Of a stretch of DNA of 64,000 nt, positions 1 through 64,000 are shown piece by piece. The number at the start of each line of letters is the position of its first letter. The stretch's first letter is position 1. The translations under genes were made by a program, and so were the position numbers. This DNA is from an uncultured Trueperaceae bacterium (lineage in GTDB: Bacteria; Deinococcota; Deinococci; Deinococcales; Trueperaceae), in contig CAWCXJ010000001.1 in NCBI GenBank assembly GCA_963799485.1, forward strand, positions 160,001 through 224,000, in the 5' to 3' direction. Below the pieces are notes generated by a model. It saw nothing but the letters and a program-made list of their open reading frames with translations. It was not told the origin of the DNA and ran no database searches.

Positions 1-713
1 CGCACTACCCGGTACTCTATCTGCACGACGGACAAAACTGTTTTGAGACGTTCTCAGGAGACGCGTTCGGCGCGACCTGGCGGGCTGAACATGCCGCAGA
101 CGCTATGGTTGCGGCGGGGCGAGCTCGGCCCTGTATCATCGTCGGGGTGAGTAACGGCGGAAAGAACAGGCTCGCGGAGTACCAACCCCCCTACAGCCGC
201 GTCCCGGACGCACCGCGCCGTAAACTCCAGCGCACGCCGCGAGGACGGGCCGACGACCTCTACCGCGAATACCGTAAAATTTCAGGCTTTATCGCCGCGC
301 ATTTTCGCGTGCTGCCGGGGCGCGAGCACACCGCCACCTGCGGCTCGTCGATGGGCGGACTTTTTTCGGCGTATCTGGCATTTGAACACCCTGACTTTGC
401 CAAGCATCACGCCCTGATGTCGCCGTCGTTTTGGACGACCGAGCATAAGGGCAAGCTCGAGCTACTCCGCCGTCTGCGCCGTAAACCCGTCCGCGACGTG
501 CGTATATGGCTCGATTCGGGCGAGGGTGAAGGTGACTCGGACGACAACAAAACCGTGACGCTGTTAGCCAGGGAAGCCCTCCTCGAAGCCGGCTACGAAG
601 AAAGCCGCGAGTTCGTCTATCGCTTTTTTCCGGGCGCAGCGCACAGCGAAGCGTCGTGGGCGGCGCGGTTTCCCGAGGTGCTCAGCTACCTCTTTCCGGC
701 AAAACCCGGATGA
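1..713 (+). CDS. Alpha/beta hydrolase (putative esterase family), 5'-truncated by window edge
   Basis: Frame is open from base 3 (HYPVLYLHDGQNCFE); GSSMGG nucleophile elbow; C-terminal HSEASWAARF. Confidence 0.85.
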   Translation, partial: HYPVLYLHDGQNCFETFSGDAFGATWRAEHAADAMVAAGRARPCIIVGVSNGGKNRLAEYQPPYSRVPDAPRRKLQRTPRGRADDLYREYRKISGFIAAHFRVLPGREHTATCGSSMGGLFSAYLAFEHPDFAKHHALMSPSFWTTEHKGKLELLRRLRRKPVRDVRIWLDSGEGEGDSDDNKTVTLLAREALLEAGYEESREFVYRFFPGAAHSEASWAARFPEVLSYLFPAKPG

Positions 714-1439
714 GGCGGCGTTACGAACGGCTTTACAGCCCCGCTGTCGGGCGAGACGTGCAGGTACTGGCGTTCGGGCACTACGGTGCGCCGCTGCTCG
801 CGTTTCCGTCCGGGGTGGACAGCTTTACGACTTTGAAACAAACGGCATGATTGCGGCGGTTGCGTCCTTCGACGCTGGAAAGAAGGTTTATTGTCCGGAA
901 AGTTTAGACCTCGAGTCCCTTCTCGCTTACAAAGACCCGCACGAGCGGGCGCTCCGGCACGGCGCTTACGAAGACTTCGTCGTCCACACGTTGCTAGGGG
1001 CGATTCGCGCCGATTGTGACGACGGCAGCCTCACCGCTGCGCTGACGGGCTGTTCGATTGGGGCGTTTCACGCCGCAAACTTCGCCCTTAAACACCCGCA
1101 CCTCTTCCCCTACGCACTCTGCTCAAGCGGGCGTTACGATTTGGAAACGATCACCGGCTCGAGCAGCTCGCGGGAGGTTTACTTCAACAATCCGGTCGCG
1201 TACGTGCCGAACTTTACGGGGGCACACTTGGGGTTCGTCCGGAGAAACGCACGTCTGATTCTGGTCGCCGGTCAAGGTGCGTGGAAGAGAAGTGTCTACG
1301 CGACACGCGCCGTTCGGCAGATTTGCTCGCCCAAAAAGGCATCTCGCATGAGCATGACATCTGGGGTGGGGACGCCGAACATCACTGGTACTGGTGGCAA
1401 AAACAGCTCGCGCATCACCTGGGGCGGTCACTGGGCTAG
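710..1439 (+). pseudogene. Esterase-family protein with two frameshifts (pseudogene or sequencing error)
   Basis: ATG 710 overlaps upstream TGA; FGHYGAPLLAFPS, shift at ~812 to GGQLYDFE, GCSIGAFHA and YFNNP, shift at ~1284 to EEKCL...HHWYWWQKQL, TAG at 1437-1439. Confidence 0.8.
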
Positions 1440-1512
1440 ACGCCACCGGGCAGGGCGCGGAATAATACCGGAATTACTAGTTTTACGGCTGCGGAAGAAT
1501 AGGCGGAGGCGT

Positions 1513-2766
1513 ATGAGCAAAATATCTGAAAACAACCTCGTCAAGAAGAAACTGGGCCTGCTCTTAGGCGACGAAGACGACTGGCCGAGCGCGTTGGAGG
1601 CGCTCGCCGGAAAGTTTCTCAGACCCATCAAAAAGGGCCGTAAAAGCTACGAGTTTGACCTCGAGCGTATCCGCATCCACCCCTTTGCCCTAAATGCACC
1701 GACCTCGTACAACCTGGTTATCGACCGCCTCGCCTGGTGGCACACGACCCCGCGCGAATGGCTGAAAAAAGCCGCGATGGTCAACGGCACCTACCTCTTA
1801 AACAACCCCTTTACCTTTCAGAGCATGGAAAAACACACCGCCTACTGCGTCATGCTCCGGTTGGGCCTGCGCATCCCTGAAACCTGGCTGATTCCGCCCA
1901 AGGAAGGCCCGGATACCGAGAAGTTTCGCCGCACCGCCGAGCGCTATCACGACTTATTCGACCTGCCGAAGATTGCCGAAGGGATCGGCTACCCGATGTT
2001 TATGAAACCCTTCGACGGCGGCGGCTGGCGCGGCGTTTCGGGCGTCAACGACGCGGGCGAACTGCAAAGGAGTTACGACGCGTCGGGCAACATGATTATG
2101 CACCTGCAAAAAGCCGTCGATTTCGAGGTGTTCGTCCGCTCGCTAGGCGTCGGGCCGCAGATTATCAGCCTGTCTTACGACCCCGCACAGCCCCTGCACG
2201 GGCGTTACAGCGTCCGGCACGACTTTTTAGACGCGGATACCGGACGCGAAGCGCGGGCGATTACCAAAATCATCAATGCCGTTTTTCGCTGGGAGTTCAA
2301 CTCGTGTGAGGCGCTCTTAAAGGACGGGACGCTCTGGCCCATCGACTTTGCCAACGCCTGCCCCGACATCGCCCTGACGAGCCTGCACTACTATTTTCCC
2401 TGGGCCATCAAGTCGCTTTTGGCCTGGAGCGTATTTTGCGGCGTCACGGAGCGGCAGCCGCGCGTGACGATGGATTTGGAGCACTATTTCAAGATTGCCG
2501 ATTCTGACCGGAGCTACGACGAGAAGCTTGCCGAATACGAACGGCTTGCCGACGCCTACTTCGACACCGAACGCTTCGAGGCGTTCCGGGCGGAAGAACT
2601 CGCCGGGCTCGACGAGGCGATGTGGGAACTTGTCGGCAGCGCGGAGTTTGACAGCATTTTACGGCGCACCGTCGAAACGACCTTTCCGGCCCACGAACAC
2701 GAACAGTTTACGGCGCACTATCAGGGGCTGATGCAGCACTGGCTCGAGGCTGAACGCCCACGTTGA
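1513..2766 (+). CDS. ATP-grasp domain ligase (RimK/glutathione-synthetase-like)
   Basis: GGAGG RBS then ATG 1513; motifs VIDRL, LNNPF, GYPMFMKPFDGGGWRGV, IDFANACPD. Confidence 0.85.
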   Translation: MSKISENNLVKKKLGLLLGDEDDWPSALEALAGKFLRPIKKGRKSYEFDLERIRIHPFALNAPTSYNLVIDRLAWWHTTPREWLKKAAMVNGTYLLNNPFTFQSMEKHTAYCVMLRLGLRIPETWLIPPKEGPDTEKFRRTAERYHDLFDLPKIAEGIGYPMFMKPFDGGGWRGVSGVNDAGELQRSYDASGNMIMHLQKAVDFEVFVRSLGVGPQIISLSYDPAQPLHGRYSVRHDFLDADTGREARAITKIINAVFRWEFNSCEALLKDGTLWPIDFANACPDIALTSLHYYFPWAIKSLLAWSVFCGVTERQPRVTMDLEHYFKIADSDRSYDEKLAEYERLADAYFDTERFEAFRAEELAGLDEAMWELVGSAEFDSILRRTVETTFPAHEHEQFTAHYQGLMQHWLEAERPR

Positions 2767-2897
2767 CCCCGGTACAGTGATACCTTGCCGTAGGGATGAA
2801 CCGTCCTATCGCGCAGCTTGAAAACTGCTTTATACTGCATGAGAGGGTTTCCGTCGGGGAAAAGCGAGGTCTACGGGCCTCGCTTTTGGCGTTTGCA

Positions 2898-2942
2898 AAA
2901 CCCTGACGTACGAAACCCTGACGTGCAAGACCTTGATGTACG
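2898..2942. repeat. Three imperfect 15-bp tandem repeats
   Basis: aaaccctgacgtacg / aaaccctgacgtgca / agaccttgatgtacg. Confidence 0.7.
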
Positions 2943-3016
2943 AAAAAACGCTCGAGTAGGCTTGGGGCGTTTATGACCAGATACCGTCCTCTGCATATCG
3001 TCATAAACTGGAACGT

Positions 3017-4489
3017 ATGAAACTCTTTAGCGCCCAAGCGATGCGCGCCGCCGACAAAGCCGCCGCCGACGCGGGCATCCCGCTTTTACTACTGATGGAA
3101 GGGGCCGGTCGCGCTGTAGCCGAGGCCGCGCTGCGTCACTTTCAAGATCAAACCGTGCTCGTCCTCTGCGGCAAAGGCAACAACGGCGGCGACGGTTACG
3201 CCTCCGCCCGACACCTGTTAGGGCGTCGCCGGCTCGAGGTTTTGGAACTTTCGGACACGCTTCATGAGGGCGACGCAAAAACAATGCGAACCGCACTTCT
3301 GGCGCACGGCGTAACACCGCAACCCCTTACCAAGGCGACTTTAAGGGAAGCCTTGCACGTTCGTCCACTCGTCATCGACGCGCTGTTTGGCAGCGGTTTG
3401 TCAAGAGCTTTAGAAGGCGACTTGGCTGAACTGATCGAAGCGTTAAACGAGCGTCGCGCGGACATCCTGAGCATCGACGTCCCTTCAGGGCTTTCAGCGG
3501 ATACCGGCGAGGTTTTGGGGCCGCACCTTCAGGCGACGCGGACGGTGCAACTTGCCGGGGCAAAAGTCTCGAGCCTTTTTTACCCCGCCAAAACCGCGTT
3601 CGGCAAAACCGAAGTCGCCGACATCGGCGTCCCTGCGGCTATCCTGGAGGCGCAATCAAACGTCACCGTGCTGACCCCCGAGACCGTGCGCGCTTCGGTG
3701 CCGACACGTTCGGAAAATACTCAAAAGTATGCCGTCGGGACGGTTTTGGTGATTGCAGGCTCGGCGAAGTACCTGGGTGCGGCGGAGATGGCCTGCCGCG
3801 CGGCCTTGCGGGGCGGCGCCGGGCTCGTCACGCTGGCGGCTGAGGGAAGCTTTTCCGGAACCTGGCCCGAGCTGATTCACGAGCGTCTCGAGTGGAATAA
3901 GAAGCCGCTCGAGACGCTCGCCAACCTCGGTGACAACCGCGCCCGGGTTCGGGTCATCGGGCCGGGTCTGGACAGCCGCGCCGAACCGCTTTTGCCCGAC
4001 CTCATCGCGCAAAAAGGGGTACCTACAGTTTTAGACGCGGGCGCACTCACAGGCGGCGAAGGATGGTTTGAAGCTGTTCGCACCCACGGACGCTGCGTGC
4101 TGACGCCGCACACCGGCGAGGCAGCGAAACTTTTAGATACGTCTACGGCTGAAGTCAAAAAAGACCCGCTTTCAGCTGCGAAGACCCTCGCGCAACGTGC
4201 GGATGCAGTCGCCCTCGTCAAAGGTTCGACAACGGTGATCGCTGCCCCCGACGGACGTGTTTTGGTCAACAGCGGTGGGCATCCGGGGATGGCGACGGGC
4301 GGTACCGGCGACGTGCTGGCAGGGTTTTTGGGCGCGTGGTGTCAGGACGCCGAAAACTTGTTTGCACGAGCCGGGGCCGCCGTCTGGATTCACGCCCGCG
4401 CTGGACAACTCGCCGCAGAACGCTACGGCGACGGACTCATTGCCTCGGACGTAATTGACAACCTGCCCAAAGCGTGGCTCGAGCTGTGA
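3017..4489 (+). CDS. nnr: Bifunctional NAD(P)H-hydrate epimerase/dehydratase (YjeF/NnrE-NnrD)
   Basis: LMEGAG, GKGNNGGDG, DALFGSG, IDVPSG, LTPHTGE, ATGGTGDVLAG. Confidence 0.95.
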   Translation: MKLFSAQAMRAADKAAADAGIPLLLLMEGAGRAVAEAALRHFQDQTVLVLCGKGNNGGDGYASARHLLGRRRLEVLELSDTLHEGDAKTMRTALLAHGVTPQPLTKATLREALHVRPLVIDALFGSGLSRALEGDLAELIEALNERRADILSIDVPSGLSADTGEVLGPHLQATRTVQLAGAKVSSLFYPAKTAFGKTEVADIGVPAAILEAQSNVTVLTPETVRASVPTRSENTQKYAVGTVLVIAGSAKYLGAAEMACRAALRGGAGLVTLAAEGSFSGTWPELIHERLEWNKKPLETLANLGDNRARVRVIGPGLDSRAEPLLPDLIAQKGVPTVLDAGALTGGEGWFEAVRTHGRCVLTPHTGEAAKLLDTSTAEVKKDPLSAAKTLAQRADAVALVKGSTTVIAAPDGRVLVNSGGHPGMATGGTGDVLAGFLGAWCQDAENLFARAGAAVWIHARAGQLAAERYGDGLIASDVIDNLPKAWLEL

Positions 4490-4541
4490 GCGCCGTAAAA
4501 AGAGCTGTAGAAATAGCTGTAAAAAGAACTGTGCCGCGCCT

Positions 4542-5426
4542 GTGCCGCTAACGCGGGCAAGTGTGCGCGTTCCGGCGACCAGCGCCAACTTGGGGCCGGG
4601 TTTCGACTGTCTGGGACTCGCTGTGACCCAGTACTTGGAGGTCTCGGCGACACTTTTACAAAAAGATACGTTTAGTTACACGGGCGTGGGCCGGATTGCG
4701 GACACACCGGACAACCTCACACATCAGGGGTTCCGGGCGGCGTTCGAGGCCGTGGGCAAGGTTGCGCCGCAGGTCGGCATAAAGGCGCACAACACCATCC
4801 CGCTCGCCCGGGGTCTCGGTTCGTCGTCGGCGGCGCTCGTCGCGGGCGCGGCACTCGCCGACGCCTTTTTAGAGGGTGAACTAGGCCGAGACGGGGTGTT
4901 TCAGCTTACTGCAGGACTCGAGGGGCACCCCGACAACGCCGCTCCGGCGGTTTTCGGCGGTTTTACGGTGTCGGCCCGGACAGAAACCGGTTATCTCTGC
5001 CAGGCCCTGCCGCTCCCCGAACACTGGCACCTGCTCTTCGCCGTCCCCGCTACCGAACTCCTGACGCGTGAAGCGAGGGCCGTCTTGCCGCAAACTTATA
5101 GCCGCGCCGACGCCATCTTTAACATAAGCCGCTGCGCCCTCTGGACGACTGCCGTCGCACTCGATAAACCCGACCTTTTGCGTGTCGCCTCGCAGGACAA
5201 GCTGCACGAACCGTACCGTGAACCGCTGCTTCCGGGGTTGGCAAGTTGCCGGAAAGCACTTTTAGACGCGGGCGCGAGCGCGGCGTTTTTGTCCGGAGCC
5301 GGGCCGACGCTGGCGGCAATTTGCACAGCAGCTGTGCCTGAGGAGCTGCTCGAGGTTTTACGGGCGTTTGCGGGGGCGGGGGAGGTGCTCGAGCTGAGGC
5401 CTAGCGAGGGGTACCGGTTATCGTGA
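4542..5426 (+). CDS. thrB: Homoserine kinase
   Basis: VPATSANLGPGFD, PLARGLGSSSAA, EGHPDN, LSGAGPT; start codon uncertain (GTG 4542 chosen). Confidence 0.93.
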   Translation: MPLTRASVRVPATSANLGPGFDCLGLAVTQYLEVSATLLQKDTFSYTGVGRIADTPDNLTHQGFRAAFEAVGKVAPQVGIKAHNTIPLARGLGSSSAALVAGAALADAFLEGELGRDGVFQLTAGLEGHPDNAAPAVFGGFTVSARTETGYLCQALPLPEHWHLLFAVPATELLTREARAVLPQTYSRADAIFNISRCALWTTAVALDKPDLLRVASQDKLHEPYREPLLPGLASCRKALLDAGASAAFLSGAGPTLAAICTAAVPEELLEVLRAFAGAGEVLELRPSEGYRLS

Positions 5427-5563
5427 GCGCGGCATAACAGAAGCAGTTGTACGTTGCGCGACTGTAAAGTTGTGCGGCTGCAGCTTTTAGGCTCGAGCGG
5501 TTGTCAACCGCGCCTGTCACACGCTTGTTTTCCTTGTGCTGCTAAAGTTGACTTACAAAACCT

Positions 5564-7036
5564 TTGAGACAGGAGTCGTGCGCCGTGGCAGATTCGCAAC
5601 AACGTTCAGGTATACGAAGTAAAAAGCTTTTAGGCTTGACGGGTCTACTCGTCTTGCTGGTCGCGTGCAGCGAACCGCAAACGCCTGCTCCGAACGAGCC
5701 GGACGGCGGGATAACCGAACCACCCCCGACCCAGACCCGGACGCTGACGACCTGGACGATCGACCCGGAGTTTGCGGTGAACGAGTTGGACGCCGAAACG
5801 CAGGTCTGGTACGAAAGGGTCAAACTCGAGATCGCCGCCGAAAGTCGCCGCCCCTGCCCCGCTGCGGGAACGGCGCTCGCCGACTACCCCAACAATTACG
5901 GGGGTTCGCCGACGCTTTCCGCCTGCTCCGGCGTCAAACATTACATAGGCCGCAGCGTCAACGGTTGGGTTACGGCGCTGCTGAGCGTCTTCCGGCTTAC
6001 CGGCGACCGTGCGCTGCTCGAGGAGGTCGACCGGGTGATGGAGCTGGCCCGCGCGCAACTAGCAGACACCGACGGCGACGGCTGGCGCAACTTCAAATCG
6101 CTTCCTTCGATCACCGGAACCGACTTCAACCTTAAAGAGGACGACCTCTCTCACGCCTTTATCCCCGAAGTGATCTACGCCTTTAGAAAAAATGCGGCAT
6201 ACAGCACCGCCGAGTACGACTACGCCGCCCACGCCGACGCCTGGTTGGCGTACCTCCGCAACGATTTCGAGGCCAAGTGGGCCGGACGCGGCGAGACCCG
6301 GGCTACCGAAGGGCTCCCCGTCCACCGCCTGATGCATCCTTTTATCGATATGGTTCGCTACACCACCTATATGACCAAAGTGCTCCCCGACGACGCCCGC
6401 TACACGCGCTTAAGTCGGCGTTTGGGCGCGACGGCGCTAGCAGAGTTTCGGACCGACACCACCGCTAACGGCGAAGCGTTCGTCTGGTCGCACGAAGTCC
6501 GGGGTTACGCGGGTATCAGCCCCGACGCGTGCCTGACCTTACAGATGGGAACCTATCCGACCGAGACGATGCAGTCGTTTCTAGACCTGGCGCTCGAGGG
6601 CGTACCGGGGTTTGCCGACCCCGTAAAGTTGCAAAAACTCTCGCGTACCTTGTCTGAGTCGATCCTCGAGCCCAACCGCGTCGGCTTTATGTATAAAGAC
6701 GTGGGCGGGCCCCGCAACGGAATCATCAGTCCGGCAGAGCGTAAACAGACCGTGATCGACGGCTGGTGTTTTGAAGACGTCAATTATTCGCCGGGCAACG
6801 AGCCGGGCAACTGGTTTCGTTCCATAGGCGCTTACCGCGTTTTTAACTACGGCTTTTTTGCAGCGTTTGCGCCCAGTGCGGCCACCCCGCTGGCTGAGAC
6901 CGAAATCTACCGGGTCAACCTCGAGGCTTACGGCGACCCTAGAAGCCCTGCAACGCAGTTATCATCAGCCGCTATTCCGGCTGCGATGGTCTTTGCCGAG
7001 CTTTACAACACGGGCGCTTATCCTATCGGACAATAA
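5564..7036 (+). CDS. Uncharacterised lipoprotein, possibly alpha/alpha-barrel enzyme
   Basis: Lipobox LLVAC after hydrophobic stretch, Pro/Thr linker, DTDGDG motif; true start may be slightly downstream. Confidence 0.7.
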   Translation: MRQESCAVADSQQRSGIRSKKLLGLTGLLVLLVACSEPQTPAPNEPDGGITEPPPTQTRTLTTWTIDPEFAVNELDAETQVWYERVKLEIAAESRRPCPAAGTALADYPNNYGGSPTLSACSGVKHYIGRSVNGWVTALLSVFRLTGDRALLEEVDRVMELARAQLADTDGDGWRNFKSLPSITGTDFNLKEDDLSHAFIPEVIYAFRKNAAYSTAEYDYAAHADAWLAYLRNDFEAKWAGRGETRATEGLPVHRLMHPFIDMVRYTTYMTKVLPDDARYTRLSRRLGATALAEFRTDTTANGEAFVWSHEVRGYAGISPDACLTLQMGTYPTETMQSFLDLALEGVPGFADPVKLQKLSRTLSESILEPNRVGFMYKDVGGPRNGIISPAERKQTVIDGWCFEDVNYSPGNEPGNWFRSIGAYRVFNYGFFAAFAPSAATPLAETEIYRVNLEAYGDPRSPATQLSSAAIPAAMVFAELYNTGAYPIGQ

Positions 7037-7047
7037 CGCCTTTGACG

Positions 7048-7083
7048 ATAAGCCCACTATCCTGAGTCTAGTAATGGGCTTGT
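7048..7083. terminator. Hairpin between convergent genes
   Basis: AAGCCCA...TGGGCTT inverted repeat. Confidence 0.5.
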
Positions 7084-7144
7084 TGTATTTGCCGAGCTGC
7101 ACCGCTTACGTCAAACACTGATGTCAAGCGCACTCAAACCGTAT

Positions 7145-9046
7145 TTAACTCGGTTTCGGCATCATCCCCGGTGGTAGCAGCGGCCCCTTCGACGGTTTTT
7201 CAGGTTGGCTGGCCGGCGGCGGCGTAACTACGTCGAGCGGCGCTTCGTAAGGAACTTCGGGCAGCGTTTCGCCGCGCATGATGGCGGCGAACTCTTCGGC
7301 GTGCAGCGTTTCGCGCTCCAACAGTACCCGGACGATGGTCTCGAGCCCTTCCCGGTTTTCTTTTAAGAGGTTCAGGGTGCGGGTGTACTGAATATCGATA
7401 ATCTCTTTGATCTCGTTATCGACCATTCGGGCGGTTTCTTCGCTGTACGAGCGCATCCCCTCCATTTCGCCCAGGTACGATTCGGAACCGCTCGACAAGG
7501 CCACCCGCCCGAGCGCGTCGCTCATGCCCCAGTTCGTGACCATCCGTTTGGCAATATTCGTGGCCTGCTGAAAGTCGCTCTGCGCGCCCGTGGTCACGTC
7601 GTCGAAGATAATCTCTTCGGCGGCGCGCCCCGCTAGTGCCACGCCGATGGTGTCTAGCAACATGTCGCGTGACATGTACATGCGGTCTTCTTCGGCGACG
7701 CGCATCACGTACCCACCGGCGCGACCACGCGGGACGATGGTGATCTTATGCACCGGGTCGGCGTGGGGCAGCAAAAACGCCGCGAGCGCGTGCCCGCCTT
7801 CGTGGTACGCCGTAATTTTCTTCTCTTTCGGGCTGATAAGCCGGCTCCGGCGCTCCGGCCCCATCACCACGCGGTCGGCGGCTTCGTCAAGGTCTTTAGG
7901 CAAAATCTCTTTACGGTTGGCGCGCGCCGCGACCAGCGCGGCTTCGTTGAGGAGGTTCTCGAGGTCGGCCCCGACAAACCCCGGCGTGCGTTTGGCGACG
8001 GTACTAAGGTCAACACTTTTGGCAAGGGGTTTCCCGCGCGAGTGAATCTGCAAAATCGCGGCCCGCCCCCGCATATCGGGCGCGTCTACGACCACCTGCC
8101 GGTCGAACCGGCCCGGACGCAGGAGTGCGGGGTCTAGCACATCGGGACGGTTCGTCGCGGCGATGATGATGATGTCGTGTTTCGACTCGAAGCCGTCCAT
8201 CTCGACCAAAAGCGCGTTCAAGGTTTGTTCGCGTTCGTCGTTGCCGCCGTTGATATTCATGCCGCGCCGCCGCCCGACCGCGTCGATTTCGTCGATAAAG
8301 ACGATGCACGGGGCGCTCTTTTTGGCGTTTTCAAAGAGGTCACGGACGCGGGCTGCGCCGACGCCGACGAACATCTCGACGAAATCCGAACCGGAAATGC
8401 TGAAAAACGGCACCTTGGCTTCACCGGCGACGGCTTTAGCGAGGTGCGTTTTGCCCGATCCGGGCGGCCCGGCCATCAGCACACCGTGGGGAATCCGCGC
8501 GCCGAGCGCGTGAAACTTGCCGGGATTTTTAAGAAACTCGACGACCTCGAAAAGATCGTTTTTGGCTTCCTCGACGCCTGCCACATCCCGAAACAGGGTT
8601 TGTGAGTGCTCTTCGGTGACGATGCGCGCGCGCGATTTGCCGAACTGCATCGCGCCGTCGCCACCCGAACGCATCCCGCGCATCAGGTACCATAAAAAGG
8701 CGACCATCAGCAAGATGGGTAGCAGGGCGATTAAAAGCCCGCCCCAGTTTTGCGCGCGCGGGGCGACCTCGAGACTCCCGACTTTGGCCTCGATGGCGTT
8801 GAGTTCGTCGGTACTTAGGGGCGCGTTGACGCGCGTGGTGTAGGTTTCACCGCTTTTGGCCTTGACCTCTAAAGCCAGGTCTTTGACCGTTACAGCATCG
8901 ATCTGTGCGCCCTCGAGCTGTCTCGAGAAGTACGTGTAACTCTGCGTATCCGCGCGGTTGCGGGCGTTATTTTGTGAGGCGACGAAGACGACAAACCCCA
9001 GTACTGCGGCCCCGATAAGCAGGCTCCGAATTGGAAATTTCCCCAT
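7145..9046 (-). CDS. ftsH: ATP-dependent zinc metalloprotease FtsH
   Basis: Two TM segments, [28 protein letters not shown]. Confidence 0.97.
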
Positions 9047-9124
9047 AGATTATTCTACTCTTTCACGGTTCTCAAAGTATGGAAGAAAAGTAGCAATACA
9101 GGCCGCAGTGCGCAGAAAGCAGTG

Positions 9125-9163
9125 AGCAACGAGTGCTAAAGCGTTTACTCATGACTCGTTGCT
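9125..9163 (-). terminator. Inverted repeat downstream of dnaB
   Basis: AGCAACGAGT ... ACTCGTTGCT perfect 10-bp arms. Confidence 0.45.
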
Positions 9164-9165
9164 GC

Positions 9166-10497
9166 TTATTGCAGCTTTGCTAAATCATTAAAGCGCACGT
9201 GCGCGTTGTGAAACTGCAACTCGACGGTGCCGACCGGGCCGTTGCGCTGTTTGCCCAGGATGATTTCGGCGATACCCTGCTTTTCCGAGTGTGGGTCGTA
9301 GTATTCGTCGCGGTAGATAAACATCACCAGGTCTGCGTCTTGTTCAATTGCGCCCGATTCACGCAAATCTGAAAGCATCGGGCGTTTGTTGGGCCGCGAC
9401 TCTACCGCGCGCGAAAGCTGCGACAAAACCAAAACCGGGATGTCTAGTTCACGGGCCAGCGCTTTAAGACCGCGCGAGATAGAAGAAATTTCCTGCTGCC
9501 GGTTTTCACCGCCCCCGCTCCGGCTCGAGCCCTGCATCAGCTGCAAATAGTCGATCACGATCAGCCCTAGGTTGTGTTCCGCCATCAGCCGCCGTGAGCG
9601 GCTCCGGAGTTCCATCACCGTCATATCGGCGGCGTCGTCGATAAATATTTTGGCTTCGGACATCTTCCCGGCAGTGTCGGCAAGCCGCTGAAAATCCCGG
9701 TCTGAAAGTTGCCCGTTCCGCACCCGGCTCATATCGACGCGGGCTTCGCTGCAGAGCATCCGCATCACGAGCTGTACGGCGGACATCTCGAGGGAAAAAA
9801 TTCCGACGGTTGTTCCTTCGCGTAAGGCGACCGCTTGACCGATGGTCAAGGCCAGCGCGGTTTTGCCCATACTTGGCCGCGCTGCCAGCACGTTTAGCGA
9901 TGAGGGTTGGAGGCCCGCCGTCAGATTGTCGAGTTCCTTAAAGCCGGTGCGAAGGCCGGTAATCGGGTCGGGGTTGGTGAATAACTCGTTGATCTGCGCG
10001 AAAGAGTCGGCAACCAGAGACGGCATCCCCTCGAAGGCGTGGGTGCGTTTGTTCGATGAGAGTTCAAAAATCCCCGACTCGGCCTTGTCTAAAATCTGCT
10101 CCAAGGGCAGCGCCTGGTCATACGCCGTCTGCATAATCGATCCCGAGGCCGAGATTAAATCACGCAACACCGCTTTTTCGGCGACGATGCGGGCGTAACT
10201 TTCGGCGTAGGCGGCGGTCGGTACAGAGTCGGCCAGGCCAATCAAGTACGGCACGCTGCCGACGGTCTCCAACTCGCCTGTTTGCCGTAATTCTTCAGTC
10301 AGCGTCACCAAATCCATCGGTTCGTTGCGCCGGAAGAGGCGTTCGCACGCCCGCCAGATTTTACGGTGACTCTCTTTATAAAAATGCTCGGCTTGCAGCG
10401 TCCCTTCGATCTGCGCGTAAACCTCGTTGTCGAGTAAAATGCTGCCCAGCACGCTCTGTTCGGCCTCGAGGTTTTGCGGTGGGGTGCGGGAGTCCAT
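9166..10497 (-). CDS. dnaB: Replicative DNA helicase
   Basis: PPQNLEAEQSVLG, AARPSMGKT, IDYLQL, SDLRESGAIEQDAD, KQRNGP. Confidence 0.98.
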   Translation of the reverse strand: MDSRTPPQNLEAEQSVLGSILLDNEVYAQIEGTLQAEHFYKESHRKIWRACERLFRRNEPMDLVTLTEELRQTGELETVGSVPYLIGLADSVPTAAYAESYARIVAEKAVLRDLISASGSIMQTAYDQALPLEQILDKAESGIFELSSNKRTHAFEGMPSLVADSFAQINELFTNPDPITGLRTGFKELDNLTAGLQPSSLNVLAARPSMGKTALALTIGQAVALREGTTVGIFSLEMSAVQLVMRMLCSEARVDMSRVRNGQLSDRDFQRLADTAGKMSEAKIFIDDAADMTVMELRSRSRRLMAEHNLGLIVIDYLQLMQGSSRSGGGENRQQEISSISRGLKALARELDIPVLVLSQLSRAVESRPNKRPMLSDLRESGAIEQDADLVMFIYRDEYYDPHSEKQGIAEIILGKQRNGPVGTVELQFHNAHVRFNDLAKLQ

Positions 10498-10569
10498 TAC
10501 GCGCGACCGGGGGTGAAAGGCTGATTGGGTAGGGGAGAAAGTAGGGTCACGACCTAGAATTGTACCGGA

Positions 10570-10598
10570 TTGACAAACGCTCTGAAACTAGGTAGACG
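10570..10598 (+). promoter_or_regulatory. Sigma70-type promoter driving a putative ncRNA
   Basis: TTGACA (10570-75), 17 nt, TAGACG (10593-98). Confidence 0.6.
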
Positions 10599-10604
10599 GG
10601 AGTT

Positions 10605-10770
10605 ACCGGAGCGTGAGGAGAGAACGCAGGCAGTAGGGTGCATACCGGGGTCGCCAACCCGGAACCGTGCCCTGCCAATCCTTAAAACGTTCGTGATAGA
10701 CGAGTGCGCGGTGCATCAGCGCCAAGGCCGTCACCTCGAGCCGTAACGGAACTTTCCAGCCTCACCAGAC
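10605..10770 (+). ncRNA. Candidate structured ncRNA, family not recognised
   Basis: Closing stem GTGAGG/CCTCAC enclosing four internal hairpins; downstream of promoter; no credible ORF. Confidence 0.55.
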
Positions 10771-10855
10771 AGCTTTCTCTTGCCCCCATGCGCTACCAAC
10801 GACCAAACAGCCGCCGCAATAAACCCGCGTTCATCTGGGACAGGTACAATAGGCC

Positions 10856-12553
10856 GTGCCTGTTTTCTTCGCTCTGCTCGCCCTGTGCACCGCTTACGGT
10901 GTCGGGTCGCTGCCTCTAGGTGGGCGCTGGGTCGCCTTTGTGAGCGGTCAAAACCCGGCGACCACGAGCGCGCACAACCTGGGCGTTGAAAATCTGCTGC
11001 GGTTTGTCGGCGTACCGGCGGCGCTCGGCTCGTTTTTGCTCGACGCGACCAAGGGGATTTTGGCGCTCGCACTTTTTGCCGGAAACCCGTGGGCGGCGCT
11101 CGGCGTTTACGCCGGACATCTTTACCCGCTCCCCTGGTGGCGAAACGAGCTTCCGCGTGGGCGCGGTAACGGGGTGCTTTTAGGGATTTTGGCGGGGCTT
11201 TGGGTTTACGGCGGGGTTCCCTTTGTCCTGACCCTGGTACCGATTCTGGTCTACGCTGCGCTGCTGGGTTGGCGCAGATACGTCTCTTTAGCGACGACTG
11301 CCGGACTCCTGAGCCTGCCGCTGCTCGCGCCGGGCGCACCTGCCGGATATCTACCTGCTGCGCTCGGGATTGCGCTGCTCGGGGTGTGGCGTCACAAGGT
11401 CAGTCTGGCCCGGATTCTGGACGGCACCGAAGCGCGGCTCGGCGACCCGCCGCCGGTGCGGGGCGTCGACCCGAACGTGGTTTACGCCGCGTTTATGATC
11501 CATCCGCTGACCCTAGACGACCTCTGGCAGTCGCACAGTGCCCGCTGGCTCAGGCCGCTGGCACGGCGCGGCTTGCTTCCAGAACCGCTCGTGCGGCTTT
11601 TGGTCAGGTGGCTGCGTCCGCAGTGGAGCGGCGATATTCGCGGCATTACCCTCTCGGACGGACGCGAGTTGCGGGTCATGTTGATCGGTGGGCCGATGCT
11701 CCCCGATCAGATTCGGCGTTATCCGGACGAGGCCCTGCGGATGGCGACGCAGGGCGCGCGGCTTGCCTACGAACTCGGTGCCGAGGCGTTCGGTTTGGGA
11801 GCGTTTTGGTCTACGGTCGGCAACAAAGGTTTAGACGTTCAAGCTGCCGTTCCTGAGCTGCCTATTACCAACGGCGGCGCGTACACCGCCGGAACGGTGC
11901 GCGCGGCGCTGCCGGGCTTGCTGGCACGCTTTGCGGCTTCGGACAGGTCACCGGGACAAGCAACTGCCGCCGTAGTCGGAGCCAATGGCGTGGTGGCGTT
12001 CGGCATCGCTCGCACGGTCGCGCCTGAGGTTGCGCGGCTTATCTTGATCGGTCGTGACGCCGCGCGGCTTTCCAGAAGTGCCCGCACGCTCCTGCGTAAA
12101 TACCCGCAAACCGATATTCTCGTCTCGACGGATATGGGCTGCGTTGCCGAAGCCGACCTGGTTTTTACGGCGACCTCCGACCCTGAGGCGGTCGTGTTTG
12201 CCGAACACGTCAAACCGGGGGCGTGGATTTTCGACTTGGGTCGTCCCGCCGACGTGGACGAAGGCGTCCGTCAAGTTTCGGGCGTTGTACTGATCCCCGG
12301 TGGCGTGGTCAGGCCACCCGGGGCCGCAGAGAGTTCACTCGACTTGCATTTCGGTGACGGTCTGGTTCCGGCGTGTCTGGCTGAAACGATGATCATGACG
12401 GCGAGCCGCGCGTTTGAACGCAAATCGCTTGGTGAGCGCACGAAAGAGGCGAACATCGCGTTTTACGTTGCGGAAGGTGCGCGGCTCGGGTTTGAAGTCG
12501 TGACCGGCGACCCACAGCAGCCCGCACCGGCTCCTATACTGGAGATTGCGTGA
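10856..12553 (+). CDS. PlsY-like acyltransferase fused to acyl-ACP-reductase-like Rossmann domain
   Basis: N-term YGVGSLPLG, DATKG, GHLYP, RHKVSLARILDGTE; C-term FMIHP, LGAFWS, TNGGAYTA, VVGANG, DLGRP, PACLAE. Confidence 0.85.
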   Translation: MPVFFALLALCTAYGVGSLPLGGRWVAFVSGQNPATTSAHNLGVENLLRFVGVPAALGSFLLDATKGILALALFAGNPWAALGVYAGHLYPLPWWRNELPRGRGNGVLLGILAGLWVYGGVPFVLTLVPILVYAALLGWRRYVSLATTAGLLSLPLLAPGAPAGYLPAALGIALLGVWRHKVSLARILDGTEARLGDPPPVRGVDPNVVYAAFMIHPLTLDDLWQSHSARWLRPLARRGLLPEPLVRLLVRWLRPQWSGDIRGITLSDGRELRVMLIGGPMLPDQIRRYPDEALRMATQGARLAYELGAEAFGLGAFWSTVGNKGLDVQAAVPELPITNGGAYTAGTVRAALPGLLARFAASDRSPGQATAAVVGANGVVAFGIARTVAPEVARLILIGRDAARLSRSARTLLRKYPQTDILVSTDMGCVAEADLVFTATSDPEAVVFAEHVKPGAWIFDLGRPADVDEGVRQVSGVVLIPGGVVRPPGAAESSLDLHFGDGLVPACLAETMIMTASRAFERKSLGERTKEANIAFYVAEGARLGFEVVTGDPQQPAPAPILEIA

Positions 12554-12601
12554 AGTGTCCCAGATGACAGGTTTTAGATCAGCTCTAAATAAAGGGCTCG
12601 A

Positions 12602-13384
12602 GTGACCCCTAAAGGCGCAGCTTTTCGGATGCCGGGGCGCAGCGAAGACCCGGACGTGGCCCGTTTGTGGGACTACGGTTGCACGGGTATTCTGGAAGCG
12701 GACGGCGAACTCGTCGCGTATTTCGGCGCACCTGTGGCACTGCCTTTTGAAGGTAGCTGGGAAGCCGTCGGGGATACCGACTGGGTCGCTGAATACCACC
12801 GGACGCTCCGACCTGTTAGTGTCGGTCGGCTGGTGGTCGCGCCGACGCACCACACGGCGACACTCTCCGCGCCGCAGCGCCCGCTCTGGCTCGATCCGGG
12901 CATGGCGTTTGGTAGCGGGCATCACGAAACGACCCAGCTGGCACTTTCCGCCCTCGAGCAAACTCCCTTACGCGGCCGCCGCGTCCTCGATGTGGGTGCG
13001 GGTTCGGGTGTGCTGGCGATTGCCGCAGATATTCTGGGCGCTGCCGACGCCGAAGGGCTCGATATCGACCCCGACACGGTGCCGGTTGCCGCGGCGAACA
13101 CGGCGCTCAACTTTTCCAGAGCGCACTTTTCGGTTGGGACACTAGCAGACAAGCTGGCACCCGCCGATATCGTCGTCGCCAACCTTTTTGCCGAGTTGCA
13201 CGCGGAGCTGGCCCCGGCCTACCTGAAGGTGCTCAAACCGGGCGGCCTGCTTTTCGTGACCGGGATTTTGGCGGAACGCGAGCGGGTTGCTCGGGACGCG
13301 CTGACGGCGCTTTTCGGCGACCTCGAGACCGAAACCAAAGGGGAATGGGTGCTCTTAAAGGGCCGGAAACCGGAGAACGCGTGA
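12602..13384 (+). CDS. prmA: Ribosomal protein L11 methyltransferase
   Basis: DPGMAFGSGHHETT, VLDVGAGSGVLAI, VANLFAELH. Confidence 0.95.
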   Translation: MTPKGAAFRMPGRSEDPDVARLWDYGCTGILEADGELVAYFGAPVALPFEGSWEAVGDTDWVAEYHRTLRPVSVGRLVVAPTHHTATLSAPQRPLWLDPGMAFGSGHHETTQLALSALEQTPLRGRRVLDVGAGSGVLAIAADILGAADAEGLDIDPDTVPVAAANTALNFSRAHFSVGTLADKLAPADIVVANLFAELHAELAPAYLKVLKPGGLLFVTGILAERERVARDALTALFGDLETETKGEWVLLKGRKPENA

Positions 13385-14088
13385 GGGTTCACCGTGTGTT
13401 TGTGCCTGGCCTCGAGGCCGGGGAAACGGCCCTCACGGGCGGTGAAGCGCAGCATCTCGCGCAGGTCTTGCGGGTTCAGCCGGGAGCGCGGGTGCGGGCC
13501 TTTGATGGGACGGGGCTCGAGGCTGACGGTCTGATAACCGAGGTTGCGGCTTTGCGCGTCACTATAGCGCTGGATACTCCGCAAAAGGGCACCGCCGAGG
13601 CGTCTTTAGACGTTGCCCTGGCCGTCGCGCTGCTAAAAGGCGACAAACTGAGCGAGGTCGTCCGGCGCGGCACCGAACTCGGCGTCAAGCACTTTGCACT
13701 TTTCGTCAGCGAACGCTGCGACGTGCGCGCGCTGTCGCCCAACAAACTAGACCGCTTGCGGCGGGTGGCCCGGGAAGCGTCGAAACAGTCGGGGCGGAGC
13801 GTGGTGCCGGAGGTGGCGGTAGTAGAGAGGCTCGAGGCTCTCGCTCTGGACGGCTTCAGCCTCGTCGCCGCGCCGCACGCAAAGCTGACCTTGGGGCAAA
13901 TCCTCAGTGACGCTGCCCCTGAACGTATCACCGTGATTACCGGCCCCGAAGGTGGCCTGAGCGAAGCTGAAATAACCGGTTTGACCGGGCGGGGGGCCCG
14001 CAGCGTGCGGCTCGGCGCACGTATCTTGCGCGCAGAAACGGCCCCGATTGCCGTCGCTGCCGCGCTGCTTGTTCCGGAGGCGTTATGA
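13381..14088 (+). CDS. rsmE: 16S rRNA m3U1498 methyltransferase
   Basis: HLAQVLR, TELGV, GPEGG, LGARILRAETA; GTG overlaps prmA stop. Confidence 0.95.
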   Translation: MRVHRVFVPGLEAGETALTGGEAQHLAQVLRVQPGARVRAFDGTGLEADGLITEVAALRVTIALDTPQKGTAEASLDVALAVALLKGDKLSEVVRRGTELGVKHFALFVSERCDVRALSPNKLDRLRRVAREASKQSGRSVVPEVAVVERLEALALDGFSLVAAPHAKLTLGQILSDAAPERITVITGPEGGLSEAEITGLTGRGARSVRLGARILRAETAPIAVAAALLVPEAL

Positions 14089-14483
14089 GGCTGGTTTTAC
14101 TCTCGCTGGTTTTCCCCCTGCTTCTGGGTAGCTGCACCTTCACCTATATTCCGCCGCTGCGTGAGGCGCGCGTGCCCGCACCACGGCTTACGATTGTCGA
14201 TAACAAGAGCGGCCTCGAGCAGAACGAAACGTCGCTCAGGCTTACCCTCGAGCTCGCGACCGTCCCCGAAGCCGACTGGCTGGCGGTGCAGTGGTTCGAC
14301 CCCGGCAACGACGAGGTTGCCGCCGAATCGGTGTGGCTCGAGCCTGCGCCCGACTCCCAGGCGGTCACTGTTCCGCTGCCTCCCAGAATTGCGCTCGAGG
14401 ACGGCCTCTGGCGCGTCGTGGTGTCGTATCAGGGAGAGCTGGCGCGGCAGTTTTCGGTGACGGTCAGGGTGCCGCGCGGTTAG
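14085..14483 (+). CDS. Small lipoprotein, Ig-like fold probable
   Basis: Lipobox LLGSC; translationally coupled to rsmE. Confidence 0.75.
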   Translation: MRLVLLSLVFPLLLGSCTFTYIPPLREARVPAPRLTIVDNKSGLEQNETSLRLTLELATVPEADWLAVQWFDPGNDEVAAESVWLEPAPDSQAVTVPLPPRIALEDGLWRVVVSYQGELARQFSVTVRVPRG

Positions 14484-14493
14484 CTGTGCGCGC

Positions 14494-15663
14494 TTAGCTG
14501 TGTCCGGTGAGCAGCGTCACCCCGACGCCGCCGTTTTGGAACTCGAGCCTCTCGGACACGTCCAGCGCAACCCAAGCCGGGTCGGGCGTAAGCAGCGCGA
14601 ACGTCCACCCCGGAGACTGCGAGAGCGCAGCGGACAGCTCAGCGTAAAGCTTGCGGGTGTTTTGCGCGTCCAAACGCTTGCCGTAAGGTGGATTGGCGAT
14701 CAAGAGCGGGTTTTTATAACCGGTTTTAAGGTCGTTATAAGGGAGCGTAAGGGCGTCGGCAGGTGTGAGTTTTACGGCGTCCGCGACGCCTGCGCGTTCG
14801 GCGTTGCTGTTTGCGGCGTCCAGCACTCGGGGGTTTTTGTCGAAACCGAGCAGGGTGACGTTCACGTCACGTGCGGCCCCGGCCTCACGTTTAAGCCGTT
14901 CCCACAAGGTTTTTTGAAACCCCGGCAACGCCTCGAAGGCAAACGCGCGTTCGCTGCCTGGGGGAACGCCGCGCAAAAGGCGGGCGGCCTCGAGTAAAAA
15001 CGTCCCGCTGCCGCACAGCGGATCGACAATCAGGTCGAACGTTTCAAAATCCACCGTTTTCAAGATGGCGGCGGCGAGCGTTTCGCGCAGCGGAGCGTCG
15101 CCTACGTGCGTGCGGTAGCCGCGCCGGTGCAGGTGGTCGCCGCTGGTGTCTAGACTCAGGGTACAGCGGTCTTGAAACAGCCGCACGTAAATGTTCAGCG
15201 CCGCGTCAGCAGCTGAGACCGGGCGAAGGCCCAGCGGTAAGACGGCCTTTTGCAGCGCGCTGAGGACGGTTTCGGCAACTTTGGGCGGATAATGAAGCCG
15301 CGAACTCCGGCTGCTGACGTTAAACTGCACCGTCTCCGCAAATCCCAAAAAACGTTCCCACGGAACCTTTGCAGCCTTGTTGTAGAGCATCGGGTACGAC
15401 TGCGCCAAAAACTCGGCGACGCGCCACAAGACCCGGTGAGCCGTGGCGAGCTGCAAGTTGGCGTGATAGATTGTTGTGTAAGGCCCGCGAAACTCGACCC
15501 CGCCGCGCACGGCTTTTACGGCGCTTACAGCGGGTAGTGCCTGAACCTCCTCCAGCAGCACCCCTTCGAAACCGGGCGCACCGACCGCCAGAAAGTCGTG
15601 GGTTTCTTTGAGAACGTAGCGTTTGAGGCGGCGCTCGAGGGCTCTCTGGGTCAGGGATTCCAC
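14494..15663 (-). CDS. THUMP-domain SAM-dependent RNA methyltransferase (RlmL-like)
   Basis: LDTSGDHLHRRGYR, APLRETLAA, DPLCGSGT, NPPYG. Confidence 0.9.
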   Translation of the reverse strand: MESLTQRALERRLKRYVLKETHDFLAVGAPGFEGVLLEEVQALPAVSAVKAVRGGVEFRGPYTTIYHANLQLATAHRVLWRVAEFLAQSYPMLYNKAAKVPWERFLGFAETVQFNVSSRSSRLHYPPKVAETVLSALQKAVLPLGLRPVSAADAALNIYVRLFQDRCTLSLDTSGDHLHRRGYRTHVGDAPLRETLAAAILKTVDFETFDLIVDPLCGSGTFLLEAARLLRGVPPGSERAFAFEALPGFQKTLWERLKREAGAARDVNVTLLGFDKNPRVLDAANSNAERAGVADAVKLTPADALTLPYNDLKTGYKNPLLIANPPYGKRLDAQNTRKLYAELSAALSQSPGWTFALLTPDPAWVALDVSERLEFQNGGVGVTLLTGHS

Positions 15664-15809
15664 CCGTCTACTGTACCTGCAACGAGGCTCGCAACGTCAA
15701 GAGGCTGTAAACGAACTTGTGCGTTTAACCGAAACGCTGCAGCTTGCCCATACCCGCCCGGAAAGGTTGAGGCTCGAGCCCGCTGTGAACACGACCAGAG
15801 CGCACAATT

Positions 15810-16625
15810 TTAGCGTCCGCGTGGGTCGCGCAAGTCCCTCAGTCCGTCTCCCAACAAACTCCACCCCAGCACCGTCAACACAATCGCCAACCCCGGTACC
15901 AGCACCGGATACGGGCTCAGCTGCAAAAACCCCTGCGCCTCACGGAGCATGTTGCCCCAGCTCGGCGTCCGGGGCGGCGTCCCGAGCCCCAAAAACGACA
16001 GCGCGGCCTCGGCAAGGACGGCAACGGCTAAACTGAGGCTCGCCTGTACGATAATAGGGGAGAGGGCGTTCGGCAGGATGTGCCGCCGTAAAAGTCGCCC
16101 TTGCGTAGAGCCTAACGCCCGCCCCGCCTCGACGAAATCGCGGTTTTTAAGTTCCATCACCGACGCCCGCAGGAGCCGCGCGAAAACCGGCGCGGTCGCA
16201 AGCCCGATAGCGCTCATCGCCGTAAACGTGCCGGGAGAATAGATGGCGGCGAAAAGGAGCGCCAGCAAAATCGGTGGGAAAGCGTAAAGCACATCGATCA
16301 GGCGCATAAGTACATCGTCGAACACGCCGCCGATAAACCCGGCGAGCGCCCCGACAAGGCAGCCGAGTGTCAGGGCGATACCGACCGCGACGAAACCGAC
16401 GAAGAGGGCACCCCTCGAGCCCACCAGGACTCTACTCAACAAGTCCCGCCCGAGCTGGTCAGTACCCAAAAGGTGCGCCGCAGACGGCCCCGAAAGCTGC
16501 GCCGTAAAGTCCATCGTGTTGGGGTCAACCGGCAGCCAGAAAAAACTCAGCACCGCCGAGACAACAACAAGACCGACCAATACCGCGCCGAGAAGAAGGT
16601 TAAAGGGCAAGCGGCGGCTAGTCAT
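15810..16625 (-). CDS. Peptide/nickel ABC transporter permease (DppC/OppC family)
   Basis: HLLGTDQLGRD, RHILPN, EAALSFLGLG. Confidence 0.92.
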   Translation of the reverse strand: MTSRRLPFNLLLGAVLVGLVVVSAVLSFFWLPVDPNTMDFTAQLSGPSAAHLLGTDQLGRDLLSRVLVGSRGALFVGFVAVGIALTLGCLVGALAGFIGGVFDDVLMRLIDVLYAFPPILLALLFAAIYSPGTFTAMSAIGLATAPVFARLLRASVMELKNRDFVEAGRALGSTQGRLLRRHILPNALSPIIVQASLSLAVAVLAEAALSFLGLGTPPRTPSWGNMLREAQGFLQLSPYPVLVPGLAIVLTVLGWSLLGDGLRDLRDPRGR

Positions 16626-17562
16626 AACGAATGCGCGGGTCGAGCAGGCCGTAAGCCAAATCAACGAGAAAGCTCAAAAACACGATGAGGCTGGCGTAGA
16701 CCAAGACCTCGCCCTGAAGCAGCGGAAAATCCCGCGTGCCGATGGCGGTCAGCGCCAAACGCCCGAGCCCCGGCAGCGAAAAGACCTGTTCGATGACAAT
16801 CGCGCCGACCAGAACTTGTGAAAACGACAGGCCCAACACCGTCAAAATCGTGACGAGCGCGTTTCTCAGGCCGTGCTTGAGGACGACTTTACGCCCCGGC
16901 AAACCTTTGGCATGGGCCGTTCTGACGTAATCCTGAGCGAGGGCCTCCAACATCGCCGCGCGCGTCATCCGGGTAATCACGGCTGCTTGCCCAAGTCCGA
17001 GCGCGAGTGTTGGCAGAATCAGGCTGCGAAGTGTACCGAGCGGATTCTCATTCCACGGTACAAACCCGCCCGACGGGAGCCAGCCGAGCCGGACGCTAAA
17101 AAGCAAGATCAGCAGGAGTCCGAGCCAAAACGACGGCACCGCCGCCCCGAGTTGCGCCGCGCTCACCACCAGCGGGTCGAGCCAGCTGCCGCGCTTTAGC
17201 GCCGCCCAAATCCCGAGCGGTAGGGCAATCGCGCACGCAATCAGCATTCCTGCGAACGCAAGCGGCAGCGAAACCCAAAGACGTTCGGCAATTAGCCCCC
17301 GAACCGGCGTGCGGTAGTTGATGGAGACGCCGAAGTCACCCCGTAAAACGCCGCCGAACCAGCCCAGAAAACGTGTTACGGGGGGCTCGTTCAGACCGAG
17401 TTGTTGCCGGACGGCAGTAAGCGCCTGTGGACTCGGATTGAGCCCTAAAATGGCGGTCGCCGGGTCGCCGGGAATAGCCAGCAGCGCACAAAAGACCAGC
17501 ACCGCCGCTAAAAACACGCTGAGGCAGGCCAGTAAAAAACGGCGGAGGACAAAGGCCAGCAC
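16618..17562 (-). CDS. Peptide/nickel ABC transporter permease (DppB/OppB family)
   Basis: PGDPA, DYVRTAHAKG, KHGLRNAL, RDFPLLQG. Confidence 0.92.
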   Translation of the reverse strand: MLAFVLRRFLLACLSVFLAAVLVFCALLAIPGDPATAILGLNPSPQALTAVRQQLGLNEPPVTRFLGWFGGVLRGDFGVSINYRTPVRGLIAERLWVSLPLAFAGMLIACAIALPLGIWAALKRGSWLDPLVVSAAQLGAAVPSFWLGLLLILLFSVRLGWLPSGGFVPWNENPLGTLRSLILPTLALGLGQAAVITRMTRAAMLEALAQDYVRTAHAKGLPGRKVVLKHGLRNALVTILTVLGLSFSQVLVGAIVIEQVFSLPGLGRLALTAIGTRDFPLLQGEVLVYASLIVFLSFLVDLAYGLLDPRIRYD

Positions 17563-17574
17563 GCGAACTGTGCG

Positions 17575-19053
17575 CTACTGCGCCAGGTACGCTTCGGTCA
17601 GGTCGATAGCGACGATAGGCTGGTCTTGCCAGTAGCCGTAAAGGTTGTTTCGCGCCGCGACCAGATACGGCGGCGAGAAAACCCAGACGTTTACGGCGTC
17701 TTCGGCAATGGTGCGCTCAACCTCTTTGTAGAGCGACATTTGCTCAGTCTCATCACTCGTCTGTTCGACTTGAGCGAGCAAATCCTGAACTTTGGGGCTG
17801 TTGTAATGAAAATAGTAGTCGGGGTTGCCGTAAATGCCGATGTCTCTAGGCTCCGAGTGTCCGATGATGGTCATGTCGTAGTCGCCTGCCGTAAAAATGC
17901 GCTCGAGCCAGGTCGTCCATTCGACGTTGGTCAGGTTGACGTTGATACCGACTTCGGAAAGCTGCTGCGCGATAACCTCACCGGTGCGTTTTTCAATCGG
18001 ATAGGGCGGCAGCTCAAAGTCGAGCGTCAAACCGTCGGCGTAACCCGCTTCGGCAAGTAACGCTTTGGCTTTTTCGGGGTCGTAAGGGTACGGGTTCAGG
18101 TCTTCGTAATAGGGTTCAATCGGGCTCGCGTGCGTGCCGATAACCGTGCCGTACCCGAACATCGCACCCTCGACGATGGTCTTCTTATCGATGGCGTGCG
18201 TGATGGCTTGCCGGACGAGCGGGTTGTCGAGCGGTTTACGGGTGTTGTTCAGCGCCAGCGTGATTTCGGTCGTTGCCGAGCCTTCGGTGACCTTGATGTT
18301 CGGGTCGCCCTGAAGCTGAATGGCATTTTCCGGGCTGAGCGCGACGCCCACCATATCTAGGTCTCCGGCTTGGAGCGCCGCGAGTTGTGCGTTGGTGTCT
18401 TCGATAATCCGGAACGTTACGGCGTCCAGATACGCGGGTGTGCCGTAGTAACCCTCGTATTTCTCGAGCCTCACCTCACTGCCGCGCACCCACTCGGCAA
18501 ACCGGAAGGGGCCGGTGCCGACGGGTTCACTCGCTTGGCTGTCGGTGGTTCCGGCCTGATAGATGACGGAATCCGGGCGGGCTAAGTTGTAGAGGAGGCT
18601 CGAGTTCGGTTTACTCAGCGTCAGCACGACCGTATTGCCCTCGGCCCTGACATCTTCAATCGCTTCGTAATACTCGGGGTGCGTATGCCCGGATTCGGGG
18701 TCGGCGGCGCGTTTCAGAGCAGCCACCACGTCCGCCGGGGTCAGCGGGTCGCCGTTATGGAACGTCACACCTTCTTGCAGCGTAAACGTCCAGGTCAGGC
18801 CGTCGTCCGAAGTTTCCCAAGACGACGCGAGCGCCGGCACGATGTCGCCGTTGCGGTCGATGCGGACAAGTCCCTCAAAAACGTTGTGATACATCACGCG
18901 GGCAATTTCCTGCGAAGTCGAAACCGTCGGGTCCCAGCCGGGGGGTTCAGCGACGATTGAGACGGTGATGCTGCCGCCGGGTTGCGGTTCGGGTTGCGCG
19001 AAGCTCGCACTCCAGCCGAGCAGTAAGAGCGTCACTAAGATAAGCCTTTTCAT
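17575..19053 (-). CDS. ABC transporter substrate-binding protein, family 5
   Basis: Signal peptide, VPALASSWE, FHNG, GTGPF, VRQAI; AAGGAGG RBS. Confidence 0.93.
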   Translation of the reverse strand: MKRLILVTLLLLGWSASFAQPEPQPGGSITVSIVAEPPGWDPTVSTSQEIARVMYHNVFEGLVRIDRNGDIVPALASSWETSDDGLTWTFTLQEGVTFHNGDPLTPADVVAALKRAADPESGHTHPEYYEAIEDVRAEGNTVVLTLSKPNSSLLYNLARPDSVIYQAGTTDSQASEPVGTGPFRFAEWVRGSEVRLEKYEGYYGTPAYLDAVTFRIIEDTNAQLAALQAGDLDMVGVALSPENAIQLQGDPNIKVTEGSATTEITLALNNTRKPLDNPLVRQAITHAIDKKTIVEGAMFGYGTVIGTHASPIEPYYEDLNPYPYDPEKAKALLAEAGYADGLTLDFELPPYPIEKRTGEVIAQQLSEVGINVNLTNVEWTTWLERIFTAGDYDMTIIGHSEPRDIGIYGNPDYYFHYNSPKVQDLLAQVEQTSDETEQMSLYKEVERTIAEDAVNVWVFSPPYLVAARNNLYGYWQDQPIVAIDLTEAYLAQ

Positions 19054-19124
19054 GTCGTCCTCCTTAAAGGTCGCCGTAAAACGTTCGTCTGCTAAAAGTG
19101 TAACGTGTCTGCGCCTAAAGCGGA

Positions 19125-20345
19125 CTATTCGCCGCTGAAAAAGTAGATTGCGGCGGCGGCGTAAAGTCTCGCAGCCTTGACAATACCTTCAACCTCGACG
19201 TATTCATCGCGTTGATGCGGCACCTCACGCGCCCCCGGCCCGACCGTGACAATGGGAATACCGGCCCACGCCGACAAAAAGGTGCCGTCGGTCGCCCCCG
19301 GCACGCCGCCGTAACGCGGTTCGGTTCTCAAAACCTGCGGATAGCTGCGCTCGAGCGCCCGCACGAGCGGGTCGTCCGGCGCGGTCTGCGTCCAGGGTCG
19401 GTCTTCTAACAGCGTCAGTGAAAGTTCGGTTTTGCCTCTAGACGCCTCAGCCAAACCCTCCAGCTCCGCCCAAAGTCCCCCATGGTCTTGCCCCGGTACG
19501 GTGCGGATGTCGAGCGCAGCATAGGCGGTTTCGGGTATCACGTTGAGCTGCGCTTCACCCCGCGCGGGTGCCCGTAAAATGGTCGGCGTCAACCAGGGGA
19601 GCCCCAGATATTCGTGCGTTCCTAAACGTGCCTGTTCAGAAGCTTCCAGCTCTTTCACTCGCGCTAAAAAGTCCAGCAGCGGCGAAATCGGGTTGACCCC
19701 GGCGTAAGGCATCGCGCCATGAGACATCTTGCCGGTGCTTAAAACCTCCACCCGCAAGGCACCTTTTTGACAGAGGCAGAGCTCGAGGTCTTCCGGTTCA
19801 CAGATGATGGCCCCGTTTACGGCGTCGGCCCAGCCCTGCCGGACGAAGTGCTTGACGCCCAGCATCATCCCCTCTTCGTCGGCGACGATACCCAGCCGAA
19901 TCCGCCCCGGCAGGTCGGGGACTGCTTGTTTTACGGCCTCTGCCGCAACGATAGCGGCGGCAACGCCCGCTTTCATATCGCACGCGCCGCGCCCGTAGAT
20001 GCGCCCGTCTACCAGCGCAGCGGCAAAAGGCGGATGTGTCCAGCGTTCAGGGTCGCCCTCGGTCACGACGTCGGTGTGACCCTCGAGCATCAGCGTTTTA
20101 TGCTTTGTCTCATCGAAGCCTGACCCGCTCCAGTCGGCAATAACATTCGGGCGACCGGGTGCAGCTTCTTCTACCGTGACGTGAAAGTCGCTTTCGCGTA
20201 AAGTGTCGGCGACGAAGTGCGCGGCCTCGGTTTCGTTGCTCCCCGGTTCAAACACACTGCGAATTTGTACGAGTTTGCGGGTCAGCGTTACGGCGCGTTC
20301 ACCGTTTACGGCGTCGGCGGCACGGGCGGCAAGCGCCTCTCTCAT
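19125..20345 (-). CDS. M20 family metallopeptidase (ArgE/DapE-like)
   Basis: GHTDVV, GRGACDMK, DEE, CEP, GATDG, HQRDE; ATG overlaps SDR stop. Confidence 0.9.
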   Translation of the reverse strand: MREALAARAADAVNGERAVTLTRKLVQIRSVFEPGSNETEAAHFVADTLRESDFHVTVEEAAPGRPNVIADWSGSGFDETKHKTLMLEGHTDVVTEGDPERWTHPPFAAALVDGRIYGRGACDMKAGVAAAIVAAEAVKQAVPDLPGRIRLGIVADEEGMMLGVKHFVRQGWADAVNGAIICEPEDLELCLCQKGALRVEVLSTGKMSHGAMPYAGVNPISPLLDFLARVKELEASEQARLGTHEYLGLPWLTPTILRAPARGEAQLNVIPETAYAALDIRTVPGQDHGGLWAELEGLAEASRGKTELSLTLLEDRPWTQTAPDDPLVRALERSYPQVLRTEPRYGGVPGATDGTFLSAWAGIPIVTVGPGAREVPHQRDEYVEVEGIVKAARLYAAAAIYFFSGE

Positions 20346-21106
20346 AATGGCGGCGTAAAACGCCCGTCCTGCGCCGTCCAACCGCCGTCCACCACGAGCA
20401 GCGTCCCGGTCACATACGAGGCCGCGTCGCTCGCCAAAAACACGGCGGCCCCGACCATTTCGCCGGGCGTGGCCCAGCGCCCGAGTGCGCCCTTTTCGGC
20501 GTAAGCTTTGTACCATTCCGGATTGGCCTTGATGGGCGCGGTCAGCGGGGTTTCAACGACGCCCGGTGCAATCGCGTTCGCCCGCACACCCTGCGGCCCC
20601 AACTCGGCGGCGAGCGTCTTGACGAGTTGCAAGGTTCCGGCTTTGGTTGCCGCGTAAACGCCCTGCCCCGGTTCGACGACCTGCGCGCGAATCGATGAAA
20701 ACAGCACGATGCTCCCGCGTCCCTGCGCCGCCAGCCGCCGTCCGGCTGCCTGAAGCGCGAAAAAACTCCCTTTGAGGTTCAGGTTCACGACCCGCTCAAA
20801 CTCGGCTTCGGTATAATCCAGCAGCGGTTTACGGACATTGATTGAAGGTGTCGAAATCAAAATATCGAGTGCATTTAGGCCACCGATGACCTGTTCAACG
20901 TCGCCCGCGTCGGTGATGTCGAGTTTGACAGCTGAACCTATGCCCTCGGCGACGCGCTCGGCAGCCTCGAGATTGACATCGGCACAGGTAACGGCCCCGC
21001 CGAACGCCGCGAGTCCCTGCGCGACCGCCTCACCGATGCCCGACCCTGCGCCGATAACGAGCGCGTGTTTGCCGGTGAGGTCGAAAAGCTCTCTGTAGTC
21101 GTTCAT
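20342..21106 (-). CDS. SDR family oxidoreductase
   Basis: GAGSGIG, YAATK, NAIAPG, VDGGW. Confidence 0.93.
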   Translation of the reverse strand: MNDYRELFDLTGKHALVIGAGSGIGEAVAQGLAAFGGAVTCADVNLEAAERVAEGIGSAVKLDITDAGDVEQVIGGLNALDILISTPSINVRKPLLDYTEAEFERVVNLNLKGSFFALQAAGRRLAAQGRGSIVLFSSIRAQVVEPGQGVYAATKAGTLQLVKTLAAELGPQGVRANAIAPGVVETPLTAPIKANPEWYKAYAEKGALGRWATPGEMVGAAVFLASDAASYVTGTLLVVDGGWTAQDGRFTPPL

Positions 21107-21231
21107 GTCCGGTTGTATCAGGTGAGTCTACCGCTACGCAAGCTCGAGCCCCCGCGAATACTCGAGCAGACCGCCAAATATCACCTCGACCTGTGCGACA
21201 CTCTTCTGAGGAGGTCAGGGTGCATCAAAGG

Positions 21232-21453
21232 ATGTGGCTGGTGTTCGCGCCGCTTGGACTTGCGCTGATTGGTTTCGGGGCCAGCGTTATCGGCTACGCG
21301 GTTGAACTACGCACGCTGGACGCGGACTTTTGGACGTGGTTCTGGTGGGGCACGGCGGGCCTCGTTATTTTGAACAGCGGGGTCGCGTGTTTTGGCGAAG
21401 CGGTCAAGCGCCGGGTGCTTTACGAGTTGGAGAAAACAGGGAGCACCGAGTAA
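21232..21453 (+). CDS. Small two-TM membrane protein
   Basis: MWLVFAPLGL..., WFWWGT, CFGEAVKRR. Confidence 0.7.
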   Translation: MWLVFAPLGLALIGFGASVIGYAVELRTLDADFWTWFWWGTAGLVILNSGVACFGEAVKRRVLYELEKTGSTE

Positions 21454-21455
21454 AA

Positions 21456-21483
21456 GGGGCTCGAGTAAAACTACTCGAGCCCC
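21456..21483. terminator. Bidirectional hairpin built from CTCGAG sites
   Basis: GGGGCTCGAGTA-AAAC-TACTCGAGCCCC between convergent genes. Confidence 0.7.
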
Positions 21484-21498
21484 CTCATGTTTCGGTCT

Positions 21499-22617
21499 TT
21501 AACGGTGCCGTAAATTGCCGAGGGCGGTGACGGTGCCCAGCGACTTGATGAGTTCCTCGAGCGTCGTGCTGCTACCATCGGCAAAACGAACCGTTACGGC
21601 TTCACCCGGAATCCCGTTGCCGTTGGCGTCTGAAAGCTTACCGGAAAAGGTGACGGCGTTGTCTTTATCATCGTTGACGACCACCGAACCGCTCAGGTCG
21701 GGTTCGGTAATGCCGGAAAATTTCAGATTGAACGCGACGCTGTTCGTGTCGCCCGCAAACCCGCTCAAGCTTACAGACACCGCGCCGTCTTCGGGGACGA
21801 AGCTCTCGGTCAAGCAGTCCTGCCGGGTCAGCTCGCCGTTGACGGCGACGTTCCACTCGAGCGCGATTCCTTCATCGACTACCGTGACCTGGCCCTGCGT
21901 CGTTACCGAATCGCCCGCATCCGATTCACTGACCTCATAGCCGACGTTCCCCAGGTTTAAGAGGCTGCCCGTGCCGTTGACTGTAAGTGAGGTGGGCTCG
22001 AGGACGGCTTCCCCGCAACCCGCGTAATAGGTCGCCGCAACGTCCACATCGGCGGCGCTCTGTCCGTTTGCCACCAAACTCAGGTTGAGGCCGGTCGGGA
22101 CTTCGACAGCCTCACCGTAAACGTCGGCGCGGATGGTCGGGCTGAGGGCGTTCCAGTCGAAAGTGGCGGTTGCCGTTGCCGTGTCCGGTGCAGACGTTTC
22201 GGGGTCGGCGTCGTAGGGCCAGGTCAAGCTGAGGTCGTCCGCATCGCTGAGGCGTACCCACGCGTCGCCACCGTCCGAACGCGTATAGCTGTAGTTGCCC
22301 CGCGGCAGGTCGTTTACGGCGAGTGCGCTAAACAGTCGGTTCGCCGAACGGCGCGGCGCGGCGCTCACACCGTAACCGAAAAACGGATTGGTCATCAGAC
22401 TGTTTTGCGGAAACCCCTGCAGGGCGATAACGCCCGCGTCTTTAGCGGCGCGCCCCAGCACCGCCATGAGCTGTTCGGAGAGGTTGCTGGCGGTTGCGGT
22501 TACGTCTTGCTGATTGAGTGGACCGCTGGCGGTAGGAGGCGCAGCGATAGGCGCGGTGCAGGCGCTGAGGAGCACGGCGGTGAAGGCGGCGAGTGCGAGG
22601 CAGCGGGGGTATCTCAT
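21499..22617 (-). CDS. Uncharacterised beta-rich lipoprotein
   Basis: Lipobox LLSAC, AGGAG RBS, DANGNG motif. Confidence 0.75.
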   Translation of the reverse strand: MRYPRCLALAAFTAVLLSACTAPIAAPPTASGPLNQQDVTATASNLSEQLMAVLGRAAKDAGVIALQGFPQNSLMTNPFFGYGVSAAPRRSANRLFSALAVNDLPRGNYSYTRSDGGDAWVRLSDADDLSLTWPYDADPETSAPDTATATATFDWNALSPTIRADVYGEAVEVPTGLNLSLVANGQSAADVDVAATYYAGCGEAVLEPTSLTVNGTGSLLNLGNVGYEVSESDAGDSVTTQGQVTVVDEGIALEWNVAVNGELTRQDCLTESFVPEDGAVSVSLSGFAGDTNSVAFNLKFSGITEPDLSGSVVVNDDKDNAVTFSGKLSDANGNGIPGEAVTVRFADGSSTTLEELIKSLGTVTALGNLRHR

Positions 22618-22982
22618 CGTTTCTCCTAGTGGTTTTCTATGCGACTCCGGTTGAATCCGGACAGGTCAACGGGTAGCCGAGTACATGAATGACAAACGTA
22701 ACTATAGAGGATTTTACGTGACGCCGTGTTAAAAACTGGCGATTGATGAAGGATTTCTAAATATCCGCTGAAAAGCAGTGTGCTGCTACCTTGGACGAAA
22801 GTTCCGGTGATGCGTTCGGCGCGTACGGGCCTACCGGGTTGTCTTTCAGGTCTCGCGTTGGTTGTCAGGAGTCTACAAGCTGTGGATTCGGTAGTTTTGC
22901 GTTGCCGCTGCCGGCTCGCTAAAGCGCTTATACAGCCGTCAAACCCAGCGTACCGAGGCTCGAGCCGAACGATTAAAACAAG

Positions 22983-23006
22983 AAAAAAGCTGCCCGGGGG
23001 CAGCTT
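22983..23006 (-). terminator. Rho-independent terminator of the beta-barrel gene
   Basis: AAGCTGCC-CGGG-GGCAGCTT followed by U-run on minus strand. Confidence 0.7.
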
Positions 23007-23026
23007 GGCGGAGAAACGAGAGGCGT

Positions 23027-23554
23027 CTAGAGGTGAAAATTGACCCCCAATTTGGCACGAAACGAACCTTTGAGATCGGTGAAGTCTTTGCGAACCACCG
23101 CACCCGGCTGAATTTCGCCAAAGATACCGAAACGTCCCAGCATAGCTTCAGCGCCGACGACTGCGTGTAACCCGTAGCGGTAAGCAGCATTGAGCCTGCT
23201 CGCATTCTTGCCGTAGTAGCCGTCGACGCCGGCCCCTAAGTAGAGCGAATTGTTCGTCGGTGCGCCGACGATAGCGTCTCCGCCTGCGGTCAGCCGGTCG
23301 ACATTCAAGAAGAAGTTGGTAAACGCGTCCAGGCTCGCCATGTTGGGTTGCAAGTTATTCAGATTACCCTCGGCGCTCACGCGCACCTCGAACTCGGGGG
23401 TTAAATTGACACCTAGTTGCGCGCCCAGCTTCCAGTTGGTGTTCTTGTTTACGATAGGGGTTCCTGTCGTCAACCCAAGGTAAACGGTTTGGGCAAAGGC
23501 GCTCGGGAGGGCTAGGGCGAACAAGGTCAGTAAGACTTTCGTAAAGGTGTTCAT
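23027..23554 (-). CDS. Small outer-membrane beta-barrel protein
   Basis: Signal peptide (AFA), alternating beta-strands, C-terminal LGVNFHL. Confidence 0.8.
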   Translation of the reverse strand: MNTFTKVLLTLFALALPSAFAQTVYLGLTTGTPIVNKNTNWKLGAQLGVNLTPEFEVRVSAEGNLNNLQPNMASLDAFTNFFLNVDRLTAGGDAIVGAPTNNSLYLGAGVDGYYGKNASRLNAAYRYGLHAVVGAEAMLGRFGIFGEIQPGAVVRKDFTDLKGSFRAKLGVNFHL

Positions 23555-23729
23555 AGGCGTGAGTGTAGTCGGCTAGCCTTAAGAAAAGCTTAAGGAACTT
23601 CTCAAGCGGCCTGTCTGTGAGGGTTTGACCCGGGTATCAGCTTGGAACATACGCTCTAGTCGGCATCCGAATCGGCAAAACCAAAGCCGCGATTTACGCG
23701 GTCGTCTCCGCGCGCTGTGGTGCTAGCCA

Positions 23730-24068
23730 TTACGACCGCGAGCCTGAACGCCGTAAACCGTTCGCCCTCAGCCGGCACCTTGAAGCAGCTGCTTTAGCTG
23801 CCGAATCGCCGCCGGTTTGAACCAAACCGGGCGTCCAAAGTACGTTCTGGTCGAGCCAAAACAGATAGCCAAGCTCACCTCGCCCGACCCAAGCAGCGCA
23901 GTAGGACGGGTAGCCGAGAAACTGCGCCACCTGACCCGTGGGCGAGGTCCGCCGACCCCTCAGCTGAACCTCAAAGCGACCCAGCAGGTACGCGTGTTGC
24001 TGTGCCACAAGCGCATTGTAGCGCTCTAAAGCCGTAGCGGATATGGCTGCAGCGAAAACGTATCTCAT
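23730..24068 (-). CDS. Hypothetical protein (doubtful)
   Basis: ORF filling an otherwise empty gap; no recognisable motif. Confidence 0.25.
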   Translation of the reverse strand: MRYVFAAAISATALERYNALVAQQHAYLLGRFEVQLRGRRTSPTGQVAQFLGYPSYCAAWVGRGELGYLFWLDQNVLWTPGLVQTGGDSAAKAAASRCRLRANGLRRSGSRS

Positions 24069-24195
24069 TCCTGCCGGCATCACCCTGCTATATAACCCCG
24101 GTATCATCTTCAAAAGCACGTACCGGTGTACGAAGTTCTGCAGAGCAACGCCATTTTACGGCGTGAGCTTGGTTCAAACCGGCTGCCTGCTATAG

Positions 24196-24209
24196 TGTAT
24201 AAATATGCC
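24196..24209 (+). promoter_or_regulatory. ARG-box-like operator overlapping argR start
   Basis: TGTATAAATATGCC resembles TGMATAAWWATKCA, next to TATAGT -10. Confidence 0.55.
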
Positions 24210-24663
24210 GAGTAAAGAGTATAGACAGAGGCTTATCGAAGAGCTGGTCGAGAGCGAATTTATCTCGACGCAATCCGAGTTGGCCGAGCATCTGGCTGCC
24301 AAAGGTATCCGGGTGACGCAAGCGACTATCAGCCGCGACGTCAACGAACTCCGGCTGGTGCGGCTGCCGGCCGGAGACGGTCAGCACCGCTACCGCTCGA
24401 CGCCTTTGGCGGCGCAAGAAGACGTAATGGGTGAGCTGAAGCAGCGGTTTCGGCTGTTCGTCCGGGACATCGACCGGGGTGAAAATATTCTGGTTGTCAA
24501 CACCGACGAAGGGCACGCGACGGGGATCGCCTACGTCATCGACAAGCTCGAGCGCGACGAAATCGTCGGCAGTCTGGCGGGTCAAAACACGATTATGATC
24601 GTCACGCGCAGCAGCGACGACGCGGAGACGATGCTAGACGAGCTTGAAGGGTTGCTCGAGTGA
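24205..24663 (+). CDS. argR: Arginine repressor
   Basis: TQSEL, VTQATISRD, GSLAGQNTI. Confidence 0.95.
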   Translation: MPSKEYRQRLIEELVESEFISTQSELAEHLAAKGIRVTQATISRDVNELRLVRLPAGDGQHRYRSTPLAAQEDVMGELKQRFRLFVRDIDRGENILVVNTDEGHATGIAYVIDKLERDEIVGSLAGQNTIMIVTRSSDDAETMLDELEGLLE

Positions 24664-26951
24664 AGTTTATCAGGCTGCTGGTTTTCGCTACAATCTTTTT
24701 CGGTAGTTTGGTCTCGGCGCAGACTGTACCCAACGGCCCGCAGCTGGCAGTGTTCCCTTTTGTCGGCAGCGAACCGCGCCTCGGCGTCGCCGTTGCCGAC
24801 CGGTTGACCCGTTCGTTTACGGACGCCAGCATCCCGCCCGAACTCGCGCTCGGCCTGGTGCCGCCGCTGCTGCTCGAAGAGGGCACCTTTATCAGCCCGC
24901 TCAACCTCTTGGGCGACGAGGGGACGGCGAGCCGGTTGGCTGCGGCTTTTTTACGGGAGGCGCTCTTTGTCAGTACCGCCGTAACCGGGCAGGTACGGCT
25001 GACCGGGGCGGGGCTCGAGCTCAGGCTGTTCGTCGCCCGCCCGGACGGGGCGCGCAGCTTTTTGTTTTACGCGCCCGAAGCGTTTCCTGAACGCCTGGTC
25101 GCTCAGGCTCAGGGGGCGCTCAGCAGTTACGCCGGACTGACGCCGAGGCCGGACGCACGCCTCAGCATCGACCTGTCGTCGCCTTACGGCACCTTTATCG
25201 ACGCGCTGGTCAATCTGGGGAGTGGGTTCCCAGACGAGGCGTTGCCGCTTTTACGGCGCGCCGGGGCTGCCCTGCGCGCCGAACCGCGTTTTAGCGCGCG
25301 GGCCGAAGCGGTGCAGGGGCTCTTGTCGGCGCGTCCGGGAGGGGCCGGGGCCCGCTATCCGCTGCTCGCCGCCGTGATCGCGCTCAACAGGCAACCTTTT
25401 AGCGAAGCGGCGGTGATGCGTGCGTTCGAAAAAAGTCCACTGCCTTTAGGCACACTTTGGCGGGCGCTCCTTGCGGTACAAGCCGGTGACGCTGAAGGTG
25501 CCCGTCAGGGTTTTACGGCGCTCGGTGGTTACGCTTACGCTGAAGCCCAGGCGCTGTTCTACCGCTTGGGCGAAACCGACGGCGCGGCGCTTAAAACCGA
25601 CTTGCAAACGCTGCTGCAACAGTATCCAAACGCGCTGAGCGTTTTAGTAAGTGGACTCTTTTTAGCCCAGGGCTTAAATGACGGGGTGCTCGAGCAGACT
25701 CTCGCAACGCGTCTGACCGAACTGGCTCCGGCTTTCGCCTATCCCTACGAACGGCTGTCCCAGCTTGCGTTTGACCGTAACGAGCCTGAAGCGGCGGCGG
25801 TTGCCCTTCGCACGGCGGCGCGGCTCGAGCCGCAAAGCGACCTCTACTTGACCAATCTGGGCTGGGCGTACTATCTGCTGGGCGCACTTGAAGCGAGTGA
25901 AACGGCGTCGGAAGAGGCGCTGAGGCTCAACCCCGGTGAGGTCGTCGCGCTTTACAATCTGGGCCTCGTCCAGACGGTCACGGGCCGTTTGGGGCTGGCG
26001 CTAGACACTTACGCACAGGCGACCGCCCTCGATTTGCAGGCTGATGACCAGCTCGACCCGGCAGCCACCGCAGACCTGCAGGATGCGCTGGCCCTTTACC
26101 CCGACGTTCCGGGTATCTATTACGCCCTGGGGACGCTTTTGGAGGTCGGCGGTAAGCCCGGCCCCGCCGCCGCGCAGTTTGAGCGCTACGCCGCGCGGGG
26201 CAAAGGGCCGCGCGTCGCCGAGGCCGAGGCGCGGATAGAGGCGCTCCGGGCACCCGCGCCACCGCTGCGTCTCGCCCCGGTACAGCTCGGGGTCGGGACC
26301 GCAACCGAGAGGGTCGCCCAATACGTCCCCGGCGACCTGCTCTACGCCCGTTTTGAACTTTCGACGCCGGGCGACGCGCTCCCTACGCCCCTGCAGATCA
26401 CCCTCAGACTCGAGGACAAAGGCGGACGCGTCGTCAGCGAGGCTTCGGCGACCGAGCGGACACCGCTACCGCCCAACACCGTTGCTCTGGAGATTACCGA
26501 CGTAGCGCTCACGTTGCCGCAAACCCTGGCACCCGGAGATTACACCCTGAACGTTTCGGCGCGCGCGCGCGGGCGCGTCGCGCGGGCGCAGCTACCCGTC
26601 ACCGTCGCTACCCGTACACCCCCTTTGGCCCGGCAACTTATCGGTCGGGGCGTCATCCTCCGCAGTCTTACCGGGCGTTCGCTCTATCCGGACGCGTCGC
26701 TGGCAGACGACGCGCTCGTTCAGACCCTTCTCGCCGAGTTGTCACGCGCCGCCGCTGAAGCCGCCGAAACCTTGCCGGAAGTCGCTGGCGGGCGCTTTGC
26801 CGGTCAGGGTGGTGCCGCGGTGTTTAGCTCGAGCAAAGAAGAAGATATACGCGATTTTTTAGCTTTTATCCTGCAAGAAGGCACAAATACCGACGGCAGC
26901 TTCGCCGAACTTTACGCACGCTGGGCGCTCGCGGGCGCGCCTGCACCCTAA
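24660..26951 (+). CDS. Exported tetratricopeptide-repeat protein
   Basis: Signal peptide, TPR motifs (NLGWAYY, LYNLGLV, YYALG), Ig-like C-terminal segment. Confidence 0.8.
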   Translation: MKFIRLLVFATIFFGSLVSAQTVPNGPQLAVFPFVGSEPRLGVAVADRLTRSFTDASIPPELALGLVPPLLLEEGTFISPLNLLGDEGTASRLAAAFLREALFVSTAVTGQVRLTGAGLELRLFVARPDGARSFLFYAPEAFPERLVAQAQGALSSYAGLTPRPDARLSIDLSSPYGTFIDALVNLGSGFPDEALPLLRRAGAALRAEPRFSARAEAVQGLLSARPGGAGARYPLLAAVIALNRQPFSEAAVMRAFEKSPLPLGTLWRALLAVQAGDAEGARQGFTALGGYAYAEAQALFYRLGETDGAALKTDLQTLLQQYPNALSVLVSGLFLAQGLNDGVLEQTLATRLTELAPAFAYPYERLSQLAFDRNEPEAAAVALRTAARLEPQSDLYLTNLGWAYYLLGALEASETASEEALRLNPGEVVALYNLGLVQTVTGRLGLALDTYAQATALDLQADDQLDPAATADLQDALALYPDVPGIYYALGTLLEVGGKPGPAAAQFERYAARGKGPRVAEAEARIEALRAPAPPLRLAPVQLGVGTATERVAQYVPGDLLYARFELSTPGDALPTPLQITLRLEDKGGRVVSEASATERTPLPPNTVALEITDVALTLPQTLAPGDYTLNVSARARGRVARAQLPVTVATRTPPLARQLIGRGVILRSLTGRSLYPDASLADDALVQTLLAELSRAAAEAAETLPEVAGGRFAGQGGAAVFSSSKEEDIRDFLAFILQEGTNTDGSFAELYARWALAGAPAP

Positions 26952-28633
26952 GGAACCGTAACCGGCGCGCCGTAAGCTTCACCGCCCAACGTAAGCCTGA
27001 AGACGAGCGGGCCGGTCGCCGTCGTCAGGTAGATACCCTCGAGTCGTTCATTGGCCGCAACCTTTTGCCCGCGCAAAATCGTCTCCCGGGTACCGTCTGC
27101 CCGTGTGACCGTAATCGTTGCGGCACGCCCCCCGGCGTCTTGCCCGAGCTGCCAGGCGTAGCGTGCCCGGCGCACTGAAATCTGCGGCGCAGCGGTTGGC
27201 TCGACGCTTACGACGATCTCAGGCATTGGGATTTCAAGCGGTGCTCGGTTAAGCGTAACGCTTATATTTCCCTGCAGTGGCGCGCCGGGTTCGGGACGCT
27301 GCAACACTACGCCGCTCGGCAGTTCGGGCGCGCTGACCTGGGCACCGACAACGACGCCTAGACCAAGCGCCCGCGCCCGCCGCTGCGCGCTCCCGAGGTC
27401 CAAGCCGGTGAGGTCGGGGGTGCCGCCCTCGCCGGAAGCGGTACTTGCCGCCGCCAGCGTAAGCCGTAAACGGGCCTGCGCCAGCGGTACGCTGACGTAA
27501 GGGGCGATGTTCTGGGCTAAAACCGTTCCGGCGGGGGTACCGTTGCCGGGGGTACGCTCGAGCCTGACCGCACCACGCGCAAACCCGGCGGCCTCAGCGA
27601 GTCCTAACGCGTCTTCTAAAGGCAAACCGGTCAAATCGGGTACAAAGGTCGCTTCACCTAGCGGCCCGTTGCTGACGAGCAGCACAAAATGTCCCCCTTG
27701 GGCGGCGGGCGCAGCAGCGGCTGGAATCTGCGCGATAACCGTTCCTCTCGGGGCGCGGCTGTAACTCCGCGCCACCTCCCCGACGCGAAACCCTGCTTCG
27801 CTCAGCATGGTTTCGGCCCGCGTCAGGGTCGTTCCTACGACGCCGGGGGCAACTTCCGGTGACTGTCCGGCCGGAAGGGCGTAACGAACACTTAGCGTGC
27901 GACCCGGACGCAGCGACGTTCCGGCCTCCGGACGCACCTCGAGCACCTCACCTGCCGGTCGGGACGACGTGAGGGGGACGGGCGCGCTGCGAAACCCTGC
28001 GTCGTGAAGCCTTTTTAGGGCGATGTTGATCTCCTGTCCGCGCACGTCGGGGACGCTGACCAACGCAGGTTGTAAAAGCTGCGCCAAGCTGAGCAGCAAG
28101 AAAAACACACCCAAAAGGCCCAATATACACGCGGGTGCCCACGGACGAAACGCGGCCCAAGTCGATACCCGGCGGCTCCTTGGGGGTGCCGGTCTCACCG
28201 CAGCCGGCTCGGGGGTGCTCGAGGTCACTGCTGCACCCGCCGCCGAGAAACTCAGCGCGTAAACTTGCGGCGGTGCGCCCGGTACGGCGCACACCTGCGC
28301 TTCAGTAAGCCGGCGGTCGTAGGCGGCTAATATCTCCTCAATAGCGTCTAGTTCCTTGCCGGCAACCGGCTGCGCTCCTGTTTCTCCCGGTACGCGCCAC
28401 GCGACGTAGTGTGCGCCCGGACGTGAAACGAGGTCGTAAAGAGCCGCGTGACCACTCCGCCTAAGCTGCCGTAAAAGCGCCCGGTACTGCTCGAAAGCGC
28501 GTTCCTCAACGGGTGTCCCTAAGTCGTACCAGTTGATGCTCAGGGCGGTGCCGTCCGGAGCCGTCGCGCCGAAAAGCGTCTCGCGCCCCCCCAGCTCTCT
28601 CTCTGAAGTGATCTCGTACCTGCCGTCTAACAC
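26948..28633 (-). CDS. PASTA-repeat membrane protein with degenerate kinase-like N-terminus
   Basis: LDGRYEI start, one TM, VPDVRG/APGVVG/VPDLTG/TPDLTG PASTA repeats. Confidence 0.85.
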   Translation of the reverse strand: MLDGRYEITSERELGGRETLFGATAPDGTALSINWYDLGTPVEERAFEQYRALLRQLRRSGHAALYDLVSRPGAHYVAWRVPGETGAQPVAGKELDAIEEILAAYDRRLTEAQVCAVPGAPPQVYALSFSAAGAAVTSSTPEPAAVRPAPPRSRRVSTWAAFRPWAPACILGLLGVFFLLLSLAQLLQPALVSVPDVRGQEINIALKRLHDAGFRSAPVPLTSSRPAGEVLEVRPEAGTSLRPGRTLSVRYALPAGQSPEVAPGVVGTTLTRAETMLSEAGFRVGEVARSYSRAPRGTVIAQIPAAAAPAAQGGHFVLLVSNGPLGEATFVPDLTGLPLEDALGLAEAAGFARGAVRLERTPGNGTPAGTVLAQNIAPYVSVPLAQARLRLTLAAASTASGEGGTPDLTGLDLGSAQRRARALGLGVVVGAQVSAPELPSGVVLQRPEPGAPLQGNISVTLNRAPLEIPMPEIVVSVEPTAAPQISVRRARYAWQLGQDAGGRAATITVTRADGTRETILRGQKVAANERLEGIYLTTATGPLVFRLTLGGEAYGAPVTVP

Positions 28634-28806
28634 GCCCTACTATCTTATGACGCGAACACCCGCAAGACCTGAGAATTTCTCTTGAGAACCATCTCGGGCG
28701 TGTTTGTCCTTAGCTGTACCTGATTCTCGACGAACTGCTCGAGATATATGTTTAGAGGCTCTAAACCCATCTCGGCGCGGCGCACCTCGGCGCCACACCG
28801 TACAGC

Positions 28807-28835
28807 AAAAAAGAGACGCGGTTTAGGCGTCTCTT
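28807..28835 (-). terminator. Rho-independent terminator of second ftsH
   Basis: AAGAGACGC...GCGTCTCTT plus U-run on minus strand. Confidence 0.7.
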
Positions 28836-28857
28836 CGGTATTGATACAAGCTTTTTG

Positions 28858-30844
28858 CTAACCTCGCGACCCTTCCGACGCAGGCCGCGTGTCGATGGTC
28901 GGGGTAGGACGTTCGGCGCGGCGTTGCCGGTCGGCTTCGGCGGCGCGTTCGGCGGCGGCTGCCATACGGCGTTCGGCAGCTTCCGTGTCATCGACGATCA
29001 TCTTGGTGATCTCTTCAGCGCTTGCGCCTTCTTGGGCAGCGCTCAAACGCCTTGGCGATAAGCGTGCCTTCGATGGTTTCACGTTCTAAAAGTGCGTTGG
29101 CAACGCCTTCAACAGCAACCCAGTGGTCACCGATAACGGTTTCGGTAACTTTGTAGGCAGCCTCCAAAATCTTGTTGACTTCGCCCTCCAACTCACGCGC
29201 TGTCTCCTCGGAGAAATCTTTACGGCGACTGATTTCGCCGCCCAAAAAGACCGGCCCCTGGTCGGAGCCCCACGCCACGAACTCTTCGCCGCCCATACCG
29301 AGGTCGAACACCATCTGCTTGGCCATATCGGTCGCTTGCTTGAGGTCGTTTGACGCACCTGACGAGATCGTACCCGTAAGCTTCTTCTCCGCGACGCGTC
29401 CACCAAAAGCAACGACGAGCTGCTGCTGAAAACGTTCACGTGAAAAAAACATCTCTTCTTTGGACAGGGGAGCCATAAAGCCGCCGGCACCGCCGCGCGG
29501 CATGATCGTCACCTTACGGATGTGTCCTAAGTCGGGTTGCGACGCGAACGCGACCGCGTGTCCCGACTCATGAAACGCCAGAATCTGCCGCTCTTTTTCA
29601 CTCGGGACGAGCGAGCCGCGCCGTAAACCGAGCACGATACGGTCTAAAGCTTCGTTAAAGTCGCTCCACGAGATGATCTGTTTGCCGGTACGGGCGGCAA
29701 TCAGCGCGGCTTCGTTGGTGAGGTTCTCGAGGTCGGCCCCGGAAAACATCGGCGTCGCACTGGCGAGGCGCTCGATGTCTACATCGTCGGCGACGGGCTT
29801 ATTCCGCACATGAACGCGCAAGACCTGCTCGCGTTCACGCTGCGTCGGCAACCCGATGGTCACTTGCCGGTCGAAACGGCCTGGGCGCAAAAGGGCCGGG
29901 TCTAAAACGTCAGGGCGGTTGGTCGCTGCGATGATGATAACCGAAGTGTCTTTTTCAAACCCGTCCATCTCGGACAAAATCTGGTTGAGGGTCTGCTCGC
30001 GTTCGTCGTGACCGCCGCCGATACCCGCGCCGCGTCGCCGCCCGATCGAGTCGAGTTCGTCGATAAAGATAATAGCGGGGCTCGCCTTGCGCGCCTCTTC
30101 GAACAGGTTGCGGACGCGGCTCGCCCCGACGCCGACGAACATCTCCATAAATTCGGACGCCGAGACCGTTAAAAACGGTACGCCTGCTTCACCGGCAACG
30201 GCGCGGGCAAGGAGCGTTTTACCGGTTCCGGGTGGCCCGACCAGGAGCATCCCTTTAGGAATCTCTGCGCCGATCCGCAGATACTTTTGTGGACTTTTAA
30301 GAAAATCGACTACTTCCTTAAGCTCTTGCTTCGCCTCTTCGTGACCGGCAACGTCTTCAAAGGTCGTTTTGACCTTGTTTTCGCGCCCGTAGGTTTTGGC
30401 TTTCGATTGACCGAACTGCATCACCTGACTGGGGCCGCCCTGCGCCCGCATAAAGACGAACCAGAAAAAACCGATCAAGATGATAATCGGCAAAAACGAG
30501 ACGAGCAGGCCGAGCCACTGCGACGGTACACGACCTTCGAACGAAACGTTGTTTTCCTTGAGGAGCGGAATCAACGTCGGGTCTTCGACGGGGAGCGTTG
30601 TCACCTGGAACGAACGGATCGCGCGTGTTTGACCACCTTCGTCGACCTGCGTCTCGGCTTTGAGTTCGCCGCGAATCGTGTTTTGCTCGATCACGACTGA
30701 ATCAACCTTGTCTTCAGTTACGAGGTTGGTGAAGGTCGAGTAGCTGATTTCGCTCCCCGGGGGGCGCGCGTTAAACTGGTTGAAGACGACGACCCCCAGG
30801 ATAATCAAAATCACAAAAAACCAGGGGTTAAAGGTTCGTTTCAA
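28858..30844 (-). CDS. ftsH: Second FtsH paralogue, frameshifted at ~29041 near the C-terminus
   Basis: [19 protein letters not shown]; tail continues in the 28858-29082 frame ([14 protein letters not shown]). Confidence 0.92.
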
Positions 30845-31043
30845 GATGGTGCCTCCATATGGCGTGCTGGCTTACCCGCCCGTAGGGCAATCCGTAGCAG
30901 ATTTGGGTGTCTTGCGTGCGGGCGTCTTCAGTACGCGCATCGTAGCACTTTAACAACCCCTTCGGCTGTAAGCTGCCGGACGAAAAAAGTGCTGTTCGCC
31001 TCACGTGTAATTCGTGTGGGACGCCCAAACGCGTAGCCGAGGT

Positions 31044-32288
31044 TTAGAGTTTATGACCTTTGGGAACCGTAACGATGCCGCGTTCACTGACTGTCAGGCC
31101 CCTGGCCCGGTCATCGTCCGGATTGACCCCGATGTGCGTCCCGTCTTTCAAGACGACGTTCTTGTCCAGAATAGCGTTTTTGATGACGCAGTGACGTCCG
31201 ATTTCGCAGTTGTCCATCAACACGGAGTTTTCGACGAGACTATACGAATGAACCCGGACACGCCGCGACACCACTGAACGCCGGAGCGTCGATCCGGAGA
31301 CAATGACGCCCCCTGCTACCAGCGAGTTAAACGCCTGCCCACGCCGACCGTCTTCTTCGTGGACAAACTTGGCAGGAGGCGAAAACTCGGCGGAGGTTCG
31401 CAGCGGCCATTCGTAGTTGTAGAGGTCGAACTCGGGGGTAACGTCGACGAGGTCCATGTTGGCCTCCCAGTACGAGTCGATAGTGCCGACGTCGCGCCAG
31501 TAGGTGTTCGCGCGGTCTTCGCCGGGAATCGGGTTGGTGGCAAAATCATAGGCGATCACCTTATAGCCCTCTGCCATCGCCAGCGGCAAGACGTTGTGAC
31601 CGAAGTCGTGGGACGAGTCTTCGTTGGCCGCGTCCGCGAGAAGAAGCTTTTTAAGCGCGTCGGCGGAAAAGATATAGTTGCCCATCGAGGCGAGCGCGTG
31701 CGTGTCGCGTCCCGGCATAGGATTGGGTTGCGATGGTTTTTCCTGCCACTCGGTGATGTTGAAATCTTTATCGACCTGCAAGACGCCGAACCGGGTCGCC
31801 TCTTCGACCAAGGTAGGGTAGGCGGCGACGGTTACGTCTGCGCCGCTTTCATGGTGCTGCGCGATCATGTGGCGAATATCCATCTTGTAGATATGGTCGC
31901 CTGAAAAAATAGCCACCAGATCGGAGCGGTTATTGTCGATCAGGTGGATGTTCTGATAAATGGCGTCGGCGGTGCCGCGGTACCACTGTTCGCCTAATTC
32001 GTCGTAGCGGTACATCTGCGCGGGCGCCAGGGTAATAAAATAGTCATTCAGAAACGAGCCGAAACGCCAGTTGCGCTGAATGTGTTCGGTCAAAGACTGC
32101 GCCTTGTACTGCGTCAGGACGTACATTCCAAAGATTTCAGAGTTCATCATGTTGTTTAGGGCAAAGTCGATGATGCGGTACTTGCTGCCGAACGGCACGG
32201 CGGGTTTCGAGCGTTTGGAAGTTAAAGGCTCGAGCCTCGTTCCCTTACCGCCTGCCAAGACCATGCCTAAAACTCGAGTCCGTTTCAT
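31044..32288 (-). CDS. glgC: Glucose-1-phosphate adenylyltransferase
   Basis: [39 protein letters not shown]. Confidence 0.97.
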
Positions 32289-32674
32289 CACTGTTTCGTG
32301 GTTCACGTGTCCGTCCCTTCGGCGCTCCCGGTACTGAGGCACCCGTGTTATCTCGTTTGTGAGCACTATAGCCTAACATGGTCTGCCGGGCGCACAGCTG
32401 CGGCGCTATCAAGTTGTGTGAACGGTCGGGCTTGTGTGTGGCTTGGAGATGTAGAAGGCAGAATTGAGGGTATAGAAAACCCAAAGCTCCCCTTTTTCCC
32501 TGCTTCTTCGCTGCGTATTCTTGCTCTTAATGACCGCAACCTCAAGCCTTGCATGTATACCCAAGCGCGCTTTAGTAGACGCTGGCAGGCACGAGAAAGC
32601 CTTTCATAGTCGGACATCGGGTGAAAAGCTGAACATCGACAGTGATTCAAGGGTGTTCTTAGCAGCCTGTAGTA

Positions 32675-33569
32675 ACCACTGGTGCTAGTTCATAGAGAGA
32701 ACTCAGCGATGCTCAGCTGAAACGGGTCAGCTTCGGGATGCAACTTGTGAAAAAGCCCAAGCAGAACGTTGAACATAGCAGTAGTGAAGGCTAAACGAGC
32801 TTGGATATGCTCAGCAGCACGGTGCTCGAGTTTTTTGAAGTTGCAGACGTTGGTGAGCATAGAAAAGGCTGTTTCGATACACATACGTTCATTCCAAGCA
32901 CCTTTGGGGCAAAACTTCAGGTGCTCGGGTGCGCCTGCTTGGTCACGAAAGCCGTAATCGGCAAGGACGATAGTTTGACCTATAAGAGGTTCGACTAGAG
33001 GATTGAAGGTTTTGTCGGGAACGTTCATGGTGTCGAAGTTCCAGGCGACGACTTTGCCCGCTTCATTGATGAGCACAGGTGAGCATCCCAGATGCTGGCA
33101 CGATGTGCCTAACCTGGCAGAGCTTCATACCGATACTCCAACGCCCTTTATCTCTGTCTTTCTTACCAATTTGTTGCTTGCTGCGCCCTTCGCGAATCGG
33201 GAAGATAAGTTCGATCGGGTAACTGTCGATAACACTAAAGAAGCTCGGTTCCGACAAAAGATGCGCCGCCCATGCTTGACGTGTTTTAAGCAACCTTTGC
33301 AGGCGACTGCGCTCGGGTAAGCCTGGGAATAAACCTCGGTAGTCTCGTTTCAACCAGCGGTAAAACGCCCCAAAGCTCACGCCCTTGAGTGCCGTCAGAA
33401 TGCCTATTGTCACCACTTCGCTTGTGAATGTAGCTTTAGCTCAGGCAGTTTGTCATCTACGACCATGAAAATCAGCGTGATAATATCTTCCGTGGTCATA
33501 AGGTTTTCTGTGTTGTCCACAATCTCACAGTTTAAGACCTTATGACCTTTTTTAACTAGCACCAGTGGT
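32675..33569 (-). mobile_element. IS982-family insertion sequence (decayed)
   Basis: 16-bp perfect terminal IR ACCACTGGTGCTAGTT; TAGTA direct repeat on both flanks. Confidence 0.88.
32690..33499 (-). pseudogene. IS982 DDE transposase, disrupted
   Basis: MTTEDII...VDD, FPGLPERSRL, IDSYPI, LADYGF, RMCIETAFS; frameshifts at ~33420 and ~33076-33116. Confidence 0.88.
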
Positions 33570-33663
33570 TAGTAACCTTACTTAATCAAAACCGTCCACA
33601 CCTTTGAAAAGTCGATCCCACCGCCGTGTTGGCCTGCGAAAGCATAGCGCTTCATATTCAGGT

Positions 33664-34281
33664 TCACCAGCGCGGCCGCGCCAAGACGTATCTAAGGTCC
33701 TCGGTCAGCTTGGGTATATTGCCCTGGGTGTAAACAATCCTCATTTTCCCCTTGCGGTCGAGCAGCGTGACGTGGCTATTGTGAGACACAGTGCCGTCAT
33801 TTTGCAGGACTGAAGTCGCGTAAAAAGCCGCGCTAGCCTTGGCGGTGGTTGTCGCATTGCCACTTAGACCAACAAAGCTCGGGTGGAAGTTTTCGACGTA
33901 CTGCTGAAGGCGCTCCGGCGTGTCGCGCGACGGGTCGACCGTGACCATCACGATTTGTAGATCACTGGGTTCATTGAGGTCACGGTAGACCTTAGCCAAT
34001 TCCGACATAGTCAAGGGGCAAACATCGGGGCAGTTGGCGTAGCCGAAAAAGACCAATAGAACTTTGCTGCGCCAGGCGTCAGGGAAACGCACCGCCTCAC
34101 CACCGGCTCGAAAAAGCTCGAAGGAATCGACCACCCGGGGTTGCTCAACCACGGTTCCTGCGAATTCATGTTGCGAACTAGGCGCGACCGCACGGTAGAT
34201 ACCGTAGCCTCCGGCAACCAAGACAACCAGCCCAAGTGCCAAACGTAATCTCTGCCGTATAGACGTTGCGCGCCCCATCAA
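33664..34281 (-). CDS. SCO1/SenC copper chaperone
   Basis: FFGYANCPDVCP, TVDPSRDT, conserved His in SHN. Confidence 0.92.
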   Translation of the reverse strand: MMGRATSIRQRLRLALGLVVLVAGGYGIYRAVAPSSQHEFAGTVVEQPRVVDSFELFRAGGEAVRFPDAWRSKVLLVFFGYANCPDVCPLTMSELAKVYRDLNEPSDLQIVMVTVDPSRDTPERLQQYVENFHPSFVGLSGNATTTAKASAAFYATSVLQNDGTVSHNSHVTLLDRKGKMRIVYTQGNIPKLTEDLRYVLARPRW

Positions 34282-34332
34282 CCTACGTCAGCTCCCTCCA
34301 TGAAGCACACTGAAACATGACACGGCTCGGTA

Positions 34333-35226
34333 CTATTTGAGCCACGTCGCACCACCGTCATCGCTGCGGTAGACTTGGCCCTGCTGCGAAACAGCCATGA
34401 GCTGATTTTCACCTTCCGGCTGCGCTGCCACGAGCGCCATCGGCGCGCTCGGGCCTAGTGCAGTCCAACTTTGCCCCCCGTCCGCCGAGCGGGAGACGCC
34501 CTGTTGCCCGGCAACGTAGACGTTTCCACTCGCAGGATGGGCGTAGATACCCGACATGCTCATACCGGACACCTGCGTCACACCTTGCCAGCTCGCGCCC
34601 CCGTCGCCTGAACGGAGCAGCCCTTGATCCATCGTCGCTGCGTAGAGCGTGGCAGGGTCGCCGGGGCCAGCCGCCAGCGCCATCGCCCCACCGGTCGCGG
34701 GTGACACAAACTCCCAGCTGCCGTCGGCCTCGGTCGAGCGGTAAAGCCCTTGCCCGGCTATGTTGGCGTAGAGCCAGCCGTTCTCGGGCGCGACCGCAAA
34801 GCCGTGTATGTCCGTCCCCGGCAAGTTGCCGAAGCCGGGGGCGCTCCAGGTGCCGCCGCCGTCGGTGCTTTTAAGAAACAGGTCGTGTCCTGCTTGATAG
34901 ATGACCTCGGGCTGTGCCGGGGAGGAAGAGATAGCCATCGCGTCACCGGTATTACTCGGAGACGTCCAGCTCGTACCGGCGTCGCTGCTGATTTGCAGGC
35001 CGCCGTGCTGTCCGTAAAAGATGCGGCCCTCCGGCGCGAAGGCGAGCGCGTGCATGTCTCCACCGAGCTGACTGAGACCTGCATTTTGCACTGTTGCCCC
35101 GTTGCGTGTGGTCAACCACCAGACGCCGAGACCTACCAGCACAGCTACAACCAGCCAAGCCGTGAGCGAACGCGCTTTGCCGTTCTTCGACTTGTCTGTA
35201 CGAGGTTTACGTTGGGTGGTACTCAC
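34333..35226 (-). CDS. BNR/Asp-box beta-propeller membrane-anchored protein
   Basis: Repeated SxDGGxTW; DMH and DIH motifs. Confidence 0.85.
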   Translation of the reverse strand: MSTTQRKPRTDKSKNGKARSLTAWLVVAVLVGLGVWWLTTRNGATVQNAGLSQLGGDMHALAFAPEGRIFYGQHGGLQISSDAGTSWTSPSNTGDAMAISSSPAQPEVIYQAGHDLFLKSTDGGGTWSAPGFGNLPGTDIHGFAVAPENGWLYANIAGQGLYRSTEADGSWEFVSPATGGAMALAAGPGDPATLYAATMDQGLLRSGDGGASWQGVTQVSGMSMSGIYAHPASGNVYVAGQQGVSRSADGGQSWTALGPSAPMALVAAQPEGENQLMAVSQQGQVYRSDDGGATWLK

Positions 35227-35304
35227 AGTCGGCCCCCAAAGAATATATTTGTCTCGAGAAAAACTAGCTGACCCATGTTGCACTCACGTTTTCGGGCTCG
35301 AGCC

Positions 35305-35553
35305 TCACGACAGCGCATGTTTAAGCCGTTCGAACTCGCCCTGGTCGATTTCACCTTTGGCGTAGCGCTCGCGGGCAAGGCTCAGCGCCTTGTCTTCGCT
35401 AGGGGTTGCGCTGTCGGCGGTTTTGAAAACCTGACCGAGGTTCAAAGCTCGAGCCAGATAGACGATCCCCAACCCGATCAGCACAACCAGCAGTAACCAG
35501 AAAATTCCCATCATCGTCATCATGCTGCCACCATAATTTCCCATACCATCCAC
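35305..35553 (-). CDS. SHOCT-domain membrane protein
   Basis: Met-rich N-terminus, TM, ERYAKGEIDQGEF. Confidence 0.85.
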   Translation of the reverse strand: MDGMGNYGGSMMTMMGIFWLLLVVLIGLGIVYLARALNLGQVFKTADSATPSEDKALSLARERYAKGEIDQGEFERLKHALS

Positions 35554-35596
35554 GCCGTTCAGCGTAAAAAAGCTATTCCCCGTTTCTCGTTTGCCT

Positions 35597-35947
35597 TTAA
35601 CCCGGCTGCGCCGCCGCAACAGCGGGTCGACGTTCCGGGCTCGCCTCATCTTCGGCTTCCAACGTGGCGATTTGGCCGGCGAGTGCTTGCTGCTGCGCCG
35701 CGAGTTCGGCAAGCCGCGCAGCACGGCTCCGAGGTTGCTGACCGACTTCCACCGCACTTGGCGGCGAGGTTTGACCCTTACCGTTCATCGCGCCCATCAT
35801 CAAGACCATCGACAGCGGGCAGATCGCCAATACGAGAAAAGGCAGGGCAGCGGCGGCGAGGCCGGGCGCAAAGACAAACAACCCGGCACTAGCGGCGGCG
35901 ACCCCCGCCAGCACTTTCCAGTTGAGACACATCTTAAGAGCGTTCAT
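35597..35947 (-). CDS. DUF2933-like membrane protein
   Basis: LAICPLSMVLMMG motif, AAGAGGA-like RBS region. Confidence 0.75.
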   Translation of the reverse strand: MNALKMCLNWKVLAGVAAASAGLFVFAPGLAAAALPFLVLAICPLSMVLMMGAMNGKGQTSPPSAVEVGQQPRSRAARLAELAAQQQALAGQIATLEAEDEASPERRPAVAAAQPG

Positions 35948-36042
35948 TTCTTCCTTTTTCCCTTTCCGGGCGGTCGCAGGCGCGACCGCCCGTTGCAACT
36001 GCCGAGAGTTTAAGCGTGGTTTGTAAAGCTCAGGTAAAGCGT

Positions 36043-36540
36043 CTACTCAGCTGTTCGAGGCTGCACGTTACCGGTCGCTGCGTCAACTAAAAGTTTGCCC
36101 GCGGTGCCGCCCTGAACGTACCCGACCGTGTAACCTTTCGCTGTCGGAAGAACATTTTGAAGGGTAAGTGCAGCCGCTGAGTCGCGGCCCGTAAGAAAGG
36201 CTCGAGCCAGGGCTCTAGCGGTAGCCTTATCCATCTGTGCAGCAGTGGCAGCCGCACCCATCATCGGCTTCATACCTTGCCCGTCCATCATGCCCATCTG
36301 CTTGCCTTGCATCGTCTGCATCATGTTCGAACACGCCTGCATCATTTGCATCATAGCCATCATGCCCTGCTGATCGCCCATCACGCCCTGGTTCATGTTG
36401 TTCTGCCCCGTGCTGTTCTGCCCCATGCTTCCCTGGCCCATCGTCATACCGTCTTTGTTTTGCGGTGTCGCCTCTTGAGCTGCGCCCAACGCGAACAAAC
36501 TGACAACCAAGACCACTGCACCTTTAGCTAATATCTTCAT
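36043..36540 (-). CDS. Met-rich exported protein, probable copper binder
   Basis: Signal peptide, MMAMMQMMQACSNMM, PepSY-like C-terminus LVDAATG. Confidence 0.75.
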   Translation of the reverse strand: MKILAKGAVVLVVSLFALGAAQEATPQNKDGMTMGQGSMGQNSTGQNNMNQGVMGDQQGMMAMMQMMQACSNMMQTMQGKQMGMMDGQGMKPMMGAAATAAQMDKATARALARAFLTGRDSAAALTLQNVLPTAKGYTVGYVQGGTAGKLLVDAATGNVQPRTAE

Positions 36541-36748
36541 CCCAACTTCCTTCCTGTTGCTTTAAGTAGGTTTCAGGTGGTGCGACGACCTCTTCTGGTT
36601 CATCTTTCCACCCGTCATTAAAATCCGTTTCGTCGGACGATCCCGGCACGGGAAAAAGCATGGCCAGCAGCCACAAGGCGAACCCCAGCAGGCATAGCCA
36701 GCTCAGGCCACCCCAGAGCAGGCGGCTTTCCAGCAGACTCGTGACGAC
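36524..36748 (-). CDS. Small membrane protein (start codon unclear)
   Basis: AAGGAGGT RBS at 36755-62, TM ending LAMLFP, acidic tail; no canonical start after the RBS. Confidence 0.45.
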   Translation of the reverse strand, partial: VVTSLLESRLLWGGLSWLCLLGFALWLLAMLFPVPGSSDETDFNDGWKDEPEEVVAPPETYLKQQEGSWDEDIS

Positions 36749-36804
36749 GGCGCGACCTCCTTTCACTCGGAAGGTTAGGTCGCAACTGTAAAGCTCCGAT
36801 AAAG

Positions 36805-37944
36805 TCAAGAACGGGGTGCGGGCATAGCTGCCGCGCGCGGCAGCGTAAACCAAAAGACGCTGCCTTCGCCTAACTCACTTTTGACGCCGACTTGCCCACC
36901 CTGACACTCGACATAGTGTTTGACGATGGTGAGTCCGATACCGCTGCCCTGTTCGGGTGCGTGCCGCCGAGCCTTATCGGTCCGGTAAAAACGGGTAAAG
37001 AGGTGCGGCAGGTCGGTAGCAGCCACACCCTCACCCGTGTCCCGCACCTCGAACAGGATTTCGCCTCCATGTGCGCGTGTCGTAATGCTCACCGTACCGC
37101 CACGGGGGGTATGTTTAAGTGCGTTGTCCAGCAAGTTGGCAAGCGCCTGCAAGGTGCGCTCGGCGTCGGCCTGAACATACAAGTTTGCGGTGGGGGAAAC
37201 CTCGAGCGCCACACCGTTGCCCCCGTAATCCGGTCGAAACGAACTCGCCGCTGCCTCGAGTAAGTCGGCGACCGCCAGCGGCGCGAGTTGCAGTGTTTCC
37301 TGGCCTGTTTCGACCCGCGAGAGTAAGGCAAGGTCGGCGACGAGCCGCTCGAGCCGCGCAACCTGGCACGCACACGCCTCAAACGTCTCGTCTCTGGCCT
37401 CGAACGTTCCGTCACGCAGTCCGGTAACGTAGCCGCGCAGGCTGCTCAGCGGCGTTTTGAACTCATGCGCGACGTTTGCCAGCAGGTCGACGCGGCGGGT
37501 TTCGGTCTGCTCGAGGGCGTGGGCCATATCGTTGAAGCAAGCGGCCAGCTCGCCAATCTCGCCGGGTGCTTGCGGATCGAGTCGCTCTTGGTAACGGCCC
37601 GCGGCAATGCGGCGGCTGACGCGCTGCATCTTGCGAACGGGGGCGACAATGCGGCGACTTACAAACAGGCTCACAGCGCTCGCGATGAGCGCGGCCGCGC
37701 TCATCCCCCACACCATGCCCTGGCGACTGGCTTGCTGGTAGGCAGCGCCCAGATCGCTCACCATCAGGTCCATCATCGGACCCGCACCCCGCATCCGCTG
37801 CATCGTGCCGCCCATGTGCTGGTCGAAAAAAAACGTAGCGAAAGTGTCCCCTGCCAAGTAAAACGTAAAACAGCCGACCAGAATGATGAGCAGGTAAGAC
37901 GCCAAAAGTCGCCAGTACAGGCTCAGGTCGCGGGCCAGCTTCAT
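36805..37944 (-). CDS. HAMP-domain sensor histidine kinase (BaeS/CusS-like)
   Basis: Met-rich periplasmic loop, HEFKTPL, NLLDNA, DTGEG, GSGIGL. Confidence 0.95.
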   Translation of the reverse strand: MKLARDLSLYWRLLASYLLIILVGCFTFYLAGDTFATFFFDQHMGGTMQRMRGAGPMMDLMVSDLGAAYQQASRQGMVWGMSAAALIASAVSLFVSRRIVAPVRKMQRVSRRIAAGRYQERLDPQAPGEIGELAACFNDMAHALEQTETRRVDLLANVAHEFKTPLSSLRGYVTGLRDGTFEARDETFEACACQVARLERLVADLALLSRVETGQETLQLAPLAVADLLEAAASSFRPDYGGNGVALEVSPTANLYVQADAERTLQALANLLDNALKHTPRGGTVSITTRAHGGEILFEVRDTGEGVAATDLPHLFTRFYRTDKARRHAPEQGSGIGLTIVKHYVECQGGQVGVKSELGEGSVFWFTLPRAAAMPAPRS

Positions 37945-38630
37945 AAGACCACCTCGGTGAATTTGTAGCCGACGCGCCGCAGGGTGAGCAGGTAACGGGG
38001 ATTTCCAGGGTCCAGCTCGAGCTTTTGCCTCAAGTTGGAGACGTGGACGTCCACTACGCGGTCGACCCCAACGAAGTCGTGCCCCCAAACACGGTTTAAG
38101 AGGTCGTCGCGGCGAAACACCCGGCCCGGATTGGTAGCGAAGACCAGCAGCAACTCGAACTCGACCGCTGTGAGCTCGAGCGTTTCCCCCGCGCGCGTTA
38201 CCCTGCGTTTGCTAGGGTCGATGCTGAGATCGCCTACCTCTATGACTTCGGTCGTTCTTTTGGGTTGCGTCCGGCGCAACACAGCTTTAACGCGCGCGAC
38301 GAGTTCCGGGGGATGAAAGGGCTTGGGCACATAGTCGTCCGCTCCGTGCTCGAAGCCCTCTAGCCGGTCTTCGGCCTCGCCGCGAGCGGTAAGCATGATT
38401 ACGGGTGTGCTCAGCGTAGGGCGCAGGCGCTTTAGCAGCTCGAAGCCGTCTAACCCCGGCAGCATCAGGTCGAGCACGATAAGTGCCGGGGGTGCGGTCA
38501 GCGCCCGCTCGAGTCCGCTCGAACCGTCGTGAACTACTTCAACTTCGAACCCACCACGCCGCAGGTAAGTCTCTACGATACGCGCGATGTCGGGGTCGTC
38601 CTCGACGAGGAGAATACGGGTGTGTGACAT
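37941..38630 (-). CDS. OmpR-family response regulator
   Basis: LVEDD, LDLMLP, MLTARG, KPF, VDVHVSNLRQK. Confidence 0.96.
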   Translation of the reverse strand: MSHTRILLVEDDPDIARIVETYLRRGGFEVEVVHDGSSGLERALTAPPALIVLDLMLPGLDGFELLKRLRPTLSTPVIMLTARGEAEDRLEGFEHGADDYVPKPFHPPELVARVKAVLRRTQPKRTTEVIEVGDLSIDPSKRRVTRAGETLELTAVEFELLLVFATNPGRVFRRDDLLNRVWGHDFVGVDRVVDVHVSNLRQKLELDPGNPRYLLTLRRVGYKFTEVVL

Positions 38631-38747
38631 ACGTCTAGCTTAGGACGTCCAGCGGCTCAACCAGGGGGCGCTCAGATAAGCGATACCGTGAGGTCGAGGA
38701 CGTGTGCTAGAGACGGCGATGACCCTAGGGTACAGACCAGACTCCCA

Positions 38748-39599
38748 CTAGATAAACCAGTAGACGACGGTATCGTAAAGTCCGGTGAGGACCAAGACGA
38801 TTCCGGCGAAGAGGGAGAGAGCACGGTTGGTGCGGCGCATCCCACCTATTACCTCACGCTTTGACCCCACTGTCCCCATCAGCCCCAGCATGAGCAGTAG
38901 GGGAACAGCGGTACCGAGAGCAAACAGTGCCGGGAATACGACGCCGGTACCCGAGGCAATCGCGGTAGGCAGCATCAAACCAAAGAAGAGCAAGAAAAGC
39001 GTCGGACAAAAGGCCAAACCAAAAGCGGAGCCTAGTGCGAAGGCCCCAGCACCCCCGCCCCGTGTTTCCGCCCAACTTCTCAGGTGCTGCGCGGCTCCTA
39101 TAGGTAAGGGCAGCTGTAGACGCAGCCAGCCGAACATGTAAAAGCCGATCAGGATCATCAGGGGTCCGATAACGCGGCGCACACCGATAAATAACGCGCC
39201 AGGTGCGCCGAATTCACCACCGAAAACCCAGATGGCGATACCTGCGAGCGTCAGGTAAACCAGCGTTTTTCCGGTCAAAAAGAGCCCTACTCGTCCCCAG
39301 CCACGACCGTGTACCGCATCTGAAGAAAAGTAGGCTATCGCAGCAGCGTTGGTCGAAAGCTGGCAGGGAGCGGTAGCTGCCATAAGTCCGAGCAAGAAAG
39401 CTCCCAGGGCCGGAATACCGAGTCCGAGACGGACGGTGTTGAGGGGGCCGGCCACCACCGCGTAGATGCTGCTGGCAAAGGTGTAAAGCTCGAGGGCGAG
39501 CGTCTTCACTTCTGGAACGTACATTTTAAGCGCTACCAACAGCAGTGCTGTACCAAGAAGAATTAAGGGGAGACGCAAATGACCGGTTACTCTCTGCAT
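38748..39599 (-). CDS. CcdA/DsbD-like (TauE/SafE-like) membrane protein
   Basis: TAPCQLSTN and LAFCPT paired Cys motifs, multiple TMs, GGAGG RBS. Confidence 0.8.
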   Translation of the reverse strand: MQRVTGHLRLPLILLGTALLLVALKMYVPEVKTLALELYTFASSIYAVVAGPLNTVRLGLGIPALGAFLLGLMAATAPCQLSTNAAAIAYFSSDAVHGRGWGRVGLFLTGKTLVYLTLAGIAIWVFGGEFGAPGALFIGVRRVIGPLMILIGFYMFGWLRLQLPLPIGAAQHLRSWAETRGGGAGAFALGSAFGLAFCPTLFLLFFGLMLPTAIASGTGVVFPALFALGTAVPLLLMLGLMGTVGSKREVIGGMRRTNRALSLFAGIVLVLTGLYDTVVYWFI

Positions 39600-39896
39600 G
39601 TAAACCTCCAACCTTAGTTGTAGAAAAGTAATGTTAAGCTCGTATAAACTTCAGTGGTCGCTGCATACCGATTCGGCTGTCTTTGCGGGTCTGCCCGCTA
39701 GGATGCTGCTTTAAGGCGTTGTTGCAAGCCTTTCAGCTATTTCTTCAGATGTTTATTGCTCTCCCCCGTAGCCTCCTAAAAGCCGCGCTATCTAGTTGTA
39801 GACGAAAGCTCCAGTCAGGCTGCGTTTCATAAAGTCTTGCACGTCGGTATATAGGTCTCAGCAGTACAGGTAGACTTGAGGATATGGAGGTTCTTG

Positions 39897-41282
39897 GTGA
39901 CTAAACATGACCTTATCGTAATCGGCGCGGGGCCTGGTGGCTACGTCGCCGCAATCCGCGCCGCGCAGCTTGGCTTCGACACAGCCTGCGTCGAGCAAGA
40001 ACCGGCACTCGGCGGCACGTGTTTGCGGGTCGGGTGTATTCCGAGCAAAGCGCTGTTGGAATCGTCAGAAAAGTATCTCGAGACGCAAGGCGCACTCAAA
40101 GAACACGGCATCGAGGTATCGGGAGCGTCTTTGAATTTGGCGAATATGCATAAGCGCAAAGACAAAGTGGTCAAGATGTTGACCGGCGGCGTTGCCGGAC
40201 TGTTCAAAAAGAACGGTGTGACGCGCTACGAAGGCACGGCGAGCTTTACTGCGCCGGGCAAACTTACGGTTTCCGGCAAAGACGGGGAGACGGAATTAGA
40301 GGCCGAGCGCATCATCATCGCGACGGGCTCTTCGAGCGTCACGTTGCCCGGTATTGAAATCGACGGTGAGCAGGTCGGCACCTCGACCGACGCGCTTGCT
40401 TACGACAAGGTACCCGAACATCTCGTCGTTATCGGCGCGGGGTATATCGGCCTCGAGCTGGGATCGGTCTGGAAACGTCTGGGTGCAAAAGTTACCGTGG
40501 TCGAATATCTAGACCGCATCTTGCCGGGGATGGACACTGAAATCGCCGCCGACGCCCTGAAGATATTTAAGAAGCAGGGGCTCGAGTTCAAACTCGGCGC
40601 AAAGGTCACCTCGGCAAAAGCGCAGGGTGATAAGGCCGTCGTCGAAATCGAAGGGCAAGCTGCTTTAGAGGCCGACCGGGTTTTGGTCGCCGTCGGGCGC
40701 AAACCGAATACGGACGGATTGAACGTGGGGGCAATTGGTTTGGAACTCGACAAACGCGGCTTTGTGCCGGTAGATGAGCACTTCAAAACCAAAATCTCAG
40801 GTGTTTACGCTATCGGCGACGTCATCGGCGGCACGATGCTGGCGCACAAGGCCGAAGAAGAGGGCATCGCCTGCGTCGAAGGGCTTGCGACCGGCGTGGG
40901 GCACGTCAACTACGGCGCGATTCCGGGCGTCGCCTACACCGAGCCGGAAATCGCCTCGGTCGGCAAGACCGAAGAGCAGCTCCAAGACGAGGGCGTTGAC
41001 TACAAAAAAGGGACGTTCCCGTTTGTTGCCAACGGACGGGCGCGGGCACTCGGCCACACCGACGGCAAGGTCAAGGTGTTGGCCGACGCGAAAACCGACC
41101 GCTTGCTGGGCGTGCATATCTTGGGCTCACGCGCGGGCGACCTGATTGCCGAGGCGGTTGCTGCTTTGGAGTTCGGCGCGTCGGCAGAAGACGTAGCCCG
41201 GACCTCTCACGCGCACCCGACTCTGGCAGAGGCGTTTAAGGAGGCGGCGCTGGCAGTCGAGGGGCGGGCGATTCACGTCTAG
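39897..41282 (+). CDS. lpdA: Dihydrolipoamide dehydrogenase
   Basis: GAGPGGY, GGTCLRVGCIPSK, HAHPTLAE; GGAGG RBS before GTG. Confidence 0.97.
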   Translation: MTKHDLIVIGAGPGGYVAAIRAAQLGFDTACVEQEPALGGTCLRVGCIPSKALLESSEKYLETQGALKEHGIEVSGASLNLANMHKRKDKVVKMLTGGVAGLFKKNGVTRYEGTASFTAPGKLTVSGKDGETELEAERIIIATGSSSVTLPGIEIDGEQVGTSTDALAYDKVPEHLVVIGAGYIGLELGSVWKRLGAKVTVVEYLDRILPGMDTEIAADALKIFKKQGLEFKLGAKVTSAKAQGDKAVVEIEGQAALEADRVLVAVGRKPNTDGLNVGAIGLELDKRGFVPVDEHFKTKISGVYAIGDVIGGTMLAHKAEEEGIACVEGLATGVGHVNYGAIPGVAYTEPEIASVGKTEEQLQDEGVDYKKGTFPFVANGRARALGHTDGKVKVLADAKTDRLLGVHILGSRAGDLIAEAVAALEFGASAEDVARTSHAHPTLAEAFKEAALAVEGRAIHV

Positions 41283-41293
41283 CGGTTTGCCGG

Positions 41294-42133
41294 CTAATGT
41301 TTTACCGTTCGGACTCGAGCAGGAAGCTCAGCTCCCTGCTCGTTTTTTACCGCAACGTTGTAGTGCTGCGCCAACACCTCACCGACGACCTCATCTTCCG
41401 CAATCCCCCTGGCCTTCGCCTCCTCCCGGTACGCTTCGATAACTGCTTCAGGAAGCCGTAAAAGCTCACTGCGCCTGCTCCGGTCGCGGACGCGGTAGTT
41501 GTAAAGCGCGTTGACGCCCAAAACCCAACCCGCGCCGAGCGCGATTCCGGCTAAAACGTCGGACGGATAGTGAACTTGCAAGTAGAGCCTCGAGGCGCTC
41601 ACCGACAGGCAAAAGAGCAGCCCGAGAGTGCCCGCAAGCCATTGCCACTTGGGGGCGAGTCGCCGCACGACGAAAAAGAGCGTCAGGGCAAAGACCGCAC
41701 TGCCGGTCGCGTGACCACTCGGAAACGACGGTGAAGCGGTCTGCCAGTAGTTCACATCGGGGAATAGTTCGGGCCGGGGACGCGCTAAAACAACCTTGGT
41801 CAAACCCATAATGACCGACGCGCCGACCATGCTGACGGCAAAGAACACCGCCTCACGGTGACTCTTAAACCATAAAAAGATAATGAGCAGGGTGGAGAGT
41901 GCGATCATGACCTCGAGCCCACCTACCGTGCTCAGTGCGAGGGCAATCTGCGTCAAGGTCGGGGAAACGAAACCGTAAAACCAGGTTAAGACCGGCACGT
42001 CGAAAAAGAACCCCTGTTTTTCGTAGATTTGGTCGGTTAATTCGGCGAACGCCCAGAGACCGCCGAGCAGAATACCCCAGTAGAGCAGGAGTCGCCACGA
42101 GAGGCGTGAGAGTAAGGTCTTGATGACGTCCAT
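41294..42133 (-). CDS. PAP2-family membrane phosphatase
   Basis: KxxxxRPRP, SFPSGH, SRLYLQVHYPSDV. Confidence 0.93.
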   Translation of the reverse strand: MDVIKTLLSRLSWRLLLYWGILLGGLWAFAELTDQIYEKQGFFFDVPVLTWFYGFVSPTLTQIALALSTVGGLEVMIALSTLLIIFLWFKSHREAVFFAVSMVGASVIMGLTKVVLARPRPELFPDVNYWQTASPSFPSGHATGSAVFALTLFFVVRRLAPKWQWLAGTLGLLFCLSVSASRLYLQVHYPSDVLAGIALGAGWVLGVNALYNYRVRDRSRRSELLRLPEAVIEAYREEAKARGIAEDEVVGEVLAQHYNVAVKNEQGAELPARVRTVKH

Positions 42134-42220
42134 AAGGGTACTTTAACAGTCCGGCACAAGCGGACGCACAGACAGTTGAAGCTTAGAAACTTTTCCTCTA
42201 AACCTGATAAAATCGGGCTG

Positions 42221-43108
42221 ATGGCCCGTCCAGATCAAGACTACGAACGTTTTGTTCAGAATGTCTATCAAACGCTTTTGAATGCTGAAGGCAAAGATAC
42301 AGTTGAGGTCGAGAGAGATATCAAGCTTAAAGGTATAAGCGGGCAAGAACATCAGATTGACGTCTACTGGAAATACAAGCAGGCTGGCATAACTTACGAG
42401 ACTGCTGTCGAATGCAAACTATACAAGAAAACCGTTAATGTTGGCAGAATTAGAGATTTTCAGGGCGTTCTAACTGATATACGTGGCCTACGTGGAGTCT
42501 TTGCTACTAAATTGGGATATCAATCTGGCGCGAAGATGTACGCCAAAGCGTACAACATAAGACTGCTTGTAATCAGAGAACCTGAAGAGAAAGACTACGA
42601 TTGGAGAACTCTGAACGTAGAACTTTTTGGTTCGTATGCAAAATTGTTGAGAGAACGACTTCAAGTAATACCTGACTTGAATTGGTATTTGGCACAAGGG
42701 TTACATCCTGAAGATAGAGAAGTTGCAGTATCTGGAGACGGTTCAGATATCTTTCTGGAGAATAGGTCTACAGGTGAGCGAAAAACAATGCTCGACATCC
42801 AGCGAGAATTAGATATTTTTGCACAAAATTTAGTTGTGGGAGGCCAACACAGCCGAGTCTTTCCAAACGACAAAGAGAGAGACGAGAGATTTGAAGACAC
42901 CTGGCTCCATTTTTCAAAGGATGATTCTATAGAACCTGTCAAGATATCCCAGCTCGAGGTTCCTTACGTGGTCGCCAAAGGTTTTTGGGTATTTGAACTC
43001 GAGCAAGTAACAGAGAACCACCACGTAATCGTGCGGGATGATTTAGATGACGAGCATACATTTTATGACAAAGAAGGCCGCGAAACTGGCAAGAAGTTTC
43101 GCTACTAA
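42221..43108 (+). CDS. Orphan restriction endonuclease (Mrr-like PD-(D/E)xK)
   Basis: YERFV, EHQIDVY, VECK, GYQSGA; low GC. Confidence 0.85.
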   Translation: MARPDQDYERFVQNVYQTLLNAEGKDTVEVERDIKLKGISGQEHQIDVYWKYKQAGITYETAVECKLYKKTVNVGRIRDFQGVLTDIRGLRGVFATKLGYQSGAKMYAKAYNIRLLVIREPEEKDYDWRTLNVELFGSYAKLLRERLQVIPDLNWYLAQGLHPEDREVAVSGDGSDIFLENRSTGERKTMLDIQRELDIFAQNLVVGGQHSRVFPNDKERDERFEDTWLHFSKDDSIEPVKISQLEVPYVVAKGFWVFELEQVTENHHVIVRDDLDDEHTFYDKEGRETGKKFRY

Positions 43109-43148
43109 CTATGCTCGCCAAAATTTAAGGGGCAATTGCGCCCCTTGC

Positions 43149-45659
<2,511 letters not shown>

Positions 45660-45691
45660 GATGTCTCCACTATAGTTCAGAAGGACGTGAC

Positions 45692-45794
45692 AAAAGAAAA
45701 ACCCTAACCAAAGGCTAGGGCAGAGGGGCGCGTAGGGGTACGCTTACGGCCTCGGCCCACCGGGTAAGAGTAGCTTGGACGTATGCAAGAACAT
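45692..45794 (-). promoter_or_regulatory. Leucine attenuator: leader peptide MFLHTSKLLLPGGPRP plus antiterminator and terminator
   Basis: ORF 45794-45744 with CTA-CTC-TTA; terminator GCCCTAGCC/GGTTAGGGT plus U-run; promoter TTGACT-17-TACCAT. Confidence 0.85.
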
Positions 45795-45892
45795 AAATGT
45801 ATGGTAGGCGGTTAGGGCAACATAGTCAAGTATAAACCAAAGTATACACACCTCTAGGATTGACTTACTATTGAAGCTTAGTCAGCAAAAGC

Positions 45893-46669
45893 TCAACCAT
45901 AAAAAAGCTCAAAAAAGTACAAGTACAAATTTGAATATAGTTCTCTCACTGCTTCCATATATGGATTCACTAAAAGGAGTACAAGATATAAGGCTAATCC
46001 AATAGACATTGTGCCTATCGCAAGTGCCACAGGAAAAAGAACCATAGCTAAGATTCCAGGCACCCACACGGGGATTTCTGGTAGCTTCCTGCGCCTTAAG
46101 GTTTGTTCTATGTGTCGATCTAATTGTTTGCTCTGTTCTACTTTTTGGATACCTATCTGGGCATTTATAGAACCAAAGTTGAGAATAGTTATTGTGGCCA
46201 TCTTTCTTATGCGTTCATCGGCAGCTTGACGTGTGTTGTCAACTTCACTCGAAAGTTCTTCTCCTATTTTCTCGTTTATGAAGCTTTGAATTATTCTATC
46301 AGATTCACCATCAGACAGACCTGCTCGTTTGAGTCTGCGTATCGCATTTATGCTAGCCATCTTTAGAACTTTCTCCTTCCTGCTAAAGAACCCACTATGT
46401 TTTTCTAATGTATAGCAATAAATTAGGTTACTCATTCTCTCGTCGGAATTTCCGCCTAAGAACAACCATTGTATAAGCCGTAAAAACCTTGTTTCTAGAA
46501 ACAGGATTATAGATGCTGCTACCAGTGCTGTTATTGCGCTCAAAGTTTTTGTGGCATATAGAACATCAGCTATTACATAAGTAACCAATGCAGTCGCCGC
46601 AACTGTCAGAAGAATTATTACTTTCCCTACTATTGAAATAATGGCCTGTCTATACGTTATATTCGACAT
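45893..46669 (-). CDS. Low-GC hypothetical membrane protein
   Basis: 258-aa ORF with N- and C-terminal TM pairs; AT-rich. Confidence 0.7.
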   Translation of the reverse strand: MSNITYRQAIISIVGKVIILLTVAATALVTYVIADVLYATKTLSAITALVAASIILFLETRFLRLIQWLFLGGNSDERMSNLIYCYTLEKHSGFFSRKEKVLKMASINAIRRLKRAGLSDGESDRIIQSFINEKIGEELSSEVDNTRQAADERIRKMATITILNFGSINAQIGIQKVEQSKQLDRHIEQTLRRRKLPEIPVWVPGILAMVLFPVALAIGTMSIGLALYLVLLLVNPYMEAVRELYSNLYLYFFELFYG

Positions 46670-46804
46670 TCTGACTTATGATAACTCAGTGAGAGATACA
46701 CAATCAAATTTGTACTGACGCATTCACCTCTGATGATGGCAAAAGCCAGTAAGTAAACAGACAAGCAGATGCCCTAGGCTAACTTGACTGCAAAATTACA
46801 TCGT

Positions 46805-47284
46805 TTACCTTATGTCTAACTGTTGTCGCTGTTGCTTCCCTATATTATCTGTCCACACTACAACTATATTTTCAGGGCTAGGTAAGTAGCTTTTAAGTTC
46901 AAACTCAAACGTTGTGCAACTTTTGGGTTCGAGGGTTGGCTCATACCCTTTTAGACTTGTACGTTTGAAAGTGGGATAGACATCTAGGCGTATGTCACCC
47001 ACGAAAAACTGCGCTTGGTAAGCAGTACCATTGCCAATGTTCCTTACAAAAGCTGTTAGACTTTTATCCCAACGCCCTAGCGTTTCAATAGCAAACGAAG
47101 CCTGCTTCTTTGAAGCTTGTTCACTTTCATGGCGCTCCGATTCTATTGCGAGTAAGCGTTTTTGTATATCGTTCGCTACTCTAGCAGAGTTACAAGCGGA
47201 CAATTTGCTCTGCCATGCTATGAAAGCGGAGACTACAGCAACGATTTCGGGCAGTAAATTAACTAAATTGGTAAAAAAGCTCAT
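46805..47284 (-). CDS. Low-GC hypothetical protein (TM, coiled coil, Ig-like)
   Basis: 159-aa ORF, VRNIGNGTAY motif. Confidence 0.7.
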   Translation of the reverse strand: MSFFTNLVNLLPEIVAVVSAFIAWQSKLSACNSARVANDIQKRLLAIESERHESEQASKKQASFAIETLGRWDKSLTAFVRNIGNGTAYQAQFFVGDIRLDVYPTFKRTSLKGYEPTLEPKSCTTFEFELKSYLPSPENIVVVWTDNIGKQQRQQLDIR

Positions 47285-47417
47285 ACGCTGAGTACATCAT
47301 TTGTAGCAGCAAGAGATTGTTTTTTGAAACATCTTAATAGATAGTCTGTCTGCATCTTTGTAAACATTTTGTTGCCCGAGCAACGCTGACCCTTAATAAT
47401 TTAGGTACTATAACGTC

Positions 47418-48407
47418 ATGAATCCTAAAGTCAACCCTCTAAGTCGGCGTCCGGCTCAGAAGCGCCTGGTGATTGCCGTGCGCGGGGCCGCCGGAACCGG
47501 CAAAAGTTACTTTGCGGCTTCCCTCGCGGACGCGGGCGTCGGTCGGCTCCTGTTTTTCGATGTCGAGCGCAAATCAAGATTGTTGCCGGGCGCAACCGGC
47601 GACACGCCCAAATTCGACGCCGTAGAGGTGCATCACCCTGACGAACTGCCGGAGTTTATAGACTGGGCCTTGGACGGCGAAGGCAAAGAGCAGCATTATG
47701 GGGCTTACGCGCTCGATTCGTGGAGTCTGTACTTTGCCCGTAAACACCGCGAGACGCTCCGGGCCGTGCGGGAGAAAACGGGCGACCCGACCGCGCCACC
47801 GACCGCCGACCAGCTGCAAGACGACCAGGTGCTCTACCAGGAGGTTTTACGGCGGCTTTGTATGGATTCGGGTGCGTGCGTGGTGATTACCGACCACATC
47901 GCCGCAAAGGGTAAAGAGCAGGTCGAAGAAAACGAGTTGGGGCAGGTGGTGCCGATTACGCGTGGCGGCTTGGAGTACTTTATCGATGTGATGCTCGAGC
48001 TGTCCCTCCGCGCCGACGGTTTTGAAACCAAACGCATCGGTACCGTTGTAAAGAGCAACAGCGACCATTTCCCGATTGGGCTCGAGCTTGAAGAACCGAC
48101 CTTCGGCGCGCTGCTCGCGCAGATGGACGACGTACCCAAACCGGCGCAGGACGACATTCCCGAGTTTTTGAAGCTTGACGAAACGCCTGTAGAAACCGGG
48201 CCGAGCCTCGAGGATGTGGTCAAGCAAGCCGAGACTTACGGCCTCGACCGCGCCAAACTGCTGCTCGCTGCCCGGAGCTATCACAAAGTTACGGCGTTAG
48301 AACAGCTTAGCGAGGCTCAGCGCAGCGACTTGTTAGCGCGGATGGCGGAGAAATTCGGTGCTGCCCAGCGCGTAAAAGCGTCAGATAAAAAAGCCTACGC
48401 GAACTAG
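47418..48407 (+). CDS. AAA_24/Sak4-like RecA-fold ATPase
   Basis: GAAGTGKS Walker A, FFDVE, YALDS Walker B, LEYFIDVMLEL. Confidence 0.75.
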   Translation: MNPKVNPLSRRPAQKRLVIAVRGAAGTGKSYFAASLADAGVGRLLFFDVERKSRLLPGATGDTPKFDAVEVHHPDELPEFIDWALDGEGKEQHYGAYALDSWSLYFARKHRETLRAVREKTGDPTAPPTADQLQDDQVLYQEVLRRLCMDSGACVVITDHIAAKGKEQVEENELGQVVPITRGGLEYFIDVMLELSLRADGFETKRIGTVVKSNSDHFPIGLELEEPTFGALLAQMDDVPKPAQDDIPEFLKLDETPVETGPSLEDVVKQAETYGLDRAKLLLAARSYHKVTALEQLSEAQRSDLLARMAEKFGAAQRVKASDKKAYAN

Positions 48408-48445
48408 CAGGTGAGCCCGTCCCGAATGTCTGATAGCCTGTAGCG

Positions 48446-49381
48446 ATGACAGACATCTATACAGACATCTGTATGGTCGGGAGCGCTATGACAGACCTTA
48501 CGGTGCGGGTGCCGAGGCTGCCGGAACCGGGGGAGACGATCTTCGGTAGGGGCTTTTCTGAAGGTTTCGGCGGTAAAGGTTCGAATCAGGCGGTGATGGC
48601 GGCAAGGTTGGGGGCCAAAGTCAGCGTCGTCGTCAAGCTCGGTGGGGACGATTACGGCGACAAAACGCTGCAGAACTACCGCGCAGAAGGTATCGACACG
48701 GCGTTCGTCGGGCGGGCTCCCGGTGCGTCGGGTATTGCGCTGATTACGGTTGCAGAATCCGGCGAAAACGTGATTTCTCTTGCGCCGGGAGCCAACACGA
48801 CACTTTCTCCGGAAGACGTGGCGGGCGCGGCGGCGGCGGTGCAGGGGGCGGCAGTCTTGGTGGCGCAGCTCGAGACGCCCCTAGACGCGACCCTGGCGGC
48901 GTTTCGCCTCGCCAAAGGGGGAAAAACCCGAACCATCTTAAATCCGGCTCCGGCAGCCGAACTACCCGCCGAGCTGCTCTCATTGACCGATATCTTGATT
49001 CCTAACGAGGTCGAGGCGGGGATGCTCTTGGGACGGCGTGTGGGAACGCTCGAGGAAGCAGGGGAGGCTGCCGTGGCGCTGCTCGAGCTTGGCCCCAGAG
49101 CTGTAGTCATTACCCTGGGCAAACGCGGCGCACTCTTTGCCGGAACGGACGACGGGCCGCAGCATATTCCGGTAGACGCCGTAAACGCCGTCGATACGAC
49201 GGGTGCAGGCGACGCCTTTGTCGGGTCGCTCGCATATTTTTCTGCCTGTCAACCCAACCTGCCGTTTAGGGAAGCCGTGACCAGGGCCTGCCGCCTTGCG
49301 GCGCTCACCGTCGAGAAGTCCGGCGCACAAAGTTCGTACCCGCAGCGCGTAGAGGCAGCCGCTATTGTCGAAGCCACTTGA
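48446..49381 (+). CDS. rbsK: Ribokinase (PfkB family)
   Basis: GGKGSNQA, NPAPA, PNEVE, DTTGAGDAF. Confidence 0.9.
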   Translation: MTDIYTDICMVGSAMTDLTVRVPRLPEPGETIFGRGFSEGFGGKGSNQAVMAARLGAKVSVVVKLGGDDYGDKTLQNYRAEGIDTAFVGRAPGASGIALITVAESGENVISLAPGANTTLSPEDVAGAAAAVQGAAVLVAQLETPLDATLAAFRLAKGGKTRTILNPAPAAELPAELLSLTDILIPNEVEAGMLLGRRVGTLEEAGEAAVALLELGPRAVVITLGKRGALFAGTDDGPQHIPVDAVNAVDTTGAGDAFVGSLAYFSACQPNLPFREAVTRACRLAALTVEKSGAQSSYPQRVEAAAIVEAT

Positions 49382-49413
49382 GCGTCGGGGAGCGTACACC
49401 GCGTGGCAGCGGT

Positions 49414-49509
49414 CTGCGGCGCGTGTACAGTTTAGGTATTCATTCGCTTCAGCGATGCCGGCGGCGTCGGCGTCGTTGACTGCGGCGCGTGTATAGTTTA
49501 GGTATTCAT
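49414..49509. repeat. 30-bp direct repeat pair with 36-bp spacer
   Basis: CTGCGGCGCGTGTAYAGTTTAGGTATTCAT at 49414-43 and 49480-509. Confidence 0.8.
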
Positions 49510-49594
49510 AAGCGTCTCAGCCGGGAGCTGGGCAGCGCACAAGGAGCCTAAACATGCACATGTTCGGCGTTGGCAATCTGAAGGCGAGGGTATA

Positions 49595-50962
49595 GTGACG
49601 CAACTTAGTCTGACAGCTCTAGAAGAACGTTTTAGTGAGCTCAAACCTCCGCTGAGCGCACGTGAAGCGAAGCTCGAGGCCAACCGTTGCCTCTACTGTT
49701 TCGACGCGCCCTGTATAAGCGCGTGTCCGACCAGTATCGATGTGCCGACGTTTATCCGCAAAATTTCAACCGACAACGTGACCGGGGCCGCCGTAACCAT
49801 TTTGGAAGCCAACCTGATAGCGGCAACCTGCGCCCGCGTCTGCCCGGTCGAAGAGCTGTGCGAAGGGGCGTGTGTTTTAGGCGGCGACCACAAACCCATC
49901 GAAATCGGGCGGTTGCAGCGTTATGCGATGGACTATATCTACGAAAAGCAAAAATTGCCGTTTACTCCGGCCCCTGCCAACGGCCTGCGTGTCGCGGTCG
50001 TCGGCGCCGGCCCGGCAGGGCTTTCGTGTGCGGGCGAGCTCGCCAAGCTCGGCTACGCGGTTACGGTTTTCGAAAAAAACCCGCTCCCCGGCGGGTTGTC
50101 CACCTACGGCATCGTGGTGATGCGAGAACCGATTCGGGTGGCGTTAGAAGAAGTTGCGCTTGTCGAGGCGCTCGGGGTAGAGGTCAAAACGGGCGTCACG
50201 GTCGGGCAAGACGTGAGCGCCGACGAACTTTTAAGCGATTTCGACGCGGTGTTTCTAGGTGTCGGGATGGGGTCGGTGCCGCATCTGGGGATTCCCGGCG
50301 AGGAGTTAGAGGGCGTCACTGAGGCGTTATCGTTTATCGCCGAAACCAAACTCGCCGAAAAAGACGGGTTGGAGCACCTGCGAGCGCTCCCTGTCGGGCG
50401 GCACGTCGCCGTAATCGGCGCGGGCAACACCGCTATCGACGCGGCGACGATTGCCAAACGGTTGGGCGCGGAGCGCGTGACGCTCGTTTACCGGCGCGGC
50501 GAAGACCAGATGACGGCCTACGACTTTGAGTACAGCTTTATCAAGCATGAGGGCGTGGAGTTTCGGTTTCTCAGTCAGCCGCTGCGCATTTTGGGTGAAA
50601 ACGGGCGGGTCGTGGGGCTCGAGTGCCTCCGCGTCGAACTCGGCGCACCCGGACCCGACGGGCGGGCGCTCCCTGAACCCGTAGCGGGCAGCGAGTTCGT
50701 CATCCCCTGCGACCAAGTGATTAAAGCGATTGGGCAAGAAAAACGCTTTGACCTGTATGCTCATTTCGGCTTGGAGCAAAACCGCGGCTACCTCGAGGTA
50801 AACGAAAACTTGCGCACTACGAACCCCAAAATCTTTGCGGGCGGCGACTGTATCCGCGCCACCGGCGACGCGATGACCGTCACCGCGACGCAGGACGGTA
50901 AAATCGCGGCGCAGGGTATTCACGCGCAGCTTTCTCCCGAAGCCGCCGATACACTACACTAG
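49595..50962 (+). CDS. preT: Dihydropyrimidine dehydrogenase subunit (GltD-like)
   Basis: RCLYCFDAPC, CARVCP, GAGPAG, GAGNTAID; context. Confidence 0.9.
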   Translation: MTQLSLTALEERFSELKPPLSAREAKLEANRCLYCFDAPCISACPTSIDVPTFIRKISTDNVTGAAVTILEANLIAATCARVCPVEELCEGACVLGGDHKPIEIGRLQRYAMDYIYEKQKLPFTPAPANGLRVAVVGAGPAGLSCAGELAKLGYAVTVFEKNPLPGGLSTYGIVVMREPIRVALEEVALVEALGVEVKTGVTVGQDVSADELLSDFDAVFLGVGMGSVPHLGIPGEELEGVTEALSFIAETKLAEKDGLEHLRALPVGRHVAVIGAGNTAIDAATIAKRLGAERVTLVYRRGEDQMTAYDFEYSFIKHEGVEFRFLSQPLRILGENGRVVGLECLRVELGAPGPDGRALPEPVAGSEFVIPCDQVIKAIGQEKRFDLYAHFGLEQNRGYLEVNENLRTTNPKIFAGGDCIRATGDAMTVTATQDGKIAAQGIHAQLSPEAADTLH

Positions 50963-50965
50963 TCT

Positions 50966-51415
50966 ATGGACACCTTGGCGAAACCAACCTACGAAGAGGA
51001 CTTCGTGCTGTGGCTCGAGCATCAAGCTGAACTTTTACGGCAAGGGCGCGTGGGTGAGCTTGACCTTGAAAACCTGGCCGAGGAGGTTGACGACATCGGA
51101 CGGAGCCAGCGGCGTGCGGTCGAAAGCGAACTCACTATCATTCTCATTCACCTGCTCAAATATCAGTTTCAGCCCTCAAAACGGAGCCGCAGCTGGCTGG
51201 ACACCCTGCTCGAACACCGTGGGCGCTTGGCTAGAGACTTTCGCGTCAGTAAGAGCTTAAGGTTTCACGCGGAAACTGAGCTAGCTGACCTTTACAGGCT
51301 TGCCCGTAAACGGGCTGCAGTTCAAACGCGACTGCCGCTCACCACGTTTCCTGAAACCAGCCCCTACACCCTCGAGCAAACCCTAAACGAAGACTTTTTC
51401 CCGGAGGGCTCTTGA
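50966..51415 (+). CDS. DUF29 domain protein
   Basis: YEEDFVLW, LDLENLAEE, HLLKYQFQ, FPETSPY. Confidence 0.9.
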   Translation: MDTLAKPTYEEDFVLWLEHQAELLRQGRVGELDLENLAEEVDDIGRSQRRAVESELTIILIHLLKYQFQPSKRSRSWLDTLLEHRGRLARDFRVSKSLRFHAETELADLYRLARKRAAVQTRLPLTTFPETSPYTLEQTLNEDFFPEGS

Positions 51416-52770
51416 TGGCTGACCTTGCTACCAATTTTTGCGGCGTTAAAAGCCCCAACCCGTTCTGGCTCGCGTCGGCCCCGCCAACGAACACTGCGTA
51501 CCAAATCAACAAAGCGTTCGAGTACGGTTGGGGCGGTGCGGTTTGGAAGACTATCGGCACACCTGTTCTGAACGTCTCGTCACGGTACGGCGGCTGGGAG
51601 TATAACGGCAACAAGCTGGCTGCCATCAACAACATCGAGCTGATTTCGGACAGGCCGCTAGCCGTAAACCTGCGCGAAATCGCCGAGGTCAAACGGCTCT
51701 GGCCTGAGCGCGCCGTCATCGTCTCGGCGATGTTCGAGTCCGACCCGAAGGTTTGGGCCGACGCCGTAAAACGCATCGAGGATACCGGCGCGGACGCCAT
51801 CGAACTCAACTACGGCTGCCCACACGGCATGTCGGAGCGCGGCATGGGTTCAGCCGTCGGGCAAGTTCCGGAATACTGCACGATGATTACCGAGTGGGTC
51901 ACGTCGGTGGCGAGCATCCCCGTAATCGTCAAATTGACGCCGAACATCACCGACATCAAGATGCCCGCTCGAGCTGCAATAGATGGTCACGCAAATGCTT
52001 TATCACTCATCAACACGATTAACTCGGTGGTTGGGGTAGATTTGGATTCGTTTCAACTCCGGCCCAACGTCGGTGGTAAAGGTGGACACGGCGGTTACGC
52101 GGGGCCCGCCGTAAAACCGATTGCGCTCAGTATGCTCAGCGAAGTGATGCAACTGCCTGAAACGCAGCGTTATCAGATTCCGGTTTCGGGTATGGGCGGC
52201 ATTCAAACCTGGCGCGACGCCGCCGAGTTTCTTCTTTTAGGTGCAACGAGTTTGCAGGTCTGCACGGCGGTCATGCACTACGGCTTTCGCCTCATCGAAG
52301 ACCTGACCGACGGTTTATCGAACTGGTTGGACGATAAAGGTGCTACCAGCATCCAGGAAATTATCGGCGCGTCGGCCCCGCGCTATTCACCCTTTAACGA
52401 ACTCGATCTGTCATACAAAGTCGTCGCGCGAATTGATGAGCGCACGTGTATCAACTGCAACCTCTGCTTTGTGGCGTGTGATGAGGGCGCGCATCAGTGC
52501 ATCGACCTGACCGTAAACGGCGCGAAAATCGACCCGGCGACGTATCGCGGCGACGTAAAAGCACAACCTGTAGTGCGTGAAGACGACTGCGTGGGGTGTA
52601 ACCTCTGCTCGCTGGTGTGTCCGGTAGACGGCTGCATTTCGATGATTGAGATGCCTTCGGGTAGAGATTCCGTGACCTGGGGCGAGATCACGGCGGAGCA
52701 GCCGGAAGTGACCAGTCAGTGGGACGAGATGGAACGTTACCGGGCGGCAAAAGGTATCGAAATTCACTAG
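51415..52770 (+). CDS. preA: Dihydropyrimidine dehydrogenase subunit PreA
   Basis: PFWLASAPP, NNIELI, NYGCPHGM, KLTPN, two C-terminal 4Fe-4S motifs. Confidence 0.95.
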   Translation: MADLATNFCGVKSPNPFWLASAPPTNTAYQINKAFEYGWGGAVWKTIGTPVLNVSSRYGGWEYNGNKLAAINNIELISDRPLAVNLREIAEVKRLWPERAVIVSAMFESDPKVWADAVKRIEDTGADAIELNYGCPHGMSERGMGSAVGQVPEYCTMITEWVTSVASIPVIVKLTPNITDIKMPARAAIDGHANALSLINTINSVVGVDLDSFQLRPNVGGKGGHGGYAGPAVKPIALSMLSEVMQLPETQRYQIPVSGMGGIQTWRDAAEFLLLGATSLQVCTAVMHYGFRLIEDLTDGLSNWLDDKGATSIQEIIGASAPRYSPFNELDLSYKVVARIDERTCINCNLCFVACDEGAHQCIDLTVNGAKIDPATYRGDVKAQPVVREDDCVGCNLCSLVCPVDGCISMIEMPSGRDSVTWGEITAEQPEVTSQWDEMERYRAAKGIEIH

Positions 52771-52806
52771 CCTCGAGCAAAGATTTTCTGAGAGTATGAT
52801 TCTGCC

Positions 52807-53073
52807 ATGACCAAAACGCTCCTCAAAACCGCCCCCGACGGCAGCGTCACCATCCCCAAGGAGCTTTTGGGCGACGCCCCACCCGGTACGGCATTTCGCT
52901 TAGAGCGTGAGGGAAAGGTGCTGCGGCTCGAGCCCGCCCCCCGTAAACTCCACGAGATTAAAGACCCGGAGGAGCGCGCAAGAGCCGTCGATGACTTCAT
53001 GAACCGTATCGCTCACAAAACCGGTGTGGACTGGCCCGAAAATTATAACTTCAGAGATGATATCTACGACTAG
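52807..53073 (+). CDS. AbrB/MazE-like antitoxin
   Basis: GSVTIPKEL motif, coupled to PIN gene. Confidence 0.75.
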   Translation: MTKTLLKTAPDGSVTIPKELLGDAPPGTAFRLEREGKVLRLEPAPRKLHEIKDPEERARAVDDFMNRIAHKTGVDWPENYNFRDDIYD

Positions 53074-53513
53074 TGCGTTATCTCCTCGATACGAATATCG
53101 TGCTGAGAACCGTTAATCCAGACAATGGGCTCTATCCGATGGTGTCTCGAGCCGTCCAGAATCTCTCTATTCAAGGCCACGAACTTGTTATCGTGCCCCA
53201 AGTTATCTATGAGTTTTGGTCGGTAGCAAGTAGGCCCGCGACCGTCAATGGTTTCGGTTGGCCATTAACAACTGTCCGCACGGTCATCAATGACTTAATG
53301 CAGGAATGGACACTTTTAGATGATACCCCGGAAGTTTTTGACCTTTGGCTCGAGCTTGTCACCACCCACCAGGTTTCAGGTAAACAGATTCACGACGCCC
53401 GGTTAGCTGCGTCGCTAAAAGCGCACGACGTTGAAGCTCTGCTGACCCTTAACGGCGACGACTTCAGTCGCTTCGACGTCCGCGTCGTCCATCCCCAAGA
53501 AGTGGCAGAATAA
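53073..53513 (+). CDS. vapC: VapC-family PIN toxin
   Basis: LLDTN, YEFW, IHDARL, LTLNGDDF. Confidence 0.88.
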   Translation: MRYLLDTNIVLRTVNPDNGLYPMVSRAVQNLSIQGHELVIVPQVIYEFWSVASRPATVNGFGWPLTTVRTVINDLMQEWTLLDDTPEVFDLWLELVTTHQVSGKQIHDARLAASLKAHDVEALLTLNGDDFSRFDVRVVHPQEVAE

Positions 53514-53540
53514 ACGAGCAACAGCAGCAAGGAGGATTGT

Positions 53541-54920
53541 ATGGCGCTACTTATCCAAAACGGCGAAATCATCACCGCCGACAAGCGTACCAAAGCCGAC
53601 ATCTACATCGAAGACGAAACGATCACTGAAATCGGTGAAAACTTAGAGGTTCCCGAAGGCACCGAGGTCATAGACGCTTCAGGAAAATATGTATTCCCCG
53701 GTTTTATCGACCCGCACGTGCATATCTATCTGCCGTTTATGGGCACCTATAGCAAAGACACGCACGCTAGCGGCTCGCAGGCGGCGCTTTTTGGCGGCAC
53801 CACGACCTTTATCGAGATGTGCGCCCCGGCAGGGAGTGAAGATACGCTCGCGGGTTACCAGCACTGGAAATCTCTGGCGGAGGGCAACGCCGCGTGTGAC
53901 TACGCCTTTCACATGGGCGTCACCCGCTTCGATGAGCAAACCGAAATGCAGCTCCGCGAGATTGTCGCGGACGGTACGGCGTCGTTCAAGGTCTTTTTGG
54001 CCTATAAAGGTGCTTTTAGCTTGGGCGATGAGGAGCTTTACAAAACGTTGACGCTCGCTAAAGAACTCGGCGTCATCACCACGGCGCACACCGAAAACGC
54101 CGAGCTGGTCGCGCAGCTGCAGCAAAAACTTTTGCGTGAGGGCAAAACCGGCCCCGAATGGCACGAACCGAGCCGCCCGGAATACGTCGAGGCGGACGGC
54201 GTGCATCACTTTACGACGTTTCTAGAAGCAACCGGCGCAAGGGGGTATATCGTTCACCTGTCGTGTGAACCGGCTTTGGACGCAGCTTTGGAAGCGAAGG
54301 CAAGGGGCGTCAACGTCTCCATCGAAGCGGTTATTCCCCACCTGTTACTTGACAAAACCTACGCTGAACGCCCCGACTTCGAGGGCGCAAAACACGTCAT
54401 GAGCCCGCCCTTACGTGACAAACGCAATCAGGCCGTACTCTGGGAGGCGTTAGAACGCGGCGACATCAGCACCGTCGGTACCGACCACGCGCCGTTTGAT
54501 ACGACTCAGAAGGCGATGGGCAAGGGCGACTTTACAAGGATTCCCAACGGCATCCCGGCGATTGAAGACCGGGTGAACCTGCTCTATACCTACGGGGTCT
54601 CGAGGGGCGGCCTAAACATCCACCGGTTTGTAGACGCCGCCAGCACGCAAGCTGCCAAGCTGTTCGGCCTCTATCCCCGTAAAGGCACTGTAGAAGTCGG
54701 CAGTGACGCCGATTTGGTGATTTACGACCCCGAGTATCGCGGCACATTATCCGTTAAAACGCAGCATATGAACGTCGACTACAGCGGCTTTGAAGGCGTT
54801 GAAATAGACGGCAAACCCGAAGTCGTGACGGTGCGGGGCGTGGTTCAGGTTAGAGACGGGCAGTTCGTCGGGGACAAGGCGAGAGGCAAGTTTTTACGGC
54901 GTGAGACGCTAGGCGGTTAG
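53541..54920 (+). CDS. hydA: Dihydropyrimidinase
   Basis: PGFIDPHVH, SFKVFLAYK, HTEN, SPPLR, TDHAPF. Confidence 0.95.
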   Translation: MALLIQNGEIITADKRTKADIYIEDETITEIGENLEVPEGTEVIDASGKYVFPGFIDPHVHIYLPFMGTYSKDTHASGSQAALFGGTTTFIEMCAPAGSEDTLAGYQHWKSLAEGNAACDYAFHMGVTRFDEQTEMQLREIVADGTASFKVFLAYKGAFSLGDEELYKTLTLAKELGVITTAHTENAELVAQLQQKLLREGKTGPEWHEPSRPEYVEADGVHHFTTFLEATGARGYIVHLSCEPALDAALEAKARGVNVSIEAVIPHLLLDKTYAERPDFEGAKHVMSPPLRDKRNQAVLWEALERGDISTVGTDHAPFDTTQKAMGKGDFTRIPNGIPAIEDRVNLLYTYGVSRGGLNIHRFVDAASTQAAKLFGLYPRKGTVEVGSDADLVIYDPEYRGTLSVKTQHMNVDYSGFEGVEIDGKPEVVTVRGVVQVRDGQFVGDKARGKFLRRETLGG

Positions 54921-54921
54921 C

Positions 54922-55734
54922 TTGACGGTGCAAACGCAGTCGCAAAGCCAGAGCCGGCGCTCAGAAAGTTCTCCGGTTATCTCAATCCGTGACTTGTCGA
55001 TGGTCTATAAAGCCAGGGCAGGGGAGACAGTAGCGCTGCAAAACGCTAATTTGACGGTTCAGGGGGGCGAATTTATCAGCCTCATCGGGCCTTCGGGGTG
55101 CGGCAAAACGACGCTTTTACGGCTGATTGCCGACCTCATCGAACCGACCTCCGGTGAACTGCGCGTTGCGGGCAAAACGCCCCGGGAGGCGAGGGGGGCG
55201 CGCGAGTACGGTTACGTCTTTCAGGCTCCGGTGTTATACGAGTGGCGCACCGTGATTAAAAACGTGATGTTGCCTCTAGAGATCATGCGGTTTCCCAAAG
55301 CCGAGCAGCGGGAGCGGGCTTCACGTTTACTCAAACTCGTCGGTCTGCAAGATTTTCACAACCAATACCCGTTTCAACTCTCCGGCGGGATGCAGCAGCG
55401 CGTTTCGATTGCCAGAGCTCTGGCCTTCGACCCCAAGCTGCTCTTGATGGACGAACCTTTTGGTGCGCTCGATGAAATCACCCGCGAGAGCATGAACGAC
55501 GAGCTCCTGCGTATCTGGCAAGAGACGCATAAAACGGTGGTATTTGTGACCCACTCAATCCCTGAAGCAGTTTTTTTATCGTCGCGTATCGTGGTGATGA
55601 CGCCGCGTCCCGGCAAGATTGAACGCGTTATCGAGGTGGATTTGCCCTATCCGAGAGACGAAAGCGTGCGCGAGTCGCGGCGCTTTTTCGAGCTGACGAC
55701 CGAGGTGCGCGAAGCGCTTAAAGGAATGCACTAG
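54922..55734 (+). CDS. ABC transporter ATP-binding protein (NitT/TauT family)
   Basis: GPSGCGKT, LSGGMQQR, LMDEPF. Confidence 0.95.
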   Translation: MTVQTQSQSQSRRSESSPVISIRDLSMVYKARAGETVALQNANLTVQGGEFISLIGPSGCGKTTLLRLIADLIEPTSGELRVAGKTPREARGAREYGYVFQAPVLYEWRTVIKNVMLPLEIMRFPKAEQRERASRLLKLVGLQDFHNQYPFQLSGGMQQRVSIARALAFDPKLLLMDEPFGALDEITRESMNDELLRIWQETHKTVVFVTHSIPEAVFLSSRIVVMTPRPGKIERVIEVDLPYPRDESVRESRRFFELTTEVREALKGMH

Positions 55735-55735
55735 G

Positions 55736-57577
55736 GTGCGAAAGAGGGTTTCTGCCTTTTTCCCTGTTTTGTTAGTCCTTATCGGCCTAATTTTGCTCGG
55801 CTATCCACTGGCGCTGCTATTTGGTTTACCTTTGGCTCTAAGAGACATGCGCGATTTGCGAAAGTGGGACAAAGCGACGGTGACGGCGAGACCGCCACAG
55901 CAACTCGAGGGTAGAACGACCTTAACTTTTACCAACGCGGCAGAAAAAGGTGTCCTTGTTCGGGACGGCGCGCCGCTGCGGATGCTCTATGCTCAGTCGG
56001 GTGCAGACGTAACGCTGGACGCAGAACCTACCGCGCCGCTCGTAACCTGGGGTGAAACGTTGACCCCGGTATCGGCGACGCTTTACCGGTACCCCGGCGA
56101 GTTACCCGACCCTTTGATGCTCTATGTCGGCAATAAGCTCTTGGTAGAGGGCGCGACCCCGGCTGCCGAAACGCCCGATGATGTGCGCACGACGTTTACC
56201 TTCGGCGACGCGTCCGGCCCTGTGTTGCTGGACGACGAAGTTTTGGCTGAAGGTCAATACACCGTTCAGGGCGACGCGCTGACTTTTACCAAAGCGCCAA
56301 GTTTTGGGAGCGTTTTACGGCGCGTTACGGATGATTACGCGGTTTTAGACGAGGGTAAAAGCACCGTCGTTTTTACGGCACCGCCGCAGGGAGCGGTGCG
56401 CGCCGTAAAGAGTGTCGTCCGGCTTGCCGAGCGCCTTTCGGGAGACGCAGACGGGACGAACCGCACGTTTACCTTTGCCCAAACACCCGTCGCCGAGACC
56501 GAACCCTACGACGTTTATGTGGACGGTACGCTTTTGTCAAGCGACGATGAGCGCCCGAACGAGCGGGTAGACGGTGAGCAGAAAACGTTTACCTTTGAAA
56601 GTAGCGAAGGAATCGTTACGGTAGACGGTGCGCCGCAAACCGAGGGCGAAGCCTATACGCGGGACGGTTTTACGGTGACGTTTGCCCAAGCGCCCGCCCG
56701 TAACGCGCAGCTCCGGCAGTATCCGGGTGCGTTTTTGAGCAATTTTGAAACAGGTGAAGTGCTGCTGGCCCGGACGCCTCCGGTGGGTGCAACGGTCTGG
56801 ACGGACGCTTACACGATCTACGCGCAACCGGGCTGCGGGGCAAACGTCATAGCGTGTTTTCTGGCCCTGCCGCAACATCCGGTGCCCTTTCCGCACTGGA
56901 TTGCTGCGCGCGTCGTCCCGTTTTTCGATAAGTTTCCGCTCGCTGATGAGCGCAACATCGTTCGGGCGGTGCTCTATACGGCTGCCGGAACGCTTTCGGC
57001 GCTGGCGCTCGGGGCGGCGGTCGGAACGCTGCTGGCGGTGCTGTTTGTGCTGGTGAGGCCCGTGGAGCGCGCCCTCTTGCCGTGGCTCGTCGCGTCGCAA
57101 ACGGTGCCGATTATCGCGCTCGTACCGGTGTTGCTGCTGATTTTGGGTAACGCGGGTATCACCATTCAAACATCGCTATTACCGACGGCGCTCATCGGCG
57201 CGTATATTGCGTTTTTTCCAGTCGTTGTCGGTACCGTAAAAGGTTTGCGCTCGGTTGACCCGCTGTCACTCGATTTGATGAAATCCTACGCGGCGACGCC
57301 CGTGCAGCTTTTTCTAAAGGTGCGGTTTCCGGCGGCGGTGCCGTTTTTGTTTACCTCGCTCAAACTGGCGGCGGCGGCGGCGCTCGTCGGGGCGCTCGTC
57401 GCTGAAACCGAATCGAACAACCGGCGTGGTTTAGGCTTTCAGATTTTGGGTCAGGTGCAGTCCGGCAACGTGGCGGACGTGTGGATTTTGCTGCTGATTT
57501 CGGCGCTCTTGGGGATTGGGCTCGTCGGGCTCGTCGGTTTGTTGCAACGCTTTATCGCACCGTGGGAGCGTTCGTGA
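55736..57577 (+). CDS. ABC permease (NitT/TauT) with large extracytoplasmic beta-repeat insertion
   Basis: N-term TM, ~350-aa beta-rich region, C-term QTVPIIALVP/FFPVV permease core. Confidence 0.85.
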   Translation: MRKRVSAFFPVLLVLIGLILLGYPLALLFGLPLALRDMRDLRKWDKATVTARPPQQLEGRTTLTFTNAAEKGVLVRDGAPLRMLYAQSGADVTLDAEPTAPLVTWGETLTPVSATLYRYPGELPDPLMLYVGNKLLVEGATPAAETPDDVRTTFTFGDASGPVLLDDEVLAEGQYTVQGDALTFTKAPSFGSVLRRVTDDYAVLDEGKSTVVFTAPPQGAVRAVKSVVRLAERLSGDADGTNRTFTFAQTPVAETEPYDVYVDGTLLSSDDERPNERVDGEQKTFTFESSEGIVTVDGAPQTEGEAYTRDGFTVTFAQAPARNAQLRQYPGAFLSNFETGEVLLARTPPVGATVWTDAYTIYAQPGCGANVIACFLALPQHPVPFPHWIAARVVPFFDKFPLADERNIVRAVLYTAAGTLSALALGAAVGTLLAVLFVLVRPVERALLPWLVASQTVPIIALVPVLLLILGNAGITIQTSLLPTALIGAYIAFFPVVVGTVKGLRSVDPLSLDLMKSYAATPVQLFLKVRFPAAVPFLFTSLKLAAAAALVGALVAETESNNRRGLGFQILGQVQSGNVADVWILLLISALLGIGLVGLVGLLQRFIAPWERS

Positions 57578-58488
57578 GGGCGCTCGCGGCTACCACCGTC
57601 ACGCTGCTGGGTTTTGCCGGAGCGTTCTGGACGGTTACGGGCGACGTTACGCCAACGTACTGGCTTCGGTTCTGGGGCTTTTTGCTGCTCGCGTGTGCCG
57701 CGGCGGGGCAGGGGGGGCGTTCACGTTTGGGACAGCTCTTGCTCCCGGCAGCGGTGCCGTTCGTCTTACTGCTTTTGTGGCAAGGTCTGGTCGTCGGTTT
57801 CGGCGTCCCCAAAGGCATTTTTCCAAGTGTGACCGACGTCTGGTCGTCGCTTTCGGCAACATTTCCGGTGCTTGTCAGAGACGCTTATGTGACGTTCGTC
57901 AAAGAGATTTTGCTCGGATTTGCGATTGGGTTTACGGCGGGTGTCTTGGCGGGCATCGGGGTTGCCGGAAGTGTTTTTTTGCAACGCGGGTTTCTGCCGC
58001 TGGCGGCGGCGTTCGGGGCGGTGCCGATTGTCGGGCTGGCTCCGGTCTTGGGCCGCGCGTTCGGCGTCGGGTGGGAGTCGAAGGCGGCGGTGGTCGTCAT
58101 CGTCACGTTTTTTCCGGTGTTGCTCAACACGGTGCAGGGGCTGTTGTCGGTTGATGTACTCAAGCTCGAGCTCCTCCGCGCCTACGCCGCCAAACCGTGG
58201 GAAGTCTTTGTCAAGTTGCGTTTACCCAACGCTGCGCCGTATCTGTTCAACGCACTTCGGCTCGCGGTTGTCTTGTCGATTGTCAGCGTGATCGTCGCCG
58301 AGTTTTTGATTCCGGGGCCGCCCGAGGGCTTGGGTCAGCGCATCTCGCTCTCGGCGCGGCGGGGGGCGTATGATGTGGTGTTCGCCGCCATTTTCGTCTC
58401 GAGCCTCGTCTCTATCGTTCTCTACAACGTCGTCGCCTGGGCAGAGCGGCGCACGACCCGCTGGCACGCGTCGTTTAGGGAAGACTGA
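57574..58488 (+). CDS. ABC permease (NitT/TauT family)
   Basis: VPIVGLAP, FFPVLLNT, KLRLPNAAPYLF; GTG overlaps upstream stop. Confidence 0.92.
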   Translation: MRALAATTVTLLGFAGAFWTVTGDVTPTYWLRFWGFLLLACAAAGQGGRSRLGQLLLPAAVPFVLLLLWQGLVVGFGVPKGIFPSVTDVWSSLSATFPVLVRDAYVTFVKEILLGFAIGFTAGVLAGIGVAGSVFLQRGFLPLAAAFGAVPIVGLAPVLGRAFGVGWESKAAVVVIVTFFPVLLNTVQGLLSVDVLKLELLRAYAAKPWEVFVKLRLPNAAPYLFNALRLAVVLSIVSVIVAEFLIPGPPEGLGQRISLSARRGAYDVVFAAIFVSSLVSIVLYNVVAWAERRTTRWHASFRED

Positions 58489-58660
58489 AGTCGCCTCTAA
58501 TACTATGTTTTACGTGGGGTAGCGCGAGCGCCTCCCCCTGCCTGACACCTCTCAGTTTCAGCCGTAAAAACAAGCCTGACAAACCTCGCTCGTTGCAACA
58601 TGTACACTCCGCCCGATACACTGTAATGACGTTTACAGAACGTTCATCCAAGGAGGCAAT

Positions 58661-59707
58661 ATGAAGCGAATTTTAGTCGGTTTGGGAATACTGCTCCTTT
58701 CGGGTTTAGTGTCGGCCCAAGACCTCATCGACGTGACCTTCCAGTCCAAGTGGTTTCCCCAAGCGCAGTTCGCGGGCTACTTTGTGGCGCAGGCCAAAGG
58801 CTTTTACGAAGAAGAAGGGCTGAACGTCACGGTGTTAGACGGCGGTAACGTCAACCCGACCGTACAGGTCGCTTCGGGCAACGCCGACTTCGGCACCGAC
58901 TGGATCGCCAACATGCTGGTGCAACGTGAACAGGGCCTAAACGTCGTGCAGATCGCGCAGATTTACCAGGCTTCGGGCTACCGGATGGTCGCTCTCAACG
59001 ATTCGGGTATCGAAAGTTTTGCCGACCTTGCGGGCCGCACCGTCGGTGTTTGGGGTTTTGGCAACGAGTTCGTCGCCCAGGCGGTTTTCGCGGCTGAAGA
59101 CATCACCTCCGACCTCGACCCGACCGTCACCGACCCGGACGTAAACGCCGTCGTCTACGCGTTCGACCCGTCTTTGGTGTTTCCCAACGAGGTTGACGTC
59201 GCCTCGGCGATGACCTACAACGAACTCGATCAGATCGTCGGGCTCGGCTATGGGCTGGACACGCTGACCCTGCTCGACCCCGCCGACATCGACGCGGCTT
59301 TGCTCGAGGATTTGATCTTCACCACCCCCGAACTCTTACAAAATCCCGACTTTAAGGGCTCCGGCGTTTCGGGCCGTGAGGTTGCCGAGCGCTTTTTACG
59401 CGCGACGATCAAGGGCTGGGAATACGCGGTTGCCAATCAAGAAGAGGCGGTCAGCATTGTTTTAGAGTCGTGCGGTGACACCTGTGCCGGGTCGGGCAGC
59501 ACGCAGAGCCCGCAGATTCACCAGACCTGGCAGATGGCCCGCGTCGCCGAACTCGTCGCGCCGGAAGACGACACCCGCGTAGGTGCGCTGAACGAAGAGG
59601 CGTTCAACCGCTCCGTTGAACTGCTGAACCAAGTCGGCCTGCTCTCCGAGCCGGTTGCGTATAGTGACGTAGTAGACGAAAGTGTATACGACGCTGTAGC
59701 ACAGTAG
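58661..59707 (+). CDS. NMT1/THI5-like substrate-binding protein
   Basis: KWFPQAQFAGYFVA, AMTYNE; AAGGAGG RBS. Confidence 0.92.
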   Translation: MKRILVGLGILLLSGLVSAQDLIDVTFQSKWFPQAQFAGYFVAQAKGFYEEEGLNVTVLDGGNVNPTVQVASGNADFGTDWIANMLVQREQGLNVVQIAQIYQASGYRMVALNDSGIESFADLAGRTVGVWGFGNEFVAQAVFAAEDITSDLDPTVTDPDVNAVVYAFDPSLVFPNEVDVASAMTYNELDQIVGLGYGLDTLTLLDPADIDAALLEDLIFTTPELLQNPDFKGSGVSGREVAERFLRATIKGWEYAVANQEEAVSIVLESCGDTCAGSGSTQSPQIHQTWQMARVAELVAPEDDTRVGALNEEAFNRSVELLNQVGLLSEPVAYSDVVDESVYDAVAQ

Positions 59708-59791
59708 CAGTGGCTATGGCTGCGCTTGCTGCAGGGCTCGAGGAAGTCGAACAACTTTTGTGTGGGACTTGTTTCGGCGCACCGCAAACAC

Positions 59792-59841
59792 AAAAAACAC
59801 CCCGCACCGCCGTAAGGGTGATGCGGGGTGTACGCTTTTTT
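59792..59841. terminator. Terminator hairpin after pyrimidine operon
   Basis: ACACCCCGCA...TGCGGGGTGT with A-run and T-run flanks. Confidence 0.65.
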
Positions 59842-60378
59842 ACCGTACTTTCCGGCACCGAACGCTACCGAACGCTTTAGCTGCGTTCGGACACAAAGCT
59901 CAGTTTGAACAGCGGTTCATTGTAAGGCTCATCTTTGTAACGCAAAATAAGTGCAATCATCAGCGCGACCGCATAGTGAAATTGGGGCAACCCGAGACAA
60001 AAAGCCGTGATAAGTAGGGCGAGGATGACGAAAAACCAGACGGTATTGTGACGCATCAGCTCCCCAGTACAGGCCGAAGCCCCAGATAAGATAAGCTGAG
60101 TTTAGCACGATGTGAAAAATCTCATAGCACTTTGGGTCTAGTCCTTCTGGCGAATTCGGCGGACGTACCAGTATCACAGCCGCCGTCTGTAGGAGCAGAT
60201 TGAGTCATGACTTTCGCCAGCGGAAGGCTTGCTATCCTCAAAATGTGATCGGCAGAATTCGACCAGCTTAGGAGCCTCGGTAACAAGACGGCACCTTGCA
60301 AACTGACCGACACACTACAGGCACCCAAACGGCAAACTGACCCGATGTACAGGGGCAGTCCTTGCGTCTGTCACGTAG

Positions 60379-60455
60379 TGGTGGGCCCTGTTGGACTTGA
60401 ACCAACGACCAATCGATTATGAGTCGACTGCTCTAACCAACTGAGCTAAGGGCCC
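60379..60455 (-). tRNA. tRNA-Ile2 (CAT anticodon, lysidine type)
   Basis: GGGCCCTTAGCTCAGTTGGTTAGAGCAGTCGACTCATAATCGA...GGGCCCACCA; ileX-like rather than Met-like body. Confidence 0.93.
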
Positions 60456-60512
60456 CAAGACCTTACACGACTTTATCATGGGCCTCGAGGGTGCGCCAAG
60501 TAAACTGGAGGT

Positions 60513-62297
60513 GTGCATCGTGCTGTGCGCTTTTTCCTGCTTTTTCTGCTCGTCCTGAGTACCGGGTATCTTGCGTGGCTACTCTTTTACCCACGCCCAC
60601 TGCCGCTGCCTTTGGTCACCGTCGGCTTCGAAAACCCCTATCAAAAACCTTTGCTTGCCGACTACGAACGCCTTTTTAAGGCGGAGTTGCGCGGAGATAC
60701 CGGCACGCTCGAGCAGTTTGTCAAAGCCGCCCCGAACAGCTATTTGCGCTACCGCACCCTCTTAAACCTCGCGCGTACCCCGCAGCTTCCGGCCAAGGTG
60801 CGGCTCGCATATCTGGAGCAGGTGCTGGCGTTTGACCTCATCTCACCGCTTGCTCGCGACGACGTAAAAAGGGCGCAGCTTGCGCTGGGCCGGCTCGCCG
60901 AAGAAGCCGGAGCTACCGCCCGCGCCGCTACCGCTTACGGGGAGGCGCTCCCGCAAGAGGCTGCGTTTCGGGGACTCCTGCGGCTGAACCTCGAGCCCCG
61001 CACGCTGGCCCGGATTTTTCTGGACGCCCGCGACCCCGAACGGGCGCTCACAGCGCTCAAGGGTATTGCGGCACCGGAACTGCGCGCACCCGCCCTCGCC
61101 GCCGTAGGCGACCCTGCGCGGGCGCTCAAGGTGTATAACCGCCTACTCACGCAGCAACCAAACGACGTGGCGGCGCGCCGGGGAAAGTTCGGCGTGCTTT
61201 TGTCGCTGGGGCGCTTTCGTCAAGCGGAGGCGGTCTTGAAAACGTTGCCCGGTTCACTCGCGGCCCAAGTTCAGCTCGCCGAAGCCGAGGACGATCCCGA
61301 CGCGCGCCTCGCGGCGTATCTGGAACTCGGCGACGCCCGCAGCTTGTGGCTGGCAGCGGGGATTATCGAGGCGCAGGGCGACGCCGCGGCTGCCTTGCCG
61401 CTTTACTTAGAGCTTGCTCGAGACGCCCCGAGTGACGCCAACGACTACCGCGACGACGCGGCCTTTCGCGCTTACACCCTCGCCACCCGCGCCGGTGATG
61501 CGGAGACTGCTGGCGCGGCGGACGCCCTTATTCCGGCGGACAGCTTTTTCAGCCTGCTCCGGGGACGGTCGCTGCCCGCTTTTAACCAACCCCTACGGCG
61601 CGTGACGCCGCCTGTGCTCGAGCTGTCCCGAGTCCTCCGCCAAGCCGGGGATACCGAAGCGGCTTTGGGCGAACTGCTCGTTGCGCTCTCCCGAAGCCGT
61701 GACGAAGCCACTACTGTGGCTCTAGCCGAAGCGTTACAGGAGCTGGGTGAATTCGGCTCGAGTTCACTTGCGGCGAGCACCTATGTTCAGCGTGGCAGCC
61801 GCGCCCGCCGTACCTACCGGGCCGCGTATCCCCAGGCTTACAAACCGACCGTCCGGGCTCAGGCGCGTGCTTACGGTCTGCCCCCGGCGCTCCTCTGGGC
61901 GGTGATGCGCCAAGAATCGCATTTTTACCCCCGCGCCGTGTCCCGCTCCGGCGCGCAAGGCTTGCTGCAACTCGTACCGAGCACCTGGGATTACGTCGCC
62001 GAGCTGCTGGGTGAACCGCCCGCCGACCCTTTTAACCCCGCCGCCAACGTCCGTTACGGCGCATTTTATTTGTCAAGATTGTTGGGGCAGTTTGACGGCA
62101 AGCTGCCCGAAAGTATCGCCGCGTATAACGGTGGCCCCGGTTATATCAGCAGGTTGCTGGACGAACCGGCGCTGACGGTTACAACCGACCCTTACCCCGA
62201 CTTTCTCCGCGCCATCACCCGCGACGAAACCCGCGAATACGTCGCCCGGGTGATGATGAACTATGCGGTTTACGGCGAGCTTTACGGGCTGAAGTAG
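60513..62297 (+). CDS. Soluble lytic transglycosylase-domain protein
   Basis: N-term TM, helical repeats, MRQES, GAQGLLQL, AYNGGPG, ETREYV. Confidence 0.92.
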   Translation: MHRAVRFFLLFLLVLSTGYLAWLLFYPRPLPLPLVTVGFENPYQKPLLADYERLFKAELRGDTGTLEQFVKAAPNSYLRYRTLLNLARTPQLPAKVRLAYLEQVLAFDLISPLARDDVKRAQLALGRLAEEAGATARAATAYGEALPQEAAFRGLLRLNLEPRTLARIFLDARDPERALTALKGIAAPELRAPALAAVGDPARALKVYNRLLTQQPNDVAARRGKFGVLLSLGRFRQAEAVLKTLPGSLAAQVQLAEAEDDPDARLAAYLELGDARSLWLAAGIIEAQGDAAAALPLYLELARDAPSDANDYRDDAAFRAYTLATRAGDAETAGAADALIPADSFFSLLRGRSLPAFNQPLRRVTPPVLELSRVLRQAGDTEAALGELLVALSRSRDEATTVALAEALQELGEFGSSSLAASTYVQRGSRARRTYRAAYPQAYKPTVRAQARAYGLPPALLWAVMRQESHFYPRAVSRSGAQGLLQLVPSTWDYVAELLGEPPADPFNPAANVRYGAFYLSRLLGQFDGKLPESIAAYNGGPGYISRLLDEPALTVTTDPYPDFLRAITRDETREYVARVMMNYAVYGELYGLK

Positions 62298-62563
62298 CCA
62301 AAGAGGAGGTACGGGTTCTACCTTTGTCTACTTTGACTGTTAGAAAACTCGGCTTATCGACGTTACGGTAAACTCGCTCAGCGTGCGTTAGACCCAAGTT
62401 GTGGGCAAACTTTTGACCTATACCTAACCTAAAGGGGGAGAACTGCACCAGGGCAAAGCAGCACTTGAGAACACGTCATCCGTAAAAACATCTAGAACGC
62501 AACAAAGCTCGCGCAAACGGTGTTTTGTGCCTCGAGCCCACACCTCGCTCAAAGGGAGTAAAG

Positions 62564-63772
62564 ATGAAAGCAGTCGTATTTCACGCTATCGGTGACATCC
62601 GTTTAGACGACGTTCCCGAGCCGACCCTTCAAGACCCCAACGACGCTATCGTGCGGCTGACCGCGAGCGCGATTTGCGGCACCGACCTGCACATGATTCG
62701 CGGGACGTTTACCGGGATGGAAGAGGGACGTATTTTGGGTCACGAGGGTGTCGGTATCGTCGAAGCGGTCGGCGACGACGTACGAAACCTCGGTGTGGGC
62801 GACCGCGTGGTGATTCCTTCGACTGTCGGTTGCGGGTACTGTTCGTACTGCCGCGCCGGGTACTACGCGCAGTGCGACAATGCCAACCCGAACGGTAAAC
62901 GCGCCGGGACGACCTTTTTCGGCGGGCCGGAAGCGGCGGGCGGGCTCGACGGGATGCAAGCGGAAAAGGTGCGCGTCCCCTTTGCCAACGTCGGTTTGGT
63001 CAAGTTGCCGGACAACGTCACCGACGACCAGGCGATTATGATTTCAGACATCTTTCCGACCGGGTATTTTGGCGCTGACTTGGCTGAAATCGAAGCCGGG
63101 GACACAGTGGCAGTCTTTGGCTGTGGCCCGGTCGGGCAGTTTGCCATCCTGAGCGCCAAGCTTATGGGCGCGGGCCGGGTAATCGCCGTCGACCGGCATC
63201 CCAGCAGGTTGGCAGCCGCCAAAGCGCAAGGGGCCGAGGTTGTGAACTTCGACGAGGAAGACCCGGTAGAAACGATTGTGCGGCTTACCGGTGGTATCGG
63301 CGTCGATAGGGTTATCGACGCGGTCGGGGTGGACGCGCAGCACGCCGACCACGGCCCCGCCGCCCCGGAAGCGCAGGCGGAAAAGCAGTTCGACGCCCAG
63401 GTCGAGCAGCTTGCTCCGAAACAAAATCCCGACGGTGACAACTGGATTCCCGGTGACGCGCCTTCACAAGCGCTCGAGTGGGCGGTAGCGTCCGTTGCCA
63501 AGGCCGGAACGGTGTCGATTATCGGGGTTTACCCGCCGACGATGCAAACGTTTCCCATCGGACAGGCGATGAACAAAAACTTGACGCTCAAGATGGGCAA
63601 CTGCAACCACCGCAAGTACATCCCCAAGCTCATCGATCTGGTCGCTTCGGGGGTTGTCGATCCGGCCAAGGTGTTGACCGAAACCGAAAAGGTGCAAGAC
63701 GCTATCTCGGCGTATAAAGCGTTCGACGAGCGGCAACCGGGTTGGCTCAAGGTCGAACTCGAGCCCGCGTAG
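62564..63772 (+). CDS. Zinc-dependent alcohol/formaldehyde dehydrogenase (glutathione-independent type)
   Basis: ICGTDLH, GHEGVG, CGYCSYC..C, SDIFPTG, GCGPVG. Confidence 0.92.
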   Translation: MKAVVFHAIGDIRLDDVPEPTLQDPNDAIVRLTASAICGTDLHMIRGTFTGMEEGRILGHEGVGIVEAVGDDVRNLGVGDRVVIPSTVGCGYCSYCRAGYYAQCDNANPNGKRAGTTFFGGPEAAGGLDGMQAEKVRVPFANVGLVKLPDNVTDDQAIMISDIFPTGYFGADLAEIEAGDTVAVFGCGPVGQFAILSAKLMGAGRVIAVDRHPSRLAAAKAQGAEVVNFDEEDPVETIVRLTGGIGVDRVIDAVGVDAQHADHGPAAPEAQAEKQFDAQVEQLAPKQNPDGDNWIPGDAPSQALEWAVASVAKAGTVSIIGVYPPTMQTFPIGQAMNKNLTLKMGNCNHRKYIPKLIDLVASGVVDPAKVLTETEKVQDAISAYKAFDERQPGWLKVELEPA

Positions 63773-63960
63773 CCTGCTCGGCAACGCGCACAGCTAAAAC
63801 CCAAGCGCGTATCAACCTGCAGCGATTTGACCCTTAGGGTCTGCCGGGCCAAGTGTGCTGTGCTTAATACCCGCGCTCACTATACGCAGCTATGTGAAGC
63901 CTAAAACTTTAGGGTGATAAAAGCCGATTGTCAACAGCTATACCGCACTAAAGGAGCACT

Positions 63961-64000
63961 GTGAACACCGTAAAAACCGCTGCACGCTTGGATTTGGCCG
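63961..64000 (+). CDS. Start of a gene truncated by the window edge
   Basis: AAGGAG RBS then GTG (MNTVKTAARLDL). Confidence 0.5.
   Translation, partial: MNTVKTAARLDLA

Follow-up and report, generated by a model that had tools for sequence, protein, structure and literature searches.

The 7-mer CCGTAAA is strongly over-represented in the genome studied here (G000), is maintained as if under selection or biased conversion, and tends to lie at whole helical turns from its neighbours: copies within about 115 bp of each other are in register with an amplitude of 0.57 and a period of 10.30 bp (bootstrap 10.26-10.36). We see about an even chance that the word is the preferred site of a putative protein assembly that reads sequence and bends or wraps DNA, with a footprint of about 120 bp.

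Enrichment and distribution of CCGTAAA

The window, i.e. the whole stretch of 64,000 nucleotides that was analysed, contains 76 exact copies of CCGTAAA (41 on the forward and 35 on the reverse strand) spanning positions 218..63974, and the whole genome contains 3,274. The initial annotation had recognised the over-representation, although its estimate of 55-65 copies was too low; all nine of the CCGTAAA coordinates that it quoted are exact. Its expectation of about 5 copies agrees with base composition (5.8), but dinucleotide shuffles give 10.0 +- 3.2 (maximum 17 in 100 shuffles), and the GC content of the window is 58.9% rather than about 62%.

The enrichment persists under the codon- and dinucleotide-preserving null that had been proposed as its critical test. 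Called genes contain 2,741 copies, against 743 under a within-gene synonymous shuffle and 854 when codon-junction dinucleotides are also kept (8 shuffles each), an excess of 3.2-3.7-fold. Enrichment is seen in each of the five reading frames in which the word can occur (1.8 to 19-fold, depending on frame and null), and between genes there are 492 copies against 109 expected (4.5-fold). Together with the synonymous gain and loss bias and the amino-acid changes described below, these results support the earlier proposal that the enrichment arises at the DNA level.

The preference extends beyond the heptamer and is graded, with flanks and last base that vary in preference. In the window, 48 of the 76 copies read GCCGTAAA; the extended consensus is CGCCGTAAAA, whose full 10 letters are found at 15 copies, and the 9-mer CGCCGTAAA is enriched 6.7-12-fold over Markov models. 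CCGTAAA is also enriched in two sister genomes (G005 and G001) and is not enriched in samples of three other members of the genus, while A-tract words are mildly enriched throughout the genus. A separate word, CTCGAG, is even more enriched in the window (129 sites); the initial annotation overlooked it, as it did the helical phasing of CCGTAAA.

A single copy had been reported between 33.6 and 39.6 kb. One copy is indeed found there, at 35012, and the sparse region is in fact wider (Table 1; Poisson p 3e-4 at the genome rate). It contains part of ftsH, glgC and a SCO1 / two-component / DsbD / oxidoreductase cluster.

Table 1. CCGTAAA copies, neighbouring groups of copies and the CCGTAAA-poor stretch, in window coordinates
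Feature	Position	Strand	Remark
CCGTAAA copies, starts	218, 272, 479, 1638, 4493, 6621, 16086, 16220, 16502, 17341, 17636, 17828, 17889, 19074, 19572, 21508, 22115	+	
CCGTAAA copies, starts (continued)	23751, 27464, 28469, 29621, 35012, 41456, 41973, 43397, 44705, 46478, 47738, 49179	+	
CCGTAAA copies, starts (last part)	51304, 51662, 51764, 52109, 52511, 52941, 54677, 56403, 57234, 58562, 62480, 63968	+	
CCGTAAA copies, starts	1213, 1482, 2658, 2707, 4962, 5357, 7910, 10360, 11205, 12164, 14771, 15515, 17690, 18235, 19816, 19930	-	
CCGTAAA copies, starts (continued)	20305, 20828, 22313, 24155, 24816, 24950, 25250, 25512, 29219, 47846, 51034, 54893, 55116, 56314, 56372, 56669, 57931, 62269, 62281	-	
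In-register pair	16086..16226	+	134 bp, 12.98 turns of 10.32 bp
In-register opposite-strand pair	17636..17696	.	A-tract centres 50 bp apart, 4.84 turns
In-register pair	17828..17895	+	61 bp, 5.91 turns
In-register pair	19816..19936	-	114 bp, 11.05 turns
In-register pair	24816..24956	-	134 bp, 12.98 turns
In-register opposite-strand pair	47738..47852	.	centres 104 bp apart, 10.08 turns
In-register pair	51662..51770	+	102 bp, 9.88 turns
Three copies	56314..56409	.	outer two in register, 93 bp, 9.01 turns
Middle copy of these three	56372		out of register with both neighbours (5.62 and 3.39 turns)
In-register pair	62269..62287	-	12 bp, 1.16 turns
Intermediate-phase pair	218..278	+	54 bp, 5.23 turns
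Intermediate-phase pair	2658..2713	-	49 bp, 4.75 turns
CCGTAAA-poor stretch	29628..41455	.	1 copy in 11.8 kb, 20 CTCGAG

Spacing of neighbouring copies

For the phasing statistics, duplicated contexts were removed and the null preserves distance modulo 3. At 8-60 bp, the in-phase amplitude is 0.53 in G000 (281 pairs, z 6.2) and 0.63 in G005 (81 pairs, z 4.0), two genomes that share about half of their sites and hence are not independent replicates; at 61-120 bp, the 397 pooled pairs give 0.60 (z 8.0). A register in G001 is tentative at best: 61 same-strand pairs give 0.23 +- 0.18, and the amplitude goes from 0.52 at 9-39 bp to -0.12 at 40-70 bp. Subclasses were drawn from 826 pairs at 8-130 bp: the amplitude is 0.57 for opposite-strand pairs (n=350), 0.50 for pairs in different reading frames (n=167), 0.57 for pairs in different genes or in a gene and an intergenic region (n=97) and 0.39 when both copies are intergenic (n=165). 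At other periods it is -0.04 (10.8 bp) and -0.18 (11 bp). The best centre of the register is the middle A of the A-tract, whatever the orientation, and in the flanks A/T pairs are in phase and G/C pairs out of phase.

Over turns 1-11 there are 8.4-11.2 in-phase pairs per bp, whereas out-of-phase pairs number 2.2-5.5 and the far baseline is about 5.3; over turns 12-20, in-phase pairs fall to 5.2-7.8 per bp. The in-phase excess is thus flat over 11 turns and then drops stepwise. In the window itself, 9 of the 13 pairs at up to 140 bp are spaced by a whole number of turns to within 0.2 turn, where about 5 are expected.

Among the 386 six-mers with enough pairs, CCGTAA ranks first and CGTAAA second, CTCGAG has no register (0.06 +- 0.05), and AA/TT dinucleotides have a period of 11.0-11.1 bp at an amplitude of about 1% in all four genomes tested. 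A cause that needs no protein would be mutation that depends on sequence context, or selection acting on intrinsic curvature, plus codon effects. In CCGTAAA a run of G/C is indeed followed by a run of A/T, the genus-wide mild enrichment of A-tract words fits such a cause, and synonymous shuffles retain an amplitude of 0.27 as long as real sites are left in. However, this phasing disappears once they are removed (0.08 +- 0.13 for codon-shuffled pairs without any real site, n=110), A-tract words are unphased at 10.3-10.5 bp, and one-letter variants of the same G/C-then-A/T shape do not phase with themselves.

Gain and loss of sites

At synonymous sites of 777 orthologues compared with a sister genome, gain of CCGTAAA is raised (x2.39, 1.9-3.0) and loss is lowered (x0.31, 0.25-0.39), a pattern that looks as under selection or biased conversion. 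In matched simulations, gain and loss read 2.4-3.5 and 0.28-0.41 under drive (two simulations), 2.0-2.1 and 0.15-0.21 under loss only (two) and 5.1 and 0.70 under gain only (one). The gain-only model fits worse by 55 log units; the loss-only model is excluded less firmly. Between sister genomes the word is favoured at all seven positions (bias 1.3-2.1), and in a scan of 7,144 it has the highest weakest-position bias among the 7-mers measurable at at least five positions, whereas GCGTAAA, CCGCAAA, CCGAAAA and CGGTAAA show no gain or loss bias. The poor fit of gain alone, the different simulated gain and loss, and the unbiased variants all count against the protein-free cause, which we consider very improbable.

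The helical register is a bonus and not the whole cause of maintenance: only 969 of the 3,274 sites (30%) have another copy within 130 bp, and the alignment bias of isolated sites (1.52 +- 0.10) is nearly as strong as that of sites in phase with a neighbour (2.06 +- 0.19). Sites out of phase give 1.51 +- 0.29.

The word also leaves traces in proteins. Tripeptides that it encodes are enriched over their reversed forms (AVK 432/310, FYG 209/108, FTA 381/239), with ratios below 1 in G002; for LR and RK, the enrichment is weak or absent. Residues at CCGTAAA sites are identical to those of G002 in 375 of 540 cases, where 411 are expected (z -3.6); CCGTAAA thus alters amino acids. In G005, genes with a G000 orthologue contain 0.92 copies per kb and those lacking one 0.47-0.62 (a core-genome excess). 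The density is also 0.25-0.27 per kb in prophage-like contigs against about 0.9, and 0.54 in genes with ribosomal-type codon use against about 1.0.

Uptake and recombination

Gain up and loss down is also what molecular drive predicts for a DNA uptake signal, the first suggestion of the initial annotation. Transformation would then prefer CCGTAAA, and a receptor with multiple contacts along one face of relaxed extracellular DNA would give the register. Like the DUS of Neisseriaceae and the USS of Pasteurellaceae, CCGTAAA is non-palindromic, occurs on both strands, in all frames and in thousands of copies, and is scarce in recently acquired DNA such as the prophage-like contigs; its tripeptide enrichment and residue divergence from G002 recall the reshaping of encoded peptides by uptake sequences (Findlay and Redfield, PMC2817400; here and below, statements on published work refer to the cited portions of each paper). 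The USS carries helically phased T-tracts (PMC3458573). All six genus genomes have comEC, G000 has comEA, and a pilin cluster was found, in which the frame of the major pilin is broken in the G000 assembly.

The fit is nevertheless poor. The 7-bp core is enriched 3-4-fold, far less than the 9-12-bp DUS and USS words, and only 37 inverted pairs within 30 bp, 11 of them intergenic, occur among the 3,274 sites, whereas every DUS dialect has many terminator pairs (PMC3630211). The pilus-tip proteins, as possible ComP-like receptors, are 47, 52, 55 and 48% identical between G000 and G005 (orthologue median 86%, tenth percentile 54%) though both genomes favour CCGTAAA, so that no conserved pilus-tip receptor is seen; a receptor elsewhere is possible. 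Competence genes are also present in genomes without the enrichment, and a copy-to-copy register over 115 bp, or 11 turns, is not described in the cited portions of the DUS and USS literature. Uptake is a possible cause, but an unlikely one.

A repair or recombination signal had been suggested as well. As TTTACGG, a Chi-like site would stop resection by AddAB at breaks and owe its maintenance to selection or to conversion among chromosome copies, and random two-ended breaks would need no polarity. Chi-like AddAB sites (AGCGG, GAAGCGG) resemble CCGTAAA in their 5-8 bp length, asymmetry, few-fold enrichment, core-genome excess and 3' CGG end on one strand (PMC8022716). An AddA/AddB-like pair is found in G000, G001, G002, G003 and G005 and an AddA-like gene in G004, by matches below curated cut-offs (AddB model pLDDT 56, top fold match 3U4Q_B), and the AddB proteins of G000 and G005 share 91% identity. 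The initial annotation argued against Chi from the occurrence in both orientations, which is weak alone because the genome has only a faint replication skew; what counts is the lack of polarity relative to that skew. After correction for gene strand, leading-strand bias is absent: the residual is -0.3% in the 16 bins rich in G and +0.9% in the 7 bins rich in C, and strand bias shows no relation to replication skew (rho -0.14 over 34 bins, with a faint skew and no located oriC). In G005, one arc has a mild excess (139 vs 115 of 240) and the other has no mirror deficit. Since Chi is read on a single strand, it would not explain a register on double-stranded DNA between opposite strands. AddAB is also present in genomes without the enrichment, and we regard a Chi-like role as very improbable.

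Methylation and gyrase

An asymmetric methyltransferase, the third suggestion of the initial annotation, might mark CCGTAAA, and methyl-directed repair or uptake might then favour it, as for HIP1 or as for CTCGAG here. CTCGAG is itself driven in G000 (gain x2.7, loss x0.10), all six genus genomes carry an orphan Eco57I-like methyltransferase, and a Marinithermus enzyme annotated as Eco57I-like methylates CTCGAG (PMC4752239). G000 also has MmeI-like and Type III enzymes, classes that read asymmetric words. However, the MmeI-like gene is found only as 30-59% fragments in G005 and G001, the Type III gene was not found in G005, a small enzyme common to G005 and G001 was not found in G000, and D12-class methyltransferases gave no match over the cut-off. 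The search thus found no methyltransferase common to the three enriched genomes and absent elsewhere; C5 enzymes lay outside it in the relatives, and assembly gaps or unrecognised families are possible. The graded flanks and last base of CCGTAAA are unlike most methylation sites, CTCGAG lacks a register, and no CCGTAAA-type motif occurs in the searched supplements of Blow 2016, which have no Truepera among their entries. Methylation is therefore a poor prospect as the cause.

Gyrase, or another topoisomerase, may have gained a preferred word within its 130-bp wrapped footprint. The E. coli gyrase motif spans about 130 bp with phased A/T and G/C content, near the 115-125-bp range seen here, but it is degenerate with a period of 10.75 bp (PMC6379681), whereas CCGTAAA is a discrete word with base-specific recognition, a period of 10.26-10.36 bp and no signal at 10.8 bp. 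A gyrase site is accordingly very improbable.

Comparison with periodic and abundant words

CCGTAAA resembles the signal that positions nucleosomes in eukaryotes and archaea (10-10.5 bp; PMC4132750) in its period, its range of slightly more than 100 bp, the phases of A/T and G/C and its independence of orientation. That signal consists of degenerate dinucleotides, whereas here a single 7-mer reaches an amplitude of 57% in a bacterial host, and the histone-fold families PF09123 and PF00808 have no match in the six genus genomes. Bacterial dinucleotide periodicity (Atzinger and Lawrence 2020, PMC7537859) likewise involves selection on helical spacing within genes, and an as yet unknown binding partner has been proposed for it. 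The E. coli signal is about 2% at 11.07 bp, while CCGTAAA at 10.3 bp has more than 25 times the amplitude of the signal of about 1% in its own host; the periodic motifs of this genome thus do not share a single period.

HIP1 of cyanobacteria (Xu, Lawrence and Durand 2018, PMC5861425) is likewise abundant, conserved inside and between genes and scarce in highly expressed regions, and a role in chromosome structure has been proposed for it. CCGTAAA shares its conservation beyond codon expectation. HIP1 is a palindrome, enriched 15-300-fold and periodic at 10-90 kb, whereas CCGTAAA is asymmetric, 3-4-fold enriched and phased at 10.3 bp; rough kilobase-scale spectra, computed with no null, have differing peaks at 6, 62, 68 and 88 kb on four contigs. 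In this genome, the word that resembles HIP1 is CTCGAG.

A putative bending or wrapping assembly

In the explanation that we favour, an assembly would lie on one face of double-stranded DNA and bend or wrap about 120 bp with a 10.3-bp repeat. The candidate protein would read the bases of CCGTAAA, because one-letter variants of the same shape are neither favoured nor self-phased, and would face the narrow minor groove of the A-tract, since the register centres there in either orientation and the flanks have A/T in and G/C out of phase. The excess of in-phase pairs stays level up to turn 11 and falls abruptly beyond it, as would be expected if a single bound unit covers about 120 bp and benefits whenever any two sites lie on its face. 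A repeat below 10.5 bp and apart from the 11-bp period of the genome suggests that the DNA is either wrapped as in a nucleosome (overtwisted, left-handed) or bound in a relaxed state. The helical repeat of relaxed DNA is 10.4-10.5 bp, so close to 10.3 bp that a wrap need not be involved. Each site would confer a weak advantage (scaled strength about 1.5-2), through selection on chromosome packing or protection or through biased conversion between chromosome copies, and sites would accumulate with residence time.

A second chromosomal HU may form part of the assembly. Among 31 genomes, it has matches of 95-100% identity solely in G000, G005 and G001, and the next best match reaches 75%. The candidate is weak, because any clade-specific gene would co-occur with CCGTAAA in three related genomes. 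Its arms are almost identical to those of the ordinary HU, and HU is largely not sequence-specific.

More tentatively, CCGTAAA may belong to a recently evolved, clade-specific chromatin code, in which a non-histone spool would read the word and wrap about 120 bp in the manner of a nucleosome, with 10.3 bp to the turn, and thousands of codons and some amino acids would have been rewritten to fix the rotational setting. If so, one small bacterial clade would possess a sequence-encoded chromatin code, with the rotational setting fixed along the chromosome.

Abundance of CCGTAAA

The initial annotation had reported that the non-palindromic word CCGTAAA (TTTACGG on the opposite strand) is over-represented in the window, and the counts bear this out: there are 76 copies (41 forward, 35 reverse) as against 10.0 ± 3.2 expected from dinucleotide shuffles, and all the coordinates quoted for the word are correct in the sequence. 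The genome that holds the window (G000; 3.66 Mb in 15 contigs, with the window on contig C1) contains 3,274 copies, 1,667 and 1,607 on the two strands, or about 0.9 per kb. Contigs C2 and C3 are sparser, at 0.25–0.27 per kb; C3 carries a phage capsid gene and C2 a matching gene block.

The excess had also been said to span several reading frames and to arise at the DNA level, a view that survives codon-preserving nulls. Among the 3,582 genes of our own gene calls, 2,741 coding copies were observed where two synonymous nulls predict 743 and 854, and all five frames open to the word are enriched; in intergenic DNA, 492 copies were observed and 109 expected. These nulls, together with the register across frames and genes and the shuffle controls described below, rule out a codon or amino-acid artefact. 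The copies are neither phased to gene starts and stops nor in excess near them. Concentration in DNA-maintenance genes is not apparent on inspection by eye, the top-ranked genes being mixed and the dispersion 1.3. The island poor in the word that had been noticed in the window is likewise present (see the table), and the gene cluster that it includes looks like a recent acquisition.

Coordinates of features in the window, in G000 and in other DNA pieces (L087, L188, L189)
Feature	Sequence	Coordinates	Remarks
CCGTAAA-poor stretch	Window	29628-41455	1 copy in 11.8 kb, CTCGAG normal; includes SCO1, two-component, DsbD-type, oxidoreductase cluster
Stand-alone Mrr-like (Type IV restriction) gene	Window	42221-43108	Beside leuS
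TTTAAA site	Window	2868	
Clade-specific second HU	G000 C6	192948-193232	Beside pta-ackA
Clade-specific second HU	L087	6722-7006	Beside pta-ackA
Orphan Eco57I-like methyltransferase	G000 C6	25999-27357	
Pilin locus (major pilin, minor pilins, ComZ-like protein)	G000 C5	83750-88795	Major pilin frame interrupted in assembly, intact in G005
Short methyltransferase frame and nuclease-like neighbour	L188, L189	~600-1950	Common to G005 and G001

Gain and loss of the word

We compared G000 with its enriched sister G005 over 777 orthologues (748 kb codon-aligned), scoring synonymous third positions at which the other six bases of the word are present in both genomes; the same codon class elsewhere served as the control. 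Gain of the word is raised 2.39-fold (1.9–3.0) and loss is lowered to 0.31-fold (0.25–0.39). A one-parameter curve of selection or biased conversion (scaled strength S 2.04) fits the data equally well as the free fit, and gain-only and loss-only models fit worse by 55 and 37 log units, respectively. Because the estimator is biased by conditioning, five simulations were run at matched divergence: drive, in which gain rises and loss falls together, reads at S 1.7 as gain 2.4–3.5 and loss 0.28–0.41, loss-only as 2.0–2.1 and 0.15–0.21, and gain-only as 5.1 and 0.70. Drive is the best fit, with a true S closer to 1.5–1.7; the loss-only model is excluded less firmly than the gain-only model.

Among 7,144 seven-mers scanned, CCGTAAA has the highest weakest-position bias, and CCGTAA ranks second of 2,079 six-mers, CTCGAG being first. 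Last-base variants are favoured in part (CCGTAAC 0.84, CCGTAAT 0.61, CCGTAAG 0.40), and most other one-letter variants are not (CCGGAAA 0.28, the remainder at most 0.22). Flanking C, G and A are also favoured, which gives the extended word CGCCGTAAAA, and the word shifts amino acids as well. Avoidance of neighbouring restriction words was rejected as the cause, since all seven positions are favoured. In the same alignments, the bias is 2.06 for copies in helical phase with a neighbour, 1.52 for isolated copies and 1.51 for copies out of phase.

Helical register

Same-strand spacings between copies peak at 12, 21 and 30 bp. Contexts were de-duplicated ahead of counting, which removes repeated elements as a source of the pair counts; G000 then yields an in-phase amplitude of 0.53 for its 281 pairs 8–60 bp apart (z 6.2), and G005 one of 0.63 for its 81 such pairs (z 4.0); at 61–120 bp the amplitude of 397 pooled pairs is 0.60 (z 8.0). 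The period is 10.30 bp (10.26–10.36), and whichever way the word is oriented, the register centres on the A-tract's middle A. The register persists in opposite-strand, different-frame, different-gene and intergenic pairs (0.39–0.57), stays flat over 11 turns, with in-phase pairs at 1.8 times and out-of-phase pairs at 0.74 times the far baseline, drops stepwise at turn 12 and is gone past 300 bp. In the window, 9 of the 13 close pairs are in register.

CCGTAA and CGTAAA top all 386 testable six-mers for register; in almost every bin, the amplitudes of CTCGAG and seven control words do not exceed about 0.1. At 10.8 and 11 bp there is no register; alpha-helix periodicity (10.8 bp) was rejected as its origin, the amplitude there being −0.04 and the register holding across strands, frames and genes. 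The AA/TT period in G000, G005, the other enriched sister G001 and the genus member G002 is 11.0–11.1 bp, with about 1% amplitude, so that the period of CCGTAAA is distinct from that of the genome at large. The amplitude of 0.27 that survives synonymous shuffling comes solely from pairs in which real sites are formed anew (0.08 ± 0.13 with no real site, 0.54 with two). Three facts weigh against the register evidence: the amplitude in G001 is 0.23 ± 0.18 (61 same-strand pairs), about half of the sites are common to G000 and G005, and for 70% of sites the nearest neighbour is more than 130 bp away.

Distribution across genomes

G000, G005 (3,405) and G001 (2,005) stand out by raw count among the 41 genomes compared. 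Within-gene codon nulls on sampled DNA (1.44 of 4.4 Mb for G005, 0.4 Mb each for G001 and G002, about 0.1 Mb each for G003, G004 and G008) give fold excesses of 3.6 for G000, 3.1 for G005, 2.6 for G001, 1.6 for G002, 0.8 for G003, and 1.1 for both G004 and G008. A reversed-word control between genomes was discarded as misleading, since it gave 6-fold for G002 as against 1.2–1.6-fold by codon nulls. Pairs two turns apart number 21 in G000, 23 in G005 and 4 in G001, and 0–1 in 107 of 109 other family genomes, the two exceptions being mostly tandem repeats. On the basis of these fold values and pair counts, the word is confined, within the genomes searched, to a single three-member clade; the signal arose inside one genus, and close relatives are without it.

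Candidate readers

We give about even weight, for and against, to the reading that CCGTAAA is the preferred contact of a putative chromosomal protein that bends or wraps DNA. Such a protein would assemble along one face of the duplex with the word as its favoured contact, and the bound assembly would bend or wrap about 120 bp; this is the simplest reading of a word that is base-specific, blind to orientation in its register, centred on an A-tract and coherent over about 115 bp. The data show the enrichment, the drive and the register, from which we infer the protein, the wrap and any benefit. Periods of 10–10.5 bp are given for nucleosome-wrapped DNA and about 11 bp for the supercoiled bacterial chromosome (PMC4132750), and 10.75 bp across 130 bp for gyrase (PMC6379681). 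Set beside these periods, the 10.3-bp repeat points to DNA that is either wrapped as in a nucleosome or relaxed. That the word is a gyrase site is very improbable, and a protein-free cause of the excess is scarcely more convincing.

The relaxed-DNA option leaves room for an uptake signal read by a receptor with several contacts, which we consider unlikely. The repeat is compatible with it, and competence genes occur in all six genus genomes; however, pilus-tip proteins are among the fastest-changing G000–G005 orthologues (47–55% identical, as measured on a ComZ-like protein and three minor pilins), and inverted pairs of the word are few. The interrupted major pilin of G000 may be either a real loss or an assembly error.

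Methylation would require an enzyme common to the three enriched genomes. The sole such methyltransferase is the orphan Eco57I-like enzyme adjoining dnaG, present in all six genus genomes; it is best matched to CTCGAG (PMC4752239), whose likely partner it is. MmeI-like, Type III, Type I and other methyltransferases are patchy among the enriched genomes, and the MmeI-like enzyme, not being shared, was set aside. A methylation-linked word is therefore a poor prospect. The short methyltransferase of L188 and L189 has no match in G000, where a 55% match to its nuclease-like neighbour lies at another locus.

AddAB-like genes occur throughout the genus, as a Chi-like site would need, and the match of the AddB-like protein to a Chi-bound structure is one of predicted fold only. 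However, the word shows no replichore polarity, and we hold little hope for this explanation.

For the bending or wrapping protein, neither of two histone-fold families (PF09123, PF00808) was found in the six genus genomes. A second chromosomal HU is 95–100% identical in G000, G005 and G001, with matches of at most 75% in 28 other genomes searched (copies in G001 and G004 being compared by identity alone). It is a lead only, since its DNA-contacting arm is almost identical to that of the ordinary HU. G001 has the closest other matches (74–75%), on a smaller second contig, which suggests capture from a plasmid lineage.

Other words and loci

CTCGAG exceeds CCGTAAA in enrichment (7,252 sites in G000, 129 in the window), and no word is more favoured (bias about 3), yet it shows no helical register; G-rich DNA precedes it and C-rich DNA follows, over about 20 bp. 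TTTAAA is almost purged from G000 (22 sites, 7 of them inside copies of one IS-like gene), at 4–6% of the codon-null expectation. The purge affects exactly the three CCGTAAA-favouring genomes, not G002 or G003, and no Type II system for TTTAAA was seen in G000. In samples of G000, G005, G001, G002 and G003, TCTAAAA is enriched genus-wide (G000 224/46, G002 41/2, G003 22/3), mostly in one frame in G002; its bias is 1.2 in the G000–G005 alignments and its phasing with CCGTAAA is weak (0.14 ± 0.08). It is possibly an older related signal, or dialect. G000 strongly avoids GGCGCC (0.06), CGGCCG, GGWCC, GGGCCC, CCGCGG, GATC and GACNNNGTC, and no resident Type II systems matching these were found there. 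C2 and C3 carry two near-identical prophage-like gene blocks with a C5 methyltransferase, and C9 a duplicated DUF1156/DUF499/SNF2 defence cluster.

Relation to known systems and significance

CCGTAAA resembles uptake sequences and HIP1 in abundance and conservation, and the nucleosome positioning signal in geometry, but it fails one defining test of each. Bacterial genomes have long been known, over decades, to carry a weak helical periodicity of dinucleotides with no known binding partner (PMC7537859), and no reader has been identified for abundant words such as HIP1 (PMC5861425). No discrete word whose copies keep helical register with one another is described in the portions examined of these two papers, PMC4752239 and PMC8022716, or of PMC2817400, PMC3458573, PMC3630211, PMC4060949, PMC3940949, PMC4132750 and PMC6379681. 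Text searches with CCGTAAA, its longer and reverse forms, and searches on Truepera methyltransferase motifs, found nothing relevant; most subscription papers and bioRxiv supplements lay outside their scope.

CCGTAAA is a single discrete word with a strong register, a period of its own and a definite range. It is a ready bait for its reader, and relatives without it provide a natural before-and-after comparison. To our knowledge, uptake sequences occur in two families only; if the reader is an uptake receptor, CCGTAAA would be an uptake sequence beyond these two. If the reader wraps DNA, the word would amount to a positioning code of nucleosome type that does without histones.

Follow-up and report, generated by a model that had tools for sequence, protein, structure and literature searches.

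What could an open reading frame encode in which a protein of the PlsY family of glycerol-3-phosphate (G3P) acyltransferases continues into a second domain resembling the cyanobacterial acyl-ACP reductase (AAR)? This question is raised by a gene in the window, i.e. the whole stretch of 64,000 nucleotides from an uncultured Trueperaceae bacterium (Deinococcota) that was analysed here. Relatives of the encoded protein carry the label 'glycerol-3-phosphate acyltransferase' at both NCBI and JGI, and our literature search found no description of a PlsY-AAR fusion. A sequence-only reading had recognised the two halves by their motifs and had proposed that the fusion couples acyl-chain reduction to transfer onto a non-canonical acceptor, as a possible missing step towards the alkylamine or 1,2-diol lipids of Deinococcota.

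Domain architecture of the fusion

The gene starts with GTG, encodes 565 amino acids and has the same boundaries as in the sequence-only reading. The overall features are the following:

10845..10850, forward strand: TACAAT, a -10-like hexamer read from the sequence, 5 nt upstream of the GTG start
10856..12553, forward strand: PlsY-AAR fusion, whole open reading frame, 565 aa (Pfam and NCBIfam profiles, AlphaFold model)
10856..11455, forward strand: PlsY-fold membrane domain, aa 1-200 (PF02660, 79.7 bits; Z 19.9 against 5xj7, model residues 3-195)
11483..12523, forward strand: AAR/COG5322-fold, acyl-thioester reductase-like domain, aa 210-556 (Z 36.9 against 6jzy_A, residues 210-556; profile matches to 4ppm and 6jzq)

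PF02660 matched amino acids 13-187 well above its cut-off of 24.1 bits (E 3.4e-22); the PlsY equivalog profile TIGR00023 scored 42.5 bits, below its cut-off of 137.2. For the C-terminal half, the PigE reductase-domain profile NF053554 was matched over its positions 69-321 (E 3e-25), and the AAR profile TIGR04058 was matched at E 8.7e-6 with 25.3 bits, below its equivalog cut-off of 449.7. Direct comparison with PDB sequences retrieved PlsY (5xj5, E 1.3e-10) and PigE (4ppm, E 1.8e-9), and a profile of the C-terminal family matched PigE at 1.3e-67 and AAR (6jzq) at 1.3e-53, with the catalytic cysteine in register. The AlphaFold (AF2) model of the two-domain chain (pLDDT 94.5, pTM 0.92) superimposed on AAR 6jzy_A with an rmsd of 2.6 Å over 325 of 342 residues, at about 21% identity, and on PlsY 5xj7 with an rmsd of 2.7 Å over 180 of 193 residues; Foldseek matched it to AAR at E 2.3e-18 (TM 0.78-0.80, normalised to target). 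These domain assignments are far beyond chance, so that the fusion of PlsY to an AAR-like domain, previously read from motifs, is borne out by both profiles and structural superposition. The first refuting condition set in the sequence-only reading, a C-terminal half that fails to superimpose on AAR, thus did not apply. A Pfam profile search detected no class-III aminotransferase domain (PF00202) within the open reading frame.

Since TACAAT lies 5 nt before the GTG and no Shine-Dalgarno sequence is visible, the fusion mRNA may be leaderless. A promoter consensus scan called no forward-strand promoter at the gene, and Rfam gave no match within the 358-nt intergenic region.

The PlsY-like half is remodelled at its substrate site

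We compared the PlsY-like half with Aquifex aeolicus PlsY (5xj5-5xj9) and followed each substrate contact across 142 orthologues. The motifs concerned lie at:

10970..11002, forward strand: remodelled motif 1, AHNLGVENLLR, aa 39-49 (Ser35 to Ala39, Thr41 to Glu45, Arg45 kept as Arg49)
11114..11128, forward strand: GHLYP, aa 87-91 (His88 is the counterpart of Aquifex PlsY His92, an acyl-phosphate ligand; His in 142/142)
11156..11173, forward strand: remodelled motif 2 (phosphate-hole loop), RGRGNG, aa 101-106 (Gly102 to Arg101, Lys104 to Arg103)
11390..11404, forward strand: PlsY motif 3, RHKVS, aa 179-183 (His177 kept as His180, Asn180 to Ser183)

Together with DATKG at 63-67 (DxxKG), GVEN at 43-46, RHK at 179-181 and HKVS at 180-183, every motif that had been described as kept (DxxKG, GHxxP, RHK) or altered (GVEN, RGRGNG, HKVS) was found at its indexed position. 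One assignment had to be corrected: the histidine of RHK, previously taken to be catalytic, corresponds to His177, which the Aquifex PlsY study describes as a ligand of the G3P 2-OH and not as a catalytic base (PMC5700162).

Aquifex PlsY and the fusion share the seven-helix fold, His92, the Asp/Lys pair and the Arg and Glu of motif 3. The fusion differs by the added cytoplasmic domain of 350 amino acids, by the exchanges of Thr41 to Glu, Gly102 to Arg and Lys104 to Arg, and by the phylum-wide loss of the G3P clamp and 2-OH ligands. We scored six G3P contacts, namely the clamp residues Ser35, Arg45, Lys104 and Asn180 and the 2-OH ligands Ser142 and His177, which in the window protein are Ala39, Arg49, Arg103, Ser183, Thr147 and His180, respectively. 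None of these contacts is retained in 6 orthologues, one in 54, two in 73 and three in 9, and not a single orthologue (0/142) retains more than three; Ser35 is found in only 3 of the 142. Even the position of His177 is occupied by Phe in all 27 orthologues of one family (f2) and by Tyr in 30 of the 31 of another (f5). The altered substrate motifs noted for the window protein hence reflect a systematic change. Single mutations at the altered G3P and acyl-phosphate positions cripple the Aquifex enzyme (PMC5700162).

On the acyl-phosphate side, His92 is kept in 142/142 orthologues, GGKG has become RGRG, with Arg101 in 141/142 and Arg103 in 132/142, and Thr41 is Glu (Glu45) without exception (142/142). 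Glu45 and Arg101 thus appear as near-invariant charged residues gained at the acyl-phosphate site. The PlsY-like site also remains under selection, as 19 of 200 positions in this half are at least 97% conserved among the 142 orthologues, all of them on PlsY active-site loops. Judged from these residues, the fusion is most likely not a glycerol-3-phosphate acyltransferase.

The reductase-like half keeps the cysteine and the dinucleotide-binding loop of AAR

Three elements of the C-terminal half align with functional sites of AAR:

11972..12004, forward strand: dinucleotide-binding loop VVGANGVVAFG, aa 373-383 (aligned with VVGATGDIGSA of AAR)
12050..12067, forward strand: GRDAAR, aa 399-404 (Arg400 and Arg404 stand at the positions of AAR Arg189 and Arg193)
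12374..12376, forward strand: Cys507 codon (the residue is the counterpart of the catalytic Cys294 in AAR and of Cys296 in PigE)

Cys507, which lies in the motif PACLAE (aa 505-510), is invariant in 142/142 orthologues, as are Gly375 and Gly378, in keeping with the earlier proposal that the catalytic cysteine of AAR is retained. Arg400 is present in 137/142 orthologues, and position 404 is Arg or Lys in all 142. In AAR, the corresponding Arg189 and Arg193 form the pocket for the 2'-phosphate of NADPH or the 3'-phosphate of CoA, both ligands occupying one and the same pocket (PMC7089970). At 89 of 355 positions this half is at least 97% conserved (142 orthologues), and between families it shares 56-65% identity, compared to 38-44% for the PlsY-like half.

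Three related systems frame what this domain may do. The AAR of Synechococcus elongatus (6jzq/6jzu/6jzy/6jzz) resembles it in whole-domain fold, in the cysteine, in the GxGxxG loop and in both 2'-phosphate arginines, and a TATS segment of the fusion aligns with the AAR VASM loop. The fusion differs in carrying a membrane domain, in its non-cyanobacterial host, in having Arg or Val at the position of Tyr247, and in the lack of conservation near Arg314, where orthologues have Gln, Gly, Ser, Arg or Glu. The best sequence match is the reductase domain of PigE/TamH from prodigiosin and tambjamine synthesis (4ppm, NF053554), in which the conserved cysteine has a catalytic role and whose aldehyde product subsequently undergoes transamination to an amine (PMC8341465). 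PigE and TamH, however, carry a class-III aminotransferase in the same chain where the fusion has a PlsY fold, and they belong to secondary metabolism, whereas the fusion gene is present, as a single copy, in nearly every genome of a phylum. Third, the terminal domain (TAD) of the carmabin NRPS (9e4s-9e56) has an AAR-like fold (Z 32, about 17% identity) and is specific for NAD, not NADP; NAD is bound beside an invariant cysteine, and the chemistry is described as unsolved (bioRxiv 10.1101/2024.10.28.620694). Given that a domain of this kind binds NAD next to the same cysteine, the AAR fold on its own would be no guarantee of reduction.

Distribution, genome complement and ancestry of the fusion

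Of 364 Deinococcota genomes, 353 contained the fusion, and each of the six families was represented; the carriers include named Deinococcus species and one family which we take to be Thermaceae. In two families the fusion was full-length in every genome (41/41 and 41/41). A closed Trueperaceae-like genome (G343) holds only a decayed remnant, indicating that the gene is dispensable there. In the source genome, the fusion is the sole match to its own reductase domain at E <= 1e-5. A separate canonical plsY, for which the sequence-only reading suggested a search, is indeed present: besides plsX, this genome encodes two more members of the plsY family, and one of these has canonical motifs. Three to four PF02660 paralogues per genome were likewise found in 5/5 genomes, and PlsX in all 61 Deinococcota genomes sampled. 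With separate PlsX and PlsY genes in the same genomes, a housekeeping-PlsY role of the fusion is very unlikely.

Outside Deinococcota, members of the fusion family were seen in Armatimonadota and in a small number of Bacillota-labelled metagenome-assembled genomes (MAGs); using one of these Bacillota-labelled fusions as query, no named cultured Bacillota appeared among the best 120 matches. Alkylamine lipids are not known to us from Armatimonadota or from such Bacillota-labelled MAGs. Bale et al. 2025 (Syst Appl Microbiol 48:126609) reportedly describe Bacillota that make N-glyceroyl alkylamines, and another source contains a table row that names Moorella thermoacetica among Bacillota with these lipids (PMC13274423, its reference 43). 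As to the phylogenetic profile proposed earlier, the near-universal presence in Deinococcota fits a phylum-wide lipid, and the occurrence in Armatimonadota and Bacillota-labelled MAGs speaks against an exclusive link to it.

In a tree of the AAR domain, the Deinococcota fusions nest within a clade to which fusions whose PlsY half is fully canonical also belong, 14 of 16 of the latter grouping with all window-like fusions at a support of 0.999. These canonical-half fusions (group B) keep Ser35, Thr41, Lys104, Ser142, His177, Asn180 and the GGK loop, score 118-154 bits with PF02660 and retain the cysteine as well as Arg400. The window protein resembles them in architecture and AAR-domain clade and differs in lacking the canonical PlsY residues. 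The presence of canonical-half fusions in this clade suggests that the ancestral function was probably linked to genuine PlsY activity and not to amine lipids. A possible precedent for coupling an acyl reductase to a glycerolipid acyltransferase in one protein is ElbD of myxobacterial ether-lipid synthesis, although its domains belong to other families (an SDR-type reductase and a PlsC-type acyltransferase).

Gene neighbourhood and search for a partner transaminase

In the window, the fusion gene is surrounded by genes for esterases, YjeF, FtsH, DnaB, PrmA, RsmE, an RNA methyltransferase and an ABC peptide transporter. Across 63 Deinococcota loci (43 of Trueperaceae type, 10 of family f5, 8 of f2 and one each of f3 and f4), all families had nothing in common but the fusion itself and spurious antisense frames that overlap it. 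Downstream prmA and rsmE genes are confined to Trueperaceae, flanking PNP_UDP_1 and small-exporter genes are confined to f5 and f4, and at 19 non-Deinococcota metagenome loci the recurrent neighbours were upp, a deaminase, prmC and glyA. No linked transaminase, glycosyltransferase or other lipid gene was found at the compared loci, and gene context was rejected as a clue to the pathway, the neighbours being housekeeping genes that differ between families.

The source genome encodes seven class-III aminotransferases, all away from the fusion. G343 has no intact fusion, yet it also encodes seven. Three of the seven from the source genome lack a close orthologue in G343; these are GABA-transaminase-like, and all three are present in a further genome, G307. 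This comparison for co-loss among the three genomes identified no partner transaminase. A search of the source genome with NF053554, TIGR04058, PF07993 and PF05893, intended to show whether Thermus or Deinococcus match as well, was uninformative, since generic aminotransferase or Rossmann matches turned up almost everywhere.

A candidate first step towards alkylamine lipids

N-glyceroyl-alkylamine phosphoglycolipids are the major phospholipids in Thermus and Meiothermus and serve as a chemical marker of the Deinococcus-Thermus lineage; the major phosphoglycolipid of Deinococcus is related to them (PMC3035268). A pathway proposal from 2022 names, in its accessible part, no enzyme for the alkylamine part (PMC9636437), and our literature search found no paper naming the enzymes of the alkylamine chain. 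Elsewhere, fatty amines are made in two steps, by a thioester reductase and then a transaminase, as in PigE and TamH (PMC8341465) and in TabE/TabA (bioRxiv 10.1101/2025.08.11.669332).

The phylum-wide presence of the fusion fits the distribution of these lipids, and we favour, with a probability of roughly 40%, a model in which the fusion is a membrane-bound two-domain acyl reductase, not a G3P acyltransferase, whose aldehyde product feeds alkylamine lipid synthesis in Deinococcota. The AAR-fold cytoplasmic domain would load a long fatty acyl group from acyl-ACP or acyl-CoA, possibly from acyl-phosphate, onto Cys507, and NADPH would reduce the resulting thioester to a fatty aldehyde, as in AAR and the PigE/TamH reductase domains. 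The PlsY-fold domain would hold the reductase beside the bilayer and, through a rebuilt conserved site (Glu45, Asp63, Lys66, His88, Arg101, Arg103, Arg186 and Glu192), would receive or present a lipid at the membrane surface after a hand-over between the two domains; it may also catalyse a further step. In Deinococcota, a transaminase would then convert the aldehyde to the long-chain alkylamine of the N-glyceroyl-alkylamine phosphoglycolipids. The fusion is plausibly a candidate for the first step towards these lipids, with a substrate, an aldehyde product and a lipid end product that we infer; an involvement in long-chain 1,2-diols is less probable. Fusions outside Deinococcota and relatives with a canonical PlsY half argue against an exclusive link between fusion and alkylamines, and two fused domains with an unfused transaminase step in between would be an unusual design.

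Alternative readings of the fusion

The canonical-half relatives suggest a different use of Cys507, which is unlikely but is the best placed of the alternatives. Here, Cys507 would be loaded from acyl-ACP or acyl-CoA and phosphate would cleave the thioester, a PlsX-like chemistry akin to the phosphorolysis step of GAPDH, and the acyl-phosphate formed would pass to the PlsY-like site for acylation of an acceptor other than G3P. For the many clade members whose PlsY half is canonical, an in-built supply of acyl-phosphate would be sensible. The fusion retains His92 and the phosphate-hole loop, and Arg400 and Arg404 could serve CoA, given the pocket shared by CoA and NADPH in AAR (PMC7089970). However, PlsX (61/61) and a separate PlsY are already available in Deinococcota, no acceptor can be named, and the invariant Glu at the phosphate-binding Thr41 would repel phosphate unless Arg101 and Arg103 compensate. 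We also know of no AAR-fold enzyme that carries out phosphorolysis.

It is rather improbable that the PlsY-like domain presents acyl-phosphate made by PlsX to Cys507 for reduction to aldehyde by NADPH, a logic found in aspartate-semialdehyde dehydrogenase, ArgC and ProA. The kept half of the site (His88, loop 101-106, Asp63 and Lys66, with the G3P side lost) and the universal PlsX in the phylum sample agree with this idea, which would also account for the fusion of a reductase to PlsY, but the exchange of Thr41 to Glu falls on the very contact to the phosphate of acyl-phosphate, and both AAR and PigE take thioester donors.

To a similarly small degree, one may consider the PlsY half as an anchor only, attached to a generic membrane acyl reductase whose aldehyde or alcohol would go into wax esters, diols or fatty-acid turnover and have nothing to do with alkylamine lipids. 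Its faster evolution, the decayed G3P contacts, the lack of pathway context and the loss of the gene in one closed genome are consistent with such a role; the placement of its conserved positions on active-site loops and the new charged residues Glu45 (142/142) and Arg101 (141/142) argue against it.

Even less probable is that the fusion serves two non-adjacent steps of N-glyceroyl-alkylamine synthesis, forming the aldehyde for a separate transaminase and later N-glyceroylating the membrane amine by its PlsY-like domain. The donor would be a soluble acyl phosphate, 1,3-bisphosphoglycerate or glyceroyl phosphate, whose phosphates Arg101 and Arg103 would hold while Glu45 would deprotonate the ammonium group, and the N-(phospho)glyceroyl alkylamine formed would be almost an isostere of what PlsY normally makes, lysophosphatidic acid; however, the G3P-type clamp needed for a 3-phosphoglyceroyl group is not conserved.

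Finally, it is very unlikely that the annotation is correct and that we are dealing with a functional PlsY to which the C-terminal domain adds an accessory or regulatory part: PF02660 above its Pfam cut-off, the NCBI and JGI names of the relatives and the retention of His177, Arg45 and His92 in the window protein speak for it, but the TIGR00023 score falls far below its cut-off, no orthologue exceeds three of the six G3P contacts, a canonical PlsY is encoded elsewhere, and Ser35, Thr41, Lys104 and Asn180 are all changed, each of which costs the Aquifex enzyme most of its activity when mutated singly (PMC5700162).

Implications for lipid biology of the phylum

With the acyl reductase leading to alkylamine lipids as the preferred reading, the fusion provides a concrete and near-universal candidate for the first alkylamine step in a phylum that includes Thermus thermophilus and Deinococcus radiodurans, both widely used genetic models. 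Whatever its role in lipid synthesis, the label 'glycerol-3-phosphate acyltransferase' under which the fusion appears throughout the phylum is probably wrong. The remodelled half shows that a PlsY fold can accommodate a newly built, charged site. Moreover, the PlsY-AAR fusions form one old clade, which extends from bacteria whose PlsY half is canonical to Deinococcota and bears on how acyl groups may be delivered to PlsY-type enzymes.

Domain composition and predicted structure of the PlsY-AAR fusion

The open reading frame lies exactly where the sequence-only reading had placed it, and all seven motifs quoted there were located at their indexed positions.

10856-12553, + strand: PlsY-AAR fusion ORF, 565 aa, GTG start

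Using Pfam, we assigned aa 13-187 to the PlsY family (PF02660, E 3.4e-22, 79.7 bits) and aa 368-479 to a Shikimate_DH-type Rossmann region, and among NCBIfam models the PigE profile NF053554 was matched by aa 280-534 over its reductase portion (E 3e-25). Matches to TIGR00023 (PlsY; 42.5 bits vs a cut-off of 137.2) and TIGR04058 (cyanobacterial acyl-ACP reductase, AAR; 25.3 bits vs 449.7) were weak. The solved structures matched by the ORF sequence were Aquifex PlsY 5xj5 (E 1.3e-10) and PigE 4ppm (E 1.8e-9). A TACAAT element at window 10845-10850, 5 nt upstream of the GTG start, together with the lack of a Shine-Dalgarno sequence suggests that the transcript may be leaderless. No Rfam match was found in the 358-nt dnaB-proximal intergenic region (window 10498-10855). 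Two sizeable ORFs near the fusion, at 5564-7036 (+; 490 aa) and 21499-22617 (-; 372 aa), gave no Pfam match at E <= 1e-5.

An AlphaFold2 model made from a 70-sequence alignment reached a mean pLDDT of 94.5 and a pTM of 0.92, and Foldseek ranked AAR 6jzu_A first (E 2.3e-18, TM 0.78 normalised to target). In VIA-align comparisons, model residues 210-556 superimposed on AAR 6jzy_A (Z 36.9, rmsd 2.6 A, 325/342 residues) and also aligned with the carmabin terminal amidation domain (Z 32), and residues 3-195 superimposed on PlsY 5xj7 (Z 19.9, rmsd 2.7 A, 180/193 residues). The sequence-only reading had counted a failure of the C-terminal half to superimpose on AAR as a refutation of its proposal; since the half does superimpose, the proposal is not refuted on this count.

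A conserved reductase half and a rebuilt PlsY-like half

In an alignment of the window-like fusion profile to AAR, Cys507 matches Cys294, which accepts the acyl group; VVGANGVVAFG matches the dinucleotide loop and TATS the VASM loop, and the pair Arg400/Arg404 matches Arg189/Arg193. According to PMC7089970, Arg189, Arg193 and Arg314 of AAR form the NADPH 2'-phosphate pocket, in which the CoA 3'-phosphate also binds. Among 142 orthologues taken from loci (80 Trueperaceae-type, 27 from family f2, 31 from f5 and 4 others), eight residues never vary (Cys507, Gly375, Gly378, Thr440, Ser441, Glu510, Phe213, His216), Arg400 is found in 137, and position 404 is always Arg or Lys. In contrast to AAR, Tyr247 and Arg314 are not conserved, position 463 being Arg or Val and position 528 variable. 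Judged by these residues, the reductase half looks active.

For Aquifex PlsY, PMC5700162 describes a glycerol-3-phosphate (G3P) phosphate clamp (Ser35, Arg45, Lys104, Asn180), 2-OH ligands (Ser142, His177) and acyl-phosphate contacts (Thr41, His92, Gly-rich loop 102-106), with most activity lost on single substitution at most contact positions. The altered substrate-binding motifs reported earlier for the window protein are borne out there and throughout the 142 orthologues. In the window protein, the clamp reads Ala39, Arg49 (kept), Arg103 and Ser183, the 2-OH positions Thr147 and His180 (kept), and the acyl-phosphate positions Glu45 (for Thr41), His88 (for His92, kept) and Arg101 (for Gly102). 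The orthologues keep none (6), one (54), two (73) or three (9) of the six G3P contacts, and none keeps more than three; Ser35 is retained in 3/142, and the His177 position is Phe in 27/27 f2 and Tyr in 30/31 f5 proteins. The new charged residues are nearly constant (Glu45 in 142/142, Arg101 in 141, Arg103 in 132, with Lys in 9 and His in 1), as is His88 (142/142), and Asp63, Lys66, Arg186 and Glu192 are invariant. All 19 positions of aa 1-200 with at least 97% conservation fall on PlsY active-site loops. Between families, the PlsY-like half is 38-44% identical vs 56-65% for the reductase half and is thus the faster evolving. We read these patterns as a PlsY half rebuilt beyond mere decay, its pocket being under selection in a new form no longer suiting G3P.

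Separate PlsX, PlsY and AAR-like genes

Besides the fusion, the window's own genome carries plsX (313.6 bits) and two further PlsY-family genes:

G000 (own genome), contig C6, L001:1423-2058, - strand: stand-alone PlsY-family gene
G000 (own genome), contig C7, L002:1456-2070, - strand: stand-alone PlsY-family gene

One of the two is the separate canonical plsY that the sequence-only reading had proposed looking for, with GSGNIGATNVLR, GGKG and HRENIKRL; it has Asn in the usual His92 place (LGNNF). The other is divergent in motif 1 (GSSSMGAMNTAR) and motif 3. PF02660 paralogues number 3-4 per genome in 5/5 other Deinococcota genomes, the PlsY family being expanded, and PlsX is present in 61/61 sampled Deinococcota genomes. 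The fusion is outside the housekeeping PlsX/PlsY pathway.

In its own genome, the fusion is the sole match to the C-terminal domain at E <= 1e-5, with no second copy. Some Deinococcaceae-like genomes carry a distant (31-33% identical), stand-alone second AAR-like gene, which at L284, L285 and L286 (genomes G068, G019 and G118) has a zinc alcohol dehydrogenase gene on one side and a Pyr_redox_2 flavoprotein gene on the other, an arrangement resembling a module that takes an acyl-thioester to an aldehyde and on to an alcohol. In the Trueperaceae-like G264 (L282), a second AAR-like copy lies ~8 kb from the fusion, adjoining an RNA methyltransferase-like gene.

Distribution and ancestry

The C-terminal domain was matched in 353/364 Deinococcota genomes (352/363 without the unpublished genome G325) and in 260/263 high-quality ones; by family, the counts were f1 118/127, f2 124/125, f3 19/19, f4 22/23, f5 68/68 and f6 1/1. 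The full-length fusion is present in 5/5 genomes from four families other than the window's own, and in 41/41 f5 and 41/41 f2 genomes at least 95% complete. Since named Deinococcus species carry it, annotated as 'glycerol-3-phosphate acyltransferase', we take f2 to be Deinococcaceae; f5 is presumably Thermaceae. The window's own genome is Truepera-like: the best-matching public loci (87% identical) are Truepera sp. MAGs, and those relatives that bear names belong to Truepera or Trueperaceae. An intact fusion is missing from G343, a closed Trueperaceae-like genome in which a remnant of 70 residues is left, carrying an in-frame stop and Tyr at the Cys507 position; the fusion gene can therefore be lost.

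L189:1504-1716 (G343, contig C1), strand not given: decayed fusion remnant, 39% identity over 74 columns

An exhaustive search of 1.84 billion representatives returned 2249 relatives at E <= 0.001. Among the 68 of these scanned with Pfam, the AAR-like domain is joined to PlsY in 29, to a PlsC-type acyltransferase in 3, to START/polyketide-cyclase lipid-binding domains in 9, to PilZ in 5 (three also with START) and to a class-III aminotransferase in 3 (one also with an AMP-binding domain). Some AAR-like proteins of ~700 aa have an N-terminal ~300 aa without Pfam match. Representatives of the PlsC-type, the START (with or without PilZ) and the unmatched N-terminal architectures are P0210, P0212, P0263; P0157, P0166, P0167, P0192, P0206, P0237; and P0185 to P0255.

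PlsY fusions are of two kinds: in the window-like group A, Arg occupies the position of Gly102, and in group B the PlsY half is canonical (PF02660 118-154 bits; Ser35, Thr41, Lys104, Ser142, His177 and Asn180 all kept). Group A also occurs in Armatimonadota-labelled MAGs and in three Bacillota- or Firmicutes-labelled clusters. Of 79 metagenome fusions, 56 have Glu45, 16 another residue and 7 are truncated; seven of the 16 retain all canonical PlsY contacts together with Arg101. In 15 of these 16, non-Deinococcota window-like fusions (metagenome loci L190-L209), Thr replaces Arg400 (the AAR Arg189 position in the NADPH 2'-phosphate pocket), which may reflect a different cofactor preference. A single quick FastTree inference for the AAR-like domain (110 sequences, 330 columns, midpoint rooting without outgroup) placed all group-A fusions in one clade with 14/16 of the group-B fusions (support 0.999), the Deinococcota proteins being nested within group A. 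This topology argues that the Deinococcota protein is derived, branching within an old lineage of PlsY-AAR fusions in whose ancestor the PlsY half was probably functional.

Proposed role

Because of the conserved Cys, the NADPH-type pocket and the AAR, PigE and TamH precedents, the AAR-like half would most likely use NADPH to reduce a long acyl thioester to an aldehyde, and its fusion to a lipid-binding membrane fold would bring this reaction to the bilayer. Judging from its rebuilt pocket, the PlsY-like half seems still to bind something specific.

An AAR fold need not mean a plain reductase, as TAD, an AAR-fold domain, illustrates (bioRxiv 10.1101/2024.10.28.620694). A relay of the thioester to acyl-phosphate and then onto an acceptor other than G3P is a possible but unlikely alternative; somewhat less probable still, and on a par with each other, are an acyl-phosphate reductase and a generic reductase for which the PlsY half merely serves as membrane anchor. 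That the fusion is a true PlsY is very improbable, since the G3P contacts are lost and a separate canonical gene is present.

As to the end product of aldehyde formation, the phylum-wide presence of the fusion matches the N-glyceroyl-alkylamine phosphoglycolipid. Deinococcus alkylamines reportedly derive from fatty acids (Anderson and Huang, early 1990s). In Thermus and Meiothermus this phosphoglycolipid is the major phospholipid, and it is akin to the major lipid found in Deinococcus; it has also been described as marking the lineage chemically without ambiguity (PMC3035268). The consulted part of a 2022 pathway proposal names no enzyme for the alkylamine part (PMC9636437), and our literature search found no description of a PlsY-AAR fusion or of alkylamine enzymes. 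Fusion relatives outside the phylum and an ancestry pointing to a PlsY-coupled function count against an alkylamine role. N-glyceroyl alkylamine lipids are reported from several Bacillota (Bale et al. 2025, as cited in PMC13274423). The gene neighbourhoods in the window, the Deinococcota loci and the metagenome loci contained nothing tying the fusion to any lipid. Truepera radiovictrix has long-chain 1,2-diols, its polar lipids being uncompared with those of other orders (PMC3072082); the diol link is weaker than the alkylamine link. By our own reasoning, the reported diol chain lengths are no simple outcome of reducing the main fatty acids.

G343 amounts to a natural knockout lineage for the fusion. 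The AAR-like family as a whole comprises many architectures linked to lipids, most of them unstudied.
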